Positions 1 through 64,000 of a DNA stretch of 64,000 nucleotides are shown piece after piece; the first letter of the stretch is position 1; each line of letters opens with the position of its first letter. The stretch lies in assembly GCA_002269645.1 (NCBI GenBank), contig NIVC01001242.1, positions 62,001 to 126,000 of the forward strand, read 5' to 3'. The position numbers and the translations under genes were made by a program. A model generated the notes under the pieces. That model searched no databases and had not been told where the DNA came from. It saw only the letters and a list, made by a program, of their open reading frames with translations. This stretch comes from Macrostomum lignano (taxonomy: Eukaryota).

Positions 1-293
1 GTGACCAACTATTGCACCTTGGCTACAGGTGGGGTCCATGTGGGTCCTTGGCCCTCTGGTCACGAAGCGCTACCAAAGCTACTAATCATGTGGGCGGGAC
101 AGTCTGGTGCTGGAGGTCCGTCAGGTCATTGCCCGGTCATAGGCAGCCTACGGTCATTGCCCCTCTAGCCAAGTGTTCGTCTCTCAATAGGAGCGGACAG
201 GCGACAAGGGCGGTTACATCAAAAGCTATTTTGATATTACTAGGTTTTTTAATTTTTAAAGTTTTTCATTTTGATTTACAGCGGGTCACCCAC

Positions 294-918
294 CTGTGTA
301 GCCGTAAACGCAGCTGCAGTGATACCAGGGGCTCGCGTCTGTGTTGCTGCAGGTGCCTCCGTTTTGGCAGGGATTGCTTGATGAAGTGCTGCCATCGGAG
401 GTTGTAGCACAAAAGTTTATTCTAACAGTGCAATATGTACCAGTGTACGCCTCAGTGCACAGACACGGAGGAGTGCTTGACGTCACAGGACCCGGCCAGC
501 AAGTCCCGCCATTCTTGCAGTCGCCCTCGCTGCAGGCGGCTCGCCTCGTCCGCGCCAATTCGTTGGCGTCCTCGTCAGAACCTTCATATTGAAAATCAGT
601 GGTGGAAAAATTATATTCATAAAGCTAAAGTTATTAACAGGCATTTAAGCGTGAGAAGAATAATTACTATTGGCAACAGAATTTTCATGAATTCATAACA
701 CCTAAATATCATAACATCATTCCATAACATTTAAATTTCATAACGTCTAAACTTCAACTGTGTTGGGAATCGTTAATGAAAATCCTAATTTCCTGTAACG
801 GCAAGTTCATTGGCGGTAAAATGAAAAAAACCTTTTCTTCATGCGAACTTGGCTTACCTGAACCTCCTATCGCTTCATTTACACACAAAATTGACGATAA
901 ACCGATCATAATTAGCAT
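294..918 (-). CDS. Gene Z (5' part only): Crumbs-family EGF protein; signal-peptide exon plus furin-site/2xEGF exon, continues beyond the window start
   Basis: Exon 1 858-918 MLIMIGLSSILCVNEAIGGS-G|GTAAGC (alternative in-frame ATG at 972). Exon 2 294-581 (aag|GT TCT GAC...TAC ACA G|GTGGGT, phase 1-1) encodes ELARTRR-AACSEGDCKNGGTC...; its first EGF is near-identical to gene A exon 2. Confidence 0.8.
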
Positions 919-1994
919 CCTTATGATTTTTTGCCTCGGATTAACCCGCTGCTGAAGCACTCCAGATGTCATCCTACAAGCTTTAGAGGTGAAAAAGTAG
1001 CTGTCTTAGGTAGTCAAACAGCAATCTTCATCGAATGTACTCATAAGTGTACAAACGCAGTGAATAATTTCAAGCGATATATAAATATGAATTTAAATGT
1101 ATCTATAAATTGGAGTTGGGGTCGATTCTCAGGAAACTATTGAGTGCAGCCTTTAAACCTTCAGTGTAAATGGTTCAAAATGTAATCCATGTGCTCAGGG
1201 TAGGTTTAAATTTAAAACAATTCACAGCGCACTCACTAGTTTTGTTGCTCAGCTCAAATTATGCAAATATTGCTGATGAATCACCTGCCACTGATAAGTC
1301 ACGGATATTGTTGGGCTTTCAGATTAGATAATAGTGAAGTGATAGGTCGCATAGTCTTGAAGGGAGCTTCCACCTGAATCTTGTATTTATTGAGTTTATA
1401 TGGAATTTACACTAAGGTGAACTTCGCTTATTTCACACTAGACATAAATAACTACATGAAGAATTACTCATTACATTTGCATTCCTTATCTACTTATAAA
1501 ATTTATTTCTATATACACTGTAAAATCTATGCTTTCATTCCGTAGCTAAATTAAGCAACAAGTCTCGCATCAGGCTAAATGCGTGCCTAAATTGCCTGTT
1601 ATTTAGGTAATCTATTTTTAGAAAAAAAGCAAGATGTAAGTTCCCGGCGGGAAATTCTAGGGCTGTGTGAGCTCTCTGCTGTGTGAGCTTGTGTGATCTT
1701 GTGTGAGCGTGTGTGTCATTCACGCGATATGATTCATACCGTAACTTTCTGTGTGCGATTAGAAAGCTCACACGGCCCCCAAATTTCCCAGCGGGAATTT
1801 ACACTCCTATTCAGAAAAGAGGAACACAGTTTTAACAAATAATATTTTCATTGAGCTTAGCAGCAAAGCTGCAATCGATAACGTCCCAGGAATTTGAGCA
1901 ATCGCAATCGATTCCACGGACCTCATATAGATGCCAAAGCTGGTGAAGTATTCTGGGGTGCTCCACTATTTGAGCACATCTAATAGCAACCCAA

Positions 1995-2155
1995 ATGCAT
2001 CTAAGGCGCCAAAACGAGTGAGTGTCTGCGGCGCCAAAATGAGCGTCTGCGGCGCCAAAATGAGTGAGCGTCTGCGGCGCCAAAATGAGCGTCCGCGGCG
2101 CCAAAAGGAGTGTCTGCGGCGCCAAAATGAGTGTATGCGGCGCCTAAATGAGGAC
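1995..2155. repeat. 21-bp minisatellite, same family as 42420-42930
   Basis: gtctgcggcgccaaaatgagt units. Confidence 0.8.
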
Positions 2156-2159
2156 GCGC

Positions 2160-2950
2160 AGCCGACGACCAGAGACCAGTTCAGCAGGCGTCGCACCACG
2201 CGAGTTGGATGAATTGCGGTGGTAGAGAAGGACTTTCTGCAGAAAGGCGTTGAAATCGGAGTGGGTTAGTCGCGGGGTTCAAGCTTGCAAAGCTCTTTTT
2301 ACAGTCTGAACGGCTCTTTCAGCTGTGCCATTCGACTGCGGCGAGTAAGGGGCTGTTTCCATTTTTGCGCTCCAATAGTCCAAAGCCCGGATAGCAGGGT
2401 TTCAGATGTGAACTCTTGCCCCCATTGTTAGAAACTACGAGCTCTGGTACACCAAACCAAGTGAAAACTGTTCTCAAGAATTTCACTAAATTGGCTGCGG
2501 ACCTGTCCAACAAGTAGATCTATTGCTTCTTGTACGAATACCCAGTCAATGTGGACCCTCTCAATGGTCTTTTGATGCGGGTGGCCAATGATTCCTCATT
2601 TTCAATAGGCCTACGTGGCTGCAGGCAGTCGATTACAGACGGAACACTGGTGCACAAACTGCTCGACGTCCCTCTGTAGGCCGGCGTTCTGAAAGGCAGC
2701 CTCTCGGGGTTGTGCATGCCCAGGGCGTAGCGCAGCAGGGACATGTAGCCCGCGCGTCCAGGGCTCGCTCTCGCGTGTCGGTCATCGGCACCGCTTTCAT
2801 GCCATGCTAAAGGATTGGCTTTACGGCCGCACTGAAGAGGCGCACCTTCAGGGCCGTCCCTCGCAGCTGAATTTAAAAACGTTCCTGAGCAGGTGCGCCG
2901 CTTGCCAGGCCTGATTGCTCCTGTCAAAGACGATGGAGTCCGGGCTCGCT
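2160..2950 (-). mobile_element. Decayed Ty3/Gypsy integrase fragment
   Basis: Broken frames give FGVPELVVSNNG, TAPYSPQSNGTAERAVQTVK and LLYHRNS...TPAELVSGRRLR, typical integrase core and C-terminal motifs. Confidence 0.7.
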
Positions 2951-4302
2951 GCTAGCAGTTCGAGATAACCGGAAGTCCTCGAACACGGCGTTGGTGCGTC
3001 CTTTAAGTCGTTAAAAAATTTTTAATTTAATGTAGTTGCCACAGAGCTAAATAATGATTAACACATTTTAAATCTTTTCAGGCTCTTCCAAGCTGATAAG
3101 AGCGTCATAACCGCCAGGTAGTTGTGGCTGCAACAACCCTGCACCATCCTGCTCCATCTGGCTGGTGCTTCAACTAGATGGTCACGTGATCTGGGCGGTG
3201 CGTCGTAGGACGGTTTTTTCCAACCTTTCAAGGACGTCCTGTCAAGACTAACAAGATACATGCAATAACAGTAATATTTATGATGCGCAGAGCTATGGGC
3301 TGCCCAATGTGGCGAGCATCTTGCGATTATTGAATGACGATATTCATCTATTCTTTTCGTCTATTTAAAAGGAAGCTAAAATCTTTGTTTTGCTCAGATA
3401 AAATATCACTAAAACCAATGCCCGTATAACACTTCGTTCGTACTTTGAAAAGCCAAGACAAAAGAATCGTTAGTAATATATGTAATAATGTGTAACAGCG
3501 ATTGTAATTTTTCAGATCGAAAATAGTCACTTCACTTAAAAAGAAACAGATAAACTGAAGGAATGCAATTTTTGAAAAGTTAAAAATTGAAAAGGGTACA
3601 CACCGTAGCCTAATAACATTTCATGGTCTGGAACAGCTGTATATAAAATTAGATAAAAATAGCAATGACCACAGTGATTGCAGCCCCTTGCTGTTGAAAG
3701 TATGTTGAACCTCTACTTGTACAAAAAGAAGAACGGTACTTCGGTTGAAAAAAACACAGATTGGAATGTTCTGTACAATGTCTATTATGACGGATTCGGC
3801 TAAAATTTCTAAACAAAAGAAGAAAAATATACATCTGATTTCATAAGAAAGGCACCTTATGCAATTTTTAAAAAAATATCAAGATGAACCAAACTCAATT
3901 TGCAGCCTGGAAATGAAAATCGACAATTTCGTTCTGGGCGTTTCCTTAGTAAATATTTCACCGGCGGATATAGTGGCAATCATAATACCGGTATTTTATT
4001 GTCTGCGAAGGCTTAATAAAATGATATGATGATGATCATAGGTACCAGCTGCATATATATATGTAATTTACAGCGTATCTATACGCACCATAAGAATTTG
4101 AGTTTACCGATGTGATAAAAACCAAGACACTGTACGTTTCAGTAGAAAAATACTGGATTTACAAAAACCAATAGCCTCTTTGTTGTAATACCTTCACTGG
4201 AGTAACAATATTGTCCTAAATATTTGAACAAAAACGTTTATAAACAGACACAATAGTTAAATATCAAGAGGTCTGTTACCATGTGTGCACAAGTATAACA
4301 GC

Positions 4303-7300
4303 TCAAAAAAACACCTCCTGAGGCACCGGTTTGGCCGATTTCGATCGCAGGTGACCAACGCGAACCCCGGTGGTTGGATCCAACTTTGACTGAGACTGAA
4401 GATCCGATGAAGCGCTTGGACGGAACAGCGTGGTGAACTTTGCGACCAGGACAATAGCTGCGATGGGTTTTGGGGATATTGGAGATGAATTCATCATTCT
4501 GCAGACTAAGGGTAATAACTAAAAACTAGACAACACTAATGCTATTAAAAGCTACGCTTCACCTCTTAAAAACAAAATAAAAGAGGCAACCGGGCTTCGA
4601 CAATTTATAGGAGTTCAACTTTTGCAAGCTCTTGGACGTGGCATCCACAACCACCAGCTCTAGTAGACAGGGTAAGGGGGACGCCCTTTTAGGAGATTGA
4701 GGGACCCACATATGAGATCCTACACCCCTTTTAATGTATGGATACCAATCAATATACTAAAAATGGTTTGTCAGTAGGTATCTACGCTGGAATGTGATCG
4801 ATTTTGGCAGAAACGGCTCAACCGATTTACTAACCAACAATTATGCCAGCGACGACCACAACTCCAGCAACGATTCCAATTATCCCTCCCACCGAGGGCA
4901 CCGAAGCGACGGCAGAGCACGTGGGTCCGGAGAACCCATCCTTGCAATCGCAGACATACTTGTTCCACATGTCGCTGCAACGACCGGAGTTCTGACAGAC
5001 ACCCGTTTTACATACTACGTCTCCATGGCAACCAGGCGTTGGTGAGATGATGGAATCCGCGTCAGTTGCAGACCAGGAAAATCCCGGCGTGTCGGAGGGG
5101 AGCGACCGGTTCACTAGCGGGACCAAGTAGCCGTTGAGTCGCACGTTGCCAAGGCAACCCTTGAAGCCGCTGTCGCCAAGAACTACCACAGCAGCAGAGT
5201 CGAGAGTCAGCGGTGCAAAGTCATGAGATTCGCTGAAAGTCGTAGCAGCGTCGGTGCCATTGAACTTCGCACTGAGTTCTAAGCGCCGTTCGGTGAAAAA
5301 CCTGACGCCAAACGTAAATGGGAAGCCGGTTGCTATGGAGAAATCGGACATCGCGTGCTTGTTGTCAAGGGACACTCGCAGATGGCCGGACTTGGCCTCG
5401 ACAAACAGCTGGCGACCGTCGCTGTTGGTCATCGACAGCAGTTGGAAGTTCAGCTCGCGGGTGCGGGCCCAGCCAGTGAGGCTCGTCAATGCTTCATTGA
5501 AGCGGCTGGCCGATAATTTCAGCTTTGTGGAGGATTGGAATGTGGCGGTTGTGCGACCTGGCGAGTTTGGTGGTCGGAGAAGCAGAAAATGTAGAACGCT
5601 TTGTTGCTATGCATACTTATATTTAAAAAAGTATATACTCAACAACAGTACAAAGTTTCACCTACCAAGCAAATATATTTTTATTCACCATTTACTGTGC
5701 ATTTGAAATGAGAAGTTTTCTCTCAAACTACGCGTGATTTGCACAGGTGGAACTTTTGACTGTTGCTGAGTATGCGAGTTTTAAGTGCCAGTGAGCAATT
5801 TCTCTTGGACTGTACGAGAAAACTGAAATAGAAGATACGAGAAAACTGATCGGGGTAGCTTTAATCCGTCCAACCCTCGCACACCTCTTCCCCGACTTCA
5901 TTCTTCCACTCAAGTCTGCCGTGACGTAGCTAAGTTGGTTGCGTCACTCGTAAAGATTGAGAGACTTTACCTGCACTCTCAAAAGTGGCGACCACAGACG
6001 GAATCTTCTGTGATGGCGACTTTTCGATATGGCTGAGTATATTTTTATTGCGGCTTGTACTTTATAGCAAATAATAAATACTCACACTCGTATCCTCTTG
6101 GCTCCAAGTTGACGCACTGAGTGCCATTCGGACAGTCCTCCAATCCAGGAACGCAGTGGTCCCTGACTGAGCAATCAGCACTGCGCCAGCCAGTTTCGCA
6201 TTCGCAGCTAAAATTTGATTTGTGCAGGTTGCGAATTTTAAAGGCTTCAAAGAGTAATTTCAATCTTAATTCAAAAGTAACCTAAACATTGCTTACGAAA
6301 ACTTGTTGTAGAACACATTGATGCAGGTCGCATTATTCTGGCAGGGTTCCCAGTTTGTGCAAACGTCTTCGTTGACGACTCCATCAGTGATGGATTCGGT
6401 TTCACTGGCAGCGACAGCACCTGGCAGCAGGTCAGTCACGTTGAAGTCCACTGAACCCAGAATGAGTGGTTTGAGTCCATTGAGCTTCGGAGATGCAATG
6501 ATTCCTCGAAATCCGGTGAGATTCGTTGAAAGCGTTGACGAAATGCTAGTAGGTAAGGCAGGCAGTGATCTTCTTGACCTGCCTTTAGTGCCGCTGCTTT
6601 CGATTGGAGGCGGAGCCAGGGCTGCCAGAAGACCGCTGAAGCCGCCGATGATGAGCTGGCCTGACAGTTGCGGCAGCGGACTCGCGCTGCTCAGCGATGC
6701 CGATCTGACTGAAGATGACACTGACAGCGACAGCGAGCGACCCGATATCGACACGGAGATCTTCACGGAGACGTATTCACCGGTGGCCACCGAGTTCGAG
6801 GATGTCAGCGCTACTATTTCGGAGCCGTTGCCATACAGTATCTGGGCAGACAAACGGCCAGACGCATCGATCTGCAATAAAAAATCCCGAGAGGCAAGTT
6901 CAAGGATCAATAATCAAGGACTGTTTTTTTAATCATACTTTGTACTTTGTTGTCGACCAGTGCTTTTAGGATTGAAATTTTCACCTGTGTTCTCCGGTAT
7001 ATTGATCGTTTGCTAAAAGAATAGGGCCCAATTTCAAACCGCAATTGACATCTGAGACTGAATCATATTGCAGAAACGAAACGACAATTGTGACGATTGG
7101 CGCGTCGGGTTTCTCGAGCTCAAAATTTTGCCACTCTTTCTTTGCTCTACATTTGATTTTATCATAACCAAATATTGATATTGCAACTGCCTCGCACAGA
7201 TTTTTGGCATTTTAGCTAATCTATTATGCCACTCGTACTCAGTGTGTTTGAAGTGCCTTGTACTCAGTGTGACTGTGTTCTTGACCTTTATCCATTTTGC

Positions 7301-10300
7301 ATCAGTTCTGCATTTGCAAAGCATTCATTTCAGAGAAAACTTCCTAATTTTCGCAAGCTGTATATTTGCTGTCTTAAATTTTGCAACATTTACAAGGTGA
7401 AGCTACGATAAAATCAGTTTAAATTCCGCATAGAAAGGAAGGGCGTTCAGTCTTTTTAATTTTACCGTTTAAAATATTGTATAATACTGGTAAGAGCAAA
7501 AATGAAAATGAATGCGTTTAAATGCACTTTTCACGCGGAGCGTCGGTGGTGTGATTGATTTTACTTTAGGAGGAATCAATTTTAAAGAAATTATAAAAAC
7601 AGGGTTTCTTAATATAAATTATATAAATACCAAGAGCCGCCAAGAACACACCACTTGTGAATGCAGACTCCTTCGTAAGAATTATAATTAGCAATATATA
7701 CTAGGATTTATAATCTATCTATAAAAACTCACCGTAGCGAGCAGTCTCGGAGTGGTCGCCGAGTCGCTCGGGTCGCCCAGCAGCAGCAGAAACGCTCCTC
7801 GAGACAAAGTCACCAGCCTCAGCTCAATCGTCCACGAGTCTCCGCCATACACACTTGACACACCTGCTGCAGACGCGAACCTCGCTGATGACACGCTGCC
7901 GCCCACACCCAGTGAGAACGATGGAAGCTCAACGGAGCAGTTTCGACCTCCGAAGTCCGCAGCGCAGTGGCACACAAAGTCATTCCAAACATCTGAGCAC
8001 ATCGAGCTCGTCTTTGCTTCACAAGGCGACGGGCTGCCGCACTGCACCGACCGACTGCAGACTCCCCAGGTCGCGTTGCTCGACTCCGCCGTGGTCTCCG
8101 TAGCGACCAATGTCGAGTCGTTCGTCACGAGCCGCACGTCTCTCACGCAGCCGCGGAAGCCACCGCCGTCGATGCCGGATCCGCTCTCGCCGCCAACACG
8201 AACTGACATTCGACTGTTCGGCTTGAATGAGTTCGACAGTTCGTCGACCAGCTGTGCTCCAGGCATCTGACTCACTACTGACTCACTGCGACTCAATGTC
8301 GCACTGCCATTGGTCAGCGAGACCGACAGCGTCAGCCAATCAGTAGAGCCCAAGCTGTCGCTGATTGGCCAATCGGCTCGACCAATCACAGACGATGAGG
8401 CATTGAGGAACAACAGCACGAGACTGGAGTCGTGAGCGCCGACTCGGATGTCTCCCCAGTGAGACGAGAGCCGGACCAGATCGAAGTGGGCGAGACTCGT
8501 GCGGAACGACAGCTCGAAGGTGCAGTCAGCTGTTGTAAAAATGGCGCTGAAACTGGACGTCCCGTTGAATGACGCCAGAGTGGTCTCGTTGCACTGCGGT
8601 CCAGACCAGCCAGGCTTGCAGGTGCAGCGATAGCCGTGAGCAGGTGACGGCAGCTCTCGAAGAAGCAGCGGCTCGCAAGTAGCATTGTTCTGGCACGGGC
8701 TGGAGTCGCAGCCAGTCAGTCTGACGCTGCAGTTTTTGCCTCCGAACTCAGCGGGGCAGCCGGTGCAGGCATAATCCGCTACCAGGTCCTTGCAGACGGC
8801 TCCGTTCTGACACGGCTGTCCGAACCGCTCGCACTCGTCGATGTCGATTGAGCAGGTCGGGCCCTCGTAGCCGGGCAGGCAGTGGCAGGTGAATGAGGCC
8901 AGGCCGTCCGTACAGTTTGACGCGTGAGCGCACACGCTGCGGTTGGTGTCCGGATCCAGACAGTCGTTCGGGTTGATCTCGCACGTGTCTCCGTAGGTAC
9001 CTGATTTGAATGAAATATGGCTGTTTCTACAATAACATGTGGTAAAAGCATGGTTACTCAGCCGAGTCACCGTCTCATTTTAGGACATGAAAGTGTTTAT
9101 AAGAGATAAAGTCGAGCTTAAAAAGGCATTTTTCATAAGGTCAGTCTTACTTCCACTAAATAAAATACAGTAGAGGAGAAGCTGCAGAAGTATATTAACG
9201 GACTGCCAAAGGTAAACCCATAAGAAGGCAGAATTTGCAAGCCTACTGTCTTTTTGGTTAAAATAGAATCTCGTCAAGCACGAGGCTATCTCTGGTTGGG
9301 AAGCGAGTGCCCGGTACGAGAAAAAACAGCCAAACCCCACGTTTGACAAGCGAGGATCGGAGGGATAATATGGAGAGGTAGTCAAGCGGTGACCCTCAAA
9401 GTGTACAGACACTCCGAGACGGAATTGGATTGGAGCGGTAACGTACTAACAGACGTTAATAAACCCTACTAAGAGTAACGGCGCGGATGATAATGCTGGT
9501 GTTCGTACGTTCGTAGATCCGAGTGAAGACTTTGTTGGTAGTTCAGCGTCACTTTCTCGTTAGCTAATACTTCGCTTTGACACGCTGACGCTTTGTAGTT
9601 AGGGAGAGTACGCAAATGGCTAGAGGGAAGAGAGAAGAGAGTAGGGCGAGGGCTGAATACCATATAGAACACGGCTGGGTAATGACAGTGGGGGCTGGGA
9701 TGGGGCTAAGCAACACAGGGCTGGGGTGGGCTAAGCCACATAGGGCTGGGGGTGGGGCTAAGCTACACAGGGTTGGAGGTGGGGCTAAGCTACACAGGTT
9801 TGGAGGTGTGGCTAAGCTAGACAGGGTTAAAAGTGGGGCTAAGCTACACAGGGTTGGAGGTGGGGCTAAGCTACACAGGTTTGGAGGTGGGGCTAAGCTA
9901 CACAGGGTTGGAGGTGGGGCTAAGCTACACGGGGTTGGATGTGGGGCTAAGCTACACAGGGTTGGAAGTGGGGCTAAGCTACACAGGGTTGGAAGTGGGG
10001 CTAAGCTACACAGGGTTGGAGGTGGGGCTAAGCTACACAGGTTTGGAGGTGTGGCTAAGCTAGACAGGGTTAAAAGTGGGGCTAAGCTACACAGGGTTGG
10101 AGGTGGGGCTAAGCTACACGGGGTTGGATGTGGGGCTAAGCTACACAGGGTTGGCGGTGGGGCTAAGCTACACAGGGTTGGAGGTGGGGCTAAGCTACAC
10201 AGGGTTGGAGGTGGGGCTAAGCTACACAGGGTTGGAGGTGGGGCTAAGCTACACAGGTTTGGAGGTGGGGCTAAGCTACACAGGGTTAAAAGTGGGGCTA

Positions 10301-13300
10301 AGCTACACAGGGTTGGAGGTGGGGCTAAGCTACACGGGGTTGGATGTGGGGCTAAGCTACACAGGGTTGGAGGTGGGGCTAAGCTACACAGGGTTGGAGG
10401 TGGGGCTAAGCTACACAGGGTATGAGGTGGGGCTAAGCTACACAGTGTTGGAGGTGGGGCTAAGCTACACAGGGTATGAGGTGGGGCTAAGCTACACAGT
10501 GTTGGAGGTGGGGCTAAGCTACACAGGGTTGGAGGTGGGGCTAAGCTACACAGTGTTGGAGGTGGGGCTAAGCTACACAGGGTTGGAAGTGGGGCTAAGC
10601 TACACAGGGTTAAAAGTGGGGCTAAGCTACACAGGGTATGAGGTGGGGCTAAGCTACACAGTGTTGGAGGTGGGGCTAAGCTACACAGTGTTGGAGGTGG
10701 GGCTAAGCTACACAGGGTTGGAAGTGGGGCTAAGCTACACAGGGTATGAGGTGGGGCTAAGCTACACAGGTTTGGAGGTGTGGCTAAGCTACACAGGGTT
10801 AAAAGTGGGGCTAAGCTACACAGGGTTGGAGGTGGGGCTAAGCTACACGGGGTTGGATGTGGGGCTAAGCTACACAGGGTTGGAGGTGGGGCTAAGCTAC
10901 ACAGGGTTGGAGGTGGGGCTAAGCTACACAGGGTTGGAGGTGGGGCTAAGCTACACAGGGTTGGATGTGGGGCTAAGCTACACAGGTTTGGAGGTGGGGC
11001 TAAGCTACACAGGGTTAAAAGTGGGGCTAAGCACGCGAAGGCGTATTCAGCATGCCAGTGAAGTATGAGACAGACTAGGCCCATGGGCTAAGGTCTGCGA
11101 TGCTTCACGCCTGCCCCTATCTTCAGCAGGTCAAGGCTGGTGGGAGGTCTGCACCCTCTATTTGCCTCTGGCAGCCGCAGACCCCCCCCCCCCACGCTGT
11201 CTCGCAAGTCGACCCAGGGTACTCGTCCCCGCGTGTGTTCAAGGCAGTCCCTAGGGCTGCTGGACAGACTGGGCTCCGGCGCTGGCGACCCTATCCAGTG
11301 GCTTCGGCCGAATTTGGGTATGCGGGTCTGGCTCGCCAACCTGCAGGCCGTGGTACTGCTCAACGTACTCTCTAATGCCTAAGGTGTTGACCGTGCCGAT
11401 GGGCTGGAAGGCCGGGGAGTAGTCCGGTCGCAAGCGGTCCCCCTCCTGGTGTCGGGCCAGCCTTGAGGGTGCTATTGGCCTACTGCCCGGTCAGGTGGAG
11501 CGGCCGGGTGGGTACCGCGCCCCTTTGAGGGTAGCCCACCAACCTTTTATCATGGCCTTCGAGCCGACTATGGATAAACAAGCTATTTCTAGGGACGGGG
11601 ACCCTTCTAAACCCAACCTCAGTCCGAAGGACCGGCCGGCCCTGCTGGCAGATCCCAACCGACTGATTCAACTGTGGCAAAGGAAGGACCGGCTGGCTCT
11701 GCTGGCAGATCCGACCAGAGCTACCAAACTCAAAATACCCTAAGACCTGCCAGCTCCGCTGGTGGATCTAAGGGAACCGCGAGCTCTGAGCCTAAAGGAC
11801 CGGCCAAATCTGGCAGATCCGATGAAGCTCAGCGGGCTCGGCTTGAGCGCAAACGCGCTAAACAACGCGCCAAAAGGCAGGCCAAGAAGGGAGCTGCGGG
11901 GGCCAAAGCGGCGGCGTCCACCATGGATGCTGAAGCGACTGGAGTCCCAAGGCAACCAGGCGGGCCGGCCGGTGGAAGCTCCAGTAGTTCAGCGGCGGCG
12001 CTCCCTGGAGCTGCTGCCGCGGCTGCTGAGGCCGAAACCACGGCGCAACAAATGGCCACTGCCAACAAGGAGGTTCCTTCGGGAGCTACCTTTGCGGCGA
12101 AGGCCAAGGCCAAAATCCCGGGAGTGATCATCCAAGGTCGCGACCAGGACTGGACCACTGATCAGCTTCAAAAAGTGTGGAGTGCTGTTGACTCCTATCT
12201 GATTGAGCTGACTGTCGAGGAGGGAATCTCCATCGGCGTTGAGCGGATGGTGCTGCGAAGCACATTCGTTCTTATTGCTCCTAGCAGCGAGGAGGACGCT
12301 CGGCGGCTGCTCCAGCGGCTACCGACGGTCTCCTTGGATGCTGACCTTGGCGGAGCTCTTTTTCTTCGCGAGGGCCAGCGTCCAAAGACGATACCCTATG
12401 TGGTTTTCGTCCCTGCTAAGAGCACCGCAGCTGGACCAGACGTTATTCGCCGGGTCCTACTGCGTCTGAACCCCGACCTCCCTGCTAGTGGACTGGTGTA
12501 TCACCGTAAAGTCCGCAGGGGGGAGACGGGCAACTCAATTGTCCTCGGCCTTTCCAGCACTTGGGCGAGTCGGTACCCTAATGGATCCTCTTTCCAGCTG
12601 GGTGCCCTCAAGCTCAAGTTGCGCCGAGGAAAGTCTGCCAAAGGGAAGGCTACTGCCAACCCCGGCATCTCCGGCAAGAGCGGGGCGCAGTCTAAGGCCC
12701 AAGGAAAGGCGCAAGCCGATCCCAAAGCCAAAGCTGCATCTCGCCCCTCTGCTAGCAGCAGTTCGGCGACCGCGGTAACGGCTCCGGCCAAGCCCCGGGA
12801 ACCAAACCTGCCAGTCGGAGAAGGAGTTGAGGACGAGGCCGGGTCTTCGGAATCCGAGCTCTCCTCGGCCACCTTGGTGGGGTCTGAAGGTAAAGATGCA
12901 GGTGAGGAAGCTTCCTCCATCCTGTCATCGGAGCCTGAGGACTCTGCTGGGGGGCCGGTGGGGGTGAGGAGGCCATGGACGTCGACCAACTCCCATCTCC
13001 CAGTCAAGCCCCAGCGGCCTGGGACGAGGACGATCTGTTGTCCAAGTCTCCTTGATGGCCCTGGGCTCTAGCCAGATATTGCATTTAATACAGTATGACT
13101 AAGCTCCACGCTGCCAAAGGAGCGACATTCTGTCTGCAAATAAATTTACAGCATTGCGTATCTGCGTCAGTAAATCTGATGAAGATTGCTGAGCTGTACA
13201 GGCCAGGCCTCATCCTGATCCAGGAACCCTGGATGCGCAACGGTAAGTTGCCCAACATTCCCTCTGGCTACTCTGATTTTTATGTGTGTGGCCCGGGGAA

Positions 13301-16300
13301 CAGCCGCCCTAGAGCGGCTATCCTCGCTGCTAGCCATCTCCAGGCTTGGCTGAGGACTGATCTCTCTGATGGAGACCTTTGCGTCATCCAATCTAATCAT
13401 TTCTCTCCGCGTACGTGTCTTGTTGCCTCGGTTTATATCCCAGGCGACAGAGACCCTGCTCCCGAGAGTTTACTGCGCCTTGCGCAGTACTGCGAGTCCC
13501 AGAACGCTGAGCTGTGCTTAGGGGGCGACCTCAACGCGCACCACAAGCACTGGGGCAGCAAAGATACCAACACTAGAGGAGAGGAGCTTCTGGCCCTCAT
13601 CTCTAACACAAACCTCATGCTCTGCAACCGCGGCAGCACTCCTACCTTTAATAATGGCAGATGGACCGAGGTCCTCGACGCCACACTCGTTACCCCAAGA
13701 CTCTTTGACAGAGTCAAGGAGTGGAGAGTCTGGTCTGAGGAGCCCTCCCTGTCTGACCACTGCTTTATCGCCTTTAATATCGCGGACACTAAAACCCAGT
13801 CTCCGATCACTTGGAGACGCAATATCCGCAACACTGATTGGGCGGCCTACAAGGCTGCCCTTGATCTGCACCTGCAGGAACTCACGGACTTACGTCCGAT
13901 TGAGACCTGCGAGGATGTGGATCATATGGCTGAGACGCTGACAGGTTGCATTATTGCAGCCTACGAAGCGGCTTGTCCTGCTCGCGCCTACAGAGGCAAG
14001 ACCTCGGCGCCGTGGTGGAACCCGGAGCTGGGGAAACTCAGGCGGAAGGCCAAAAGCCTTCATCGCCGTGCCATGAAGACCGGAAACCCGGAGGACATGG
14101 AGCTTTTCCGGCAAGCCTCCCGCAATTTCAAATCTGAAGTGCGCAAGGCCAAGGAATGTAAGTGGCGCCAATTCTGCAATGAATTGGATCAAGACAGACC
14201 TACTTCTAGGCTTGTCAAGGCCCTTACAATGGACAAAATGTCCAAATTAGCCATGATCAAAAAAGATGATGGCTCTCTTACTAAAGACCCTGAAGAAGTG
14301 CTTCAGCATATGCTTAGCACATTCTTCCCGAGGGTACCTACTGCTAGACCGGAGCCCAACCATTCGATGGATGGAGCCACCCTAGCGGCGGGCATTGTCA
14401 CTGAAGACCTAATCGCTCGTGCGGTCAGAACCTTCAAACCCTTCAAATCTCCTGGACCTGATGGTATCTACCCTGTTCTCCTTCGTGAAGCAGCCAAGAT
14501 ACCCTCGTTCCTGAGACTCACCCGCAATCTTATGCGGGCCTCTATCCAGCTGGGATACGTTCCCAAAAGCTGGACTGAAGCTCGAGTAGTCTTTATTCCC
14601 AAACCTGGGAAGGGTGACTACCAAAGCGTCAAGGCCTTCCGGCCAATTAGCTTAACGTCAGCAATGCTTAAGCTCACTGAGAGGCTTATTCTCTGGCGGC
14701 TGCTCTCCTGCGAGCTGACAGCGATGCCCCTCAGCAATAATCAGCACGCCTTCCGTACCGGGAGGTCGACTGACAGCGCCCTGCATGCGATTGTCGAAAA
14801 GATTGAACGGGCGGTACTGGGTGACGGTTACGCCCTGGCTCTCTTTCTTGACATTGTTGGCGCCTTCGACAACGTTATCTTTGAAGCGTTTCAGAGGGCC
14901 CTTCAAAATCGCAAAGCTCATGCTACCCTCATACGGTGGATCATGTACATGATCTCCAACCGTACGGTCACTGCCCAACTTCTTGGGCAAACTGCCTCCA
15001 CCAGAGTCTGTAAGGGTGGACCCCAAGGCGGAGTCCTCACCCCGACGCTCTGGAACCTGGTCATGGACGCTCTTCTGAGTGACTCCCGACCTGACCCCGT
15101 CTTCAAAGTCGGGTATGCTGATGACGTCACGGCCATTGTGGCAGGACCGTCTCCCAGCACGCTCAGGGATCTGATGCAGAGCTTTATCCGCAAAGCAGAA
15201 TCCTGGGCCAATGACAATGGTTTGGAACTCTCTGAGCCCAAAACCGTTGCCATTATGTTTACCAGCAGACTACGCTGGAACATACGTCCTCTGCAGCTCT
15301 ACGGCAGAGATATTGCCTTCGCGCACCAGACCAGATGTCTCGGGGTCACACTTGACCACCGGCTCAACTGGTCCTTCCACGTGAAAGCAAAAGCTAAGCG
15401 TGCCTCAGCCATCCTGGCCCAGCTCCGACGAGCACTTGGCACTTCTTGGGGTCTATCCCCAAAGCGGCTTTGGTGGATCTATACTTCCGTAGTTAGACCT
15501 GCCATTACGTACGCCTCTGTTGTCTGGGTTAGCGCTACCCAGGTCAAAAGCCATGCAGACCTGCTCAACACGATCCAAGGCAGAGCGTGTAGGCTCATCT
15601 GCAACGCCACCAGGTCCACGCCCTTTGCTGGCATGGGGGCCTTTCTTAATCTTCCGCCTCTTGACCTCTTCATCAGGGGTGAGGCGGCTAGAACGACGCG
15701 GCGTCTAATTGATGCCGGCGTCAAATTCATTTACATGAGAGCACCTGCTAAGCGGAACCTTGTCCCGCATAGCGATCTGTGCCTCAACTTTCTCAACGAG
15801 TGTCAGGCCAATCGCGTCTTCACCGATGGCATTGCCTCAACGCTCAACCTGAGACAGCGCTACTCCGTAGCTATCGACTCGCGCGATAACATCAATGACC
15901 ATTGGAACCCTGGTGAGCTTCATTGCTACACCGACGGTTCTAAGCAGTCAGCCAACACCGGCTTTGGTGTTGGAATCTTTCTGAACGGGAGGGTCATCGC
16001 TACCCACGCTCAATACACTGGGGTCAACTCCAGTGTTTTCCAAAATGAAGTTCTGGCCATCAGCTCCTGCACTGCAGAGCTTCTCGCCACTGGCGTTACT
16101 GGTAAGAACATCATTTTCCATTCGGACAGCCAAGCTGCCTTGCACGCCATCAGTGGCTGCAGCACCAACTCTGCTACAGTCCTTGACTGTATCAAACTCC
16201 TCAATGTGTTGGGTTCCGCCAACAAAATTACCCTTAAGTGGGTTCCGGGGCATGTGGGGATCCGAGGAAATGAGTTGGCTGACACCCTTGCAAAAGTTGG

Positions 16301-19300
16301 TGCCTCCGGCTCCTCTCTCGGCCCCGAACCTCTTGTCCCGATTCCTGGCTGTGTCATCGACTCGCGCATCAAAGCGTGGATCAGGACTCAGCACCGCTCG
16401 ACTTGGGCGAACCGCACGAACTGCAGGCAATCCAGAGGCGCTGTCCCTCAGCCCTCTCACCAGCTCCGGAAGCTCCTCCTGCCTCTCGCGCAGAGACATC
16501 CGGGCTGCCACCATGACCCTCTCTGGTCACGGCTGCTTCTCCAGGCACCAGTACCTGCAGGGCAACGCCACCAACGCCACCTGTAGTTTCTGCAACTCAG
16601 GTGACGAAACCGCTGAGCATTTCGTCAGCATCTGTCCCGCCTTCACGCGGGCCAGACTCACTTACCTCGGGCCACACACATCTATTACTGAAGCGTGCAA
16701 ACCCGAAAACTTTAATCAGCTCATGCGCTACCTTCGGGCCACCCGCAGGGCTGAACTCTCCTTTCAAGAGAGCACCATAGCTGCTGGCGACACTGGGGGA
16801 CCTCCCTGGGCGGCGCCAACCCTCCGTCCATAGCGACGCGTCGGCCGTTCAGGGACTAGCGGAATGGGCGCCCGCGCCTTCCCGCTGTGTCCCCTCCGGG
16901 ACAGCCCTGCAGCTAAGTCAAGTAAGTAAGTCAAGGGGCTAAGCTACACAGGGTATGAGGTGGGGCTAAGCTACACAGTGTTGGAGGTGGGGCTAAGCTA
17001 CACAGGGTTGGAGGTGGGGCTAAGCTACACAGGGTTGGAGGTGGGGCTAAGCTACACAGTGTTGGAGGTGGGGCTAAGCTACACAGGGTTAAAAGTGGGG
17101 CTAAGCTACACAGGGTATAAGGTGGGGCTAAGCTACACAGGGTTGGAGGTGGGGCTAAGCTACACAGGGTTGGAGGTGGGGCTAAGCTCCACAGTGTTTG
17201 AGGTGGGGCTAAGCTACACAGGGTATGAGGTGGGGCTAAGCTACACAGGGTATGAGGTGGGGCTAAGTTACACAGGGTTGGAGGTGGGGTTAAGCTACAC
17301 AGGGTTGGATATGGGGCTAAGCTACACAGTGTTGGAGGTGGGGCTAAGCTACACAGGGTTGGAGGCGGGGCTAAGCTACACAGGGTTGGAGGTTGGGCTA
17401 GGCTACACAGGACTGGGGTTGGGGGCAAAACTCTGGGAGTCGGAGGGAGAGACAGAGAGAAGAGGGAAGGCCAGCCATGATTGGACTGGCCCAAACAACG
17501 AGAGAAACGAAAAATGGCAGCCAATGAAAATACGAGACACCAAGAATGAATGGTTGTTTTAAGACAGATAGCAGACTTAAAATTAGCAAGCGATATGGAG
17601 AGGAGAGGCTGAGAGCGCGAGGCTTGAGGCAATGGCATAGTGAAGCACAGATAAAATCTTTACAAAGTTAAAAGAACAAGTTACTAGATGATAGTTGCAT
17701 AAAAGAACAAATTATACAGGAAAAGAATAAGTAAACTAAACAGTAAAAATCTATAGAATTATTATGGTTTATCTACTACTGCTGATAGCTTAACAGTCAG
17801 CCACATGTACCATGCGATTTAGTCTGATCCACATGTGATGGAGAACCAGCTGGACTCAGAACTCACCCTCGGGGCAGAGGCAGACGAACCCGGCAGCCAG
17901 CGCGTAGCTGAAGCTGTCGTTGAACGGCGCTGGCAGCGACGAGTTTTCAACTAGATACAGAGCCTGGTTGCTGCGCTCCAGACAGGCGCCCTTGTACTCG
18001 CACGGATTCGGCGAGCAGTCCGGCACGTCAACTGAGCAGTTTTTTCCGGAGTAGCCGCTGAAGCAGCTGCAGTTGAAGTCTCTGAGCCCGTCAATGCAGG
18101 TGGCGTTGTGGCTGCACGGGTTGCTGGCGCAGTCGTCAATGCGGCTCTGGCAATTCGGTCCGTTGAAGTCGGTGGCAGAGCAGTCGCAGGTGTAGTTTCT
18201 GACACCATCGATGCACCTGCCGCCGTGCTGGCACGGGCTCGATGCGCAGTCATCGATCTTGGAGCTGCAGGTGTCGCCTTGGAAGTCGACGCGAGAGCAG
18301 TCGCAGCTGAACCTGAAAAGGCGAAGTTGATTTCATTCTGCTTTGTTTGGCTGTTGATATCTGAGTGGTACACAATTGGCAACATAGAGAAGGCAACACA
18401 GTCTCACATAGAGAACAAACATATGGCCTGTTGGAATTAAAATGATGATTGATTCTGTGAGTCCTGAGAGCCAATGGTGCACTTGAGTGACGTGTAAAAA
18501 AATTACTTGTCTCCCGTATTCGTTTGTTATCAAATCATTAGACATGACGATCAGAATATTCTGAGAACCATTCGAAGTAATTTTGGGTCAACAGTACTGG
18601 AAATGTTCAGCAGTTTCATAGCTATTTTAGCTTGACTTCAGCTGATACCTGAACCATCAATGCTCAAACGTAACTTCAGCATCCAATCCTCGAAGCATTC
18701 AGCAGCGGCTCTGCTCTCCTGGGTTCGATTCCCAATGAACCTTACATAATTTGTGCTTTTCCTACAGAGGCTCTTGTGCATTCTCAAGAATCTTTATGTC
18801 TGCTTGCAAGAACCCAAGCACGTCAAGCTTGGTTTAAATCACTTTTAGCGATCCACAGCTTGCTACCAATGGAAACAATTCCAGTTTCTATTAGACCCCT
18901 GCTTTATCGCAGTTCGCGCTTTCATGGTGTCAGCTTTAGGCAACTTTAGAAAACGCAAAAAAATGCTTTAAGGCACAGTACAATTACTCGGAAATCCGGT
19001 TTCCAGCTCTAAATATATACATTAGATAATCAGATTTATGATTACAGGCAATCAAATATACCTCAGACACAAAAATCTAACACCGAAAGCCCTGCTTCAA
19101 GCAAGCAGCATCAAGCACCCAACAAAAATCCAACCCCAAGCAACCAACAACAACCCAACCCACAGCACACAACAACAACCCAATCTGAAGCATCCAACCT
19201 CAAGCACCCAATTACAACCCAACCCAAGCACCAAATGGATTGACCTTAAGCACCCAACAACAACCTAACCCCAAGCATCCAACAACAACCCAACCCCAAG

Positions 19301-22300
19301 CACCCAACAACAACCCAATCTGAAGCATCCAACCTCAAGCACCCAACCACAAACCAACACAAAGCACCCAACCACAACCCAACACAAAGCAGCCAACAAC
19401 AACCCAACCCCAAGCACCCAACAACAACCCAACCCCAAGCACCCAACAACAATCCAACCTCAAGCACCCAACCACAACCCAACCCCAAGCACCCAACAAC
19501 AACCCAACCACAAGCACCCAACAACAACCCAACCACAAGCACTCAACAACAACCCAACCCCAAGCACCCAACAACAACCCAACCCCAAGCACCCAACAAC
19601 AACCCAACCCCAAGCACCCAACAACAACCCAACCCCAAGCACCCAACAACAAACAGACTCCAAGCACCCAACAACAATCCAACGCCAAGCACCCAACAAC
19701 AATCGAACCCCAAGCACCCAACAACAACCCAACCTTGAGCACTCAACAAAAACCCAACCTTGAGCACTCAACAACAACCCAACCCCAAGCACCCAACAAC
19801 AACCTAACCCCAAGCACCCAACAACAATCCAACCCCAAGCATCCAACCACAATCCAACCCCAAGCACCCAACAACAATCCAACCCCAAGCATCCAACAAC
19901 AATCCAACCTCAATCACCCAAAAACAACCTAATCCCAAGCACCCAACAATCCAACCCCAAGCACCCAACCACAATTCAACCCGAAGCACCCAACCACAAT
20001 CCTACCCAAAGCACCTAACCCTAAGAACTATAGAGATGAGAAATCCGCAAGAATATGCTACATAAAAAGAAGCAATAGGAAAAGAACGCCAATTTATGGT
20101 GAGGTCAGGTTCGAAGTTCAATAAGTGAAAGTAAAAAGATATACGACACCTGAATAGAACCATTAGAGGTCATTAGCAGGGACATAAGTGTGATAAGAAT
20201 ATAACAGCCACCCTCCATTCCAGATACCAGGCAACCCGAAGCGAGATGACTTCAACTTCAACCGAGGCACCAGGCGGAGCCAATCGGTGAGTTGTCCTTA
20301 TCAAATATCAAATTACAAGAAACTAACTCCAACCGAACTTCAAGTACCCAACAACAGATCCCAACTCAAAGTACCCTACTACAAGGTGCTGTCGGGATCA
20401 TTAGAACCCCATCCTAAGAACGCAATACCAAACACAAAACCCCAAGTACCCAAGAACAATCCAACCCTGACAGAAAAAGCTCTCTAGAATTCACACAGAC
20501 AAAACTGTAGCACAATTCAGAACTGTAAGATTATCCTAAAGAAATAAAACTCATTCAGTTTTGAGCCACTCACGTGGAGTTTCCGTCGCTGCAGACGCCG
20601 CCGTTCTGACAGGGCCCTGACAGGCAGTAGTCAGTGTCCACTGAGCAGTTCCTGCCCTCCCAGCCTGTGAAGCAGCTGCAGCTGTAGTTTTTCACCAGGT
20701 CCGTGCACAGGCCGTTGGCGCAGGGCTTGCTGGCGCAGTCATCAATGTTGTTTTGACACCTGTCACCTGCGAATCCCGTGTCTGTGCAGTCGCAGGTGAA
20801 TCTGAAGTACAAACAGCAAATTCGGGGCTTTAATAGCAGATATGCTCAGAGCATTTCTATCAGCGGTTCCTGGTGCTAAATTTTATTAACTGTTTAAAAC
20901 GCCGTTTATAAAACTTAGAGTAAGGTTTTGCAGTTACAAAATCGCACATAGACTTCATATTAGTTAAAGTAGTCACTAGGCCTCCCACTGCCTCCCGACG
21001 CCCAGACCCTCAGCTGCAGCTGAGTCAAGTCAAGAAGAAGAACTCACGTGCCGTTGCCATCAATGCACCTGCCGCCATTGAGGCAAGCGCCCGTTGGACA
21101 GTCGTTGTGGTTGATGCTGCAGTTCCTGCCTTCCCAGCCTGTGAAGCAGCTGCAGCTGTAGTTTTTCACCAAGTCTGAGCACAGGCCGTTGATGCAGGGC
21201 TTGCTGGCGCAGTCATTAATGTTGTTTTGGCACCTGTTACCTGAGAATCCCGTGTCGGTGCAGTCGCAGGTGAAGCTCCTGACACCGTCGATGCACTTGC
21301 CGCCGTGCTGGCACGGCCTAGACGCGCAGTCATCGATCTTGGAGCTGCAGGTGGCGCCTTGGAAGTCGACGTGAGAGCAGTCGCAGCTGAACCTGAAAAG
21401 GCGAAGTTGATTTCATTTCGCTATGTTTGTCTTTTGATGTGTTAGTGACTTTTTTAGAAATTTCTTTTTTATTTTAGTGTCACTTTCTTTAAAAATATTT
21501 GGCCTGTTTGATTTAAACTGATCCAATAAACTTCTCTTAGTCCTGAGAGTCAGTGGTGCTTTTAGTGACATTATAGCAAAATGTTTTATTATTAATTTTT
21601 AATCGGACTTAAAATAATCTGGGAAGGTGTGACCAGCATTGGATGAATCAATACGTGTCTCCTGTATGCTTTTGTTCTCAAATTTTCAGGCACGAGGATC
21701 AGAATTATCTGAGAAACTTCTAAAGTAATTTTTCGTTTAATATGCTCAAAGTGAAAAAAAAAACTTTTAGCAGTTTTTTTGGAAAATAGACTTAACTATT
21801 TTTCAACATCCGCATAGCATAGTTGCGGGTTGAACTTTAATCAATATGACCTGAAAACTTAAGCAACTGGCTGCAGTTGAAATGAATTTTAAAAGGAATC
21901 AAAGAGTAATTATTGAACGAATCAATTTTTTAGGTGAAGATTGAAGAAGTCAACTGTTGCATTCCCCGTTTAGCTATCGAAAGCTTGCAGATGAATCAAT
22001 AAAATTCAAGAGTCTATTAAAGTCACTCTGTATGGTAGCTCGTGCTTTTGTTTTGGCCTTGCGAAAAATTCGCAAAACAAGACTTAACAAAACTTCACCC
22101 GTAGCAGTTAAAAGTTTTATTTAGGCGCTTAATACCCAGATTTTGCTAGGTCAGTTCAAGATGCATATGAGTAAATGATGAGGAAAACACAAAAACATGG
22201 CTGGGAACTTAAAAAACGCACACAAAAGTTCTTAAAACAGTTCTTAGTACAAGCACTGAAGAATCAAACTTCCAGATCCAAGCAGGTTGATCATTAATTA

Positions 22301-25300
22301 ACTTTCTAGCGAAACAAAGCATCATCCTAACCACAACCCATCCTCAAGCACTCAACTACAACCCATCCTCAAGCACTCAACTACAACCCATCCTCAAGCA
22401 CTCAACTACAACCCATCCTCAAGCACTCAACTACAACCCATCCTCAAGCACTCAACTACAACCCATCCTCAAGCACTCAACTACAACCCATCCTCAAGCA
22501 CTCAACTACAACCCATCCTCAAGCACTCAACTATAACCCATCCTCAAGCACTCAACTACAACCCATCCTCAAGCACTCAACTACAACCCATCCTCAAGCA
22601 CTCAACTACAACCCATCCTCAAGCACTCAACTACAACCCATCCTCAAGCACTCAACCACAACACATCCTCAAGCACTCAACTACAACCCATCCTCAAGCA
22701 CCCAACTACAAACCATCCTCAAGCACTCAACCACAACCCAATTCCAAGAATCCAACCACAACCCAACCCCAAGCACAGAACCACAACCTGTGTAAAGCAT
22801 CCAAACTTCAATAGAATGGCTTCTAAGCGAGGTAGAAATGGTTTCTGAAAGAAGTGAGAAATAGAAACACTTGTTTTAAGAGCACAATGGCGTCTTGGTA
22901 TCTATCAATTGCTATCTTGGTAGTTGTGCATGAGTGAAGAATGTCATAATCAGTTAACTAATCTATTTCCTAATCAAACTTATAAAAAAGTCTGCATCTA
23001 AAACTGAGATGGTTACATGCTTACTTTGCGCGTATTTGAGAAAGTTACTTTAAGTTGAAGGAAATGAAGTGTTGTCTATAACAGTAGATAAAAGTTACAA
23101 TACGACACAACCCCAACAAAACCCCAAGCACTCAACTACAAGTACATGTGCTGAATAAAGCTGCAGCACGATTCAGAACTATAAGATTATTCCAAAGAAG
23201 CGAAAATCAGTTTTGAGCCACTCACTGCAGTGAGTTTCCGTCACTGCAGACGCCACCGGACTATATTTTATATAGTTTCAGAGTCGTAGTTACACTGTAT
23301 ATTAGTTTAAGCAACCACTACCGAAATTTAGAATCGAAACAGGAAAATACCTGCATACATGGATACCTATTTCGTAACTTAACTAACAAAAATTGAAGAA
23401 CTCAACCGCAGGGACATCAGGCTTGTAACCATGGCCCTCTCAGGTCATAAATTTTTTTTACCAGACATCGCTACCTACAGGTAAAAATCGGCAGTGAGGA
23501 AAGCCCTTTATGCCTTTTCGGTGTTAGAACCCGAATTCTTTCGATGCTTTAAGGCCTGAGAATTTCTGCCAGATCGCTCGCTATCTTATTGGCTACCATC
23601 CTGCAGACACCCGCAACACAGGATCCCTCACAGCACCAGCTGTCCGTAGTCGCCAGGCCCAGGGGTTAGTGAAATGGGTGTTGACGCCTTCCCGCTGCAT
23701 CTGCGGATGCCCGGAGCCCCCCTGCAGCTGAGTCAAGTCAACAAGGAGAACTCACGTGCCGTTGCCATCAATGCACCTGCCGCCATTGAGGCAGGCGCCC
23801 GTTGGACAGTCGTTGTGGTTGATGCTGCAGTTCCTGCCCTCCCAGCCTGTGAAGCAGCTGCAGCTGTAGTCATTCACCAAGTCTGAGCACAGGCCGTTGG
23901 CGCAGGGCTTGCTGGCGCAGTCATCAATGTTGATCTCGCAGTCGGTGCCTGCATGCAAATTACAAAATCGAAAGGGAGGAAAAAATCAGAAACTTCAGTT
24001 TAGCTTTTTGCTGTGTGAATGCACTTTGGACTGCCTTTTGTTGTGGCACCACCAACCAGTTAAAATTTCTTATGTTTTACAATGCTGAAAGCTGCTTTTT
24101 TGACTTGCAGCTTTGCCAAAATTTACTTTAAAACCCATGTGGATAAGGAGGTAAGAAAATAAAAATCAGATCTGAGGGGACACTTGTGAGATGATAGATG
24201 AGATCTGTGAGATGATAAAAAGGATCTGTGAGATGATGGATAAAATCTGTGAGATGATGGATGGGTTCTGTGAGATGATGGATGGGATCTATGAGATGAT
24301 GAATGGGTTCTGTAAGATGGTGGATGGGTTCTATGAGATGATGGATGAGATCTGTGAGATGATGGATGGGTTCTGTGAGATGATGGATGAGATCTGTGAG
24401 ATGATGGATGGATTCTGTGAGATGATGGATGAGATCTGTGAGATGATGGATGGGTTCTGTGAGATGATGGATGGGATCTATGAGATGATGGATGGGTTCT
24501 GTGAGATGGTGGATGGGTTCTATGAGATGATGGATGAGATCTGTGAGATGGTGGATGGGTTCTGTGAGATGGTGGATGGGTTCTGTGAGATTATGGATGG
24601 GTTCTGTGAGATTATGGATGGGTTCTGTGAGATGGTGGATGGGTTCTGTGAGATGATGGATTGGTTTTGTGAGATGGTGGATGGGATCTGTGAGATGATG
24701 GATGAGATCTGTGAGATGATGGATTGGTTCTGTGAGATGGTGGATGGGTTCTGTGAGACGATGGATGGGTTCTGTGAGATGATGGATGGGTTCTGTGAGA
24801 TGATGGATGGGTTCTGTGAGATAATGGATGGGTTCTGTGAGATGATGGATGGGTTCTGTGAGATGATGGATGGGTTCTGTGAGATGATGGATGGGTTCTG
24901 TGAGATGGTGGATGGGATCTGTGAGATGATGCATGGGTTCTGTGAGATGGTGGATGGGATCTGTGAGATGATGGATGAGATCTGTGAGATGGTGGATGGG
25001 TTCTGTGAGATGATGGATGGGTTCTGTGAAATGGTGGATGGGTTCTGTGAGACGATGGATGGGTTCTGTGAGATGATGGATGGGTTCTGTGAGATGATGG
25101 ATGGGTTCTGTGAGATGATGGATGGGTTCTGTGAGATGGTGGATGGGTTCTGTGAGATGGTAGATGGGTTCTGTGAGATTGTGAATGGGTTCTGTGAGAT
25201 GGTGGATGGGTTCTGTGGAAGCTTACAGACATGTTTCAATAGAGCTGGTAGGCTAGAGTGAGTTGGCAAATTTTTTTATTTTACAATTGTCACGTCTCAT

Positions 25301-26040
25301 CTCTTAAGATCTTTAAATTCTACTACTGTAAGTAGATAATAAGAGACTAATCTTCAGTTGAAATTAAAAAGTTTTTAGAAAAATGGAAGCCAAATATTGC
25401 GTATATATTTATTGTGTTCTGCTGCCGCATCTCTGTATTTCTGTACGTTGTTTTATAGTCTTTGTAATTCGATTGGTTCGAATATGCTATAAATATTAAA
25501 ATTTTCGCCAAATTATAGATTACGGCGAATTGCGTAAAATAAAAAATGCTGACGTAAAATGCTCCAGATGCCTAAATACCTACTTTCGTACTTTGAATAC
25601 TTTGGCTAAGTTTTAGGCAAGAACCATGCAGAGGTCTCTTCCATTACTAAAGAGGTTCTTGGGCTTGAGGGGCACGGCGTATATTTAATTTAATTTTATG
25701 CTCTCATACACGGGAGGTCAACTCCGGGGACCCCGAAAAATTTCGTGTTTTTTGACCACAGGGTTTTGGGCTGGGGCCGATCGGAGACCCCATAAAGATA
25801 ACTTGTTTTGAGAAGTTTTTGAATAAGTTTAGTTAGTCTGTTCCTGAAACATATGAATACACGACAAAACTTTGAGGATAGGACTGTTTTTACTTATTTT
25901 TTGGGTGCTTTTAATAAAACTATTACGTTGCCATAAACCCGATCATAATGCTGCTAGCAAACTGTGACCCGAATAGCAGCAATCTGGCTGGCAAACTTTG
26001 TGGAGCAGGCAGACAGAGAGACAGACAGACACAGACAGAC

Positions 26041-26099
<59 letters not shown>

Positions 26100-27034
26100 G
26101 GCAGACAGACAGACAGACAGATAGGCAGACAGACAGACAACGATTTTCCAGACTAGCATTTAGAAATGTTTTTACTTTGTTTATTCTCTCTGTTGGTGTG
26201 TTTTACACTCTACATGATACTGTTACTGTATAACCAGTTACACAGTCAAATACAAATTTAGAGCATATATATACACCAGGGGTTGGAAACCTTTTTTACC
26301 TTAAGGGCCAAATATAGAACCTAGCTCTGAGTGCGGGCCAGACGAGGGGAAGAGAGGAGAGAGAAGACAGATAGGAGAAAGGACGTGAGGCGATAAAGGA
26401 GAAGAGAGGTGGGTTTTGTGAGATGGATTTTCTGAAAAATAAATATGCTCGTATTTGTTTAATTTTTCTTCACTGAAGATTACCTCTACTGTTTTATTGA
26501 ATTAAGCTGGTTTAATTTTATAATGCGATTCTTGTAATATGAGTTTCAAAAAAACATTTTTTGAAGTTTTAAGTTTTGATTTGCAGCAGGGTTCACCCAC
26601 CTGTGTAGCCGGGAACGCAGCTGCAGTGATACCAGGGGCTCGCGTCTGTCTCGCTGCAGGTGCCTCCGTTTTGGCAGGGACCGCCTGAGTCTGTTTGGCA
26701 GTACTTTATTCTATTAGTGCAATATTTACCAGTGTACGCCTCAGTGCACAGACACGGAGGAGTGCTTGACGTCACAGCACCCGGCCAGCAAATGCCGCCA
26801 TTCTTGCAGTCGCCCTCGCTGCAGGCGGCTCGCCTCGTCCGCGCCAATTCGTTGGCGTCCTCGTCAGAACCTTCAGATTGAAAATCAGAAGAAAATTTAT
26901 TTACAGTCATTTAAGCTTCCTTACAACCCCAACTCACCTGATGATAAATCTTCTGAAACCGAAGCACACGAAGCTCGATGCCAAGCCAGCGTCAGAACCA
27001 GAATTAATAACGGCAGCTGAGTTTTTAAAAACAT
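4303..27034 (-). CDS. crb: Gene A: Crumbs-like protein, about 1473 aa (SP, furin site, 15 EGF, LamG-EGF-LamG-EGF-EGF-LamG-EGF, TM, ~45-aa tail)
   Basis: 11 GT-AG exons with consistent phases and no internal stop found: 26938-27034, 26601-26870, 23756-23948, 21048-21392, 20574-20801, 17867-18312, 7733-9000, 6297-6871, 6086-6207, 4835-5557, 4303-4457 (4422 nt). Crumbs-type features: long-loop EGF CLERSNQALY...FSYALAAGFVCLC, and pre-LamG EGF CQNNATCEPLL...HGYRCTC...CNETTLASF. TM IIGIVAGVVVVAGIIVAIVLVA. Confidence 0.8.
4835..5557 (-). CDS. Gene A exon 10: LamG3, EGF, first part of TM
   Basis: ORF 4830-5489; cgccag|GT CGC completes GYE-C-RTTATF; FKGCLGNVRLNG LamG end; donor GTT G|GTTAGT. Confidence 0.88.
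6297..6871 (-). CDS. Gene A exon 8: LamG2 C-terminal half plus EGF start
   Basis: ORF 6293-6910; ttgcag|ATCGAT...TTT TC|GTAAGC; IIGGF...FRGII LamG strands. Confidence 0.88.
7733..9000 (-). CDS. Gene A exon 7: 3 EGF, LamG1, EGF, start of LamG2
   Basis: ORF 7715-9070; acceptor aaatcag|GTACC, donor ACG|GTGAGT; Ca-binding EGF motifs (DIDEC, INPNDC). Confidence 0.92.
9690..11031. repeat. 27-bp minisatellite (GTGGGGCTAAGCTACACAGGGTTGGAG), left arm
   Basis: About 50 tandem units visible; split by the LINE. Confidence 0.95.
11552..13071 (+). CDS. LINE ORF1 (Ala/Gly/Lys-rich nucleic-acid-binding protein)
   Basis: 465-aa ORF 11674-13071 directly upstream of ORF2. The ATG at 11552 lies in another frame and would join with one extra base near 11610. 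Confidence 0.7.
13095..16833 (+). CDS. LINE ORF2: AP endonuclease, reverse transcriptase, RNase H, CCHC knuckle (frameshift near 16480)
   Basis: QINLQH/QEPW/GGDLNAHH/SDHC (APE); SPGPDG, FRPISL, LDIVGAFD, GPQGG, YADD (RT); YTDGSK, SDSQAAL, WVPGHVGIRGNELAD (RNase H); CSFC...H...C lies in the frame of ORF 16033-16833. Confidence 0.92.
16935..17425. repeat. 27-bp minisatellite, right arm
   Basis: The same unit resumes at the TSD after the LINE tail. Confidence 0.95.
17867..18312 (-). CDS. Gene A exon 6: EGF repeats including the Crumbs-type long-loop (CLERS) EGF
   Basis: ttttcag|G TTC AGC TGC...CCC GAG G|GTGAGT; in frame with exon 7 (CLCPEG-TYGDTC). Confidence 0.88.
19100..20030. repeat. 25-bp CA-rich minisatellite (CAACCCCAAGCACCCAACAACAACC)
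   Basis: Tandem imperfect units in gene A intron 5. Confidence 0.9.
22320..22790. repeat. 25-bp minisatellite (CAACCCATCCTCAAGCACTCAACTA), variant of the 19.1-20.0 kb array
   Basis: Highly homogeneous tandem units in gene A intron 3. Confidence 0.9.
23222..23260 (-). pseudogene. Degenerate remnant of the 3' end of gene A exon 5 with its donor context
   Basis: tttgagccactcac...agtttccgtcactgcagacgccaccg matches 20560-20605. Confidence 0.55.
23600..23741 (+). mobile_element. 5'-truncated LINE 3' end (family of the 40118-42190 copy)
   Basis: cagcaccagctg...ccaggggttag.gaaatggg...ccccctgcagctgagtcaagtcaa aligns with the reverse complement of 40118-40240. Confidence 0.65.
24190..25215. repeat. 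21-bp minisatellite (GATGGGTTCTGTGAGATGATG)
   Basis: About 48 tandem units in gene A intron 2. Confidence 0.95.
26010..26140. repeat. (GACA)n microsatellite
   Basis: Direct reading. Confidence 0.95.
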
Positions 27035-27809
27035 TCTAGACCGAGCACAGAGCCGAGGCTTAATCTAGTTTGAGGTGTTCACCAATTTGAGAAGCATGAA
27101 AAACAAATTTAAGCAAATTTAAAGCAATTGAAATAGAAGAAATTAGTATAGCTGTGCTGAATATGCTACTTATGAGATGGTGAATAGTAAAATAAGAATC
27201 AGATTTTAGTATATAGGATTTACCATACTAGTTATAAAAAAAGTCTTTAAAAACAGTCGCAGGTATATTTTCATTTCAAGCAGCCGACTCGGGCTCAAGC
27301 AAAATAGAAATTTTTCAACGCTAAAACATTGAATTATTTTATAAATACTAAAAATAAAAAATGCACATTGAAAAATATTTGACTTTTGTTAGTGAAGATA
27401 AGCTGTTTTAAGCTGATTTTTTTAATTTTAAGGTCGAAAATCTTTGTCAGACAATTTAGAACTTTGGCTGCTACTTATAGAGATTTTGAGTAGTCAGGTA
27501 AGGCTTTTACAAGTATAAAGTTTTTTAGTTAAGAAAAAGTCTGGATTATATGTTTTTTAGAAACTAAAAATATTCCAATTCTGAGTTTGGTCTCCTAGAC
27601 TTGCAGCAGCACGGCAGTTGACCCTGAAAATGCAGAAAAAAAGCTAAAACGTTAGTTTAGTAGAGCTTTATTGATTTTAACAAGCAAAATCTAATGCTTA
27701 ATGATACAGTGAGCACTTCGTTTTAGGTTTCCGAATGTCTAAAAGTTCAAGCATTTACTTTATTACACCTACACTTTACACGACCTAAACTTCATATCAC
27801 CTGAACATA

Positions 27810-28200
27810 ATAACACCTGAACTTCATAACATCTGAACTTCATAACACGCGAACTTCATAACACGTGAACTTCATAACACGTGAACTTCATAACACGTAA
27901 GCTTCATAACACGTGAACTTCATAACACGTAAGCTTCATAACACGTGAACTTCATAACACGTGAACTTCATAACAACTGAACTTCATAACACCTGAACTT
28001 CATAATTCACCTGAAATTCATAACACGTGAACTTCATAACACCTAAATTTCATAACACCTAAAAATGAACTAAATTTTATAACACCTACGTTGCAAAAAC
28101 ACTTAAACGTCATAACACCTAAACTTCATAACAACTAAACTTTATAACACATTAAACTTCATGACAGCTAAACATCAAAGCACCTAAATTTCACAATGCC
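27810..28200. repeat. 16-bp minisatellite (GAACTTCATAACACGT)
   Basis: Tandem units between genes B and A; a degenerate copy lies at about 690-760. Confidence 0.85.
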
Positions 28201-28308
28201 TAAAATTCATTAGTCAGTGCTGAGACTTGTAAATAAAAATGACTAACTTCCTTTAACGACAAAAGCATTCGCGTTAAATTAACACAAGTCTTTTAAACAT
28301 TGAAAAAT

Positions 28309-31183
28309 TTAGGCTTTGTGAAAGCACTCTGAAAAATAGGCATCAATGCGCATTCTTCTCACAGTTCGATAGACCGCAGTGAAGACGGCAGGCGCCACAA
28401 CCGACAGCACCACGATGAGCAGTGCTCCGAGGGCGACACCAAGCACAATGGTGACAGCGCTAGAGATGCCAGTGTCAGAGTCTGGCGGTTTGATCTCGGG
28501 GTACCGGCGAATGTCTGACATAAGTGCAGTTGATTTGTGAAATTGAGAACTCATCGTAGCTGTTTATTTTATTATTTTGTAAGTACATGCATGAATAACA
28601 TGTCCAATCAGTGACTTGTACGGTGATAAACACATAAATAACTTTTTTTAAGTTCTTTGACAACCTGACATCACAATATGATACCCTCACACTTAGAGGG
28701 CGCCAATATGACACTCTGACATCATGTTCAACCCGTTGTTAAACATTTCAACACCTCTATACCTAATTAGACACTCAGATACCCAATTAGACACTCCAAT
28801 ACCCAAATAGACACCCCGACACCCGATACCCAGTTAGACACTCCAATACCCAATTAGACACCCCGATACCCAATTAGACACCCCGATACCCAATTAGACA
28901 CTCCAATACCCAAATAGACACCCCGACACCCGATACCCAGTTAGACACTCCAATACCCAATTAGACACCCCGATACCCAATTAGACACCCCGATACCCAA
29001 TTAGACACCCCGATACCCAATTAGACACCCCGATACCCAATTAGACACCCCGATACCCAATTAGACACCCCGATACCCAATTAGACACTCCAATACCCAA
29101 ATAGACACCCCGACACCCGATACCCAGTTAGACACTCCAATACCCAATTAGACACCCCGATACCCAATTAGACACCCCGATACCCAATTAGACACCCCGA
29201 TACCCAATTAGACACCCCGATACCCAATTAGACACCCCGATACCCAATTAGACACCCCGATACCCAATTAGACACCCCGATACCCAATTAGACACCCAGA
29301 TACTTAATTAGACACCCAGATACTTAATTAGACACCCAGATACTTAATTAGACACTTCAATACCCAATTAGACACCCCGATACCCAATTAGATACTCCGA
29401 TACCCAATTAGATACTCCGATACCCAGTTAGACACTCCAATACCCAACTAGCCAACCCGATACATAATCAGATACCCCAGTACCTAATAAGACGCTCTGA
29501 CACCTCTGACACCCAAGCTGACACCTTTCTCTCCTTATTTAAAATGCCTGTCACTGCCTGACACTGGATGGAATCTCTACAGCCGATATCAAAACCTGCC
29601 GCCCAAGTTGGCGCAGTGCATTCACTATAGGGATATCATATGTTTTTGGTCACCCTCTTCGAAAATACAGAATAAACTACGCTACTATGTATCGAATTTT
29701 TGCACTGTTACGGTTTAACAGTCTTAAATTTATTTCTGAACATTGATAGAAATTCAAACCATAGGTTTTGCCAAAGAATGGACAGGTGAACATCCTGCTC
29801 CCAATGGTGCAGTGAACATTAGCAATGTTATCTGACGGTCAATCCTATATCCTAAAAATGAGTTGTCTGTGTGTATGTATGTATTCTAACCTAAAAATGA
29901 TAGCTACATATTATTCTTACTTATCATTCTAGCCCTTGAAGCCCCTGGTGCTGGCGCCCCTGGAGCTGGCGCCCCTGGTGCTAAAGCCCCTGGTGCTAAA
30001 GCCCCTGGTGCTAAAGCCCCTGGTGCTAAAGCCCCTGGTGCTGGCGCCCCTGGTGCTAAAGCCCCTGGTGCTAAAGCCCCTTGTGCTAAAGCCTCTGGTG
30101 CAAAATTCCCTAATGAAAGATCCTGGTAAATTCCCTGGTACGAGTAGACTGAAGAAAAGACTGAATGAGCCGAAGACATTGCACTGTAACAGGCAAGCAA
30201 AACAAATTCCCTAACCAGCCGAGCAAGCCTTGTCACCAGTCGGACACAAGCAGACAAATCCAGAAGCCAAGGAATAGCTGAAAGTTTCATTGAAAGGCCA
30301 CGGCAGATCGGACCTGCCGTACAGAGTCCGGTTGCTCCGCTCCAGACAGAGCGCTCCTTGGCCTCCCTTGGTGCAAGGATTTGGCGAGCAGTCGGCAACG
30401 TCCAATTCGCAGCGTTGGCCTAAAAATTGTCGGTTTGGCGAATCAGTGGATTCTTATGGATTGAAACCGCATTATTTAAAGTAATGACGAATACATATAT
30501 TTACCATAGTAACCAGCATGGCAGTTGCATTTGGTTGCGGCAGAGGTGGGACACTGGCCACCGTTTTCACACTTGCAACCTGTGAAAAAGTGTGTGTTTT
30601 TAAATGACTAAAAGTGAATAAAAATTTAGCTCCTCATTAAAGGTTCTATACGTATACAACTTAGATAAAAAGTTGTTATATATTTTCATTACACCGGCCC
30701 TAAATTGGGCCAGATGTGCAACCGACAGCTCAGCCGCAGCTATTGCGCGGCGCATCTGAAGGCTGCTAACGGCTGTTCAGTCCAAGGACTGGGTGATCGC
30801 CACACACAGCCTCAATTACCCCAGCTAATGCTGGCACCCATTTTACAGCTGGGTGAACTGAAGCAATGCAAAGTTAAGTGTCTTTCTTAAGGACACAAGA
30901 TGTTCATAGTAGGTCGAGAATCGAACCCCAGACCTCGCAGTCGTGAGTCCGACTCTCTAACTTACTAGTCTAAAAGCCTTATTTACCTCCTAAAAATATC
31001 CCCTGAAAATGCTGCAAACCATAAATACACAATAACCAAAAAGAAACCAAAAATCTGAATAAAGTAAAACAGTCTTCTTTTGTATGCACTAAAACAAAGC
31101 TTATGAAGCTTACCTCCAGTCGTCTTTGCAGCGGAAGAACCCAACGCAAGCAACGCAGTTGATAAAACCACAGGGAACCACAT
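28309..31183 (-). CDS. Gene B: minimal 184-aa single-pass protein (SP, EGF, CLERS-type EGF, TM, short tail)
   Basis: Exons 31114-31183 (MWFPVVLSTALLALGSSAAKTTG), 30505-30579 (CKCENGGQC...CNCHAGYY), 30216-30419 (CLERSNRTLY...GFVCLCPTGDKAC), 28309-28514 (TM VTIVLGVALGALLIVVLSVVAPAVFTAVY; tail RTVRRMRIDAYFSECFHKA*); all phase 1. Confidence 0.75.
28770..29500. repeat. 20-bp minisatellite (GATACCCAATTAGACACCCC)
   Basis: Tandem units with higher-order duplication in gene B intron 3. Confidence 0.92.
29938..30105. repeat. 15-bp minisatellite (GCCCCTGGTGCTAAA/GGC)
   Basis: Same family as 34720-35100, opposite orientation. Confidence 0.85.
30690..30968 (-). mobile_element. tRNA-derived SINE relic
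   Basis: Minus-strand head with B-box GGTTCGATTCT; body matches the widespread SINE motif tgtgtccttaagaaagacact...cccagctgtaaaatgggtgccagc. Confidence 0.55.
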
Positions 31184-32265
31184 GCTGTTTAAATACAAAA
31201 ATGGGTCTCTTTAACTTTATATGACCCTTTTCATTGGCTTGACGGCTTGTCTCTGCTCACATCATATCTGGAATAATTAGGAAATTCGCCTTAGAGCACT
31301 AAACTTCTGATAAATACTTTCATGATAAAATTAATGAGGCTAATCTGATAAGTAGTATTAGAAGCGCAACACTAATAATTCTAATCTAAAAAATAAGATC
31401 TAGTATAAGTATAACAACAATTTAACAAATAGCACTCAAAAAATAACAAGGCTTAAAATAGAAGGTATTCAAAGTATTCCAACGAAAATTTAAATATTTC
31501 ATTAAAAATATGCAATATACAAATAATGTTAGATATCTAAGGAATACACATTTAGATGAAAAGCAGAAAAGTTTAAATCCGCTTAGAAACAAGTAATTTT
31601 TTGTTTCAGCACAAACAATTCTCCGATATGTACTTGTATGCGTCACGTGACTAAGTGACACTATGACTACGTTCGGTTGAAGAAGATAAAATAGATAAAA
31701 TATCACAGATAAACAAGTAAGTAAATTTACCTAAAATCGCATTGATTTCGTTCATCTATTGTATAATATTTCTCGTTGTTCAAAAAGTTCTGTGTATTGA
31801 AGCATAGCTTGGCATAGCTACTCAAGTCATTTTCTGTCTGTGCAATAAAGACTTTCCAACAACACCCATGGCTGACTTCAAATTGCACCACAAGGCAATT
31901 TTTCAAGACACAAACATCAAGTCATGGGTTCGGGAATTCTTCCGTATCGGGGACCATATTCCTGGACTTCGGGCCATGCAGGGGTCCATGCAAGGCCAGC
32001 GCTTCGGCATCGGGGAGGAGGTGAGCTGGGTAGAAGTGCGTGGAGGGCTGGGGTGCATAGCTACTACGAGTAAATATGCAAAATAATAAGTTTATGAAGT
32101 TTTGTGTTTTGCTGTTTATCGTTTTAAACTACTGAACTTGTTAAAGGAGATTGTTGTGATAGCCAAGTCAGGGTAATTCTGTACATTATGTCTCGAATCT
32201 AGATTAAAAATGCACAGTCAACTTTCGCATAATCGTACATGTATTATCACGTTTAGAAGTCTTTG

Positions 32266-35200
32266 TTAAAATTTTTCAAGTTTTGCGAAACTGTTCACAT
32301 CAATCTTGGTAGGCAATGCAGCGTTGGTTTGTTGCTGCTGTCCCAGCGGCTGCGGCTGTTGGGCTGGTACTGAGCTGTCATTCTCAATGGTGTCATATAC
32401 AGTCTCCGACTCTTCACTTGTACCAGGTGACTGTGGAATTAAGAGAATTGCAAATAAAGCCTTCTAATAAACTTGATAAATACACTTATTCTGTAGAATA
32501 AACGTGCATTAAACTAATTAAATAAATACATAATAGTAAGTTCGTAACTTAAATACTTACAGTAGTCTGTAGTGGTTTTTTGTTTCGAATTGGCAAAGCC
32601 GGCGGTTGTTGTTGCTGCTTTTTCTTCGACCCCGGCTTTGGCGGCTTTGCTGGCGCCTTTTTCTGAGAATTGCGTAATAGAAAGTCGGTACGCAATCAGC
32701 TTAGGCCATATTCAAATACACAAAATACTTGAAGACACAAACTGAGACACTCACACGGACACAGACTGGGACACACACTCAGACACAAACTGGGACACCC
32801 ACTCAGACACAAACTGAGACACTCACACAGACAAAAACAAACTGAGACACTCACACAGACACAAACTGAGACACTCACACAGACACAAACTGAGACACAC
32901 TCACACAGACACAAACTGAGACACACTCACACGGACAGAAACTGAGACACTCACACAGACACAAACTGAGACACTCACACAGACACAAACTGAGACACTC
33001 ACACAGACACAAACTGAGACACTCACACAGACACAAACTGATCAGACACTCACACAGACACAAACTGAGACACTCACACAGACACAACTGAGACACTCAC
33101 AGTCGCAATCTCTAACACTCAGAATACAGTGTTCAGCTTACATTGGACTCAGCTCGTCTGAGATTCATTTGATCAATATTAGACGGCCCCGCACCGGATG
33201 CCAGACACGGTAACGAACCCGCGGCACCAGCTGTGTTCTCCAGAACTGCTTTGGTCTTCACTTCAGAGGTAGAATTCGTTTTTTCTAATTTTTCAGTTCT
33301 TCCATTTTCAGGCCCATGCAAAGGGACATCAGCCACCATATAAACTTCGTTTGTATCGTCAGGTTCTGCGTCCTCTTGAACGGCTTCAAGTGCGATGGAT
33401 CTCTGCTGCTTTAAAAAAAAGAATTTCTATTTTGCGATGGAATCTTCAAGCATAATTACTTAATAGCAGACACTTTCACTAACTAACCTGAACTGCAAAG
33501 GGTTCTATTTGTTCAGGTGTAGCCTGTTGGGTATTTGCATTTGGTGCTTCGTAGGTTTCATCGTGATCGGCCTGCATGATCACAAAGTTAAGATTGAGAC
33601 AGAGTTGAAAATGCATAAATACGATTGCAAGCGACCCCAGAAATAACGTTCATACATACCGAATTTCCAACATCAGCAGCAGCTACGTCCGGAGCGACGT
33701 AGATCGACTGGAAAAAGTTCAAATACGAATTTCGACCTTTATCACGTGATTTTAACAAAAAATTAATGGATTATTTCTTCTCAAACAAGAGAGTTACAGT
33801 CTAGACTTCTACTAATAGCTACTACAAAATGCTTTTTAAAACGAAGCGAATTCACTATGCTAAGTTATAACCCCGCCATACTATCAACCAACGAATGCTG
33901 ATTTCAAATAATTAAGCCAGCAACGATCCAATCGCTGAATTCAATTTTGTTTTGCATAAAAACAAAAAAACTCTCCTAGGTGAATATCGATACTTCAATA
34001 CTTTTTTGATAAAGAAATTAAAGAAAACTACATTTCTATTTGGGATTCAGAGGACATTTGTTGATTTGTTTAAATAATTCAAAAAATTATAGCTGTTTTA
34101 GGAGCTTATATATCTAACGACTTAAGAGGTTATAACCACAGAAACTAAATACCCATAAAATTAAAAGGTACTTAGTACCTGTGGTTACAACCCTACAAGG
34201 AAGCTTTTCAAGCTAAACTGTTTGGCCAATATATACCTGTTTTGGTTTGAGTACCTGGTCCGGCACAATGTTGAGTTAACTACATGCATGGCAGTTGGCA
34301 TCAATGTTATCAGGTACGAGTATGTTCCTAACATTAATAATCATACAAAGTAGGTCTGTCAGTTGTAAATACCTAACTACTTTGATAAATAAAAAATAAC
34401 CACAAGTAACAAAAAACTGCTTACAGACTCTCGAGTTTCCTCAGACGCATTGACATTCTGACTTGACCCCGTATACCGAGGGTTCTGAGTCATGTCCACA
34501 TAAGTGCACCGACTGTCAGTAGAGACTGCATTACCGTTGCGGTTGTCGGATGCGCCTGCGACGGACGAGCTTCCAGACGGCTTGGGCTCATGATGCACGT
34601 CTCCAGCCGCATTTTGACTGTGAGAAGCCTACATAAAAATGCGGTGAAAATACGATATCGAAAATTCTAAGCAATATAAAATAAAACGGCTTAAAATTGC
34701 AATAGGTTTGTGGAGCTTCAGCACCAGGGGCTTTAGCACCAGGGGCTTGGGCTTTAGCACCAGGGGCGCCAGCACCAGGGGCGCCAGCACCAGGGGCGCC
34801 AGCACCAGGGGCGCCAGCACCAGGGGCGCCAGCACCAGGGGCGCCAGCACCAGGGGCGCCAGCACCAGGGGCGCCAGCACCAGGGGCGCCAGCACCAGGG
34901 GCGCCAGCACCAGGGGCGCCAGCACCAGGGGCGCTAGCACCAGGGGCGCCAGCACCAGGGGCGCCAGCACCAGGGGCGCCAGCACCAGGGGCGCCAGCAC
35001 CAGTGGCTTTAGCACCAGGGGCGCCAGCACCAGGGGCGCCAGCACCAGGGGCGCCAGCACCAGGGGCGCCAGCACCAGGGGCGCCAGCACCAGGGGCTTT
35101 AAGCCTCAAATAAATATATCCGAGTATGGAATCAAACTAGGGATTGTGGGTGGCCGGCTTCACAGCTCATTCAAAACGGTGCTCACCTCATCAATGTAGT

Positions 35201-38200
35201 CAGCATCTCGTCGGCTAAAGCAACCAAGAGAAATCATTTTCTAAAATCAAGAAATTATAAATGATATTAATGGAATTCATATGAACACTTTCAGAACATA
35301 AAATATGATAGCTGGTCAGGATTTAGAATTTATACTCACGTGTTTATAAGCACCGAGCACTGCAAGAATAATGATGATGGCTAGCAGTGCACAGGCAGCA
35401 AATCCAGCCGCTGCTCCAATGCCAATTCCCATGTGTCTCTCTTTCAGTAGTTCTACAATCGATTATAAATGCATGTAAGTTGATTGGTTATTGATAGTTT
35501 AGGATTGCGTAGCCCTGAAGTGAGGCGCTTGAAAAACTAGCTAATTGTCTCAAAGGTGATTTAATAAATGAGCTGGTTACAAACTTTACTAATGTCTGTA
35601 TTTAGCTATATTGTTTTACCGATTTCTCAGGCAATATAAATAAAATGAGCAATTGCTCAAACTCAACGAAACTATCTATTCAGTAAGAATAGTAAGACTG
35701 GTTGCATCTTGGGCGAATGAGCTCTGTGATTGAGTATAGAGACTCGCAGCAGTATAGAATAAACTGTGGTCATAGACAATTTTTTTAAGCATTTGCTTGT
35801 ATTTTCTTGAGCAAAGCAAAGCAAATGAATTTTTAAACCATTTTATGTCTATGGTTTTATGCGAATGAACAACTGATCGGGTGGTTGAGAGTTCGCTCCA
35901 AGTTTGAGATAAATATTTATTGAAAAGATATTTGAGCGGTTGCTCAAACTGAGCTATTTCTTAGAATGTAAGCGATTAGAAGCGAGGTAGAGTTAGACTA
36001 AACTTTTGGTTAAGCCTGCTACAATTAGTTTTCCTCTGAGACAGGGACACCTAGACTAGAAAGGGTAAGGTCTTAACAAGAGAGGGAAGGGAGTGGTATA
36101 GGGAAACGATGGCTTGAGAACCGCCTTCTGGACCTGTCTATGGCCAAGAGGTGATGAACGGCGGCAACTCAAAATGACGAGCATTTATACTCAGCGTTTG
36201 AAAAAAAAACTTTGTCATATTTACTTTGAGCAACTGGCCCAACTCAGACCTCGTGAGTTATTTCTCAATATGAGTCTTGGCTGTTTACACAAAGACAATC
36301 TTTAGTCATTATATTCATTTAGCGACAAAACAATTAATAACTTATTGCGCAAGTACATTATGCTCATAGCCTAACATTTGTTTTAAAACAGTATTTTATG
36401 ACCATGTAAAAAGCAAGAACTTCATCATAAAAATACTCCTATCTTTTAGCATAGGCATTTCAGTGTTAGCCTGTTATAAAAAAGTATCGAGTAGCTTATA
36501 TTCTCATATGCTCACAGGGGTGTGTAGCGGCCCTGATTTTCTAATTATCAGGCATTCACTCTCTACCCCTTAGTGGCAGTGGTGGATTTAGGGGGGGGGG
36601 GGGGCGCCGCCCCCTTATGGCTTGCAATGATGGGCTCCCATTTCCTTTGAACTAAAATAGGTCCTCATTGCACCCAGTTTGCTCAGCATGGCGCCACTCT
36701 AGTGTACATTATGGCGCCACTCTAGTGTACATTATGGCGCAACTCTAGTGTATATTATGGCGCCACTCTAGTGTATATTATGGCGCCACTCTAGTGTATA
36801 ATATGGCGCAACTCTAGTGTATATTATGGCGCCACTCTAGTGTACATTATGGCGCCACTCTAGTGTATATTATGGCGCCTCTCTAGTGTATATTATGGCG
36901 CCACTCTATTATATATTATGGCGCCACTTTAGTGTACATTATGGCGCCCCTTTAGTGTACATTATGGCGAGACTCTAGTGTATATTATGGCGCCCCTCTA
37001 GTGTATACTATAGCGTCTCTCTAGTGAATATTATGGCGCCTCTCTACTGTATACTATGGTGCCCCTCTTGTGTATATTATAGCGCCACTCTAGTGTATAT
37101 TATGGCGCCCCTCTAGTGTAAATTATAGCGCCACTCTAGTGTATATTATGGCGCCCCTCTTGTGTATATTATAGCGCCACTCTAGTGTATAATTTGGCGC
37201 CCCCCACTCTTTTGGTTAAAATCCGCCTCCCCCAGTTTATATTTCTGAATCCGCCTCTGCTTGGTTTAGCAGCGGTACCCAGCACTCACCGCTGCCGTAG
37301 CCCTTGTCGCACACGTATCCAGCCGCCAGCGAGTACCGAAACTGGCCATTGAACGGAGCTGGCAGAGACGGAATGCCGTACAGACTTCGATTGCTTCGCT
37401 CGAGGCAGGCTGAATTCGCGGGGCACGGGTTGGGAATGCAGTCGGGATGATCGATGGAGCAGTTTCTGCCGGAGAAGCCTGCCAGGCATTGACAGGTGAA
37501 ATTTCTCAGGCCGTCAACGCAGGTGCCGTTGTTCACGCAGGGATTCGGCTGGCAGTCGTTAATCGGATTAGTGCAGTTGGGACCAGAGAAGTCCGTTTTG
37601 GAGCAGTTGCAGGTGTACCTATAGTTTAATTAGAAATAAATTACAGGAAAATTAGAGTTGCTCTTGTCAGTTTAACAATGTGAGAACAGTGATTGTTCAG
37701 TATGCAGTTTTGATGCATTATGAAATTTGAAAAATATGGAAAACGAGGAATTGAACAAACTGCCTTTCATTTTTTTGACCAAATAACCAGCTTATTTGTT
37801 CATTAGAGGCAGAGGCTGTGGGCCCCCTATCGCACTTTAAGCAACATTGTCACACAACCGGCAAGAGGCAATTACTGCCCATTCCGTCAACTCCCCTGAG
37901 CAGGAACACGCACACAGACGCACTCACACAGGGCCTTCGGAGTTGGCATTCAAGACCGTTAATTGCACGAGCAGAGCCAAGCCGAGATTCCAATTTAGCC
38001 CCGAATTAATTTGGCTGCACTTGGAATCAAGCCTGGGTCGCTGGCACATCAAAGCGCCGCGCTAGACCGCTACGCCCCCGTACGTACCAAATGACCTGGA
38101 ATTTGACTCACGTTGAGTTTCCATCAATGCATTCGCCTCCATTCTTGCACAGCCCAGTTTGGCAGTCATTGACATTTGTAGCACAAGAAGCGCCAGTCCA

Positions 38201-38937
38201 TCCTGCAAAGCAGCTGCAGTTTTTGCCGCTACTTGTTCCCACACAAAGTCCATTGCTGCACGGTTTCCGAATGGAGCAGGCCTCAAATAGTTCGCATCGA
38301 TTGCCTGGAAAGTTTTCAACATCAATGTGTGATCTTGTGTGTGTGTGTGTGTGTGCGTTGCTTAAAAAATTACTGCAACGGATGAAAATGAAGTTTTTAC
38401 CTGTGTAGTTGATGCTGCAGCTGCAATTAAAGAAAGGCTCTGTCTCTATGGGACTGCATAATCCGCCGTTAAAACAGACTGGCAACGAGTCGATACCCAT
38501 ATCCGGTTGCAGCTTGCTGCAGTAGTCATCTGTGACGCTGCAATTGTCTCCTGAGTAGGGCTTCGGGCAGGAGCAAACCGGCTCGCTGCTGTTGCAGATG
38601 CCACCGTTGACGCATTCCAAAGAATCGCAGGTTTCCCTGCGCTGTCGATTTAGCAAGGAAAAGTCATCGACTCCTGGGTATTTAATGAGGCGATTGCAGC
38701 TGCAAAAATGCTACTTACTACTTAAAAGATAAACAAACGAATTTTACTCAGTAAATAAAAAATGAGCTAAAATGAGTTTATTTCGATAAATGGATACCAT
38801 CTATGCATACCATCAGGATCAAGCTGCTGTATCGTATCCTTTGCCGATCCAGCAGCCGAAAGCAGGCAGAAGCAATAACTGAAGCCAATTACGATTGCTG
38901 ATAGATTTGACAGGTAGCTCTGGTGTCGTGAAGACAT
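32266..38937 (-). CDS. Gene C: about 652-aa EGF receptor-like protein (SP, RQRR site, ~6 EGF, TM, ~300-aa Tyr-motif tail)
   Basis: Exons 38811-38937, 38401-38673, 38112-38304, 37290-37618, 35340-35452 ([30 protein letters not shown]), then phase-0 exons 35187-35240, 34425-34628, 33660-33707, 33488-33571, 33142-33408, 32561-32662, 32266-32430; all GT-AG and in frame. Confidence 0.72.
32735..33100. repeat. 24-bp minisatellite (ACAGACACAAACTGAGACACTCAC)
   Basis: Tandem units in a gene C tail intron. Confidence 0.9.
34720..35100. repeat. 15-bp minisatellite (GCACCAGGGGCGCCA)
   Basis: About 25 near-perfect units in a gene C intron. Confidence 0.92.
36577..37259. mobile_element. hAT-like MITE carrying a 23-bp minisatellite (TGGCGCCACTCTAGTGTATATTA)
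   Basis: TIR CAGTGGTGGATTTA / (rc) CAGAGGCGGATTCA; flanks cttagtgg / cttggttt (5/8 match); array at 36690-37200. Confidence 0.55.
37805..38078 (-). mobile_element. tRNA-derived SINE
   Basis: Minus-strand 5' end GGGGCGTAGCGGTCTAGCG (A box) and GGCTTGATTCC (B-box-like), no cloverleaf 3' arm; extent approximate. Confidence 0.55.
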
Positions 38938-40117
38938 TGTGCGCGGTCTGAGGTTTTGAAATTACACTACATGTAAGAAGATAAGCATGTAAGCATGTCA
39001 TATAAGCTATAATAAATCGAACTAGGTTGTAAAATAAAATATATCTGCTTACCTGAGTTATCGATATGAGATGGATACTAGACTTATTTAGAAACTCTAC
39101 AGAAAAATGTATAGATATCTGTAAAAAGGATTCTTGGAACGGCTCAACACTAAAAAAGCTTTATTATACTGGATTCCTTGGGTGAGGCACAAATTAAATA
39201 GACGCATATCCGGCAGTCTATTCGCTTCTATTTGTCATGAAATAGAAAGATATATAGACATATATATATATATATATAAATATATTTAGATGCATACACA
39301 CAGAAAGAGAACTCTCTCAGCCAGTATGAAAACACGAAAACAAAAAACACAGAAAAATTCTCTTACCCCCGCTGCAGCTATGCAAAAATGTTCATGGACT
39401 TATAGCATCTCTCTAGCTTACACTTCTCGTATTTCACTCTATCTCTACGTGTTCATTTATCACTACAGCCTTAAATATAATTACGGATTCTATTTGAACA
39501 ATGAACCCATAGATGCGTTCATATTGGGTCGAAAAGACTTCTATAGAGTTAGATAATACGAGCTACATATGGCTAATGTACAGTTAGATAAACTAGCTTT
39601 TACCAGTCAGTCTTGGGTTTGGCATGCTTTTGTTTTCAGCACGGTCCTTTTTAGACCGAACTATACCCTTTTGACACTGAGGCCAAGGTGGATCTTCAGT
39701 TTTTTTTATAAACAAATTTCGAAAATGCAACCGCGAGTAACGAGTACTTAAGCGAAAAAATACGTACCCTAGCTTAGGGCATCTTAAGGCCTAATATTAA
39801 AGATTGAGCAACGTCCAAAATAGGAATAGTTTTACCTGGTAGAGATAAAGAGCTAGACTTTATTTACTCTCTAGATAATTTATTTGCTTTTTTATTAACT
39901 CGTTGATTCAGACTTGCAGTTTTACAAATTTCTACATTGCTTATGGGGCACCCTGGCGTAACGTGTTCGACGAATTCGTCCTTAAGCCAGTGGCGAGAAA
40001 ATTCTCCGCATTCCGCCGACTCCTGGGCATACGGCCATGACGGTTGAGCACTTGCACCAAAGTTCAGGGAGTTTCAGCATTCAGGGATGGGATTCCATCT
40101 CTCTTTTCACTTTGTAT

Positions 40118-42190
40118 CTTACTTAGCTGCAGGGGGCTCCGTGCGTCCGGAAACAGCGAGGAGGCGTTGCCGCCCATTTCGCTAACCCCTGGCGACCACG
40201 GGCAGCTGGTGCTGTGGTGCCGCGCAGGGAGTTCCGGTAGTGCCGGTGTTATGGTTTAGGATCTCCGGGGGTCCGGTCAGTTTAGGGTGTCCGGGGCGGA
40301 GACCCTAAACGGTTTAGGATCTCCGCCCGGAGACCCTAAACCGTTTAGGATCTCCCCTGGAGACTTCTAACGGTTATGGGTCTCCGGGGTAGGAGATCTG
40401 AAACCGTTTAAGGGTCTCCGGGGCATTTTCAGGTCTCCGCACCCGGAGATCTTAAACCAGTTTCTGATCTCCCCATAGGAGACTCTAAACCAGTTTCAGC
40501 TCTCCGTCAGGGCCGCAAAAACAAAGTCTTGGTTTAGGATCTCCGGTTTCCGATCTCCCCCCATTTGTGTAAAACCAATGGTCATGGTATTGAACGCGTA
40601 CATGTATAAGAAGTGGAAAGGCATTTTTATCATCAACGTAGCATTAGTTTTATATGTATATGCTCGCACAACTGTGTATTTAAATGGAAAACTGTTTACT
40701 GTTAAAGTAATGAAGTAAATGTCCGCTTAGTGAAAAACCGGTGATGCACTTTCAGCCCGGTGCTTGGAGGAAGCATCTCTTGAGGTGTTTCCTATTGACA
40801 CACATGGTTAGTCCTCCTAGCCTGTACACGTTTTGACCAAGACACCTGGTCACGATGTAGACTTGCTGACTCCAAGTGTATCGCATCTTACCACCCTTCC
40901 GATCGTCCCTGCGAAGATTGCGAAGCCTAACTCTGTCCCCTCGCTTCAGATCCTGAACCCCAGCTGCTCCCACGGTGTGACCAGCTCGCACCTGTCACAA
41001 GACTCGACCACTGCCATGGCAATCGGTGTGACGGGAATGTCAGCATAGTATCGTGCAGTAAAAAGGCTCACTGTGCTGTTGACACCCACGTGACTTCCTT
41101 TCGAGTGAAGGCTGCGGATCTTATCCCGTACCTCTTCCTCTGTGAAAAGTACTCTGCGATGGTCTTCAGGCCGCATTCGCTGACTGTCGTCCTTATTAGT
41201 CACCCTGTAGTAAAGCGCTCCGTCATGGATGGAGAAACGCTTGCTCTTTTCTCTAATACGTCTTTTTAAGTTGGCCTTATCTTTGGCGTCCAATCTGGCT
41301 GGTACCTGCGTATATTCATTGTTTAGGACGTAGAAAAATATTTGATTGAGCGAAGCCATCAAGCTTTGAAATGCAGAAATCGACGAAAATCACACAGCAC
41401 AAACCTTTCTTATCATCTGCCCAATATAAATTTTTACAGCGCTTCCCGCCACCCATAAAATATGAGTACAAAGCTGATCTCCAAAATGTGCAAAGCCTAT
41501 TGAAAGTTACGCAAGAGTGCTCACACTTTGGGGTGCCAATCTCGATGTACATAGAAGTAGCTATAATTTTCATATAGAAAAGAACCGCGGAGATCCTAAC
41601 ACGGCGGAGACCTGTAACTCTATCTTATGTTATGGTTTCCGATCTCCGTGTGGGCGATCTTAAAATGACACAATTTTCAGTTTGTGATCTCCGGGCCGGA
41701 GACCCTAAAACGCGGAGATCATAAACTCTAACACCGGTGTCCCCAGCGCGGTCCCCCCGGAGAGCCCAGTGGATTGTCGCTCGCCCGGTAGCCCTTAGGT
41801 AGCGGTCGAGCTGGCAGAGATTCTCGGGCCTGAAAACGTCGGAGAGGTCCTGGTTTGGGCCAAGGTAGGTGAGCCTGTCCTGAGTAAAGGCGGGGCATTC
41901 ACAGATGAAGTGCTCCGCATTTTCGACACCGGAGAGGCAGAATGGGCATTCCTCACTGCGGATTTTCCCCTGGAGGTGACGATGCCTGGCAAAACAGCCA
42001 TGACCCGAGAGGGCCTGGTTACCGCCCTGATGTCCCTGCGGTTGAGTCCAAGCAGGGCCCTGCGCAGGGCGGAGGAAGGACAGGGGACAGCCGCGCGAGA
42101 TTGCCGGCAGTCGGGGGCGTTAGCCCACCTCTCCCTGTGCTTAGAAGCCACCCACTGGTTGATCCGAGTGGTATTGCCTAGGTGTAAGTA
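40118..42190 (-). mobile_element. 5'-truncated LINE of a related family (CCHC knuckle plus 3' UTR), split by a DNA transposon
   Basis: 41738-42190 encodes ...[20 protein letters not shown]...CPFC...AEHFICEC; 40118-40242 continues to the CTGCAGCTAAGTAAG tail. Confidence 0.8.
40247..41733 (-). mobile_element. Internally deleted Ginger1-like DNA transposon
   Basis: Termini TGT...ACA; 21-bp TIR TGTTATGGTTTAGGATCTCCG / TGTTAGAGTTTATGATCTCCG; CCGG TSD at 40243-40246 and 41734-41737. ORF from 41359 has an integrase-like N-terminus (KRFSIHDGALYY; LHSKGSHVG...RYY...CDRC) and a C-terminal GDRV..N.RR..RKGGK...W segment; no DDE core. Confidence 0.8.
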
Positions 42191-42346
42191 AGTAACTCCG
42201 ATGCTCAAAATTCACAGGGTTTAGCGGAGCAGCAGAAATTTTTTCACAATCTGCACCTAAGATCACCTAGGCAGACAGTTCAGGTTAAGTAGAAAGTGTT
42301 TAGTATAAGCATTATTTTTTACTTAATGTTGATGTACACTTGGTAC

Positions 42347-43059
42347 CAGGGGTGTCGCCACTGAGAGGAGCTAAAATGAAGGACCTGTGGCAGTAAAATG
42401 AGTGTATGCAACGCTCAAAAAAGAGTGTCTGCGGTGCCAAGATGAGTGTCTGCGGTGCCAAGATGAGTGTCTGCGGTGCCAAGATGAGTGTCTGCGGTGC
42501 CAAGATGAGTGTCTGTGGTACCAAGATGAGTGTCTGCGGTGCCAAGATGAGTGTCTGCGGTGCCAAGATGAGTGTCTGCGGTACCAAGATGAGTGTCTGC
42601 GGTACCAAGATGAGTGTCTGCGGTACCAAGATGAGTGTCTGCAGTACCAAGATGAGTGTCTGCGGTGCCAAGATGAGTATCTGCGGTGCCAAGATGAGTG
42701 TCTGCGGTGCCAAGATGAGTGTCTGCGGTGCCAAGATGAGTGTCTGCGGTGCCAAGATGAGTATCTGCGGTGCCAAGATGAGTGTCTGCAGTGCCAAGAT
42801 GAGTGTCTGCGGTACCAAGATGAGTGTCTGCGGTACCAAGATGAGTGTCTGCGGTACCAAGATGAGTGTCTGCGGTACCAAGATGAGTGTCTGCGGTACC
42901 AAGATGAGTGTCTGCGGCGCTAAAATGAGTGCCTACGACGCCGAGAAATCAGTACTAGCAAAATACCAATTTCCTAAACAATTTAGGACTTATTTGTTCG
43001 GGAATTTCGCTTTGCCCCCCGCCCCTCGCCAAACCATAAAATCCGTGGCGACAGATCTG
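42347..43059. mobile_element. hAT-like MITE carrying a 21-bp minisatellite (GTCTGCGGTGCCAAGATGAGT)
   Basis: TIR CAGGGGTGTCGCCAC / (rc) CAGATCTGTCGCCAC; 8-bp flanks cttggtac / cttgatgc (6/8); array at 42420-42930. Confidence 0.62.
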
Positions 43060-44815
43060 CTTGATGCTCAACTGTGAGATACGTGTAGTAGACAGAAGGC
43101 ATCAGTGGATTAAAAAGTGCACACAGGAACTGAGAAAGTACTAAAAAGAAATAATTAAATAACTTATTAGTTTCACTTTTTACTTTGTATCACTATTTGA
43201 TAAGAAAAACAAACAATTAAAACAAACTGCAGCCCAAAACAAGTAAAATTCGTATTAATAGTGAAACAAATTATTGTTTTTATATTAAAACTCACAGCAG
43301 CAGTCATTCCTGGTTAATGTATTCACTGAGATAAATTCCTTTGTTTCATAATATATGAGACATGGCCGTGTCTTCGGAGGAGACAACTCCATCTTTTGAT
43401 TTTGACTTTTAATCATCTTCTCTGTCACGAAGTAACAAGTTGTGAGTATATAATCATATAGCCGACCGAAAGCCACGTAATTTCATGTAAGCTGAAGAAA
43501 CAATATATAATACCGATATTAGATTCTTGCAATCAAAAAGGAATATTTTACAAATCAATACTGCAGATACTATACAAACATCTACGTCTTTTACTAACAA
43601 AAAGTTTCAAACTGAAGACTATAAACAATTTGAATAAACGCGTTGTGATTTCATATTCCATGTTTTATTGAGACGCCAACAACACTGCACCGTAGCAGAG
43701 ACACTCATTATGCGTAGAAAAAAAACATTTTTATGCTTTCGTACGGACTTTAAAGATAGCAAAAACAGCCTCTCAAACAATTTCATGTATCATCCGGGGC
43801 GCAAACACTTGTTTACAATTATCTTAAATCTGTGTTTTAAATCATTTAGCTATTTAAAATTAGCTAAATTTAGCTCACTTAACCTTAAAATTAATTTGCT
43901 AGATGAGTTCAGATTTCAACAGAAAATTTCTTGCTGAAAAGCCAAGCTGGAGCACGTCTTCAACAGCCTCAACGCCATTCATGCATTACGAACAAGCAAC
44001 ACTGTGCCAGAATGTCGTAATTAAAGGAACTGATTGTCGCACTCCTGTGCCTTCGTGCCAAAGCGCTGTACAGGTTCACGCTCAAAAACAGCGCTTGAAC
44101 GTCAAGAGGAATTCGAAACAAGTAATTTATAGAAAAAACGATTTTAGAAGCCGCTAATTCTTAATGACATAATGAAAGCTTAGATTTCCTCAGGTTTAAA
44201 AAGGCGCAAGAATAGTACAGGAAATGAGTTCTACTCTATATTACATGAATACTCAGAAAAAAACGATGATCAACTAATAAAATACGCTGGATTCCAGACG
44301 CTCGAACATAGAAATTGCTTTGAATTTCACAAAAAAGCAATTATTGCATCAGGACCCCACGTACTTATCTTTGTTACATTTAAATATAACTGAGTGAAAC
44401 TTGCTTGCAGAAAATAACGTAGCATAAATAGCACAAAATGAGATGCTTGCTAGCTAATAAAAAGCGCAAAATGAATAATAATTGAACTTTAAGAAGAGAA
44501 AGTAATGTTTGACCTAAAAGATTTAATCAAATCCGAACAAACTAGTTATTAGATAACGTTCGGTGAAAATTAATGTGCTTAAGAAGCAAAATAAAAAAAT
44601 TGAATATTAGAGCACCAAGCCCTGGCAAAAACTGCTTAAAAAATAATATTCCACTCACTGGATATGCGTCACATATAGGTAAATACGGAATTAATCGTGT
44701 TAAAACAACGAAACTATTATATTGTAGCTCGCACAAGCGTACCGATATCATAAATTATATTGTATTACAGTGTGATATTAAATATTTGAAATAGTCGAAA
44801 TTTTTAGCAGTTTTT

Positions 44816-47800
44816 TTAGAAACGAGCGATTTTACTTGAATCGACTCTGGCCGGTAAATCTATTTTTGCTGCTTGCGGTTGCTGCTGTCCACCAGAAGAA
44901 TCCGGCAAACTGGTCGGGTGATTATCGAGCTCATCATAGACATTTCCGGGGTCTTCCAGATTAGCGGCTGACTCTTCAGCGGTCTGAAAAAATACAATTA
45001 TTATATGTATGTACGATACCTGTGTAGAAATAATCTGATTATATAATAAACTCCCATACTGCTGGTTGTAAACCGGAAGTTGCGGGATCATCAAAAGCCC
45101 GAAGAAATTTTCTATATGGTCAGTGCGTTATCGGGCCCTGAATAATGACTGCATCAGCATCTGGCTCTGGGCTGGCAAAACTGCGCAACAAAAACTGTAA
45201 ACGTTGGCATAAGCGCGTAGCAAAAGTAGCAAATATTCAAAATTGTCAAAATTGTAAATCGGCACTTTGAACATCAGTCACGCGATTTGATGGCTTATTT
45301 GATGGCGGTGTGAACAATAGCTATGAGAATTTGTGACTTTGGATGTTATACTGCAGGGCTCGGCAAAATCCGGCCCGCGGGCCACACACATGTGGCCCCT
45401 TCTATCCTCTCCTATTCTCTTTCCTTTCTTCTCGCATTTCATCAATTCTCTTCTCTCTCCTCTCTCCTCTCACCTATCCTCTCTTCTCTCTTCTCGCCTA
45501 TCATCTATACTCTCCTCTCTACTCTCTCCTCTCTCCCCTCCTCTCCTCTTTCCGCTCTCCAGTCTCCCCTCTCCTCTCCTCTCTCCTCTCTCCTCTCTCC
45601 TCTCTCCTCTTTACTCTCTCTTATCTCCTCTCCTCTCTCTTATCCTCCTATCTGGCCCTAAGATAAAAATGTTTGTCGACTCCTGTTTTGCACGAACAAA
45701 TCCTGCTCTCATCTCAGTCGGACACTAGATACCACTGGTTTATAAAAGCAGTAGACATTACCCATGAACCTTTTGCACAAATTTTCACTTCGTATTATGA
45801 TAAAATGTAAATACAGGTAAAAATAAAAAATCGAGACGATTGAAAGCTACTAAAGTTACCATATTGACTTGTCCTTAACTTCATTTCTAACATAATTAAG
45901 ATCTTACCAACAGCTGATTCTGAGTTCTCATTGCGTGCCGCTCTGGAAGAGGGGCGGCACGCTTGACTGCTGCCGCTGCTGCTGCTTCTGCGGTTTCTGC
46001 AGGTGCCTCGGCTTCGGGTTCGGTTTTGGCTTTGAACCACCACTGGTTGGCGGCTTAGATGGGGGCTGATCCGGTGGCTGAGTTGCCTGACTCGATGACT
46101 GGTCAAGCGGATTGTCCGGACAGGCGTAGAATTCGTCCAACTCAACGGGCTGCAGAAGTGAGTTCAAGAAACGATTGTAATTAATCACTAATTTGTTAGA
46201 ATTTGTTCTATTTTGAAAATTAAATCAAAGCTAGATCTATTGGGCTGATATTTTGATTTCTTTTCAGCTGTTAAAACGAATTTTATTGTAAATGACGCAA
46301 GTTTCTCAATGGTATTATGGATTTTACTGACGATATAGATGGCAAAGCAAGACAAAAACAATTTCTATAAGCGCAAATATGAAATATTTATCGTCAATTT
46401 GATGTTTTTTAATCATTTTTCTAAAAGCGTAAAAAAAGTTTTTCTCGAGGGGGGGCTCTCAGCTCTACGGTACTAAAAGTAGTCTGATGCGAACTTGAAT
46501 TTTATGAAACTCAACTTCAAACTGTACTTCATAAAAATTGAATTTTATGAAGTACAAAATCACAATTTTTCATTGAAAAAATCTAATCATAATTCATTGT
46601 AAAGCGGAAATAAGAATATTTACCGACTACCACCCACTGTACGCCCCACTTAGTTGTCCCACAGGGTATGAGACGAAAAAAATTTGCTGAACGAGAAAAA
46701 ATCGACATCATTATTTTTCTACTTACGTTAGAAGCAGTTGTGTTTTCTGACAGCTGCTGCTCTGCAACTGGTTCCGGAGTCTGGTGTGCATCCGGTGCAA
46801 CGTAAACGTCATCAGCTGATTCACCACCATCGGCAACTAGGTCTGAATCCGGTGTCTGATTTGCATCCGGTGCGCAGTAGAAATCATCACCTGAGTTGCC
46901 GCAAAATCCGCTGCTTGGTTTTCTTCCTGCAGTTTTTTTTAAATTAATTGACCAAGTGTAGAGAAAAGCGGAGATTAAAATTCAAGCGTTGAGTATTGAT
47001 AGGTGAGTGATTCTTTTGATGAAGACACAGCTATAGTAGAACCATGGACTCTAAAACTATATATGATACGCTCATACTCCTAAAAATATATTTAAAAGAT
47101 TTGTTCAGCCCAAGAGTCGAATAGTTCATACGAGGTTCAGAAGCTTTAACAGTCAATCAAGTCTGATGTACATGAGAATATCAAACATTTATAACTGGAT
47201 GTTCATTAAACCCGCTTAGGATGGCTATAAACAGCTATTTCCCTAGAGCCTTAAAAACAAATGCAGAATTTACCTGATCTTCTCCAGTTGCATTCGGATC
47301 AGCTTCCTCAACCGTATTTTTGAGGCCAGAAGTGCCAGCCTGAGAGGCTGACTGACCGGCTGCAGCTGGGGTTGTCTTCAATAGCTTGCGTAGCTTGGAG
47401 CTGGTCTTGCTTATTAAGCTCATTTTAGCGCTCGATTTAGGATTTTCCTCTTTGGATCGCTTTTTTGATTTATTGTCTTCTTTGTCATCTGCTGCCGCTT
47501 GCTGCTCATGCTGCTCAGTAGATTGGTCTATGTCATTCGGAACAATGTACACTCCACCAGACAGATCATCGGATGCATGAGGTGTTTCTTGAACTTCATT
47601 TCGGACAGGTGTCTCCTGAACAGTAACACGCAGGTATCACTATAAAATCTCAAACTCCTTTCCCGAGGATAACACTTAAAAGTCTGTTTTTTATCTGCAT
47701 GAAACGCAACCAGCTTTACCTACTCGTAACTTGCAGACAATGTCCTAAGCCAATTATTTAAAGCAATAGGCATTGACATTGACTAACATTTCACTTTCTT

Positions 47801-49379
47801 TTCCAAAAAACTGTCACAGTGAGGTTTAAAGCAGCCTTTCTGAAAGACTATAGCGCAAGCAGTGTGTAACAGGTGTTCTAATCCTGCTGCTGTAAGGGCA
47901 TGAGTGAGTTTTCAGTCTTTGTTCAGTAAATAATAGTTCACTTTTTTGTTCGCGAATTAATATCTTCCGCTGTCATGCAGGCCAGACTCACTTACCTCGG
48001 GCTAAACACACCAATTACCGAATCGTGCAAACTCGAAGATTTAAACCAGATCATGCGAAACTGGGGGACCTCCCTGGACGGCGCCAACACTCTATCCTTC
48101 CGGAATGGGCGCCCGGGCTTTTCCGCTGTGTCCCACTTGGAGCTGTCCTGCAGCTAAGTCAAGATAAGTTCCTAGTTTATAGAATCCAAATATACATAAG
48201 TTGGTAGTTAAACTTGATTTGTTTAAAATTGTTCAATGTAAAAATTCATCCGTAGCTACTTTTTTTTCTTTGTTTCAGAAGCGATACACACATGGGCACT
48301 ATATGACACATTGGAGTTGGACACACCTAATGAGACGCACTTGTAGGGTAGAGTCAACTACAATAATTTGATATTTGATCCCGATAAAAGCTGGCACAAA
48401 AACCTCCAAGCATCTTCGAGACTAAAAAATAAAAGAAAGCTAAAAAATAACTTACATGAACCGATTCGATGTGCTCTTCAACCACGGTAACGGAGCTCGC
48501 GTTAGTGCCGCTCATGTCACCCAATTCTTCATCGCCGGTATTAATTCCTGCGTTTAAATACGCAGTCGCGTCAATATAATGCTGTCCATCATTCAGAGCC
48601 GACTCGGTACTATCTGGCCTTTTGTTTCGTTCGACAACGTCAGGCTGCCGACATATCAGTTTGCCCTAAAAGTGTTAATTTCGGTTTGCCATATTTTAGT
48701 AAGATTTTTATTAAAGGGACTGCCATATTTTGTAAACAAATAATATATACAATGGTACCTTTCTAAGCAGCACGACGAATAGAACGACAAGTGCGATTAA
48801 GATAATCCAGCCCAGTAATCCGACAATTCCAACTGCGATAGCTACGTCTTTTAAATTTTGTCCGCCTGGAACTTTAAATTTTTTCAACTTTGTTAGAAAA
48901 AATAATAAGAAAAATAGTTATTATTTAACCACGTAGCAAAGCATTTCTACTGAACAATACTTTGCGTAATTAATCATTGACCTATGTAAGCTAGAGTTAA
49001 AAAAGCAATTACGAGAATTGATACCCATCACAGGCAACACTTCAGTGTGGTCATCAGTGATGTTGCACGCGTCCCCAGAGTAAGGCCATGGGCAGGAACA
49101 GAACGAGTCGTTACCAGTGTCGTTGCAGACTTCACCATTGATGCACTCGAAACTGCCGCAGGGCGTTGTACTCGGTTCCGAATCTAAATAGATAATAAAG
49201 GCATAAACTTCGGCTAGTCAATGTCTCCAATTCGAAGCTTACGACCTAAAATTTACACAGATTAAATCTAGATAGACTAGCATTTACTAACCAGCAAGTT
49301 GCCCAACAACAGAAGCCGCTGTTATGATCAACAACAGACAAAGAAACTCTTGATTGTTCGCTGGTAGAAGTTGCCTCAT
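44816..49379 (-). CDS. Gene D: 1-EGF single-pass protein with a long Tyr-motif tail (about 505 aa if two 1-bp deletions are corrected)
   Basis: Exons 49292-49379 (SP), 49025-49183 (EGF CGSFECINGEVC...CPWPYSGDAC), 48759-48865 (TM VAIAVGIVGLLGWIILIALVVLFVVLL-RK), 48456-48665, 47274-47615, 46727-46926 and 45908-46149 (each 1 nt short of phase 0-0), 44816-44983. The last exon is homologous to the last exon of gene C. Confidence 0.62.
45352..45660 (+). mobile_element. hAT/Charlie-like MITE end followed by a CT-rich tract
   Basis: CAGGGCTCGGCAAAATCCGGCCCGCGGGCCACA terminus; related relic at 26277-26410 with a GA-rich tract. Confidence 0.45.
47980..48168 (+). mobile_element. About 190-bp 5'-truncated copy of the 11032-16934 LINE family
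   Basis: gccagactcacttacctcggg...cctgcagctaagtcaag aligns with 16650-16925. Confidence 0.8.
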
Positions 49380-51309
49380 AGCGCCAATATCGAAAACTCG
49401 ATCTGTCTGATAGAACAGGGACATGTTTTTGTTTCTCATATTAAACTTTGGTGACTTTAGAGAATGATTCATATAATAATAAATATATTATAATATCCAC
49501 TAAAATATATCAGGCAATGGTTTTTAAACCACGTAGCGTGGACGTTTTTTACTTACTTTGCTGTTCTGAAGAGACTTCACGCAAAGTTGCTTATGGTTTT
49601 TTAAGTATAGGGAGCTAAATCCACTGGTCAATATGCAGCAAATCCAGTAATAATTTTATTATGTACTTAGACAATTCTTGTGAATATTTATATACATTGC
49701 AACCTAACTTTCCTGCCAAACATGTCGAAACAAAAATACAAAAATAATCTCACTAACAGGGAAACAAGTTTGTCTGAGTTAAACTGCAAGGATACGAGCT
49801 CTAAAAACGTACATGTATCATTACGATAGAAATGTTAATGTACGTCATTGTACTATGTACTCGCGTACACGCTATAGTAGTATCATATATACTGCGCTGC
49901 TCGAGAAAAGCTAGAAAAAATGTATTGGGCGTTGAGCGCAATTATGTTTTTTACCCTGAGCTCAATCTTAGCATCAACAATGATAAAACAAAAGACGGGG
50001 GGTAAAGACGGTGCGGCATTTGCACAGACAACTAGGCTGTAGAGGGGCGGACGCTGAGAATATTTGAGCGAATCGCGTCTCAGATTGTTAACTTGCTACG
50101 ACCCTCTGTCCCTCCCCCTGAAAAACACGCGTGTCTTGTCTAGTTTTTTAATGAAGATGTTTACCTATTCTGCTAAAAATAGTCACTGGGTAACGCATTC
50201 TCACGCCGACAGGCTACTTGCTGTCTGGAGAAAGATTGAATACGGATCTGCAAATTAGAGAAAAAAATTAGAAGATTAGAAGAAAAATAAAATTATTAGT
50301 CAAGAAGTAACCCGGTTTCCACCCAGAACACTTTTCACCAATCTGATTTTTTGATATTCGACAATATTAATTGAAGTATTTAGTTAAGCAGGAATCACTC
50401 TTATTTTCCCTCTATCCATCCTCTATCTCTCCTCGCTCATCCGTAGGATGAATACCGCTTGACGCCTAACATCAGATCCCTAAGATTCCCCTAAGATTAT
50501 CGCCTTCATTAAACACCAGATCGAATCGAAAAGAAGCATTACCTATACGTAAACGTCACCACTGACTCAGTCATCCAGGCAACACAGCAAATACCGATAA
50601 TGACAGTCTGCTTATTATTCAACAAACATGTGTGAACTGAGTACCATCCTTGAGCTGAATTTTCTATCACCAAACAAGTGACAATACACAAGAAAGTTTC
50701 ATCTTGCAAGAAACCAGTCAAACAGACCCTCTGTTGTCTTCTTTGGCTCTCTAAAAATGTTTGACGATACTAAACGAAATTGGAAGATTAAAAAAGGATA
50801 CCTCCAGGTGTGAGAATCTGTTTTATGATTTCTGAAAATACAGACAGTGAACTCCTGTGTTTGACTAGGAATTGGCATTTAGCTTCTTTGTACTCGTAAA
50901 TCAATAATGAAGTTCAATTATGGACGGACCTACTGTGTCATTTTGAATAGAAAGTTGAGCTGTCTGCCACATGAAAGAAAATTAAACTATTGCTTGAGCA
51001 TTCCTTTACTTGAAAGCATGAAAATGGAATACTTAAAATCAATAAGCGAGAACAAATGAGATGGCAAAACAAAAGTTTGTGTCAAATGAATAAAGGGCTT
51101 AAACTTACAAGATACGCTCGTATCGGCCTACAATTAATTACATCGTCTAAAATAAATTAGCATGTTTTACAACGCCGAAACTTTCACAAGCTCAAAATTT
51201 CAGCAAAACAAAAAGGTATGCATTAACTTTTATCAGAACGTCTATATTCGCCCTCCCAATGGTTATTTACTTTAAAAGTAACACCTTTGCTTAGTGTTAT
51301 ACCGTAATG

Positions 51310-51570
51310 TATCCATGTGCCCTTCCTAAACCCCATGTGCCCTCCCCATACCCCATTTCCCTTCCCATACCCTATGCCCTCCATATACTCATGTGCCCTC
51401 CCCATACCCAATGTGAATTCCCCACACACCATATGCCCTCCCCATACTCCATGTGCCCTCCCATACCCAATGTGAATTCCCCACACCCCATATGCCCTCC
51501 CCATACCCCATGTGCCTTCCCCATACCTTATTTGTCCTCCTCATATCTCTGTGCCTTCCACATACCCATG
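51310..51570. repeat. ~20-bp degenerate minisatellite (CCCCATGTGCCCTCCCCATA)
   Basis: Direct reading. Confidence 0.75.
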
Positions 51571-53599
51571 ATTTCTTCTAAAATATATGTACCCTGCCAA
51601 GCCCCTCCGTATTCCTCAAGACACCTTTACAAAGTGATCGGACATACTGATTCTAATTATATCCCTGCTAATTAAACTGCTAATTAAAAACTTGTGAAAA
51701 TAAATTATTAGTATTACCCAAATATTCCATTTAGCCAATGTCCATTTAACAACATATTTGATGCAAATGTTTTTTTGCAAGAAAATTCTTCTACATTCGC
51801 CAGTATCCAGAAGGTCGTAAAAAACCACTGTAATTTCATTGTTAGTCATTTTAATCGGTTCTTAGCTGAAATGTAAAAATACGCAAAAAACTATGTAATT
51901 TTATTAAACTTACTAAGAGTTTACTCTTACCTATCGATCATTATGCTAACAAAAATAGTCTGACTCCTAAACTATCCGCATCATAACAAAATTGAACAAA
52001 TACAGTAAGTTACCTATGCTAAAAATATATTTGAAAAGAACAAGCTCTTATACAACTGAAGAAAAAAATAATGAAGGGCATCAACCTTCAGTGCCTCAAA
52101 AGCCGATGCGCTTTGACAAAAACGGTTATCTTCAGAGCTTACACCACACCAAACAGCAAATCAGTATGTTTAACTTGCAATCAAAGAAAGAAATGAAACT
52201 CTAGCACTGAATTCATCAAATATAGACCCATGTTTGTATAAATTCTCATCAAAATCGGTCGAACAGATGCAGAGATATGAGGGGTGTCTAAGAATTTTTT
52301 GAATGCACTAAGGTACATTGATGATTTTTAAAGGAAACAACCTCCCGTCCTGAAAGCCAGCTAGCCTAAGATATAAGATCCTTATGAGCGTTGGTTGAAA
52401 GCAAATCGGCAACCCCAATGAGTCAAGCATTTTGGCAATCCTCCCATAAGATTTGACAATTGAGCGATTTCCAAAATAAATCAGTATACTTAAAGTGTTG
52501 TAGTAGGTCGTCTACTCTGTTTTCATCTATGAAAATTGTAATGTACATTTAACGGTTGGACTGAAACCGAACTTTCTACTGCCCAGTGCCGTTTTTGACT
52601 AATTAAATAAATATACTGTTCTGATGCGTGGTGACGTGTAAGCCTTAAAGATGAGAGCTTGTATCAAAACGCGATGGGTTTACCCTTGAATATTGGTGGT
52701 GTCCTTAATTCTTTTATTATTTGTTAAACCAGCATTTCTGCGGGCAATAAAGAAGGACGATCTTGATTAATCTCGCTAGGACGATCAGTACATCAAAACT
52801 ATAGATTATAAAAATGTAAACAGATCAGCATTGATCCAGCTAATGAGCATTGATCAATTAAAAAGCACACACAAGCGTATTAATGATACTACTCTTCAGG
52901 TACCAATCAATACGTCAAAATAATTGACCTTTTGTTGATTTCTAGAGTAAAAGCTTGAATACAAAAAACTTATCGGGAATAATATTTGAATACATTGAGT
53001 TAAAAGATAAAAAGCGGAAAAGTAAAAAAATAGATTAAAAAATCTAGATTAAAAACATTGATACGGTTAGAGCAGTCGCTGATCAATACGATTTTTTTGG
53101 TTCGCAACGTTGAAATATTCAAAATATAGCTTTAACAACAGTTCTTGATTAGAGCTTTAAAAAAGACGAATAACTTTTCTCGCGAACGGATTCATACTTC
53201 CGAGTGTAGTGTGAGTTGCAGTGCTTTGTATCCGTAACGTAAAAATATATATTTTTGCAGACACCGTACCACAGAAAGTGTTAAGGCAAGCCTGCTCATT
53301 CCGCTGCCTCCTGAGCACATTCATGTACAAGAGCGCCAATACTGTACGCAAGCACGCACTCGCTCACACGCTCACACAGGGTGTAAAGCAACTCTCATGG
53401 GTATATGAATCGGATGACAAAGTAGTAAATGTTACTGCGCATGGAACCGAACTAGCTGTGGCGTTGTGGCGCAGGGGTCAATCGGCTGCCCCGCTATAGA
53501 ATTAAAAACACATACTTGCTTTAAAAAAATTGTTTTAAACAAAAACTAAGAGATATTTAATCAGATGTTGGTTTGTTTCATATATCACACAGTATTTTT

Positions 53600-56500
53600 T
53601 CACGCGAGCTGGATTGAACTGAACTTGGCTGAATTGTTACTCAAATTATCGTAGGTGTGGTCATCGGTCGACGTTTCATATACACCAGCATAAGGCGATT
53701 CTGTTGCTTCGGTCGGCTGACCTCCAACACTGAGCTGCTGCAATGCAATTAGAATTCATATCCAAGTGATATTTTTAGCAATGCAGCAGAACCGCCTTAT
53801 CGTTCAAAGGGAAATATCTTACATGCATCCGAATGCGGTCATAATCAGCAAAGGTGTAAGGAGTTTCGTCCTCTGTGTCAGGTTCCGGCGTGCATTTACC
53901 CTAGGAATTAACGAATCATAGAATACAAATTTAATAATAAACAGAACAGTACTAAACGATCATAACATTTATCATAACAAAGCACTACTAAGAAAAAGAA
54001 GCTTACCTGAACAAAATCTTCTTGTGGCGGAGATGGAGCACTGCTTGTGAAGGAACCTTTACCCTGCAACTGACTCCTCTAAAATTTTAACAAAAAAACT
54101 CAGGATTGTTACTCAAACTATGTAGCTCGTAGACCTACACCCGTAATTCATACCAATCAATAAACATACATGCCACTACAACTTACCGATCGATATCGAA
54201 CAATGAAAATAACAATGCCACACGTAAAAGCCGAAGACAGTGTTACACTGACCACAACCAAGATTGAATAGAAACCAATTGAGCCGACAAAACCAGTTGA
54301 ACATTCTGATGAAGCTAAAATACGATGTGCGGGCTTAAGATAAAATGAATCGTCTTAAAAACTGTACGCAGGATAAACTTAGTGCGAAACCTACCATGCG
54401 ATTTCAAACACAGATACCCATCAGCTGTTTTGTACTTGAATGACCCGTTAAATGGCCACGGAAGAGTTTCATGGTTATAATTTGCTGAGTGGCTTCTCTC
54501 TAAACACACTTCGTCGCTACCGCACGGATTCGGGCTGCATTCTGAGTTGTCAACTGAGCAGTCCGTTCCAGAATAGCCGGGGTGGCACACGCAACTGAAA
54601 AAAAGTCTGATTGCATTCAAACCTAAGTATTATTTAATAATGCCATAATTAGCAAAAAATACTCACGAAGCCTTTGACGACGTGCACGTTCCTCCGTTTC
54701 TGCATGGCAAATATACCTCACAAATATCAAGCGACGAGCTCAAGACGACACCTGAAGACTCACTGGCTGCCACTGCTCCTGACAGAGCAAGGTAAAATGG
54801 GGAAGAACTCAAAATCAGTGGCCTAGCCTCATTCAATCTCGGATGGGAAATTATTCCCCGAAATCCAGTCACGCCTGAAGGCATCGCAGCCCAGATGCTG
54901 GCTGGAAAAACAGGCAGAGATCGCTTTGATCTGCCGCCGGTGCTTGGCGGTGATGCGCCACTGAAGCCGCCGATGATGAGCTGGCCTGACAGCTGCGGCA
55001 GCGGACTCGCACTGCTCAGCGATGCCGACCTGACTGAAGATGACACTGACAGCGACAGCGAGCGACCCGATATAGACACGGAGATCTTCACGGAGACGAA
55101 GCTGCCGGTGGCCACCGAGTCTGAGGACGTCAGCGCTGCGATGTGGGAGCCGTTGCCGTGCAGTAACTGGGCGGACAGACGGCCAGAGTGATCGATCTGA
55201 AAAGATTGAAACAAATACTGACTTTGCAGTGAGCTGCAAGTGTACTTGTATGCGCCAGTCGCTAGAGCGGGGTGGGGGTTGCTATTGTACAGCATGTACG
55301 TGCTCTTCACCCACCCCTGTCTCTATCTTTTATACCCAGTTATGTAACAATCGTTGTATCGTATTTAACCTGCGTATCGATCTAATAAACGCCAAGAGGC
55401 TTCGTCAACTCTCAGTTGTATCTCTCTGCCTTAGTCTACAACTGGTAGCAGAGCAAATTATTCTAGAATGGCTGAGAAAGGTTTGACCGCCAGTGCAGTG
55501 CTGCCCAGAGTTTTCAGTACCGGCAACTTTAAGGAATGGCTGCAGCGTTTCAATGTATGCGCAAAAGTCAACAAGTGGGACACGTGCAAAGCGGAGCGAC
55601 TGGCCACATTTTTGGATGGCGAGGCTCTCGTCGTTTATTTGGAACTGTCGGCAGGAGATCAGGCAGACTACGACAAAGTAGTCCAGGCATTGGATGATGC
55701 ATTCCACCCGAACGGCGAGCACTTCGCCGTCATGGAGGCGTTCAAATCAAGGAAGATTTTGTCAAATGAGACTCCACGCATGTATCTTTACGAGTTAAAG
55801 AAGATGCTCAAAAGCTCCTCCGTGGACAACAAAGATGCTCAAGAGGCTCTGCTGTTCCATCAGTTCGTCTGTGGCCTTCCCGAATCCGTGAGCTGGCAGA
55901 TTCGCGCGGACTCCAGCGTTAAGACCTCAGAGCAAGCTCTTCAAAAGGCCCAGCTAATGATGCAGCACAGCTCGCCAAGTATCCCAGCAGCAGCGGTGCA
56001 ACCTCAGTCGAGCCAATCCAGCGAAGTTCAGGAGCTGCGGGACACTGTGCAGAGTCTGCAGGCATCGGTGAGCACCCTGAGTTCCCAGCTGCAGCAGCTG
56101 GCAGCCTGTGGAGTGAGGACGAGCAGCACAACGAGACCTCAGCACCGTTCGAAGTCTGACATCATCTGCTACAACTGCCACAAGGCCGGCCACATTGCCA
56201 GAGATTGCTACAGCAGGCGACAGCCGGGAAACGCCAGAGGCTGGGGTGTGCGGGCCCGCAACCCCGGCCAGCAGTAACTGCGGGCCCAGCAGCAGCGGCT
56301 TCAAGGCCGGCGCTCACAGTCGGCGGGATCTTCGACGGATGCAGCGTCGCGCCCGACCGACTATCGCAGTGTGAGTGCAAGCTTGATGGCAGAAGTGTGA
56401 AGGCGCTGTTAGACACCGGAAGCCAGTGCTCACTAGTTGAGTCCAGCATCCTGACAAAATCCCAGCTCAGACAGGCAACTGCAGCCAGAGTGCAACTTCA

Positions 56501-59500
56501 TTCAGTGAACAAGCAGCCAATTAGCATAGAACGGCAAATCGAATTGCCACTTACAGTCGGTGGAGTGACAGCCCGGCAATTGTTTTTCGTTGTGTCAAGT
56601 TTGGTCTGCCCTGTCATTGTTGGAGTCGACTTCATCGGCAAGCATAATTTGCAACTGGACTTCACAGGATCTTCACAAGAAGCCGGCCAAGTCTGCAGCA
56701 CCAGATTCCAGGCTGACACCGACGATCCAGTTGACATCGAAGACGCACTCGTCCCCGAGTTCAGCTGTGAAGAGTTCGAGTTGCCGACTACCGACGACGG
56801 AGGCTATTTTCAAATTCCGATGGCAGAAGAAGACAAGCTAAAAACTGCTTTCTGTCCGGGACCAGGGATGCCGCTGTACCAATTTAAGAGAATGCCCCAA
56901 GGTCTGTCGGGGGCCCAAGTACATTCTGCATGCTAATGTCAAAAGTTTTCAACGGCTGCGATTTCGTCTTCACGTTCTTCGATGACAGCCTCTGCTTCTC
57001 AAAGACCAAGTCGGATCATCTGCGGCAACTTCGAGAGACCTTCGAGCGACTTCGAGCAGCCGGACTGACATTAAGAGGCTCCAAGTGCAAGATCGCGGTA
57101 CCCGAAGTGACCTTTCTCGGCACACGGTATTCAAAGGATGGTGTCCAGCCCAGCCAGGAGAAGCTGGAGGCAATTCAGCAGTGGAGAGAGCCGAGGTCAG
57201 CCAAGGAGGTGCGTCAGTTTATCGGCCTGTGCAACCAATACTGACGCCATGTAGCCAACTTCGCTGCCATCGCCGCACCGCTGCACCATCTGACTGGCAA
57301 GGGCGTCCCATTTGACTGGACTTCGGAATGCCAGACGGCCTTCGACGAGCTCAAAAGGTGCCTAATTAGTCCTCCGATCCTGGTGAACCCGGATTTCACT
57401 AAGGAGTTCTCAGTCTTCACGGATGCCAGTGGCAGCGGAGTCGGTGCAGTTCTGAAGCAAGGCGAGGCGGTCATCGAGTTCTCAAGCCGCGCATTCAATT
57501 CAGCTGAGAAGAAATACTCTGCAACAGAAAAGGAGTGCCTGGCCATCTTGCACGCATTCAAAGTTTTTCGCCACTATCTTCTCGGCAAGCATTTCACGGT
57601 GCACACGGATCACTGCCCGCTCACCTACATCGATTCACAGAGAGTTGACAGCTACGGCAGGCTAGAACGATGGCGTCTGCTGCTTCAAGAGTTTGACTTC
57701 ACCGTCAAGTACCGAAGAGGCGTTGAGAACACAGATGCTGACGCGCTGTCCAGACTGCACGGCCAAGAAGTCGCAGCTACGCAGCTGACTCCGGAAATCG
57801 ACACTGAAGAGCTCAAAACTGCGCAGCGACATGACTCGGAGCTCAGCCAGGTGATTCAGGCGATGGACAAGGACGCAGAAATTGCACCCAGATGGCGAGC
57901 AGGACCACTGCAGCAACTCGGCAGAATCTGGAAGAAGCTGAAGCTGGATGATGACGGTGTTCTACTGCGCAAGTTCAATGACCCGGACGGCCTGCGGGAG
58001 GTTCCAGTGGTGCCAGCGCGGCTTCGACAACAGTTCTTGACCAACGCTCACGAAGGTCTGGGAGGTCATTTCGGAGCCGAGAAATGCTACCGCACACTGA
58101 AACTGACTGCCTACTGGCCCGGCATGGCTGAAGACATCGTGCAACACTGCCAGAGTTGTTCTGTCTGTCAGGAGAAGAAAGCGGGCTCGCGGACCAGCGC
58201 GCCGCTCGGAGAACTGCCAATCGGCTCGCCGTGGGATTCTGTGGCTATCGACATCGTCAAGGTGGCGCCATCATCGCGCGGCAACAAATACCTGCTGGTG
58301 GCTCAGGATCAGTTTTCCAAGTACCTGACGGCCGTGGCGATTCCTGACCAGACTGCTGAGACTACTGCTCGCGCCTTCCTCTCCATCTGCTCCCAAACTG
58401 GACTTCCCCGAGTCATCCACTCCGATAAAGGACCGAATTTCGAGTCTCAGCTTTTTCAAGACACTCTGCGAGGCCTGGGAGTCACGAAGACAAGAAAAAC
58501 GGCTTACAATCCCAAAGGCAACGGATTAGCAGAGTCGGGCAACAAGTCAGTGCTGCAGTTACTCAGGTGTTTCACCGAGCGAGAGAGCGAGTGGGAGGAC
58601 AAGCTGCCACTGATCCTGCTGTCCTACAATTCCCGGGTGCACTGCTCAACACAGCTGCCGCCACTGAAGGTGTTCACCGGGCGCGATCCGAGCCTGCCGG
58701 TCATCAGCCAGCAGTCCAGGCGATTCTATGACGTGCGCACCTACGCCGACAAGCTCGAGGGCGACCTGCTGCGAATTCGAGAGTTTGTCGAGGAGCATCT
58801 GGTGCAGGCGGCTGGCGAGCAAACGAGCGGCTACGACAGGTCGACCGGGCAGCTGCGCACGTTCAGTCCTGGAGACGAGGTTCTGCTGCGCATCGAGCTG
58901 AGGGGCTCCAAGCTGGCGCCGTACTGGGAGCCGGGCTGGCAGGTGCTTTCGCAGCGGGATCTGGTAGTCGAAATTCGAAAGATCGAGAACGGCCGGACCC
59001 GCAGGGTGAATGTGAATCGTCTGCGGCCGCGGATCCTGCCAGTCCCTGACGGAGAGCGCTTCCTGCAGCCGCCCTTTGCGCACGCGGCACACGGCGGCGA
59101 TGAGGCGGACGAGGAGCCGCCCCCGAGACGCTACCCGATGCGTAGGCGGATGCCGGTGGATCGCTATGTGGCCGGTTGAATTTTTGATTGACTCAGTGAC
59201 TGTTCTACTGACTGTTGCGAATTATTTGAAAGCGAGAAATTCTTTATACCAATATTGTTTCGAATGTTTTACTGTTCTTATGTTTCCTTCGAATTATTCG
59301 TTCGAATGTTATTGATCTTTTTCGCCGGGGAGGATTGCAGTGAGCTGCAAGTGTACTTGTATGCGCCAGTCGCTAGAGCGGGGTGGGGGTTGCTATTGTA
59401 CAGCATGTACGTGCTTTTCACCCACCCCTGTCTCTATCTTTTATACCCAGTTATGTAACAATCGTTGTATCGTATTTAACCTGCGTATCGATCTAATAAA

Positions 59501-62466
59501 CGCCAAGAGGCTTCGTCAACTCTCAGTTGTATCTCTCTGCCTTAGTCTACCACTTTACCAGATTTCACTCAATCTAGAACAAAACACTGAGGACACTGAC
59601 CGTAGCGAGCAGTCTCGGAGTGGTCGCCGAGTCGCTCGGGTCGCCCAGCAGCAGCAGAAACGATCCTCGAGACAAAGTCACCAGCCTCAGCTCAATCGTC
59701 CACGAGTCTCCGCCATACACACTTGACACACCTGCTGCAGACGCGAAGATCGCTGATGACACGCTGCCGCCCACACCCAGTGAGAACGATGGAAGCTCTA
59801 CGGAGCAGCGCCGGCCTCCAAAGTCCTCAGTGCAGTGGCACACAAAGTCGTTCCACACATCTGAGCACATCGAGCTCGTCTTTGCTTCACAAGGCGACGG
59901 GCTGCCGCACTGTACCGACCGACTGCAGACTCCCCAGGTCGCGTTGCTCGACTCCGCCGTGGTCTCCGTGGCGACCAATGTCGAGTCGTTCGTCACGAGC
60001 CGCAGGTCTCTCACGCAGCCGCGGAAGCCGCCGCCGTCGATGCCGGATCCGCTCTCGCCGCCGACACGAACCGACATTCGACTGTTCGGCTTGAATGAGT
60101 CCGACAGTCCGTCGACCAGCTGTGCTCCAGGCAGCTGACTCACTCCTGACTCACTGCGACTCAATGTCGCACTGCCATTGGTCAGCGAGACCGACAGCGT
60201 CAGCCAATCAGTAGAGGCCAAGCTGTCACTGATTGGCCAAGCGGCTCGACCAATCACAGACGATGAGGCATTGAAGAACAACAGCACGAGACTGGAGTCG
60301 TGAGCGCCGACTCGGATGTCTCCCCAGTGAGACGAGAGCCGGACCAGATCGAAGTGGGCGAGACTCGTGCGGAACGACAGCTCGAAAGTGCAGTCAGCTG
60401 TTTTGCTGGAATTGGTGTTGTCCAGCAAGACGCTGAAGGCCGTGCTTCCGCTGAATGACGCCAGAGTGGTCTCGTTGCACTGCGGTCCAGACCAGCCAGG
60501 CTTCACACGGCTCAACACACAGACACGGAGGAGTGCTTGACGTCACAGCACCCGGCCAGCAAGTCCCGCCATTCTTGCAGTCGCCCTCGCTGCAGGCGGC
60601 TCGCCTCGTCCGCACCAATTCGTTGGCGTCCTCGTGAATCTCTGCAAAACATTTTTGGATAATAAATCAGATTTTTTGGATAGTTTTAGGGTATTCGAAC
60701 ATAAACTGTTAACTCTTCCTATTTTTTCACTACTTTAGCAAACTAATTAAATATTGACAAAACTCAAAGAGCTCTGTAAAGTTACTGTCATTTTGCTGAA
60801 CCCTACTTCAACTAGAGCTCCAATACAAGAGTATGTGTTTGTAGAAATATTCGATTTTATATAAATTTAAATAGAGCATATCCACTGATCACTAAAAATA
60901 CACAGTTTATTATTTTTTCACAGTGCACTTCAAGGCCGCAAAAGTTACACTGCTCAGCCTAAGACTCGATGGCATACAGTAGGTTTGATTTTAACAAACT
61001 TGGCTACAATACAAACACTTGAGCTTTCATGTACTCAGCGTTTTAGTTAACCTTGTTCTGCTTAAAAGATTGACGCAAAACGACTCGCTATGGATTACAT
61101 GGTCGGGGAACAAAGCCAAGAATTCTACATCGCTAAAACCCTATCACAGTATTCTGGGAATCGGTGTTAATAGCACTCACTAGCAATCTAGTGCCCCCCC
61201 CTTCGGGGCGCGCAGAAAGCAAGGGGCAAAAAATATTCATGCAAAACAATTAAAAAGTACATTTTCTTGAGAACCAACTCCTTCTTCAGCTTTATAAATC
61301 AAAATTTGAGTAAAATTGTCACGGACAAAGATGTGTTTGCTATGAATCTTTCTTTTTTTCGAAAATTATTACTAGGAAGACAACAAAATATAGTTTTCAC
61401 AAAAATAGACATCCCCCCTAAAGGCCTAAATAAAAAACATCCCCAAGACAGCAAGCATCTCCCTGATAGCAAGCATCCCCCAGATAGCAAGCATCCCCCA
61501 GATAGCAAGCATCCCCCAGATAGCAAGCATCCCCCAGATAGCAAGCATCCCCCCGATAGCAAGCATCCCCCAGATAGCAAGCATCCCCCCAGATAGCAAG
61601 CATCCCCTAGATAGCAAGCAGCCCCAAATAGCAAGCATCCCCCAGATAGCAAGCATCCCCCCGATAGCAAGCATCCCCCAGATAGCAAGCATCCCCCCAG
61701 ATAGCAAGCATCCCCTAGATAGCAAGCAGCCCCCAAATAGCAAGCATCCCCCCAGATAGCAAGCATTCCCTAGATAGCAAGCAGCCCCCAAATAGCAAGC
61801 ATCCCCCAGATAGCAAGCATCCCCCCAGATAGCAAGCATCCCCCAGATAGCAAGCAGCCCCCAAATAGCAAGCATCCCCCCAGATAGCAAGCATCCCCCA
61901 GATAGCAAGCATCCCCCAGATAGCAAGCATCCCTGGATAGAAAAAATCCCATACATTTAGATACATGTAGACAGTACCCCCCCTCCCAAATAGCAAGTAC
62001 CCCTCCCCCTCGAGAGAAAGCATCAATATTTGCAAGTAGCTAGTAGCACTTATTTCGGCGCCAAAAGCGCTACATTTTAGCGCTTCAGACACTCATTTTA
62101 GCAACGCAGACACTCATTTTACCAACGCAGACACTCATTTTACCAACGCAGACACTCATTTTAGCAACGCGGACACTCATTTCGGCACCATTCGCTAAAA
62201 AAACTAAAAAAATTTCTAGGCGTTTGAATTGCCACAAAGTATGTTTATATGAGCGCATAAAAATGTATATTTGCATTACTGCAGTAAATTGCGAGCATGG
62301 CCTGAAACGCAACATCTTTCATTTCTCTCAAGTTCGGATGCATTTAGAAAACTGGCATAGCAGACTCACCATCTGTTCGTCTGTCACGCAAAACCGAAGC
62401 AGCCACAGCTGCTTGGTGCACAAAAATGAGCAAAATCAGATGCTGCAGCGAACACCACGACAGCAT
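53600..62466 (-). CDS. Gene E: SP, furin site, EGF, LamG, EGF, LamG, EGF, CLERS-EGF, TM, Tyr tail; frameshifted in exon 2 (possible pseudogene)
   Basis: Exons 62370-62466 (MLSWCSLQHLILLIFVHQAAVAAS), 59601-60641, 54667-55196, 54395-54594, 54187-54305 (TM), 54007-54078, 53823-53900, 53600-53737. Exon 2 is 1 nt too long, with a frame break near 60505. Confidence 0.62.
55225..55440 (+). repeat. 5' LTR
   Basis: TG...CA termini, AATAAA, followed by the PBS. Confidence 0.93.
55468..56277 (+). CDS. gag: Gag with CCHC zinc knuckle
   Basis: 269-aa ORF; CYNCHKAGHIARDC. Confidence 0.9.
   Translation: MAEKGLTASAVLPRVFSTGNFKEWLQRFNVCAKVNKWDTCKAERLATFLDGEALVVYLELSAGDQADYDKVVQALDDAFHPNGEHFAVMEAFKSRKILSNETPRMYLYELKKMLKSSSVDNKDAQEALLFHQFVCGLPESVSWQIRADSSVKTSEQALQKAQLMMQHSSPSIPAAAVQPQSSQSSEVQELRDTVQSLQASVSTLSSQLQQLAACGVRTSSTTRPQHRSKSDIICYNCHKAGHIARDCYSRRQPGNARGWGVRARNPGQQ
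56226..56287 (+). promoter_or_regulatory. Predicted -1 ribosomal frameshift signal (G GGA AAC plus H-type pseudoknot)
   Basis: Heptamer 56226-56232 in the gag frame, 7-nt spacer, stem 1 56240-56247/56261-56268, stem 2 56252-56260/56279-56287; protease ORF is in the -1 frame. Confidence 0.8.
56226..59179 (+). pseudogene. pol: Pol (protease, truncated RT, RNase H, integrase) with frameshift and premature stop
   Basis: LLDTGS; GYFQI...KTAF...MPQGL; FFDD; FTDAS...ATEKECLA...TDH; H-x4-H...C-x2-C; AIDI...HSDKG...GNGLAE. Frameshift near 56910, TGA at 57242. Confidence 0.88.
59336..59551 (+). repeat. 3' LTR
   Basis: Preceded by the PPT; terminal base is C instead of A. Confidence 0.93.
61430..61940. 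repeat. 18/19-bp minisatellite (GATAGCAAGCATCCCCCA)
   Basis: Tandem units in gene E intron 1. Confidence 0.92.
62055..62195. repeat. 21-bp minisatellite family copy, inverted
   Basis: acgcagacactcattttagca units are the reverse complement of the 42.4 kb family. Confidence 0.7.
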
Positions 62467-63877
62467 AATTGTATTCGATGATAAACCGTTTTGAGCTGAT
62501 TGCAAAGCTGGGCCAAGGCTCGATTGGAAGTTTTACAGTTTGATATACAGCTGAAAAGGGTTTATGAGGCTAAATATTCACTTTCGTTAACAGCTTCTCC
62601 TAACAAAAAATGCTGCAAGAAGACACGAAGGTATGGTTTTCTAATCAAACTGCTCTTAGCTAACGATCAGATAGCAGAGCTCACTGCGTTTGAAACAAAT
62701 CAACGATTTCCAGCTTTTCTGTAAAAATACTCCAAAAATGGTGGTCAATATTGCGGCTTCTAAACGTTCTTATGGTATTTCAAATTCTATAAACTCAAAC
62801 AAAGGCAAACTTAAATTTAAATATTTTAAGCTTTAAATATTGCTATCCAAGGTTTCTTTAAATGGGTAAAATGTCCTTTTACAATGAAGCTCACAATGTC
62901 TCACAAGCACAACAATCAGTGCTTATTTATACAGCTAAAATAAAAAATACAAAATAATCTGAATAACAACTTAAAATACGAATTGAATGTTTTGATTCGT
63001 GCACACGAGCTTGTATTTCTTGTTGCCTTTGTTGCTGTTGATCTCTGAAAAAATAATAAAATAATTTTGTGTGGGTGAAAAAAAATTATCAGTATATTTA
63101 TACTTAAAGTATCTTGAATAAAACTATTCTAAAGGACAATCAGCCATGATGATAAAACTTATTGAGATTTGTTTATCAGATGAGAATACTGGTACAACGG
63201 TTCGATCACAAAATATTTCAGTATTAGAAATATTAATCGAAACTGCAATTCGTGTATCAAGATATTAGCAGCAGTGCTACTTGTCTAGAAAGAATGATGG
63301 TATACTTTACTCAAAAACTTCAAAAACTAAAAAAATAACAAGGCAACATGATTTTTTAATAAATGGCATTGTTTATTGCGATATGTACAGTTATGAATTT
63401 TCCTGCATCTGCTTCGAACGAGAACGCAGTATTAAAATGACTGCCGTCCTTCGATCCGAGGACCGAAATAATGCTTCATAAAGTCATTAAATTTAACTAC
63501 CAACAAGATGTGGCCAAAGCGACTTGGGTATTGTAGTATAAACACAGATATCATCCAACCGACCACCACAACTACTATCTACAATATGCTCATCACAGTA
63601 CATGGTGATTTTAAAATAGAACAAAAAAGTGCAGGTACGCTCCTAGAAGGTTTTTGTTACTTTTATTTATCCTGTGATGATAAATTGTACAAAAAGCTAC
63701 GTTACTTGACACAGTTCTTTGACCATTTCAACATCCTAATTGGCTCATACAGACTCTACAATCCCAAGTAAAACACAGACATTCACATTCCACAGCTGTC
63801 AAAATATTGAATTAAATTTTTCATTTGGCAAGTCGAAAGAAAGTACGAGATTAATACGAGACTACGAAGAGCCGGAG

Positions 63878-64000
63878 CCTTGCAGACGGCTCCGTTCTGA
63901 CACGGCTGTCCGAACCGCTCGCACTCGTTGATGTCGACTGAGCAGGTCGGGCCCTCGTAGCCGGGAAGGCAGTCGCAGGAAAAGCTCCTGACACCGTCGG
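63878..64000 (-). CDS. Gene F fragment: EGF-coding exon entering from the window edge
   Basis: Minus strand DGVRSFSCDCLPGYEGPTCSVDINECERFGQPCQNGAVCK, near-identical to 8790-8880; homology stops abruptly at about 63878. Confidence 0.7.

What the first reader, a model, noticed from the sequence alone, without database searches (positions are those of the whole stretch)
294..64000. Tandem cluster of at least 7 Crumbs-derived receptors built combinatorially from shared exon modules
Seen: seven co-oriented gene models, six with a signal-peptide exon (61-127 nt, phase 1) in the window. Ectodomains range from 1 EGF (D), 2 EGF (B), ~6 EGF (C) and EGF plus 2 LamG (E) to the full 19 EGF/3 LamG layout (A). 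TM exons and tails differ. Known: animals normally carry 1-3 crumbs genes, with a conserved ~37-aa tail, acting in epithelial polarity. Inference: this is a lineage-specific, rapidly diversifying cell-surface receptor family derived from crumbs. Its clustered, shuffled, mixed-tail layout resembles allorecognition or innate-immune receptor clusters more than a polarity gene.
Basis: partly seen in the sequence, partly recalled or inferred. Interest (0 to 1): 0.82.

Follow-up and report, generated by a model that had tools for sequence, protein, structure and literature searches.

The report
Tandem Crumbs-paralog genes in a flatworm
This stretch of the flatworm Macrostomum lignano genome carries a head-to-tail row of membrane-protein genes copied from the cell-polarity gene crumbs and reshuffled by recombination; all have lost the tail motifs crumbs signals through, some copies are damaged, and nothing here shows an immune or self-recognition role.

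Summary
The observation largely holds. All genes lie on the minus strand.

Gene models with canonical GT-AG introns:
- A: 1473 aa, about 19 EGF and 3 LamG domains.
- B: 186 aa, 2 EGF.
- C: 652 aa, 6 EGF.
- D: 1 EGF and a long tail.
- E: 2 LamG.
- G: its 5' end only.
- F: an EGF fragment at the window edge.

Six signal-peptide exons of 61-127 nt, all phase 1, are present.

The window is Macrostomum lignano. UniProt A0A1I8FZM3, a 6620-aa read-through model, carries D-C-B-A-G plus three further units in the same order, at 97-100% identity for A, B and G. With E and F the array holds at least ten genes.

Crumbs ancestry is well supported by four things:
- a Crumbs-specific long-insert EGF;
- a collinear LamG3-EGF-TM region;
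- a relic tail, KPVPQEVFF against KPPPEERLI;
- a separate canonical M. lignano Crumbs with GTY...ERLI.

No window gene keeps the FERM- or PDZ-binding motifs.

Caveats: E is an out-of-frame fusion that lacks about 8.5 kb present in a paralogous locus. F is truncated. D carries two 1-nt frameshifts, which may be assembly errors.

dN/dS is about 0.5, so there is no sign of diversifying selection. The allorecognition or immune reading is untested speculation.

The parts
63878..64000 (-). Gene F fragment. A hybrid EGF piece (...DGVRSFSCDCLPGYEGPTCSVDINECERFGQPCQNGAVCK). The 5' part of the gene lies outside the window.
   Evidence: 96-98% nt identity to the big exon of A, L001 and L002, ending abruptly at 63878 with no GT donor. 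95% aa identity to P0005 175-214. The first 20-30 nt resemble the X2/X4-type exon.
62370..62466 (-). Putative signal-peptide exon of E (MLSWCSLQHLILLIFVHQAAVAASVLRDRRTD, 97 nt, phase 1, donor GTGAGT).
   Evidence: Not homologous to the signal-peptide exons of A, G or P0150. Such ORFs occur about once per 2.5 kb by chance, so it is unverified.
60504..60644 (-). E: fragment of exon 2 (EDANELVRTRRAACSEGDCKNGGTCWPGAVTSSTPPCLC) and its out-of-frame junction with the LamG1 exon.
   Evidence: 94-96% nt identity to exon 2 of A, G, L001 and L002 over 60638-60507 only. Frame 1 runs to a stop near 60397, while the LamG1 frame is open only from 60542.
59601..60503 (-). E: exon with LamG1, one EGF and the start of LamG2.
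   Evidence: 95.5% nt identity to L001 10193-11147. 91% aa identity to P0001. Donor GTCAGT at 59601.
53600..55196 (-). E: remaining exons. LamG2 55196-54667, EGF pair including the long-insert EGF 54594-54395, TM 54314-54187, tail 54078-54007, 53900-53823 and 53737-53600 (stop). The tail carries YDRI, YAGV-x9-YDNL.
   Evidence: Canonical splice sites. The 682-aa open frame is 94% identical to P0001, the transcript-based BOX15_Mlig017317g1.
44816..49379 (-). Gene D: signal peptide, 1 EGF, TM and a roughly 390-aa tail with [DE][DE]xYxxPD repeats. Exons 49379-49292, 49183-49013, 48865-48759, 48665-48456, 47615-47274, 46926-46727, 46149-45908, 44983-44816.
   Evidence: The L001 copy gives an intact 509-aa ORF, and that assembly annotates a 521-aa gene there. 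The window lacks one base at 46903 and one at 45955, which breaks the frame.
32266..38937 (-). Gene C: signal peptide, 6 EGF, TM and a roughly 300-aa tail. 12 exons, 652 aa, intact. Exons 38937-38811, 38673-38401, 38304-38112, 37618-37290, 35452-35340, 35240-35187, 34628-34425, 33707-33660, 33571-33488, 33408-33142, 32662-32561, 32430-32266.
   Evidence: 98-100% identity per exon to the UniProt M. lignano models P0025-P0027. The tail is collinear with D's tail.
27564..31183 (-). Gene B: signal peptide, 2 EGF-like modules, TM and a 22-aa tail (...GQLPCCCKSRRPNSELEYF*). 186 aa. Exons 31183-31114, 30579-30505, 30419-30216, 28514-28363, 27623-27564.
   Evidence: 100% identical to P0149 930-1047.
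4303..27034 (-). Gene A: 1473 aa, intact. Signal peptide, about 19 EGF, 3 LamG, TM and a roughly 45-aa tail ending KPVPQEVFF*. Exons 27034-26938, 26870-26601, 23948-23756, 21392-21048, 20801-20574, 18312-17867, 9000-7733, 6871-6297, 6207-6086, 5557-4835, 4457-4303.
   Evidence: Pfam. LamG3 and LamG1 folds. 97-99.8% identical to P0149. The acceptor of the last exon (4457 or 4505) is the least certain junction.
294..918 (-). Gene G 5' end: signal-peptide exon 918-858 (61 nt) and exon 2 581-294. The rest lies beyond the window start.
   Evidence: Exon 2 is 100% identical to P0149 2905-2999, which continues into further EGFs, LamG2, TM and a Tyr-rich tail.

Best explanation
The window is part of a tandem, co-oriented array of Crumbs paralogs in Macrostomum lignano. 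The array holds at least ten genes, and about six and a half of them lie in the window.

How the array arose (inferred from the anatomy):
- An ancestral crumbs-type gene was duplicated in tandem.
- Because the EGF-coding exons are repetitive and phase-symmetric (1-1, 2-2), unequal or non-allelic recombination inside them deleted, duplicated or fused modules. The hybrid EGFs at the junctions are the trace of this.
- One large exon (4 EGF, LamG1, 1 EGF and the start of LamG2) is kept 88-95% identical across all members, including the canonical Crumbs. This implies gene conversion.
- Different TM and tail exons were joined on.

What the genes encode (shown): separate type-I membrane proteins whose ectodomains range from 1 EGF to about 19 EGF plus 3 LamG. 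There are three tail classes:
1. A degenerate Crumbs tail, ...RVGHLRSKSAKPVPQEVFF, in A.
2. Long tails rich in tyrosine motifs, in C, D and E.
3. A short Cys-rich tail, in B.

The polarity-signalling motifs (FERM-binding GTY and PDZ-binding ERLI) survive only in a separate canonical Crumbs gene.

Likely function (inferred): the array members are neofunctionalised adhesion or signalling receptors. Their EGF/LamG ectodomains would bind extracellular ligands, and the C, D and E tails would recruit SH2-type partners after tyrosine phosphorylation. They are not polarity determinants.

The array evolves by birth and death. In this copy E and F are rearranged and probably dead, and D is either frameshifted or mis-assembled.
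For: Organism and locus:
- Window exons are 90-100% identical to M. lignano models.
- P0149 (UniProt A0A1I8FZM3) carries D-TE-C-B-A-TE-G plus three more units in window order. A is 97-99.8% identical, B and G 100%.

Separate genes:
- Every unit with its 5' end in the window has its own ATG and a hydrophobic first exon. A-E each have a TM segment and an in-frame stop, and their junctions use canonical GT-AG splice sites.
- The NCBI Mlig_3_7 gene set (BOX15_Mlig locus tags) calls separate genes at paralogous loci: a 521-aa D ortholog and a 747-aa E ortholog in L001, and a full-length 1313-aa P0150 in L002. That this gene set was built from transcripts is from my own knowledge.

Crumbs origin:
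- Crumbs proteins dominate the hits.
- The long-insert EGF is 46% identical to Tribolium Crumbs (E 4e-37).
- LamG3 aligns to the third LamG of CRB2 and has the LG fold.
- The tail aligns collinearly with Crumbs tails.
- The canonical M. lignano Crumbs (P0147 plus P0154, tail ...SGTYGPS...PPPEERLI) is the nearest relative of A's LamG3 outside A's own copies.

Recombination:
- Hybrid EGFs in E, F and P0005.
- Mosaic identity to the canonical Crumbs: big exon about 91-93%, N-terminal EGFs about 58%, LamG3 48%.
- L001 carries an apparently complete E ortholog, so the window copy lacks about 8.5 kb.

Constraint:
- Coding against non-coding divergence is 3.0% against 6.3% for E and 1.05% against 2.46% for D. 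dN/dS is 0.57 and 0.49.
Against: - No RNA evidence for this very locus was available. Transcript support comes from paralogous loci.
- Signal peptides were judged by hydrophobicity only.
- The function of the tails is inferred from short motifs that also occur by chance.
- dN/dS near 0.5, the broken E and F, two frameshifts in D and two retrotransposon insertions are also what a partly decaying array would show.
- Whether the canonical Crumbs gene lies elsewhere in the same array is unknown. Only 10 kb upstream of it could be inspected, and no gene is called there.
- The search meant to find orthologs of A's C-terminal part in other flatworms returned nothing, so the age of the expansion is not established.
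Confidence: 0.72

Rival explanations
1. One reading: the cluster is a rapidly diversifying recognition system (allorecognition or innate immunity). Shuffled ectodomains would give binding diversity, and the tails would signal through ITAM- or ITIM-like tyrosine motifs.
For: - The layout is tandem and co-oriented with variable ectodomains and mixed tails.
- The tyrosine motifs are suggestive: YAGV-x9-YDNL in E, SAYDVI in P0150, and four [DE][DE]xYxxPD in D.
- Structure differs between near-identical copies: E is intact in L001 and rearranged here.
Against: - dN/dS is 0.49 and 0.57, not above 1. The nine amino-acid differences in D lie in the signal peptide, the N-terminal linker and the tail, not in the EGF.
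- No polymorphism, copy-number or expression data exist here.
- The short motifs are not specific.
- From my own knowledge, M. lignano is a solitary worm with no known allorecognition.
- The literature searches returned no paper describing this family or naming these transcripts.
Confidence: 0.1
2. The array is mostly non-functional debris: decaying duplicates of crumbs in a repeat-rich, recently polyploid genome, with no function of its own.
For: - E is an out-of-frame fusion that lacks most of its EGFs, and F is truncated.
- D has two frameshifts.
- A young LTR element and a LINE sit in introns.
- dN/dS of about 0.5 indicates relaxed constraint.
Against: - A (11 exons, 1473 aa), C (12 exons, 652 aa) and B (5 exons) are fully open with canonical splice sites.
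- E's seven downstream exons are still open.
- Coding DNA is about half as diverged as flanking non-coding DNA.
- The Mlig_3_7 assembly calls gene models for close paralogs.
Confidence: 0.13
3. The modules form one or two giant genes, as the UniProt read-through models suggest (A0A1I8FZM3, 6620 aa; also P0025-P0027).
For: - All units are on one strand.
- Automatic predictions in UniProt join D, C, B, A, G and more into single proteins.
Against: - The fused models run through retroelement-derived ORFs (window 40949-41389 and 2523-2951). They skip the TM, signal-peptide and terminal exons and ignore the in-frame stop codons that end A, B, C and E.
- The NCBI gene set for the Mlig_3_7 assembly separates the units.
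Confidence: 0.03
4. The damaged features (the D frameshifts, the E junction and the F break) are assembly artefacts in a repetitive region, not biology.
For: - In the D region, 16 of 19 single-base indels against L001 are 'window one base shorter', mostly in homopolymers, and both coding frameshifts are among them.
- The young LTR element (LTRs 99% identical) also has a broken pol.
Against: - The bias is absent in the E region: 1 'shorter' against 2 'longer'.
- E's junction needs one base removed or two added, which is the opposite of the usual missing-base error.
- The LTR insertion has a clean 4-bp target duplication, ACTT.
Confidence: 0.35

Closest known systems
Crumbs (Drosophila Crb; vertebrate CRB1/CRB2)
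   Same: - Type-I membrane protein with a long EGF array interrupted by three LamG domains.
- Contains the Crumbs-typical EGF with a long insert just before the LamG region (46% identity to Tribolium Crumbs).
- The LamG3-EGF-TM-short-tail order is collinear.
- The end of A's tail, RVGHLRSKSAKPVPQEVFF, resembles RVEMDNVLKPPPEERLI.
   Different: - No window gene has the FERM-binding GTY(S/R)PS motif or the C-terminal ERLI.
- Tail lengths are about 22 to 390 aa instead of 37.
- B, C and D lack LamG domains altogether.
- At least ten tandem copies, instead of the 1-3 genes usual in animals (that number is from my own knowledge).
- The Crumbs tail features are as described in PMC3564977.
Canonical M. 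lignano Crumbs (BOX15_Mlig027982g3 N-terminal part plus BOX15_Mlig013136g1 / A0A1I8G0Z2 C-terminal part)
   Same: - Same species and the same exon modules.
- The big exon (LamG1) is 91-93% identical to gene A.
- LamG3-EGF-TM is 48% identical to A.
   Different: - It keeps ...RRKESGTYGPS...PPPEERLI.
- It lies at the end of another contig, with no gene called in the 10 kb upstream.
- Its N-terminal EGFs are only about 58-63% identical to A or C.
Eyes shut (EYS), Notch and fibropellin-type EGF/LamG proteins
   Same: EGF arrays, with LamG domains in EYS. They appear among the weaker hits.
   Different: - They score lower than Crumbs.
- EYS is secreted.
- Notch has LNR and ankyrin modules that are absent here (Pfam).
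- They do not share the long-insert EGF alignment or the tail collinearity.
Draper / CED-1 / MEGF10-type receptors (EGF-rich ectodomain with a tyrosine-motif tail)
   Same: Single-pass proteins with an EGF ectodomain and a tail bearing YxxL/I-type motifs. This is a functional analogy for C, D and E.
   Different: No EMI domain and no NPxY (sequence). There is no sequence relationship beyond generic EGF. The resemblance is a lead from memory, not a tested membership.
Invertebrate allorecognition clusters (Hydractinia Alr, Botryllus fuhc region)
   Same: Tandem clusters of single-pass surface proteins with variable ectodomains.
   Different: Those are Ig-like or otherwise unrelated folds, and they are defined by extreme allelic polymorphism and by genetics. 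Neither is shown here. The comparison is from my own knowledge only.

Membership tests
Crumbs | Ectodomain of many EGF repeats with three interspersed LamG domains | tested here: met
   Met for gene A only. It has 17 canonical EGF, 1 long-insert EGF and 1 partial module. LamG2 is found by Pfam, LamG3 by fold and profile, and LamG1 weakly. E has two LamG domains; B, C and D have none.
Crumbs | Crumbs-type EGF with a long insert (C.E.SN..LY...LP..F...F.Y..A.G..C) | tested here: met
   Present in A, B, C and E. C's copy aligns to Tribolium Crumbs 791-917 at 46% identity, E 4e-37.
Crumbs | Juxtamembrane FERM-binding motif (R..GTY.PS) | tested here: not met
   Absent from the tails of A, B, C, D and E. 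Present in the separate M. lignano gene P0154.
Crumbs | C-terminal PDZ-binding motif ERLI | tested here: not met
   The C-termini are A ...QEVFF, B ...LEYF, C ...LEKF, D (L001 frame) ...IARF and E ...IQLA. A's KPVPQEVFF aligns to KPPPEERLI but is not ERLI.
Crumbs | Being the orthologue (a single conserved polarity gene) rather than a paralogue | tested here: not met
   A canonical Crumbs with the GTY...ERLI tail exists elsewhere in M. lignano. The window genes are therefore paralogues.
Polymorphic recognition-receptor cluster (allorecognition or innate immunity) | Diversifying selection or hyper-polymorphism in the ectodomain | tested here: inconclusive
   Only one comparison was possible, window against L001. 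dN/dS is 0.49 for D and 0.57 for E, and there are no replacements in D's EGF. There are no population data.
Polymorphic recognition-receptor cluster (allorecognition or innate immunity) | Signalling tails with functional ITAM or ITIM motifs | not testable with these tools
   Motif-like strings exist: E has YAGV-x9-YDNL, and P0150 has SAYDVI. Phosphorylation and SH2 binding cannot be tested in silico.
Draper / MEGF10 | EMI domain plus NPxY and YxxL in the tail | tested here: not met
   Pfam finds no EMI domain, and none of the tails contains NPxY.

The most novel reading that the evidence does not exclude
A flatworm has turned the ectodomain of the polarity protein Crumbs into a recombining, birth-and-death family of surface receptors with new phosphotyrosine-signalling tails. 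The family would be used for recognising non-self, pathogens, mates or sperm. Unequal crossing-over within EGF exons would be the diversity generator.
Probability: 0.1. Interest if true: 0.8.

Novelty: new variant of a known kind. Interest (0 to 1): 0.5.

Why it matters
Crumbs is usually a low-copy gene with a strongly conserved tail. Here the ectodomain modules have been copied at least ten times, reshuffled, and joined to unrelated cytoplasmic tails, while a canonical copy is kept elsewhere.

This is a clear natural example of exon shuffling by recombination within phase-symmetric EGF exons, combined with concerted evolution of a single exon.

It also shows that the current UniProt entries for this locus are chimeric read-through models that fuse up to eight genes and transposon ORFs. 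Those entries are labelled 'EGF-like domain-containing protein', 'Delta-like protein' and 'Cubilin', and include one of 6620 aa. This matters to anyone using the M. lignano proteome.

The biological role of the family is unknown. If the members are expressed in specific cell types, they would be candidates for new adhesion or signalling receptors in a regeneration and reproduction model animal.

Tried and rejected
- A word-indexed homolog search with A's LamG3-EGF-TM-tail (292 aa) returned nothing at E <= 0.001. The exhaustive HMMER search was needed instead.
- Single-sequence searches of LamG3 and LamG1 against PDB sequences gave only E 1.5 (neurexin) and E 0.4 (irrelevant).
- Pfam does not detect LamG3 and barely detects LamG1.
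- LamG1 on its own shows only weak BLAST similarity to Crumbs LamG1.
- I tried to rescue E's frame with a mini-intron. The only GT...AG pair spans 18 nt, which is too short, so I rejected it.
- I considered F plus E as one gene interrupted by an insertion. F's 5' end is X-type, like P0005, unlike the L001 big exon. The 3.4 kb between them has no TE signature apart from minisatellites. This is left unresolved.
- I considered that the window might be another species. Rejected: A, B and G are 97-100% identical to M. lignano UniProt models.
- Literature searches found no paper describing this family: Macrostomum plus crumbs; the Mlig transcript ids; Macrostomum plus EGF-like or gene family expansion.
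- No prokaryote-oriented tool (tRNA, promoter or plasmid/phage searches) was relevant, and none was used.
Full report
**What the window is.** The sequence is eukaryotic. It is rich in minisatellites and carries retrotransposons. Every EGF-like reading frame lies on the minus strand. The largest exon (7718-9079) finds Macrostomum lignano proteins at 87-93% identity, followed by fibropellin-like, Crumbs, Notch and Eyes-shut proteins. UniProt M. lignano models P0025-P0027 match window exons at 90-100%. The 6620-aa model P0149 (A0A1I8FZM3) contains D, a transposon ORF, C, B, A, another transposon ORF, G and three further units, in the window's order. Gene A is 97-99.8% identical to it, and B and G are 100% identical. 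The window is therefore M. lignano. With E and F, the array holds at least ten genes and extends beyond the window start.

**Gene models.** I located exons using the M. lignano proteins as guides and a splice-site search that requires frame continuity. All coordinates are on the minus strand.
- A: 11 exons, 27034-4303, 1473 aa, fully open.
- B: 5 exons, 31183-27564, 186 aa.
- C: 12 exons, 38937-32266, 652 aa.
- D: 8 exons, 49379-44816.
- E, downstream part: 7 exons, 60503-53600, 682 aa open.
- G: signal-peptide exon 918-858 and exon 2 581-294, after which the gene leaves the window.

The chosen donors are mostly GTGAGT, GTAAGT or close variants, and every junction is GT-AG. EGF exons have phases 1-1, 1-2, 2-2 or 2-1. 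The separate TM exons of B, C, D and E have phase 1-0, and the tail exons of C and E (and D's first two) are phase 0-0.

**Domains.**
- Pfam finds 13 EGF stretches and one significant Laminin_G_2 domain (LamG2) in A.
- A six-cysteine pattern finds 17 EGFs in A. A also has one EGF with a 31-residue insert and one four-Cys half module, giving about 19. The same pattern finds 5 plus 1 in C and 1 in D. B has a short EGF and a long-insert EGF.
- LamG3 in A (5555-5013) aligns at 22-28% identity with the third LamG of CRB1/CRB2-type proteins. The resulting profile hits neurexin LNS domains at 2.8e-50. An AlphaFold model (pLDDT 81, pTM 0.81) matches agrin, neurexin and laminin LG domains.
- LamG1 is more divergent. 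Pfam gives E 0.049 and the model has pLDDT 59, but its best fold matches are again laminin, perlecan and neurexin LG domains.

**Are they separate genes?**
- Every unit whose 5' end lies in the window has its own ATG and hydrophobic leader. A-E each have a TM helix and an in-frame stop.
- The UniProt models that fuse the units read through retroelement-derived ORFs (window 40949-41389 and 2523-2951) and skip the signal-peptide, TM and terminal exons.
- The gene set of the Mlig_3_7 assembly uses BOX15_Mlig... names; from my own knowledge it was built from transcripts. It calls separate genes at paralogous loci.
  - In L001 (NIVC01000114.1), a 747-aa E orthologue (P0001) is followed by a 521-aa D orthologue.
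  - In L002, there is a complete 1313-aa family member, P0150, with a signal peptide and a stop.
- There is no RNA evidence for the window locus itself.

**Damaged members.**
- L001 matches window 43.5-51.0 kb at 96.9% nucleotide identity, and matches the E region at 92-95.5%. L001 appears to carry a complete E orthologue: signal-peptide exon, exon 2, three EGF exons and the big exon.
- In the window, only a 121-129-nt piece of exon 2 (60638-60507) remains. It abuts the big exon at the codons for KPGWSGPQC. About 8.5 kb is therefore missing relative to L001.
- The two halves of that junction are in different frames. Reading from the EGF start stops near 60397. One base fewer would make a perfect hybrid EGF. 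This shows that the breakpoint lies at equivalent positions of two EGF repeats.
- F (64000-63878) is itself a hybrid EGF of the kind seen in P0005. Its homology ends abruptly without a donor.
- D lacks one base at 46903 and one at 45955 compared with L001 and the UniProt models, and both deletions break the frame. The L001 version gives an intact 509-aa protein.
- In the D region, 16 of 19 single-base indels are 'window shorter', mostly in homopolymers, which points to assembly error. The bias is absent in the E region, so the matter stays open.
- A Gypsy-like LTR element sits in E's intron and is absent from L001. It spans 55224-59554, has 220-bp LTRs 99% identical, and has the target duplication ACTT.

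**Crumbs ancestry.**
- A query made of B, C and D returns Crumbs proteins from many phyla directly after the Macrostomum hits.
- The long-insert EGF (C.ERSN..LY...LP.PFN..F.Y..A.G..C) is present in A, B, C and E. It aligns, together with the two preceding EGFs, to Tribolium Crumbs 791-917 at 46% identity (E 4e-37).
- A's EGF-TM-tail aligns collinearly with Crumbs C-termini. RVGHLRSKSAKPVPQEVFF lies opposite RVEMDNVLKPPPEERLI, but the GTYSPS FERM-binding motif is missing. The Crumbs motifs are as described in PMC3564977.
- The exhaustive search with A's LamG3-EGF-TM exon finds two kinds of close hit. One is A's own UniProt model (P0153). The other is P0154 (A0A1I8G0Z2, with cluster member BOX15_Mlig013136g1). 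It is 48% identical, and its tail is ...RRKESGTYGPSKAESRSNAHAQAQPPVRPPPEERLI.
- P0154 overlaps the C-terminal end of P0147 (BOX15_Mlig027982g3), so the two form the canonical M. lignano Crumbs. That gene lies at the end of another contig, with no gene called in the 10 kb upstream.
- The window genes are therefore Crumbs paralogues, not the orthologue.

**Mosaic identity.** The big exon of A is 91-93% identical in protein to the canonical Crumbs and 88-95% identical to other members. The N-terminal EGF exons are about 58-63% identical and LamG3 only 48%. This pattern implies exon-level gene conversion or very recent exchange. Together with the hybrid EGFs, it supports recombination within EGF repeats as the process that generated the different architectures.

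**Tails and likely mode of action.** There are three tail classes.
1. A has a degenerate Crumbs tail of about 45 aa.
2. C and D have homologous long tails with repeated motifs: [38 protein letters not shown], and VYDTIEN or VYDELDN. E has a different long tail with YDRI and YAGV-x9-YDNL, and P0150 has two YDVI motifs.
3. B has a 22-aa tail with a CCC cluster.

The inference is that C, D and E are receptors or adhesion molecules that signal through phosphotyrosine docking. A may still bind a PDZ partner through ...EVFF. None of this is shown.

**Selection.** Window against L001:
- E: coding divergence 3.03%, non-coding 6.29%, dN/dS 0.57.
- D: coding divergence 1.05%, non-coding 2.46%, dN/dS 0.49.

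This indicates purifying but relaxed selection, with no evidence of diversifying selection. D's nine replacements lie outside the EGF.

**Verdict.** The crumbs origin and the module shuffling are well supported. The allorecognition or immune analogy has no support yet. The family is present in databases only as uncharacterised or mis-fused models, and the literature searches found no paper describing it. It is a new variant of a known kind, of moderate interest.

Noticed in passing
window 9701-17411: A non-LTR retrotransposon on the + strand sits inside intron 6 of gene A. A 486-aa ORF at 11611-13068 has no Pfam hit. ORF2 at 13089-16583 is 1165 aa, intact, and has an AP-endonuclease, reverse transcriptase and RNase H. 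The element is flanked on both sides by arrays of the same 27-bp minisatellite (9701-11032 and 16935-17411), so it apparently inserted into the array.
   Followed up: partly
window 55224-59554: A Gypsy-like LTR retrotransposon on the + strand sits in the intron between E's LamG1 and LamG2 exons. Its 220-bp LTRs are 99% identical, its target duplication is ACTT, and a PBS-like TGGTAGCAGAGC follows the 5' LTR. It encodes gag (zinc knuckle), protease, RT, RNase H and integrase. It is absent from the M. lignano locus L001. Although young, its pol is split by a frame change near 56900 and a stop at 57242-57244.
   Followed up: partly
window 43532-51039 against L001 15262-22765: 16 of 19 single-base indels are 'window one base shorter', mostly in homopolymers, and they include the two that break gene D. 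In the E region the count is 1 against 2. The two regions also differ in divergence from L001 (dS 0.017 against 0.046). This suggests mosaic relationships or local gene conversion between the copies, or uneven assembly quality.
   Followed up: partly
UniProt A0A1I8FZM3 (P0149), A0A1I8J8V8, A0A1I8J7K6, A0A1I8JB73, A0A1I8FUY6, A0A1I8JA97: These public M. lignano protein models are chimeric read-through predictions. They fuse up to eight neighbouring genes and transposon-derived ORFs, and carry misleading names such as Cubilin and Delta-like protein.
   Followed up: yes
L003 (NIVC01000045.1) and proteins P0147 and P0154: The canonical M. lignano Crumbs (tail GTYGPS...PPPEERLI) is split into two partial gene models, Mlig027982 and Mlig013136, each found on more than one contig. 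Its big exon is 91-93% identical to the array members, while the rest of the protein is far more diverged.
   Followed up: partly
L004 (NIVC01002221.1), protein P0163: This is a third kind of Crumbs-like gene in M. lignano (Mlig002106.g5/g7, Mlig011649.g2). It has an unrelated N-terminal region, a LamG3-like domain and a tail RNRRSETGQYRPSKEE...QVARL. Its locus sits between a tyrosine-phosphatase gene and a myosin gene, not in an array.
   Followed up: no
window 29939-30105 and 34756-35097; also 2005-2152, 42423-42931 and 62086-62182: The same minisatellite units recur in introns or spacers of different array members. The 15-bp unit occurs in inverted orientation in B's and C's introns. The 21-bp unit TGAGTGTCTGCGG(C/T)GCCAA occurs near G, between D and C, and upstream of E. 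These repeats could serve as additional substrates for rearrangement.
   Followed up: no
window 48865-48759 (D TM exon): The UniProt models of D skip the TM exon, joining ...TEVLP directly to GKLICRQP. Both junctions are phase-compatible (donor at 49032, acceptor at 48665). A TM-less soluble isoform is therefore conceivable, or it may simply be a prediction error.
   Followed up: no

What the first reader, a model, noticed from the sequence alone, without database searches (positions are those of the whole stretch)
32266..54078. Cytoplasmic tails made of phase-0 exons that mostly carry one tyrosine docking motif (ITIM/ITSM-like, YxxP, YxxM)
Seen in C: DYIDE, TYVDM, IYVAP, TYEAP, VYMVA, a PxxP/poly-Q exon, TVYDTI. 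Seen in D: HYIDA/AYLNA, VYIVP, FYCAP plus VYVAP, FYACP, PPLPER, VYDEL. Seen in E: PYTFA/DYDRI, SPYAGV/VYET/TYDNL. Known: TxYxxI is the ITSM consensus, SxYxxV the ITIM consensus, YxxP binds Crk/Nck-type SH2, YxxM binds PI3K p85, YxN binds Grb2; canonical Crumbs tails have none of this. Inference: Crumbs-type ectodomains were grafted onto phosphotyrosine signalling scaffolds. The symmetric phase-0 exons would let splicing or exon duplication tune the number of docking sites.
Basis: partly seen in the sequence, partly recalled or inferred. Interest (0 to 1): 0.72.

Follow-up and report, generated by a model that had tools for sequence, protein, structure and literature searches.

The report
Flatworm EGF receptors, modular tyrosine tails
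Three neighbouring genes of the flatworm Macrostomum lignano encode EGF-repeat membrane proteins whose disordered cytoplasmic tails are built from in-frame (phase-0) exons carrying conserved tyrosine and proline motifs; these are probably docking sites for SH2/SH3 signalling adaptors, which makes this a lineage-specific example of a known receptor design and not a rebuilt Crumbs.

Summary
The window is Macrostomum lignano (assembly Mlig_3_7, contig NIVC01001242.1). Genes C, D and E lie on the minus strand.

Confirmed:
- 18 of the 19 quoted motifs are present.
- All 15 tail introns are phase 0 and every tail exon is a multiple of 3.
- RNA-seq-derived GenBank models reproduce the exon chains exactly: C in the window, D and E in sister copies.

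Tyrosines are the best-conserved tail residues:
- Four Y-Y coincidences appear in a Tyr-masked C/D alignment (P<1e-5).
- None of 39 substitutions among three genome copies falls within Y-1..Y+3 (P=0.014).
- YxxP, YDx[IL] and PxLPx[RK] exceed chance. ITIM/ITSM, YxN and YxxM do not.

Corrections:
- Only 8 of 15 exons carry exactly one Tyr.
- PPLPER is not in the window. The window copy of D has two 1-nt homopolymer deletions.
- The window copy of E has a rearranged N-terminus and a retrotransposon insertion.
- C has only EGFs, D has one EGF, and no tail is Crumbs-like.

Verdict: a lineage-specific EGF(/LamG) receptor cluster sharing a transmembrane-plus-tail cassette that probably serves as a phosphotyrosine/SH3 docking scaffold. 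Phosphorylation, partners and exon skipping are untested. It is a new member of a known kind, of moderate interest.

The parts
37290..38937 (-). Gene C ectodomain, exons 1-4 (38937-38811, 38673-38401, 38304-38112, 37618-37290): signal peptide plus EGF repeats, no laminin-G. Intron phases 1,1,2,1.
   Evidence: Exact spliced mapping of GenBank PAA70386.1 (P0005). Pfam EGF/hEGF hits.
35340..35452 (-). Gene C transmembrane exon (113 nt), entered in phase 1 and left in phase 0 (..[30 protein letters not shown]).
35187..35240 (-). C1 tail exon, 54 nt, phase 0-0: [18 protein letters not shown] (juxtamembrane Cys, YIDE).
34425..34628 (-). C2 tail exon, 204 nt, phase 0-0. Carries TYVDM and NPRY (an NPxY motif). 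An alternative 3' splice site at 34617 gives a frameshifted truncated tail in the GenBank model of a sister copy (P0011).
33660..33707 (-). C3 tail exon, 48 nt, phase 0-0: [16 protein letters not shown] (YxxP unit 1).
33488..33571 (-). C4 tail exon, 84 nt, phase 0-0: [28 protein letters not shown] (YxxP unit 2).
33142..33405 (-). C5 tail exon, 264 nt, phase 0-0. Carries EVYMVADVP, which aligns with D4 FYACPDNP. The NAGNAG acceptor at 33408/33405 is used differently in two GenBank models.
32561..32662 (-). C6 tail exon, 102 nt, phase 0-0, no Tyr. Lys/Pro/Gln-rich, with PAKPPK and PALPIR (PxLPxR).
32266..32430 (-). C7, last exon plus stop codon: ..[12 protein letters not shown].. ending LEKF*. 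Carries the conserved YDx[IL]xN motif.
49025..49379 (-). Gene D exons 1-2 (49379-49292 signal peptide; 49183-49025 single EGF-like domain). Both introns are phase 1. These exons come from my manual model.
   Evidence: The EGF exon sequence is present in P0003, P0004 and P0006.
48759..48865 (-). Gene D transmembrane exon (107 nt), phase 1 to 0 (..AIAVGIVGLLGWIILIALVVLFVVLLRK).
   Evidence: The TM segment is included in GenBank P0017 of a sister copy.
48456..48665 (-). D1 tail exon, 210 nt, phase 0-0: GKLICRQ..HYIDATAYLNA.. (two Tyr).
47274..47615 (-). D2 tail exon, 342 nt, phase 0-0: ..GGVYIVPND.. followed by a Lys/Ser-rich stretch.
46727..46926 (-). D3 tail exon. It is 201 nt in the sister copies and 200 nt here, because one G is missing between 46903 and 46902, which shifts the frame. 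It carries an internal 75-nt tandem duplication: GDDFYCAPDANQTPDSD / ADDVYVAPDAHQTPEPV.
45908..46149 (-). D4 tail exon. It is 243 nt in the sister copies and 242 nt here, because one C of a C5 run is missing between 45955 and 45954. It carries FYACPDNP, a Pro/Lys/Gln-rich region and PPLPER (PxLPxR), the last readable only in the sister copies.
44816..44983 (-). D5, last exon plus stop codon: ..DPGNVYDELDNH.. ending IARF*. Homologous to C7.
54187..54314 (-). Gene E transmembrane exon (128 nt), phase 1 to 0 (..GSIGFYSILVVVSVTLSSAFTCGIVIFIVRYRS).
   Evidence: The sister-copy model P0016 was mapped.
54007..54078 (-). E1 tail exon, 72 nt, phase 0-0, no Tyr: RSQLQGKGSFTSSAPSPPQEDFVQ.
53823..53900 (-). 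E2 tail exon, 78 nt, phase 0-0: GKCTPEPDTEDETPYTFADYDRIRMH.
53600..53737 (-). E3, last exon plus stop codon: ..ESPYAGVYETSTDDHTYDNLSNN.. ending IQLA*. Contains the ITAM-like YAGV-x9-YDNL and a YDx[IL]xN motif.
54318..60666 (-). Gene E ectodomain in the window: EGF, laminin-G, laminin-G, EGF. It is interrupted by an LTR-retrotransposon fragment at 55226-59551 (+ strand) sitting in what is a 73-nt intron in the sister copy. The N-terminus is rearranged, with a frame change upstream of 60503.

Best explanation
Genes C, D and E belong to a tandem, Macrostomum-specific cluster of type-I membrane proteins. Their ectodomains are EGF repeats, with laminin-G domains in E.

C and D clearly share one 'transmembrane + tail' cassette, and E probably shares it too. 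The cassette is a transmembrane (TM) exon that runs from phase 1 to phase 0, followed by 3 to 7 symmetric phase-0 exons. These exons encode an intrinsically disordered tail of 99 to 389 residues.

The tail is a string of short linear motifs:
- a juxtamembrane Cys;
- an acidic YID[EA] motif;
- two or three copies of a ~25-residue unit, [DE][DE]x[VFT]-Y-x-[AC]-P-[DN] (YxxP);
- a Lys/Pro/Gln-rich segment with a PxLPxR SH3-type site;
- a terminal YDx[IL]xN motif;
- in C, also YVDM and NPRY.

Proposed mechanism (inferred, not shown). Ectodomain engagement or clustering lets an acidophilic cytoplasmic tyrosine kinase of the Src/Abl type phosphorylate these tyrosines. The pYxxP sites then recruit Crk/Nck/Abl-class SH2 domains. 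PxLPxR binds an SH3 domain. YDx[IL] acts as a further SH2 site, or as an AP-2 sorting site.

Because all tail exons are in frame with each other, duplicating, losing or skipping a unit changes the number of sites without breaking the reading frame. The different exon/intron layouts of C and D show that such changes have happened in evolution.
For: Shown.
- Origin and transcript-based models. The window is M. lignano Mlig_3_7. Its GenBank models come from a genome-guided RNA-seq assembly (PMC5730564).
- PAA70386.1 maps exactly onto the 12 predicted exons of C, with 7 of 7 tail introns in phase 0.
- P0017 (D) and P0016 (E), from sister copies, carry exactly the predicted tails.
- All tail exons are multiples of 3 with AG/GT borders in three genome copies.
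- Coding constraint between copies. In the compared C and D tail exons (the window's own broken D3 and D4 were left out of these comparisons), total length changes between copies are in-frame, while the introns accumulate 21-38 gap openings. Tail dN/dS is 0.45 against 0.13 for the ectodomain.
- Tyr conservation. With Tyr masked during alignment, C and D (34% identical) still put 4 Tyr on 4 Tyr. The comparably rare residues F, H, M, C and I give no coincidence and R gives one. P<1e-5.
- None of 39 variable residues among the three copies lies within Y-1..Y+3, P=0.014.
- The Tyr context has the features I take, from my own knowledge, to be typical of tyrosine-kinase substrates: hydrophobic at -1, acidic upstream, basic residues depleted.
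- YxxP, YDx[IL] and PxLPx[RK] exceed shuffles.
- The repeat unit is duplicated inside D3, with 37 of 51 nt identical at 75-nt spacing. The matching units in C are split by introns.
- There is no Pfam domain in the tails.

From the literature and from my own knowledge.
- Crk SH2 recognition of pYxxP predates animals, and transmembrane proteins with cytosolic YxxP repeats exist in choanoflagellates (PMC5043372).
- The Abl optimal substrate I/V-Y-A-A-P (own knowledge) resembles [IV]-Y-V-A-P.
Against: - There is no direct evidence of tyrosine phosphorylation or of any binding partner.
- The tail has no detectable homolog outside M. lignano among 1.84 billion representative proteins. Cross-species conservation therefore could not be tested.
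- The C/D comparison amounts to one ancient duplication, so the motif statistics are not independent.
- Tail dN/dS of 0.45 shows only weak overall constraint.
- Tyr content (about 2% in C and D) is not elevated.
- Partner assignments from 4-residue motifs are weak.
- In the window itself, D is frame-broken twice and E is rearranged. The window copies may therefore be non-functional or mis-assembled.
Confidence: 0.55

Rival explanations
1. The conserved tyrosines are mainly trafficking signals and not phosphotyrosine docking sites. YDx[IL], YDRI, YAGV and YVDM fit the YxxPhi motif read by AP-2 and other adaptor mu subunits. NPRY fits the NPxY endocytic/PTB signal. The acidic-x-Y-D-x-I/L sequence also fits an LC3-interacting-region pattern. 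On this reading the tails control endocytosis, sorting or turnover of the receptors.
For: - Six of 20 tyrosines have L/I/V/M/F at +3.
- YDx[IL] is the most over-represented motif (4 matches, P<5e-5), and it is the one motif shared by C, D and E.
- NPRY is present in C2.
- The motif definitions come from general knowledge of AP-2 and PTB signals.
Against: - The largest conserved class, Y-x-[AC]-P-[DN], has Pro at +3 and cannot be a YxxPhi signal.
- L/I/V/M/F at +3 is only marginally enriched overall (P=0.057).
- The acidic upstream context and the basic-residue depletion fit kinase substrates.
- The two readings are not exclusive: many YxxPhi sites are also SH2 sites.
Confidence: 0.2
2. The tails are fast-evolving, low-complexity disordered sequence without specific signalling function. 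Tyr conservation reflects generic 'sticker' or hydrophobic roles, or shared ancestry. The cluster, at least in this window, is partly decaying: D is frameshifted, E is rearranged and carries a transposon insertion, and B is a fragment.
For: - Tail dN/dS is 0.45, and nonsynonymous:synonymous codon changes are 21:14, 16:8 and 30:9 between copies.
- No homolog was found outside the species.
- The window copy of D has two frame-breaking 1-nt deletions.
- The window copy of E is disrupted.
- No paper in the searched library mentions these genes by locus name.
Against: - Tyr is the only rare residue conserved between C and D.
- Motif cores are free of substitutions among copies.
- Frame and splice sites are preserved in all copies.
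- Transcripts exist.
- The D deletions sit in homopolymer runs within otherwise 100% identical sequence. This fits PacBio consensus error in a triplicated region better than it fits decay (the assembly method is).
Confidence: 0.15
3. One reading: Crumbs ectodomains were fused to ITIM/ITSM-type inhibitory tails that recruit SHP phosphatases, with p85 and Grb2 sites alongside.
For: - TVYDTI fits TxYxx[IV] and SPYAGV fits SxYxxV.
- YVDM fits pYxxM. YLNA and YDNL fit pYxN.
- E and A have an EGF + laminin-G layout.
Against: - ITIM/ITSM, YxN and YxxM counts are at chance level (P=0.15, 0.28, 0.19).
- The defining -2 residue is not conserved across paralogs (T, N, H).
- C and D lack laminin-G domains.
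- No tail carries the Crumbs FERM-binding or ERLI features.
- PDB matches are only generic Notch EGF and neurexin laminin-G domains.
Confidence: 0.07

Closest known systems
PECAM-1 (CD31) cytoplasmic domain
   Same: The tail is encoded by a series of short exons (exons 9-16), with tyrosines spread over individual exons (9 and 12-15). Alternative splicing of those exons changes signalling and adhesion behaviour (PMC2132561). This is the same 'one small exon, about one Tyr motif' design, and here all exons are also frame-compatible.
   Different: PECAM-1 has an Ig-superfamily ectodomain and true ITIMs with proven SHP-2 binding. Here the ectodomains are EGF/laminin-G, the dominant motifs are YxxP and YDx[IL], and alternative splicing is only hinted at. 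There is no sequence homology.
CED-1 / Draper / MEGF10 / PEAR1 multi-EGF receptors (own knowledge)
   Same: These are single-pass receptors with EGF-repeat ectodomains and disordered tails carrying NPxY plus YxxL/I or ITAM-type tyrosine motifs, and proline-rich stretches in PEAR1. C has NPRY plus YDTI. E3 has the ITAM-like YAGV-x9-YDNL.
   Different: - No EMI domain and no MEGF-type EGF hits. The EGFs here are Notch/hEGF-type.
- NPxY occurs once (P=0.09) and is lost in D.
- There is no strict ITAM.
- No sequence homology of the tails to anything outside M. lignano.
p130Cas (BCAR1) substrate domain, and choanoflagellate transmembrane proteins with YxxP repeats
   Same: Repeated YxxP motifs in a disordered region act as multi-site Crk SH2 docking platforms. 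Pre-metazoan transmembrane proteins with several cytosolic YxxP repeats have been described (PMC5043372). C and D carry 2 and 4 YxxP motifs within a repeated acidic unit.
   Different: There are only 2-4 YxxP motifs, against 15 in p130Cas. The core is Y-[VCEI]-[AVC]-P, not YDxP. There is no SH3 or FAT-like domain. Binding has not been tested.
Crumbs (CRB1-3 / Drosophila Crb)
   Same: E and neighbour A combine EGF repeats with laminin-G domains in a single-pass protein.
   Different: - Crumbs has a short tail of about 37 residues with a FERM-binding motif and a C-terminal ERLI. Here the tails are 99-389 residues and end LEKF, IARF or IQLA.
- C has no laminin-G domain and D has only one EGF.
- Orthology was not shown.
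Nephrin YDxV-Nck sites (own knowledge)
   Same: The terminal YD[TEN][IL] resembles the pYDxV class bound by Nck SH2 domains on an adhesion-receptor tail.
   Different: Nephrin has an Ig/FnIII ectodomain, and +3 is V in nephrin. Nothing was tested here.

Membership tests
Crumbs | Ectodomain of many EGF repeats interspersed with laminin-G domains | tested here: inconclusive
   Met for E (two laminin-G regions plus EGFs). Not met for C (EGF only) or for D (one EGF).
Crumbs | Short cytoplasmic tail (about 37 aa) with a FERM-binding motif and a C-terminal ERLI PDZ-binding motif | tested here: not met
   The tails are 308, 389 and 99 aa and end LEKF, IARF and IQLA. Neighbour A's tail also ends QEVFF.
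Crumbs | Sequence orthology to Crumbs proteins | not tested
   Only generic hits were obtained: Notch EGFs and neurexin laminin-G in the PDB, and M. lignano paralogs in the protein searches. No phylogeny was made.
ITIM/ITSM inhibitory receptors | [SIVL]xYxx[ILV] or TxYxx[VI] motifs, conserved | tested here: not met
   Two of 20 tyrosines match, against a shuffle mean of 0.69 (P=0.15). The -2 residue differs at the homologous site of C, D and E (T, N, H).
ITIM/ITSM inhibitory receptors | Phosphorylation-dependent recruitment of SHP-1, SHP-2 or SHIP | not testable with these tools
   Needs biochemistry.
Multi-YxxP docking scaffolds (Crk/Abl/Nck SH2 ligands) | Several YxxP motifs in a disordered region, above chance and conserved | tested here: met
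   Six YxxP against 1.69 expected (P=0.004). Three aligned YxxP-unit tyrosines are conserved between C and D in a Tyr-masked alignment. There are no substitutions in motif cores among the three copies. No Pfam domain in the tails.
Multi-YxxP docking scaffolds (Crk/Abl/Nck SH2 ligands) | Tyrosine phosphorylation and SH2 binding | not testable with these tools
   Needs phosphoproteomics or pull-downs.
PECAM-1-type modular-exon tails | Tail encoded by several short, mutually frame-compatible exons | tested here: met
   All 15 tail introns are phase 0, and the exons are 48-342 nt, all multiples of 3.
PECAM-1-type modular-exon tails | Documented alternative splicing of the tail exons | tested here: inconclusive
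   Hints only. UniRef model P0007 joins C3 to C6. P0004 joins the TM exon to C2. GenBank P0011 uses an alternative 3' splice site in C2, and P0010 and P0005 differ at a NAGNAG acceptor. No read-level data were available.
CED-1/Draper/MEGF10/PEAR1 | EMI domain and MEGF-type EGF array | tested here: not met
   Pfam finds EGF, hEGF, EGF_2 and weak teneurin-type EGF, and no EMI domain.
CED-1/Draper/MEGF10/PEAR1 | NPxY plus YxxL/I or ITAM in the tail | tested here: inconclusive
   NPRY occurs once, in C2 (P=0.09). There is no strict ITAM. The ITAM-like YAGV-x9-YDNL occurs in E3 (P=0.04). YDx[IL] is present in all three tails.

The most novel reading that the evidence does not exclude
A flatworm-specific receptor system in which one portable 'TM exon (phase 1 to 0) + string of symmetric single-motif exons' cassette has been shuffled onto different EGF/laminin-G ectodomains within a tandem cluster. 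Regulated exon skipping, alternative 3' splice sites, or both would then set how many SH2/SH3 docking sites each isoform displays. That would be a splice-coded signalling output for adhesion-type receptors in a regenerating animal.
Probability: 0.15. Interest if true: 0.55.

Novelty: new member of a known kind. Interest (0 to 1): 0.35.

Why it matters
If the tails are real phosphotyrosine/SH3 scaffolds, this cluster gives Macrostomum lignano a set of uncharacterised, lineage-specific surface receptors wired to conserved adaptor machinery of the Crk/Nck/Abl type. M. lignano is a transgenic, regeneration-competent flatworm model. The cluster is also a compact natural example of how signalling tails are assembled and resized by duplicating or losing in-frame exons. 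The genes are annotated only as 'hypothetical protein', and no paper in the searched library mentions them by locus name. The design itself is already familiar: short-motif tails, one exon per motif, EGF receptors with tyrosine tails. The value is therefore as a new instance and a tractable model, not as a new principle.

Tried and rejected
- Cross-species conservation. An exhaustive HMMER search with the C tail against 1.84 billion representative proteins found only another M. lignano model and one spurious repeat protein. I replaced it with comparisons between paralogs and between genome copies.
- Expression and function data. Full-text searches for Mlig004956, Mlig018087, Mlig022268, Mlig017317 and Mlig027982 returned nothing. 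They were also absent from the supplements of PMC5816591.
- Tail-exon paralogs elsewhere in the window. tblastn of all 15 tail exons found only C7/D5 and the YxAPD units. No copy of the E tail or of the C/D tail is attached to gene A.
- C5 homologous to D2. This was first suggested by a weak tblastn hit (E=0.88). I rejected it in favour of C3/C4/C5 matching D3a/D3b/D4, from the global and the Tyr-masked alignments.
- A short intron to repair the D4 frame or the E N-terminal frame. Rejected, because the candidate introns would be only 16-18 nt.
- My first dN/dS run mis-placed a 1-codon indel and gave nonsense for the tail. It was redone correctly. One search was an empty run.
- Pfam and PDB searches of the tails found no domain.
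- I did not run structure prediction. A single-sequence model of a disordered tail would not be informative.

Full report
**What the window is.**
The minus strand of 26-61 kb carries a tandem cluster of EGF/laminin-G membrane-protein genes, seen in the open frames and TM scan. Protein searches hit only Macrostomum lignano. One hit, GenBank PAA70386.1 (BOX15_Mlig004956g1, 651 aa, P0005), is 100% identical to the window. It lies on contig NIVC01001242.1 of assembly GCA_002269645.1, Mlig_3_7. That assembly is PacBio/Canu polished with Pilon, and it is known to be redundant because the sequenced DV1 line carries extra large chromosomes. Its GenBank gene models come from a genome-guided RNA-seq transcriptome (StringTie/TACO/TBONE, ORFs by TransDecoder) (PMC5730564). 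Two further genome copies of the locus exist, 93-98% identical at the DNA level: L002/L004 on NIVC01000114.1 and L003 on NIVC01001300.1.

**Checking the observation.**
- All quoted peptides except PPLPER occur on the minus strand, within the stated range.
- Manual reading of splice sites gave exon chains that were then confirmed independently.
- P0005 maps exactly onto 12 window exons. The four ectodomain introns have phases 1,1,2,1. The TM exon (35452-35340) is entered in phase 1 and left in phase 0. All following exons (54, 204, 48, 84, 264, 102 and 162 nt) are phase 0-0.
- GenBank P0017 (D, sister copy) and P0016 (E, sister copy) contain exactly the predicted D1-D5 and E1-E3 chains.
- In all three copies, every C and D tail exon is a multiple of three with AG|...|GT borders.
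- So 15 of 15 tail introns are phase 0, against 1 of 7 ectodomain introns in C and E. These introns are not independent, because C and D are paralogs.
- 'One tyrosine per exon' holds for 8 of 15 exons: C 1,2,1,1,1,0,1; D 2,1,2,1,1; E 0,2,3.

**State of the window copies.**
D3 and D4 in the window are 100% identical to the sister copies except for single-base deletions in short homopolymer runs. D3 reads GATTTT-GCGG, with the gap between 46903 and 46902. D4 has C4 instead of C5, with the gap between 45955 and 45954. These break the frame. They explain why the GenBank D model in this contig has 388 residues against 521 in the sister copy. They also explain why PPLPER cannot be read in the window.

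Given the assembly method, consensus error is more likely than decay, but I could not check reads.

The window's E differs structurally from its sister. A 4.3-kb LTR-retrotransposon fragment (gag zinc knuckle, RNase H, integrase; + strand) sits at 59551-55226, inside what is a 73-nt intron in the sister copy. Upstream of 60503 the sequence jumps to the first EGF of an A-like gene, with a change of frame. The E tail itself is intact and nearly identical to the sister copy.

**Are the tyrosines special?**
- Tyr content is ordinary: 7 of 308 in C, 7 of 389 in D, 6 of 99 in E. Context and conservation are not ordinary.
- Against composition-preserving shuffles, the 20 tyrosines show V/I/F/L/T at -1 (12; P=1e-4), at least 2 acidic residues upstream (9; P=0.003), Pro at +3 (6; P=0.004), and depletion of K/R within +-5 (P=0.005).
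- By motif: YxxP 6 (P=0.004), YDx[IL] 4 (P<5e-5) and PxLPx[RK] 2 (P=3e-4) exceed chance.
- ITIM/ITSM (2; P=0.15), YxN (2; P=0.28), YxxM (1; P=0.19) and NPxY (1; P=0.09) do not exceed chance. An ITAM-like YAGV-x9-YDNL in E3 is marginal (P=0.04).
- C and D tails are 34% identical. When Tyr is masked to X before aligning, 4 tyrosines still coincide (IYVAP/FYCAP, TYEAP/VYVAP, VYMVA/FYACP, VYDTI/VYDEL). F, H, M, C and I give none and R gives one. Random placement gives P<1e-5.
- Among the three genome copies, 39 of 694 tail residues vary and none lies in the 70 positions Y-1..Y+3 (hypergeometric P=0.014).
- Overall the tail is weakly constrained: dN/dS is 0.45, against 0.13 for the ectodomain+TM of the same gene pair. 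In the compared exons (the window's broken D3 and D4 were not among them), total length changes between copies are in-frame, while the introns collect 21-38 gap openings.
- This pattern, a loose disordered matrix with fixed short motifs, is what short-linear-motif scaffolds look like.

**Anatomy of the cassette.**
- C and D share a juxtamembrane K-[ML]-I-x-x-x-C, then YID[EA].
- Next come three copies of an acidic ~25-residue unit, [DE][DE]x[VFT]-Y-x-[AC]-P-[DN]-A-[NH]-x-Q-x-T-P-[DE].
- Then comes a Lys/Pro/Gln-rich stretch with PxLPxR: PALPIR in C and PPLPER in D.
- The last exon carries YDx[IL]xN and ends in Phe.
- The three Y units are C3, C4 and C5 in C, separated by introns. In D, two units lie in one exon as a 75-nt tandem duplication (37 of 51 nt identical) and the third opens D4. 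D also has an extra long exon, D2. So unit number and intron positions have changed while the frame was kept.
- E shares the exon logic, a GKC juxtamembrane start and YDNLSNN (compare YDTIEND and YDELDNH). Its homology to C and D is therefore probable but not proven.
- The small neighbour B ends GQLPCCCKSRRPNSELEYF, which resembles C1 (..[13 protein letters not shown]).
- The large neighbour A is the most Crumbs-like in its ectodomain. It has an unrelated, Tyr-free 66-residue tail joined through a phase-1 intron and ending QEVFF.
- C looks like the N-terminal EGF module of an A-type gene placed on the cassette. E looks like the laminin-G module placed on it. D keeps one EGF. Ectodomain/tail recombination within the cluster is therefore real, but it is not 'Crumbs plus a new tail'.

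**Mechanism.**
Shown: these are transcribed, spliced single-pass proteins with disordered tails made of frame-compatible exons that carry conserved Tyr and Pro motifs.

Inferred: the acidic, hydrophobic-at-minus-1 context is what I take, from my own knowledge, to be typical of Src/Abl-type kinase substrates. [IV]-Y-V-A-P resembles the Abl optimal substrate I/V-Y-A-A-P (also own knowledge). Recognition of pYxxP by Crk-family SH2 domains predates animals, and transmembrane proteins with cytosolic YxxP repeats occur in choanoflagellates (PMC5043372). PxLPxR is a class-II SH3 ligand pattern. YDx[IL] could be an SH2 site (Nck-type pYDxV class) and/or an AP-2 YxxPhi sorting signal.

I therefore favour a clustering-activated phosphotyrosine/SH3 docking scaffold (confidence about 0.55). 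A trafficking-signal reading for the terminal motif is the main, non-exclusive rival. 'No specific function, partly decaying cluster' is the sceptical rival.

**Comparison with known systems.**
- The exon logic is that of PECAM-1. [quoted passage not shown]
- The protein logic resembles CED-1/Draper/MEGF10/PEAR1 (EGF receptors with NPxY/YxxL/ITAM tails; own knowledge) and p130Cas-type YxxP platforms.
- Membership in any of these families fails on defining features: no Ig domain, no EMI, no SH3/FAT domains, and no homology outside the species.
- Crumbs membership fails on the tail, and for C and D on the ectodomain too.
- ITIM/ITSM membership fails on chance-level counts and on the non-conserved -2 residue.

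**Alternative splicing.**
There are only hints.
- GenBank models of two copies differ by a NAGNAG acceptor at C5 (QQRS versus QQQRS).
- The model of the third copy uses a 3' splice site 11 nt inside C2, which truncates the tail after DYIDE.
- Older UniRef models join C3 directly to C6, or the TM exon to C2. The same set of models also fuses neighbouring genes.
- Junction-read counts are needed.

**Verdict.**
The structural observation is sound and well above chance. The general 'docking scaffold' reading is the best explanation but is untested. The Crumbs and ITIM/ITSM labels should be dropped. This is a new, lineage-specific member of a known kind of receptor design.

Noticed in passing
window 46903/46902 (D3) and 45955/45954 (D4), minus strand: The window copy of gene D has two single-base deletions in short homopolymer runs, within sequence otherwise 100% identical to two sister genome copies. 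They truncate the GenBank model to 388 aa (521 aa in the sister copy). Assembly error is likely, but a real frameshift is possible.
   Followed up: yes
window 55226-59551 (+ strand ORFs 55468-56277 and 57383-59179): An LTR-retrotransposon fragment (gag zinc knuckle, RNase H, integrase) is inserted antisense into an intron of gene E. That intron is only 73 nt in the sister copy.
   Followed up: partly
window ~60503-60666, minus strand: The N-terminus of the window's gene E is a deletion/fusion. The first EGF of an A-like gene (..TSSTPPCLC) abuts ..KPGWSGPQCNETT of the EGF before laminin-G 1, with a change of reading frame. The sister copy is not rearranged here.
   Followed up: partly
window ~26910 down to ~4306, minus strand; LINE ORF at 13095-16586 (+): Neighbour gene A is a large EGF/laminin-G gene (GenBank product 1473 aa). 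A non-LTR retrotransposon (endonuclease-RT-RNase H ORF of 1163 aa) sits in the GC-rich block at 8-17 kb that interrupts it. Its 66-residue tail (exon 4518-4306) has no tyrosine, is joined by a phase-1 intron, and ends QEVFF.
   Followed up: partly
window 30453-27567, minus strand: Neighbour gene B (GenBank product 186 aa) has one EGF, a TM segment at ~28470, and a 20-residue tail, GQLPCCCKSRRPNSELEYF, resembling exon C1. Some database models read through from C into B, which fits the polycistronic or trans-spliced transcription units described for this species.
   Followed up: partly
window 34632-35105, 42315-42948, 32700-33100, 24131-25275, 19100-20000, 61300-62090: Long minisatellite or tandem-repeat arrays lie in introns and intergenic DNA. 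They show up as repetitive peptides in all three frames (GAPGA.., ADTHLGT.., CLSLCLCE.., PSIISQN.. and others).
   Followed up: no
window 40949-42211, minus strand: An integrase-like fragment (weak H2C2 zinc-binding domain hit) and adjacent ORFs lie between genes D and C. Older UniRef models fuse D, this element and C into chimeric proteins.
   Followed up: partly
window 33408/33405 (C5 acceptor) and 34617 (inside C2): GenBank models of two copies use a NAGNAG acceptor differently. An alternative 3' splice site 11 nt into C2, used in the third copy's model, frameshifts and truncates the tail after DYIDE.
   Followed up: partly
L001 vs L002 vs L003, C and D tail regions: Divergence between the genome copies is mosaic. 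Some exon+intron blocks are 100% identical between two copies (C3-C5, D2-D5) while neighbouring blocks differ by 5-16% (C2, C6-C7 intron). This suggests gene conversion or a patchwork assembly of haplotypes.
   Followed up: partly
C-termini: 32269 (C), 44819 (D), 4306 (A), 27567 (B): Four of the five cluster proteins end in Phe (LEKF, IARF, EVFF, LEYF). This may be a shared C-terminal recognition motif, for example a non-class-I PDZ ligand.
   Followed up: no
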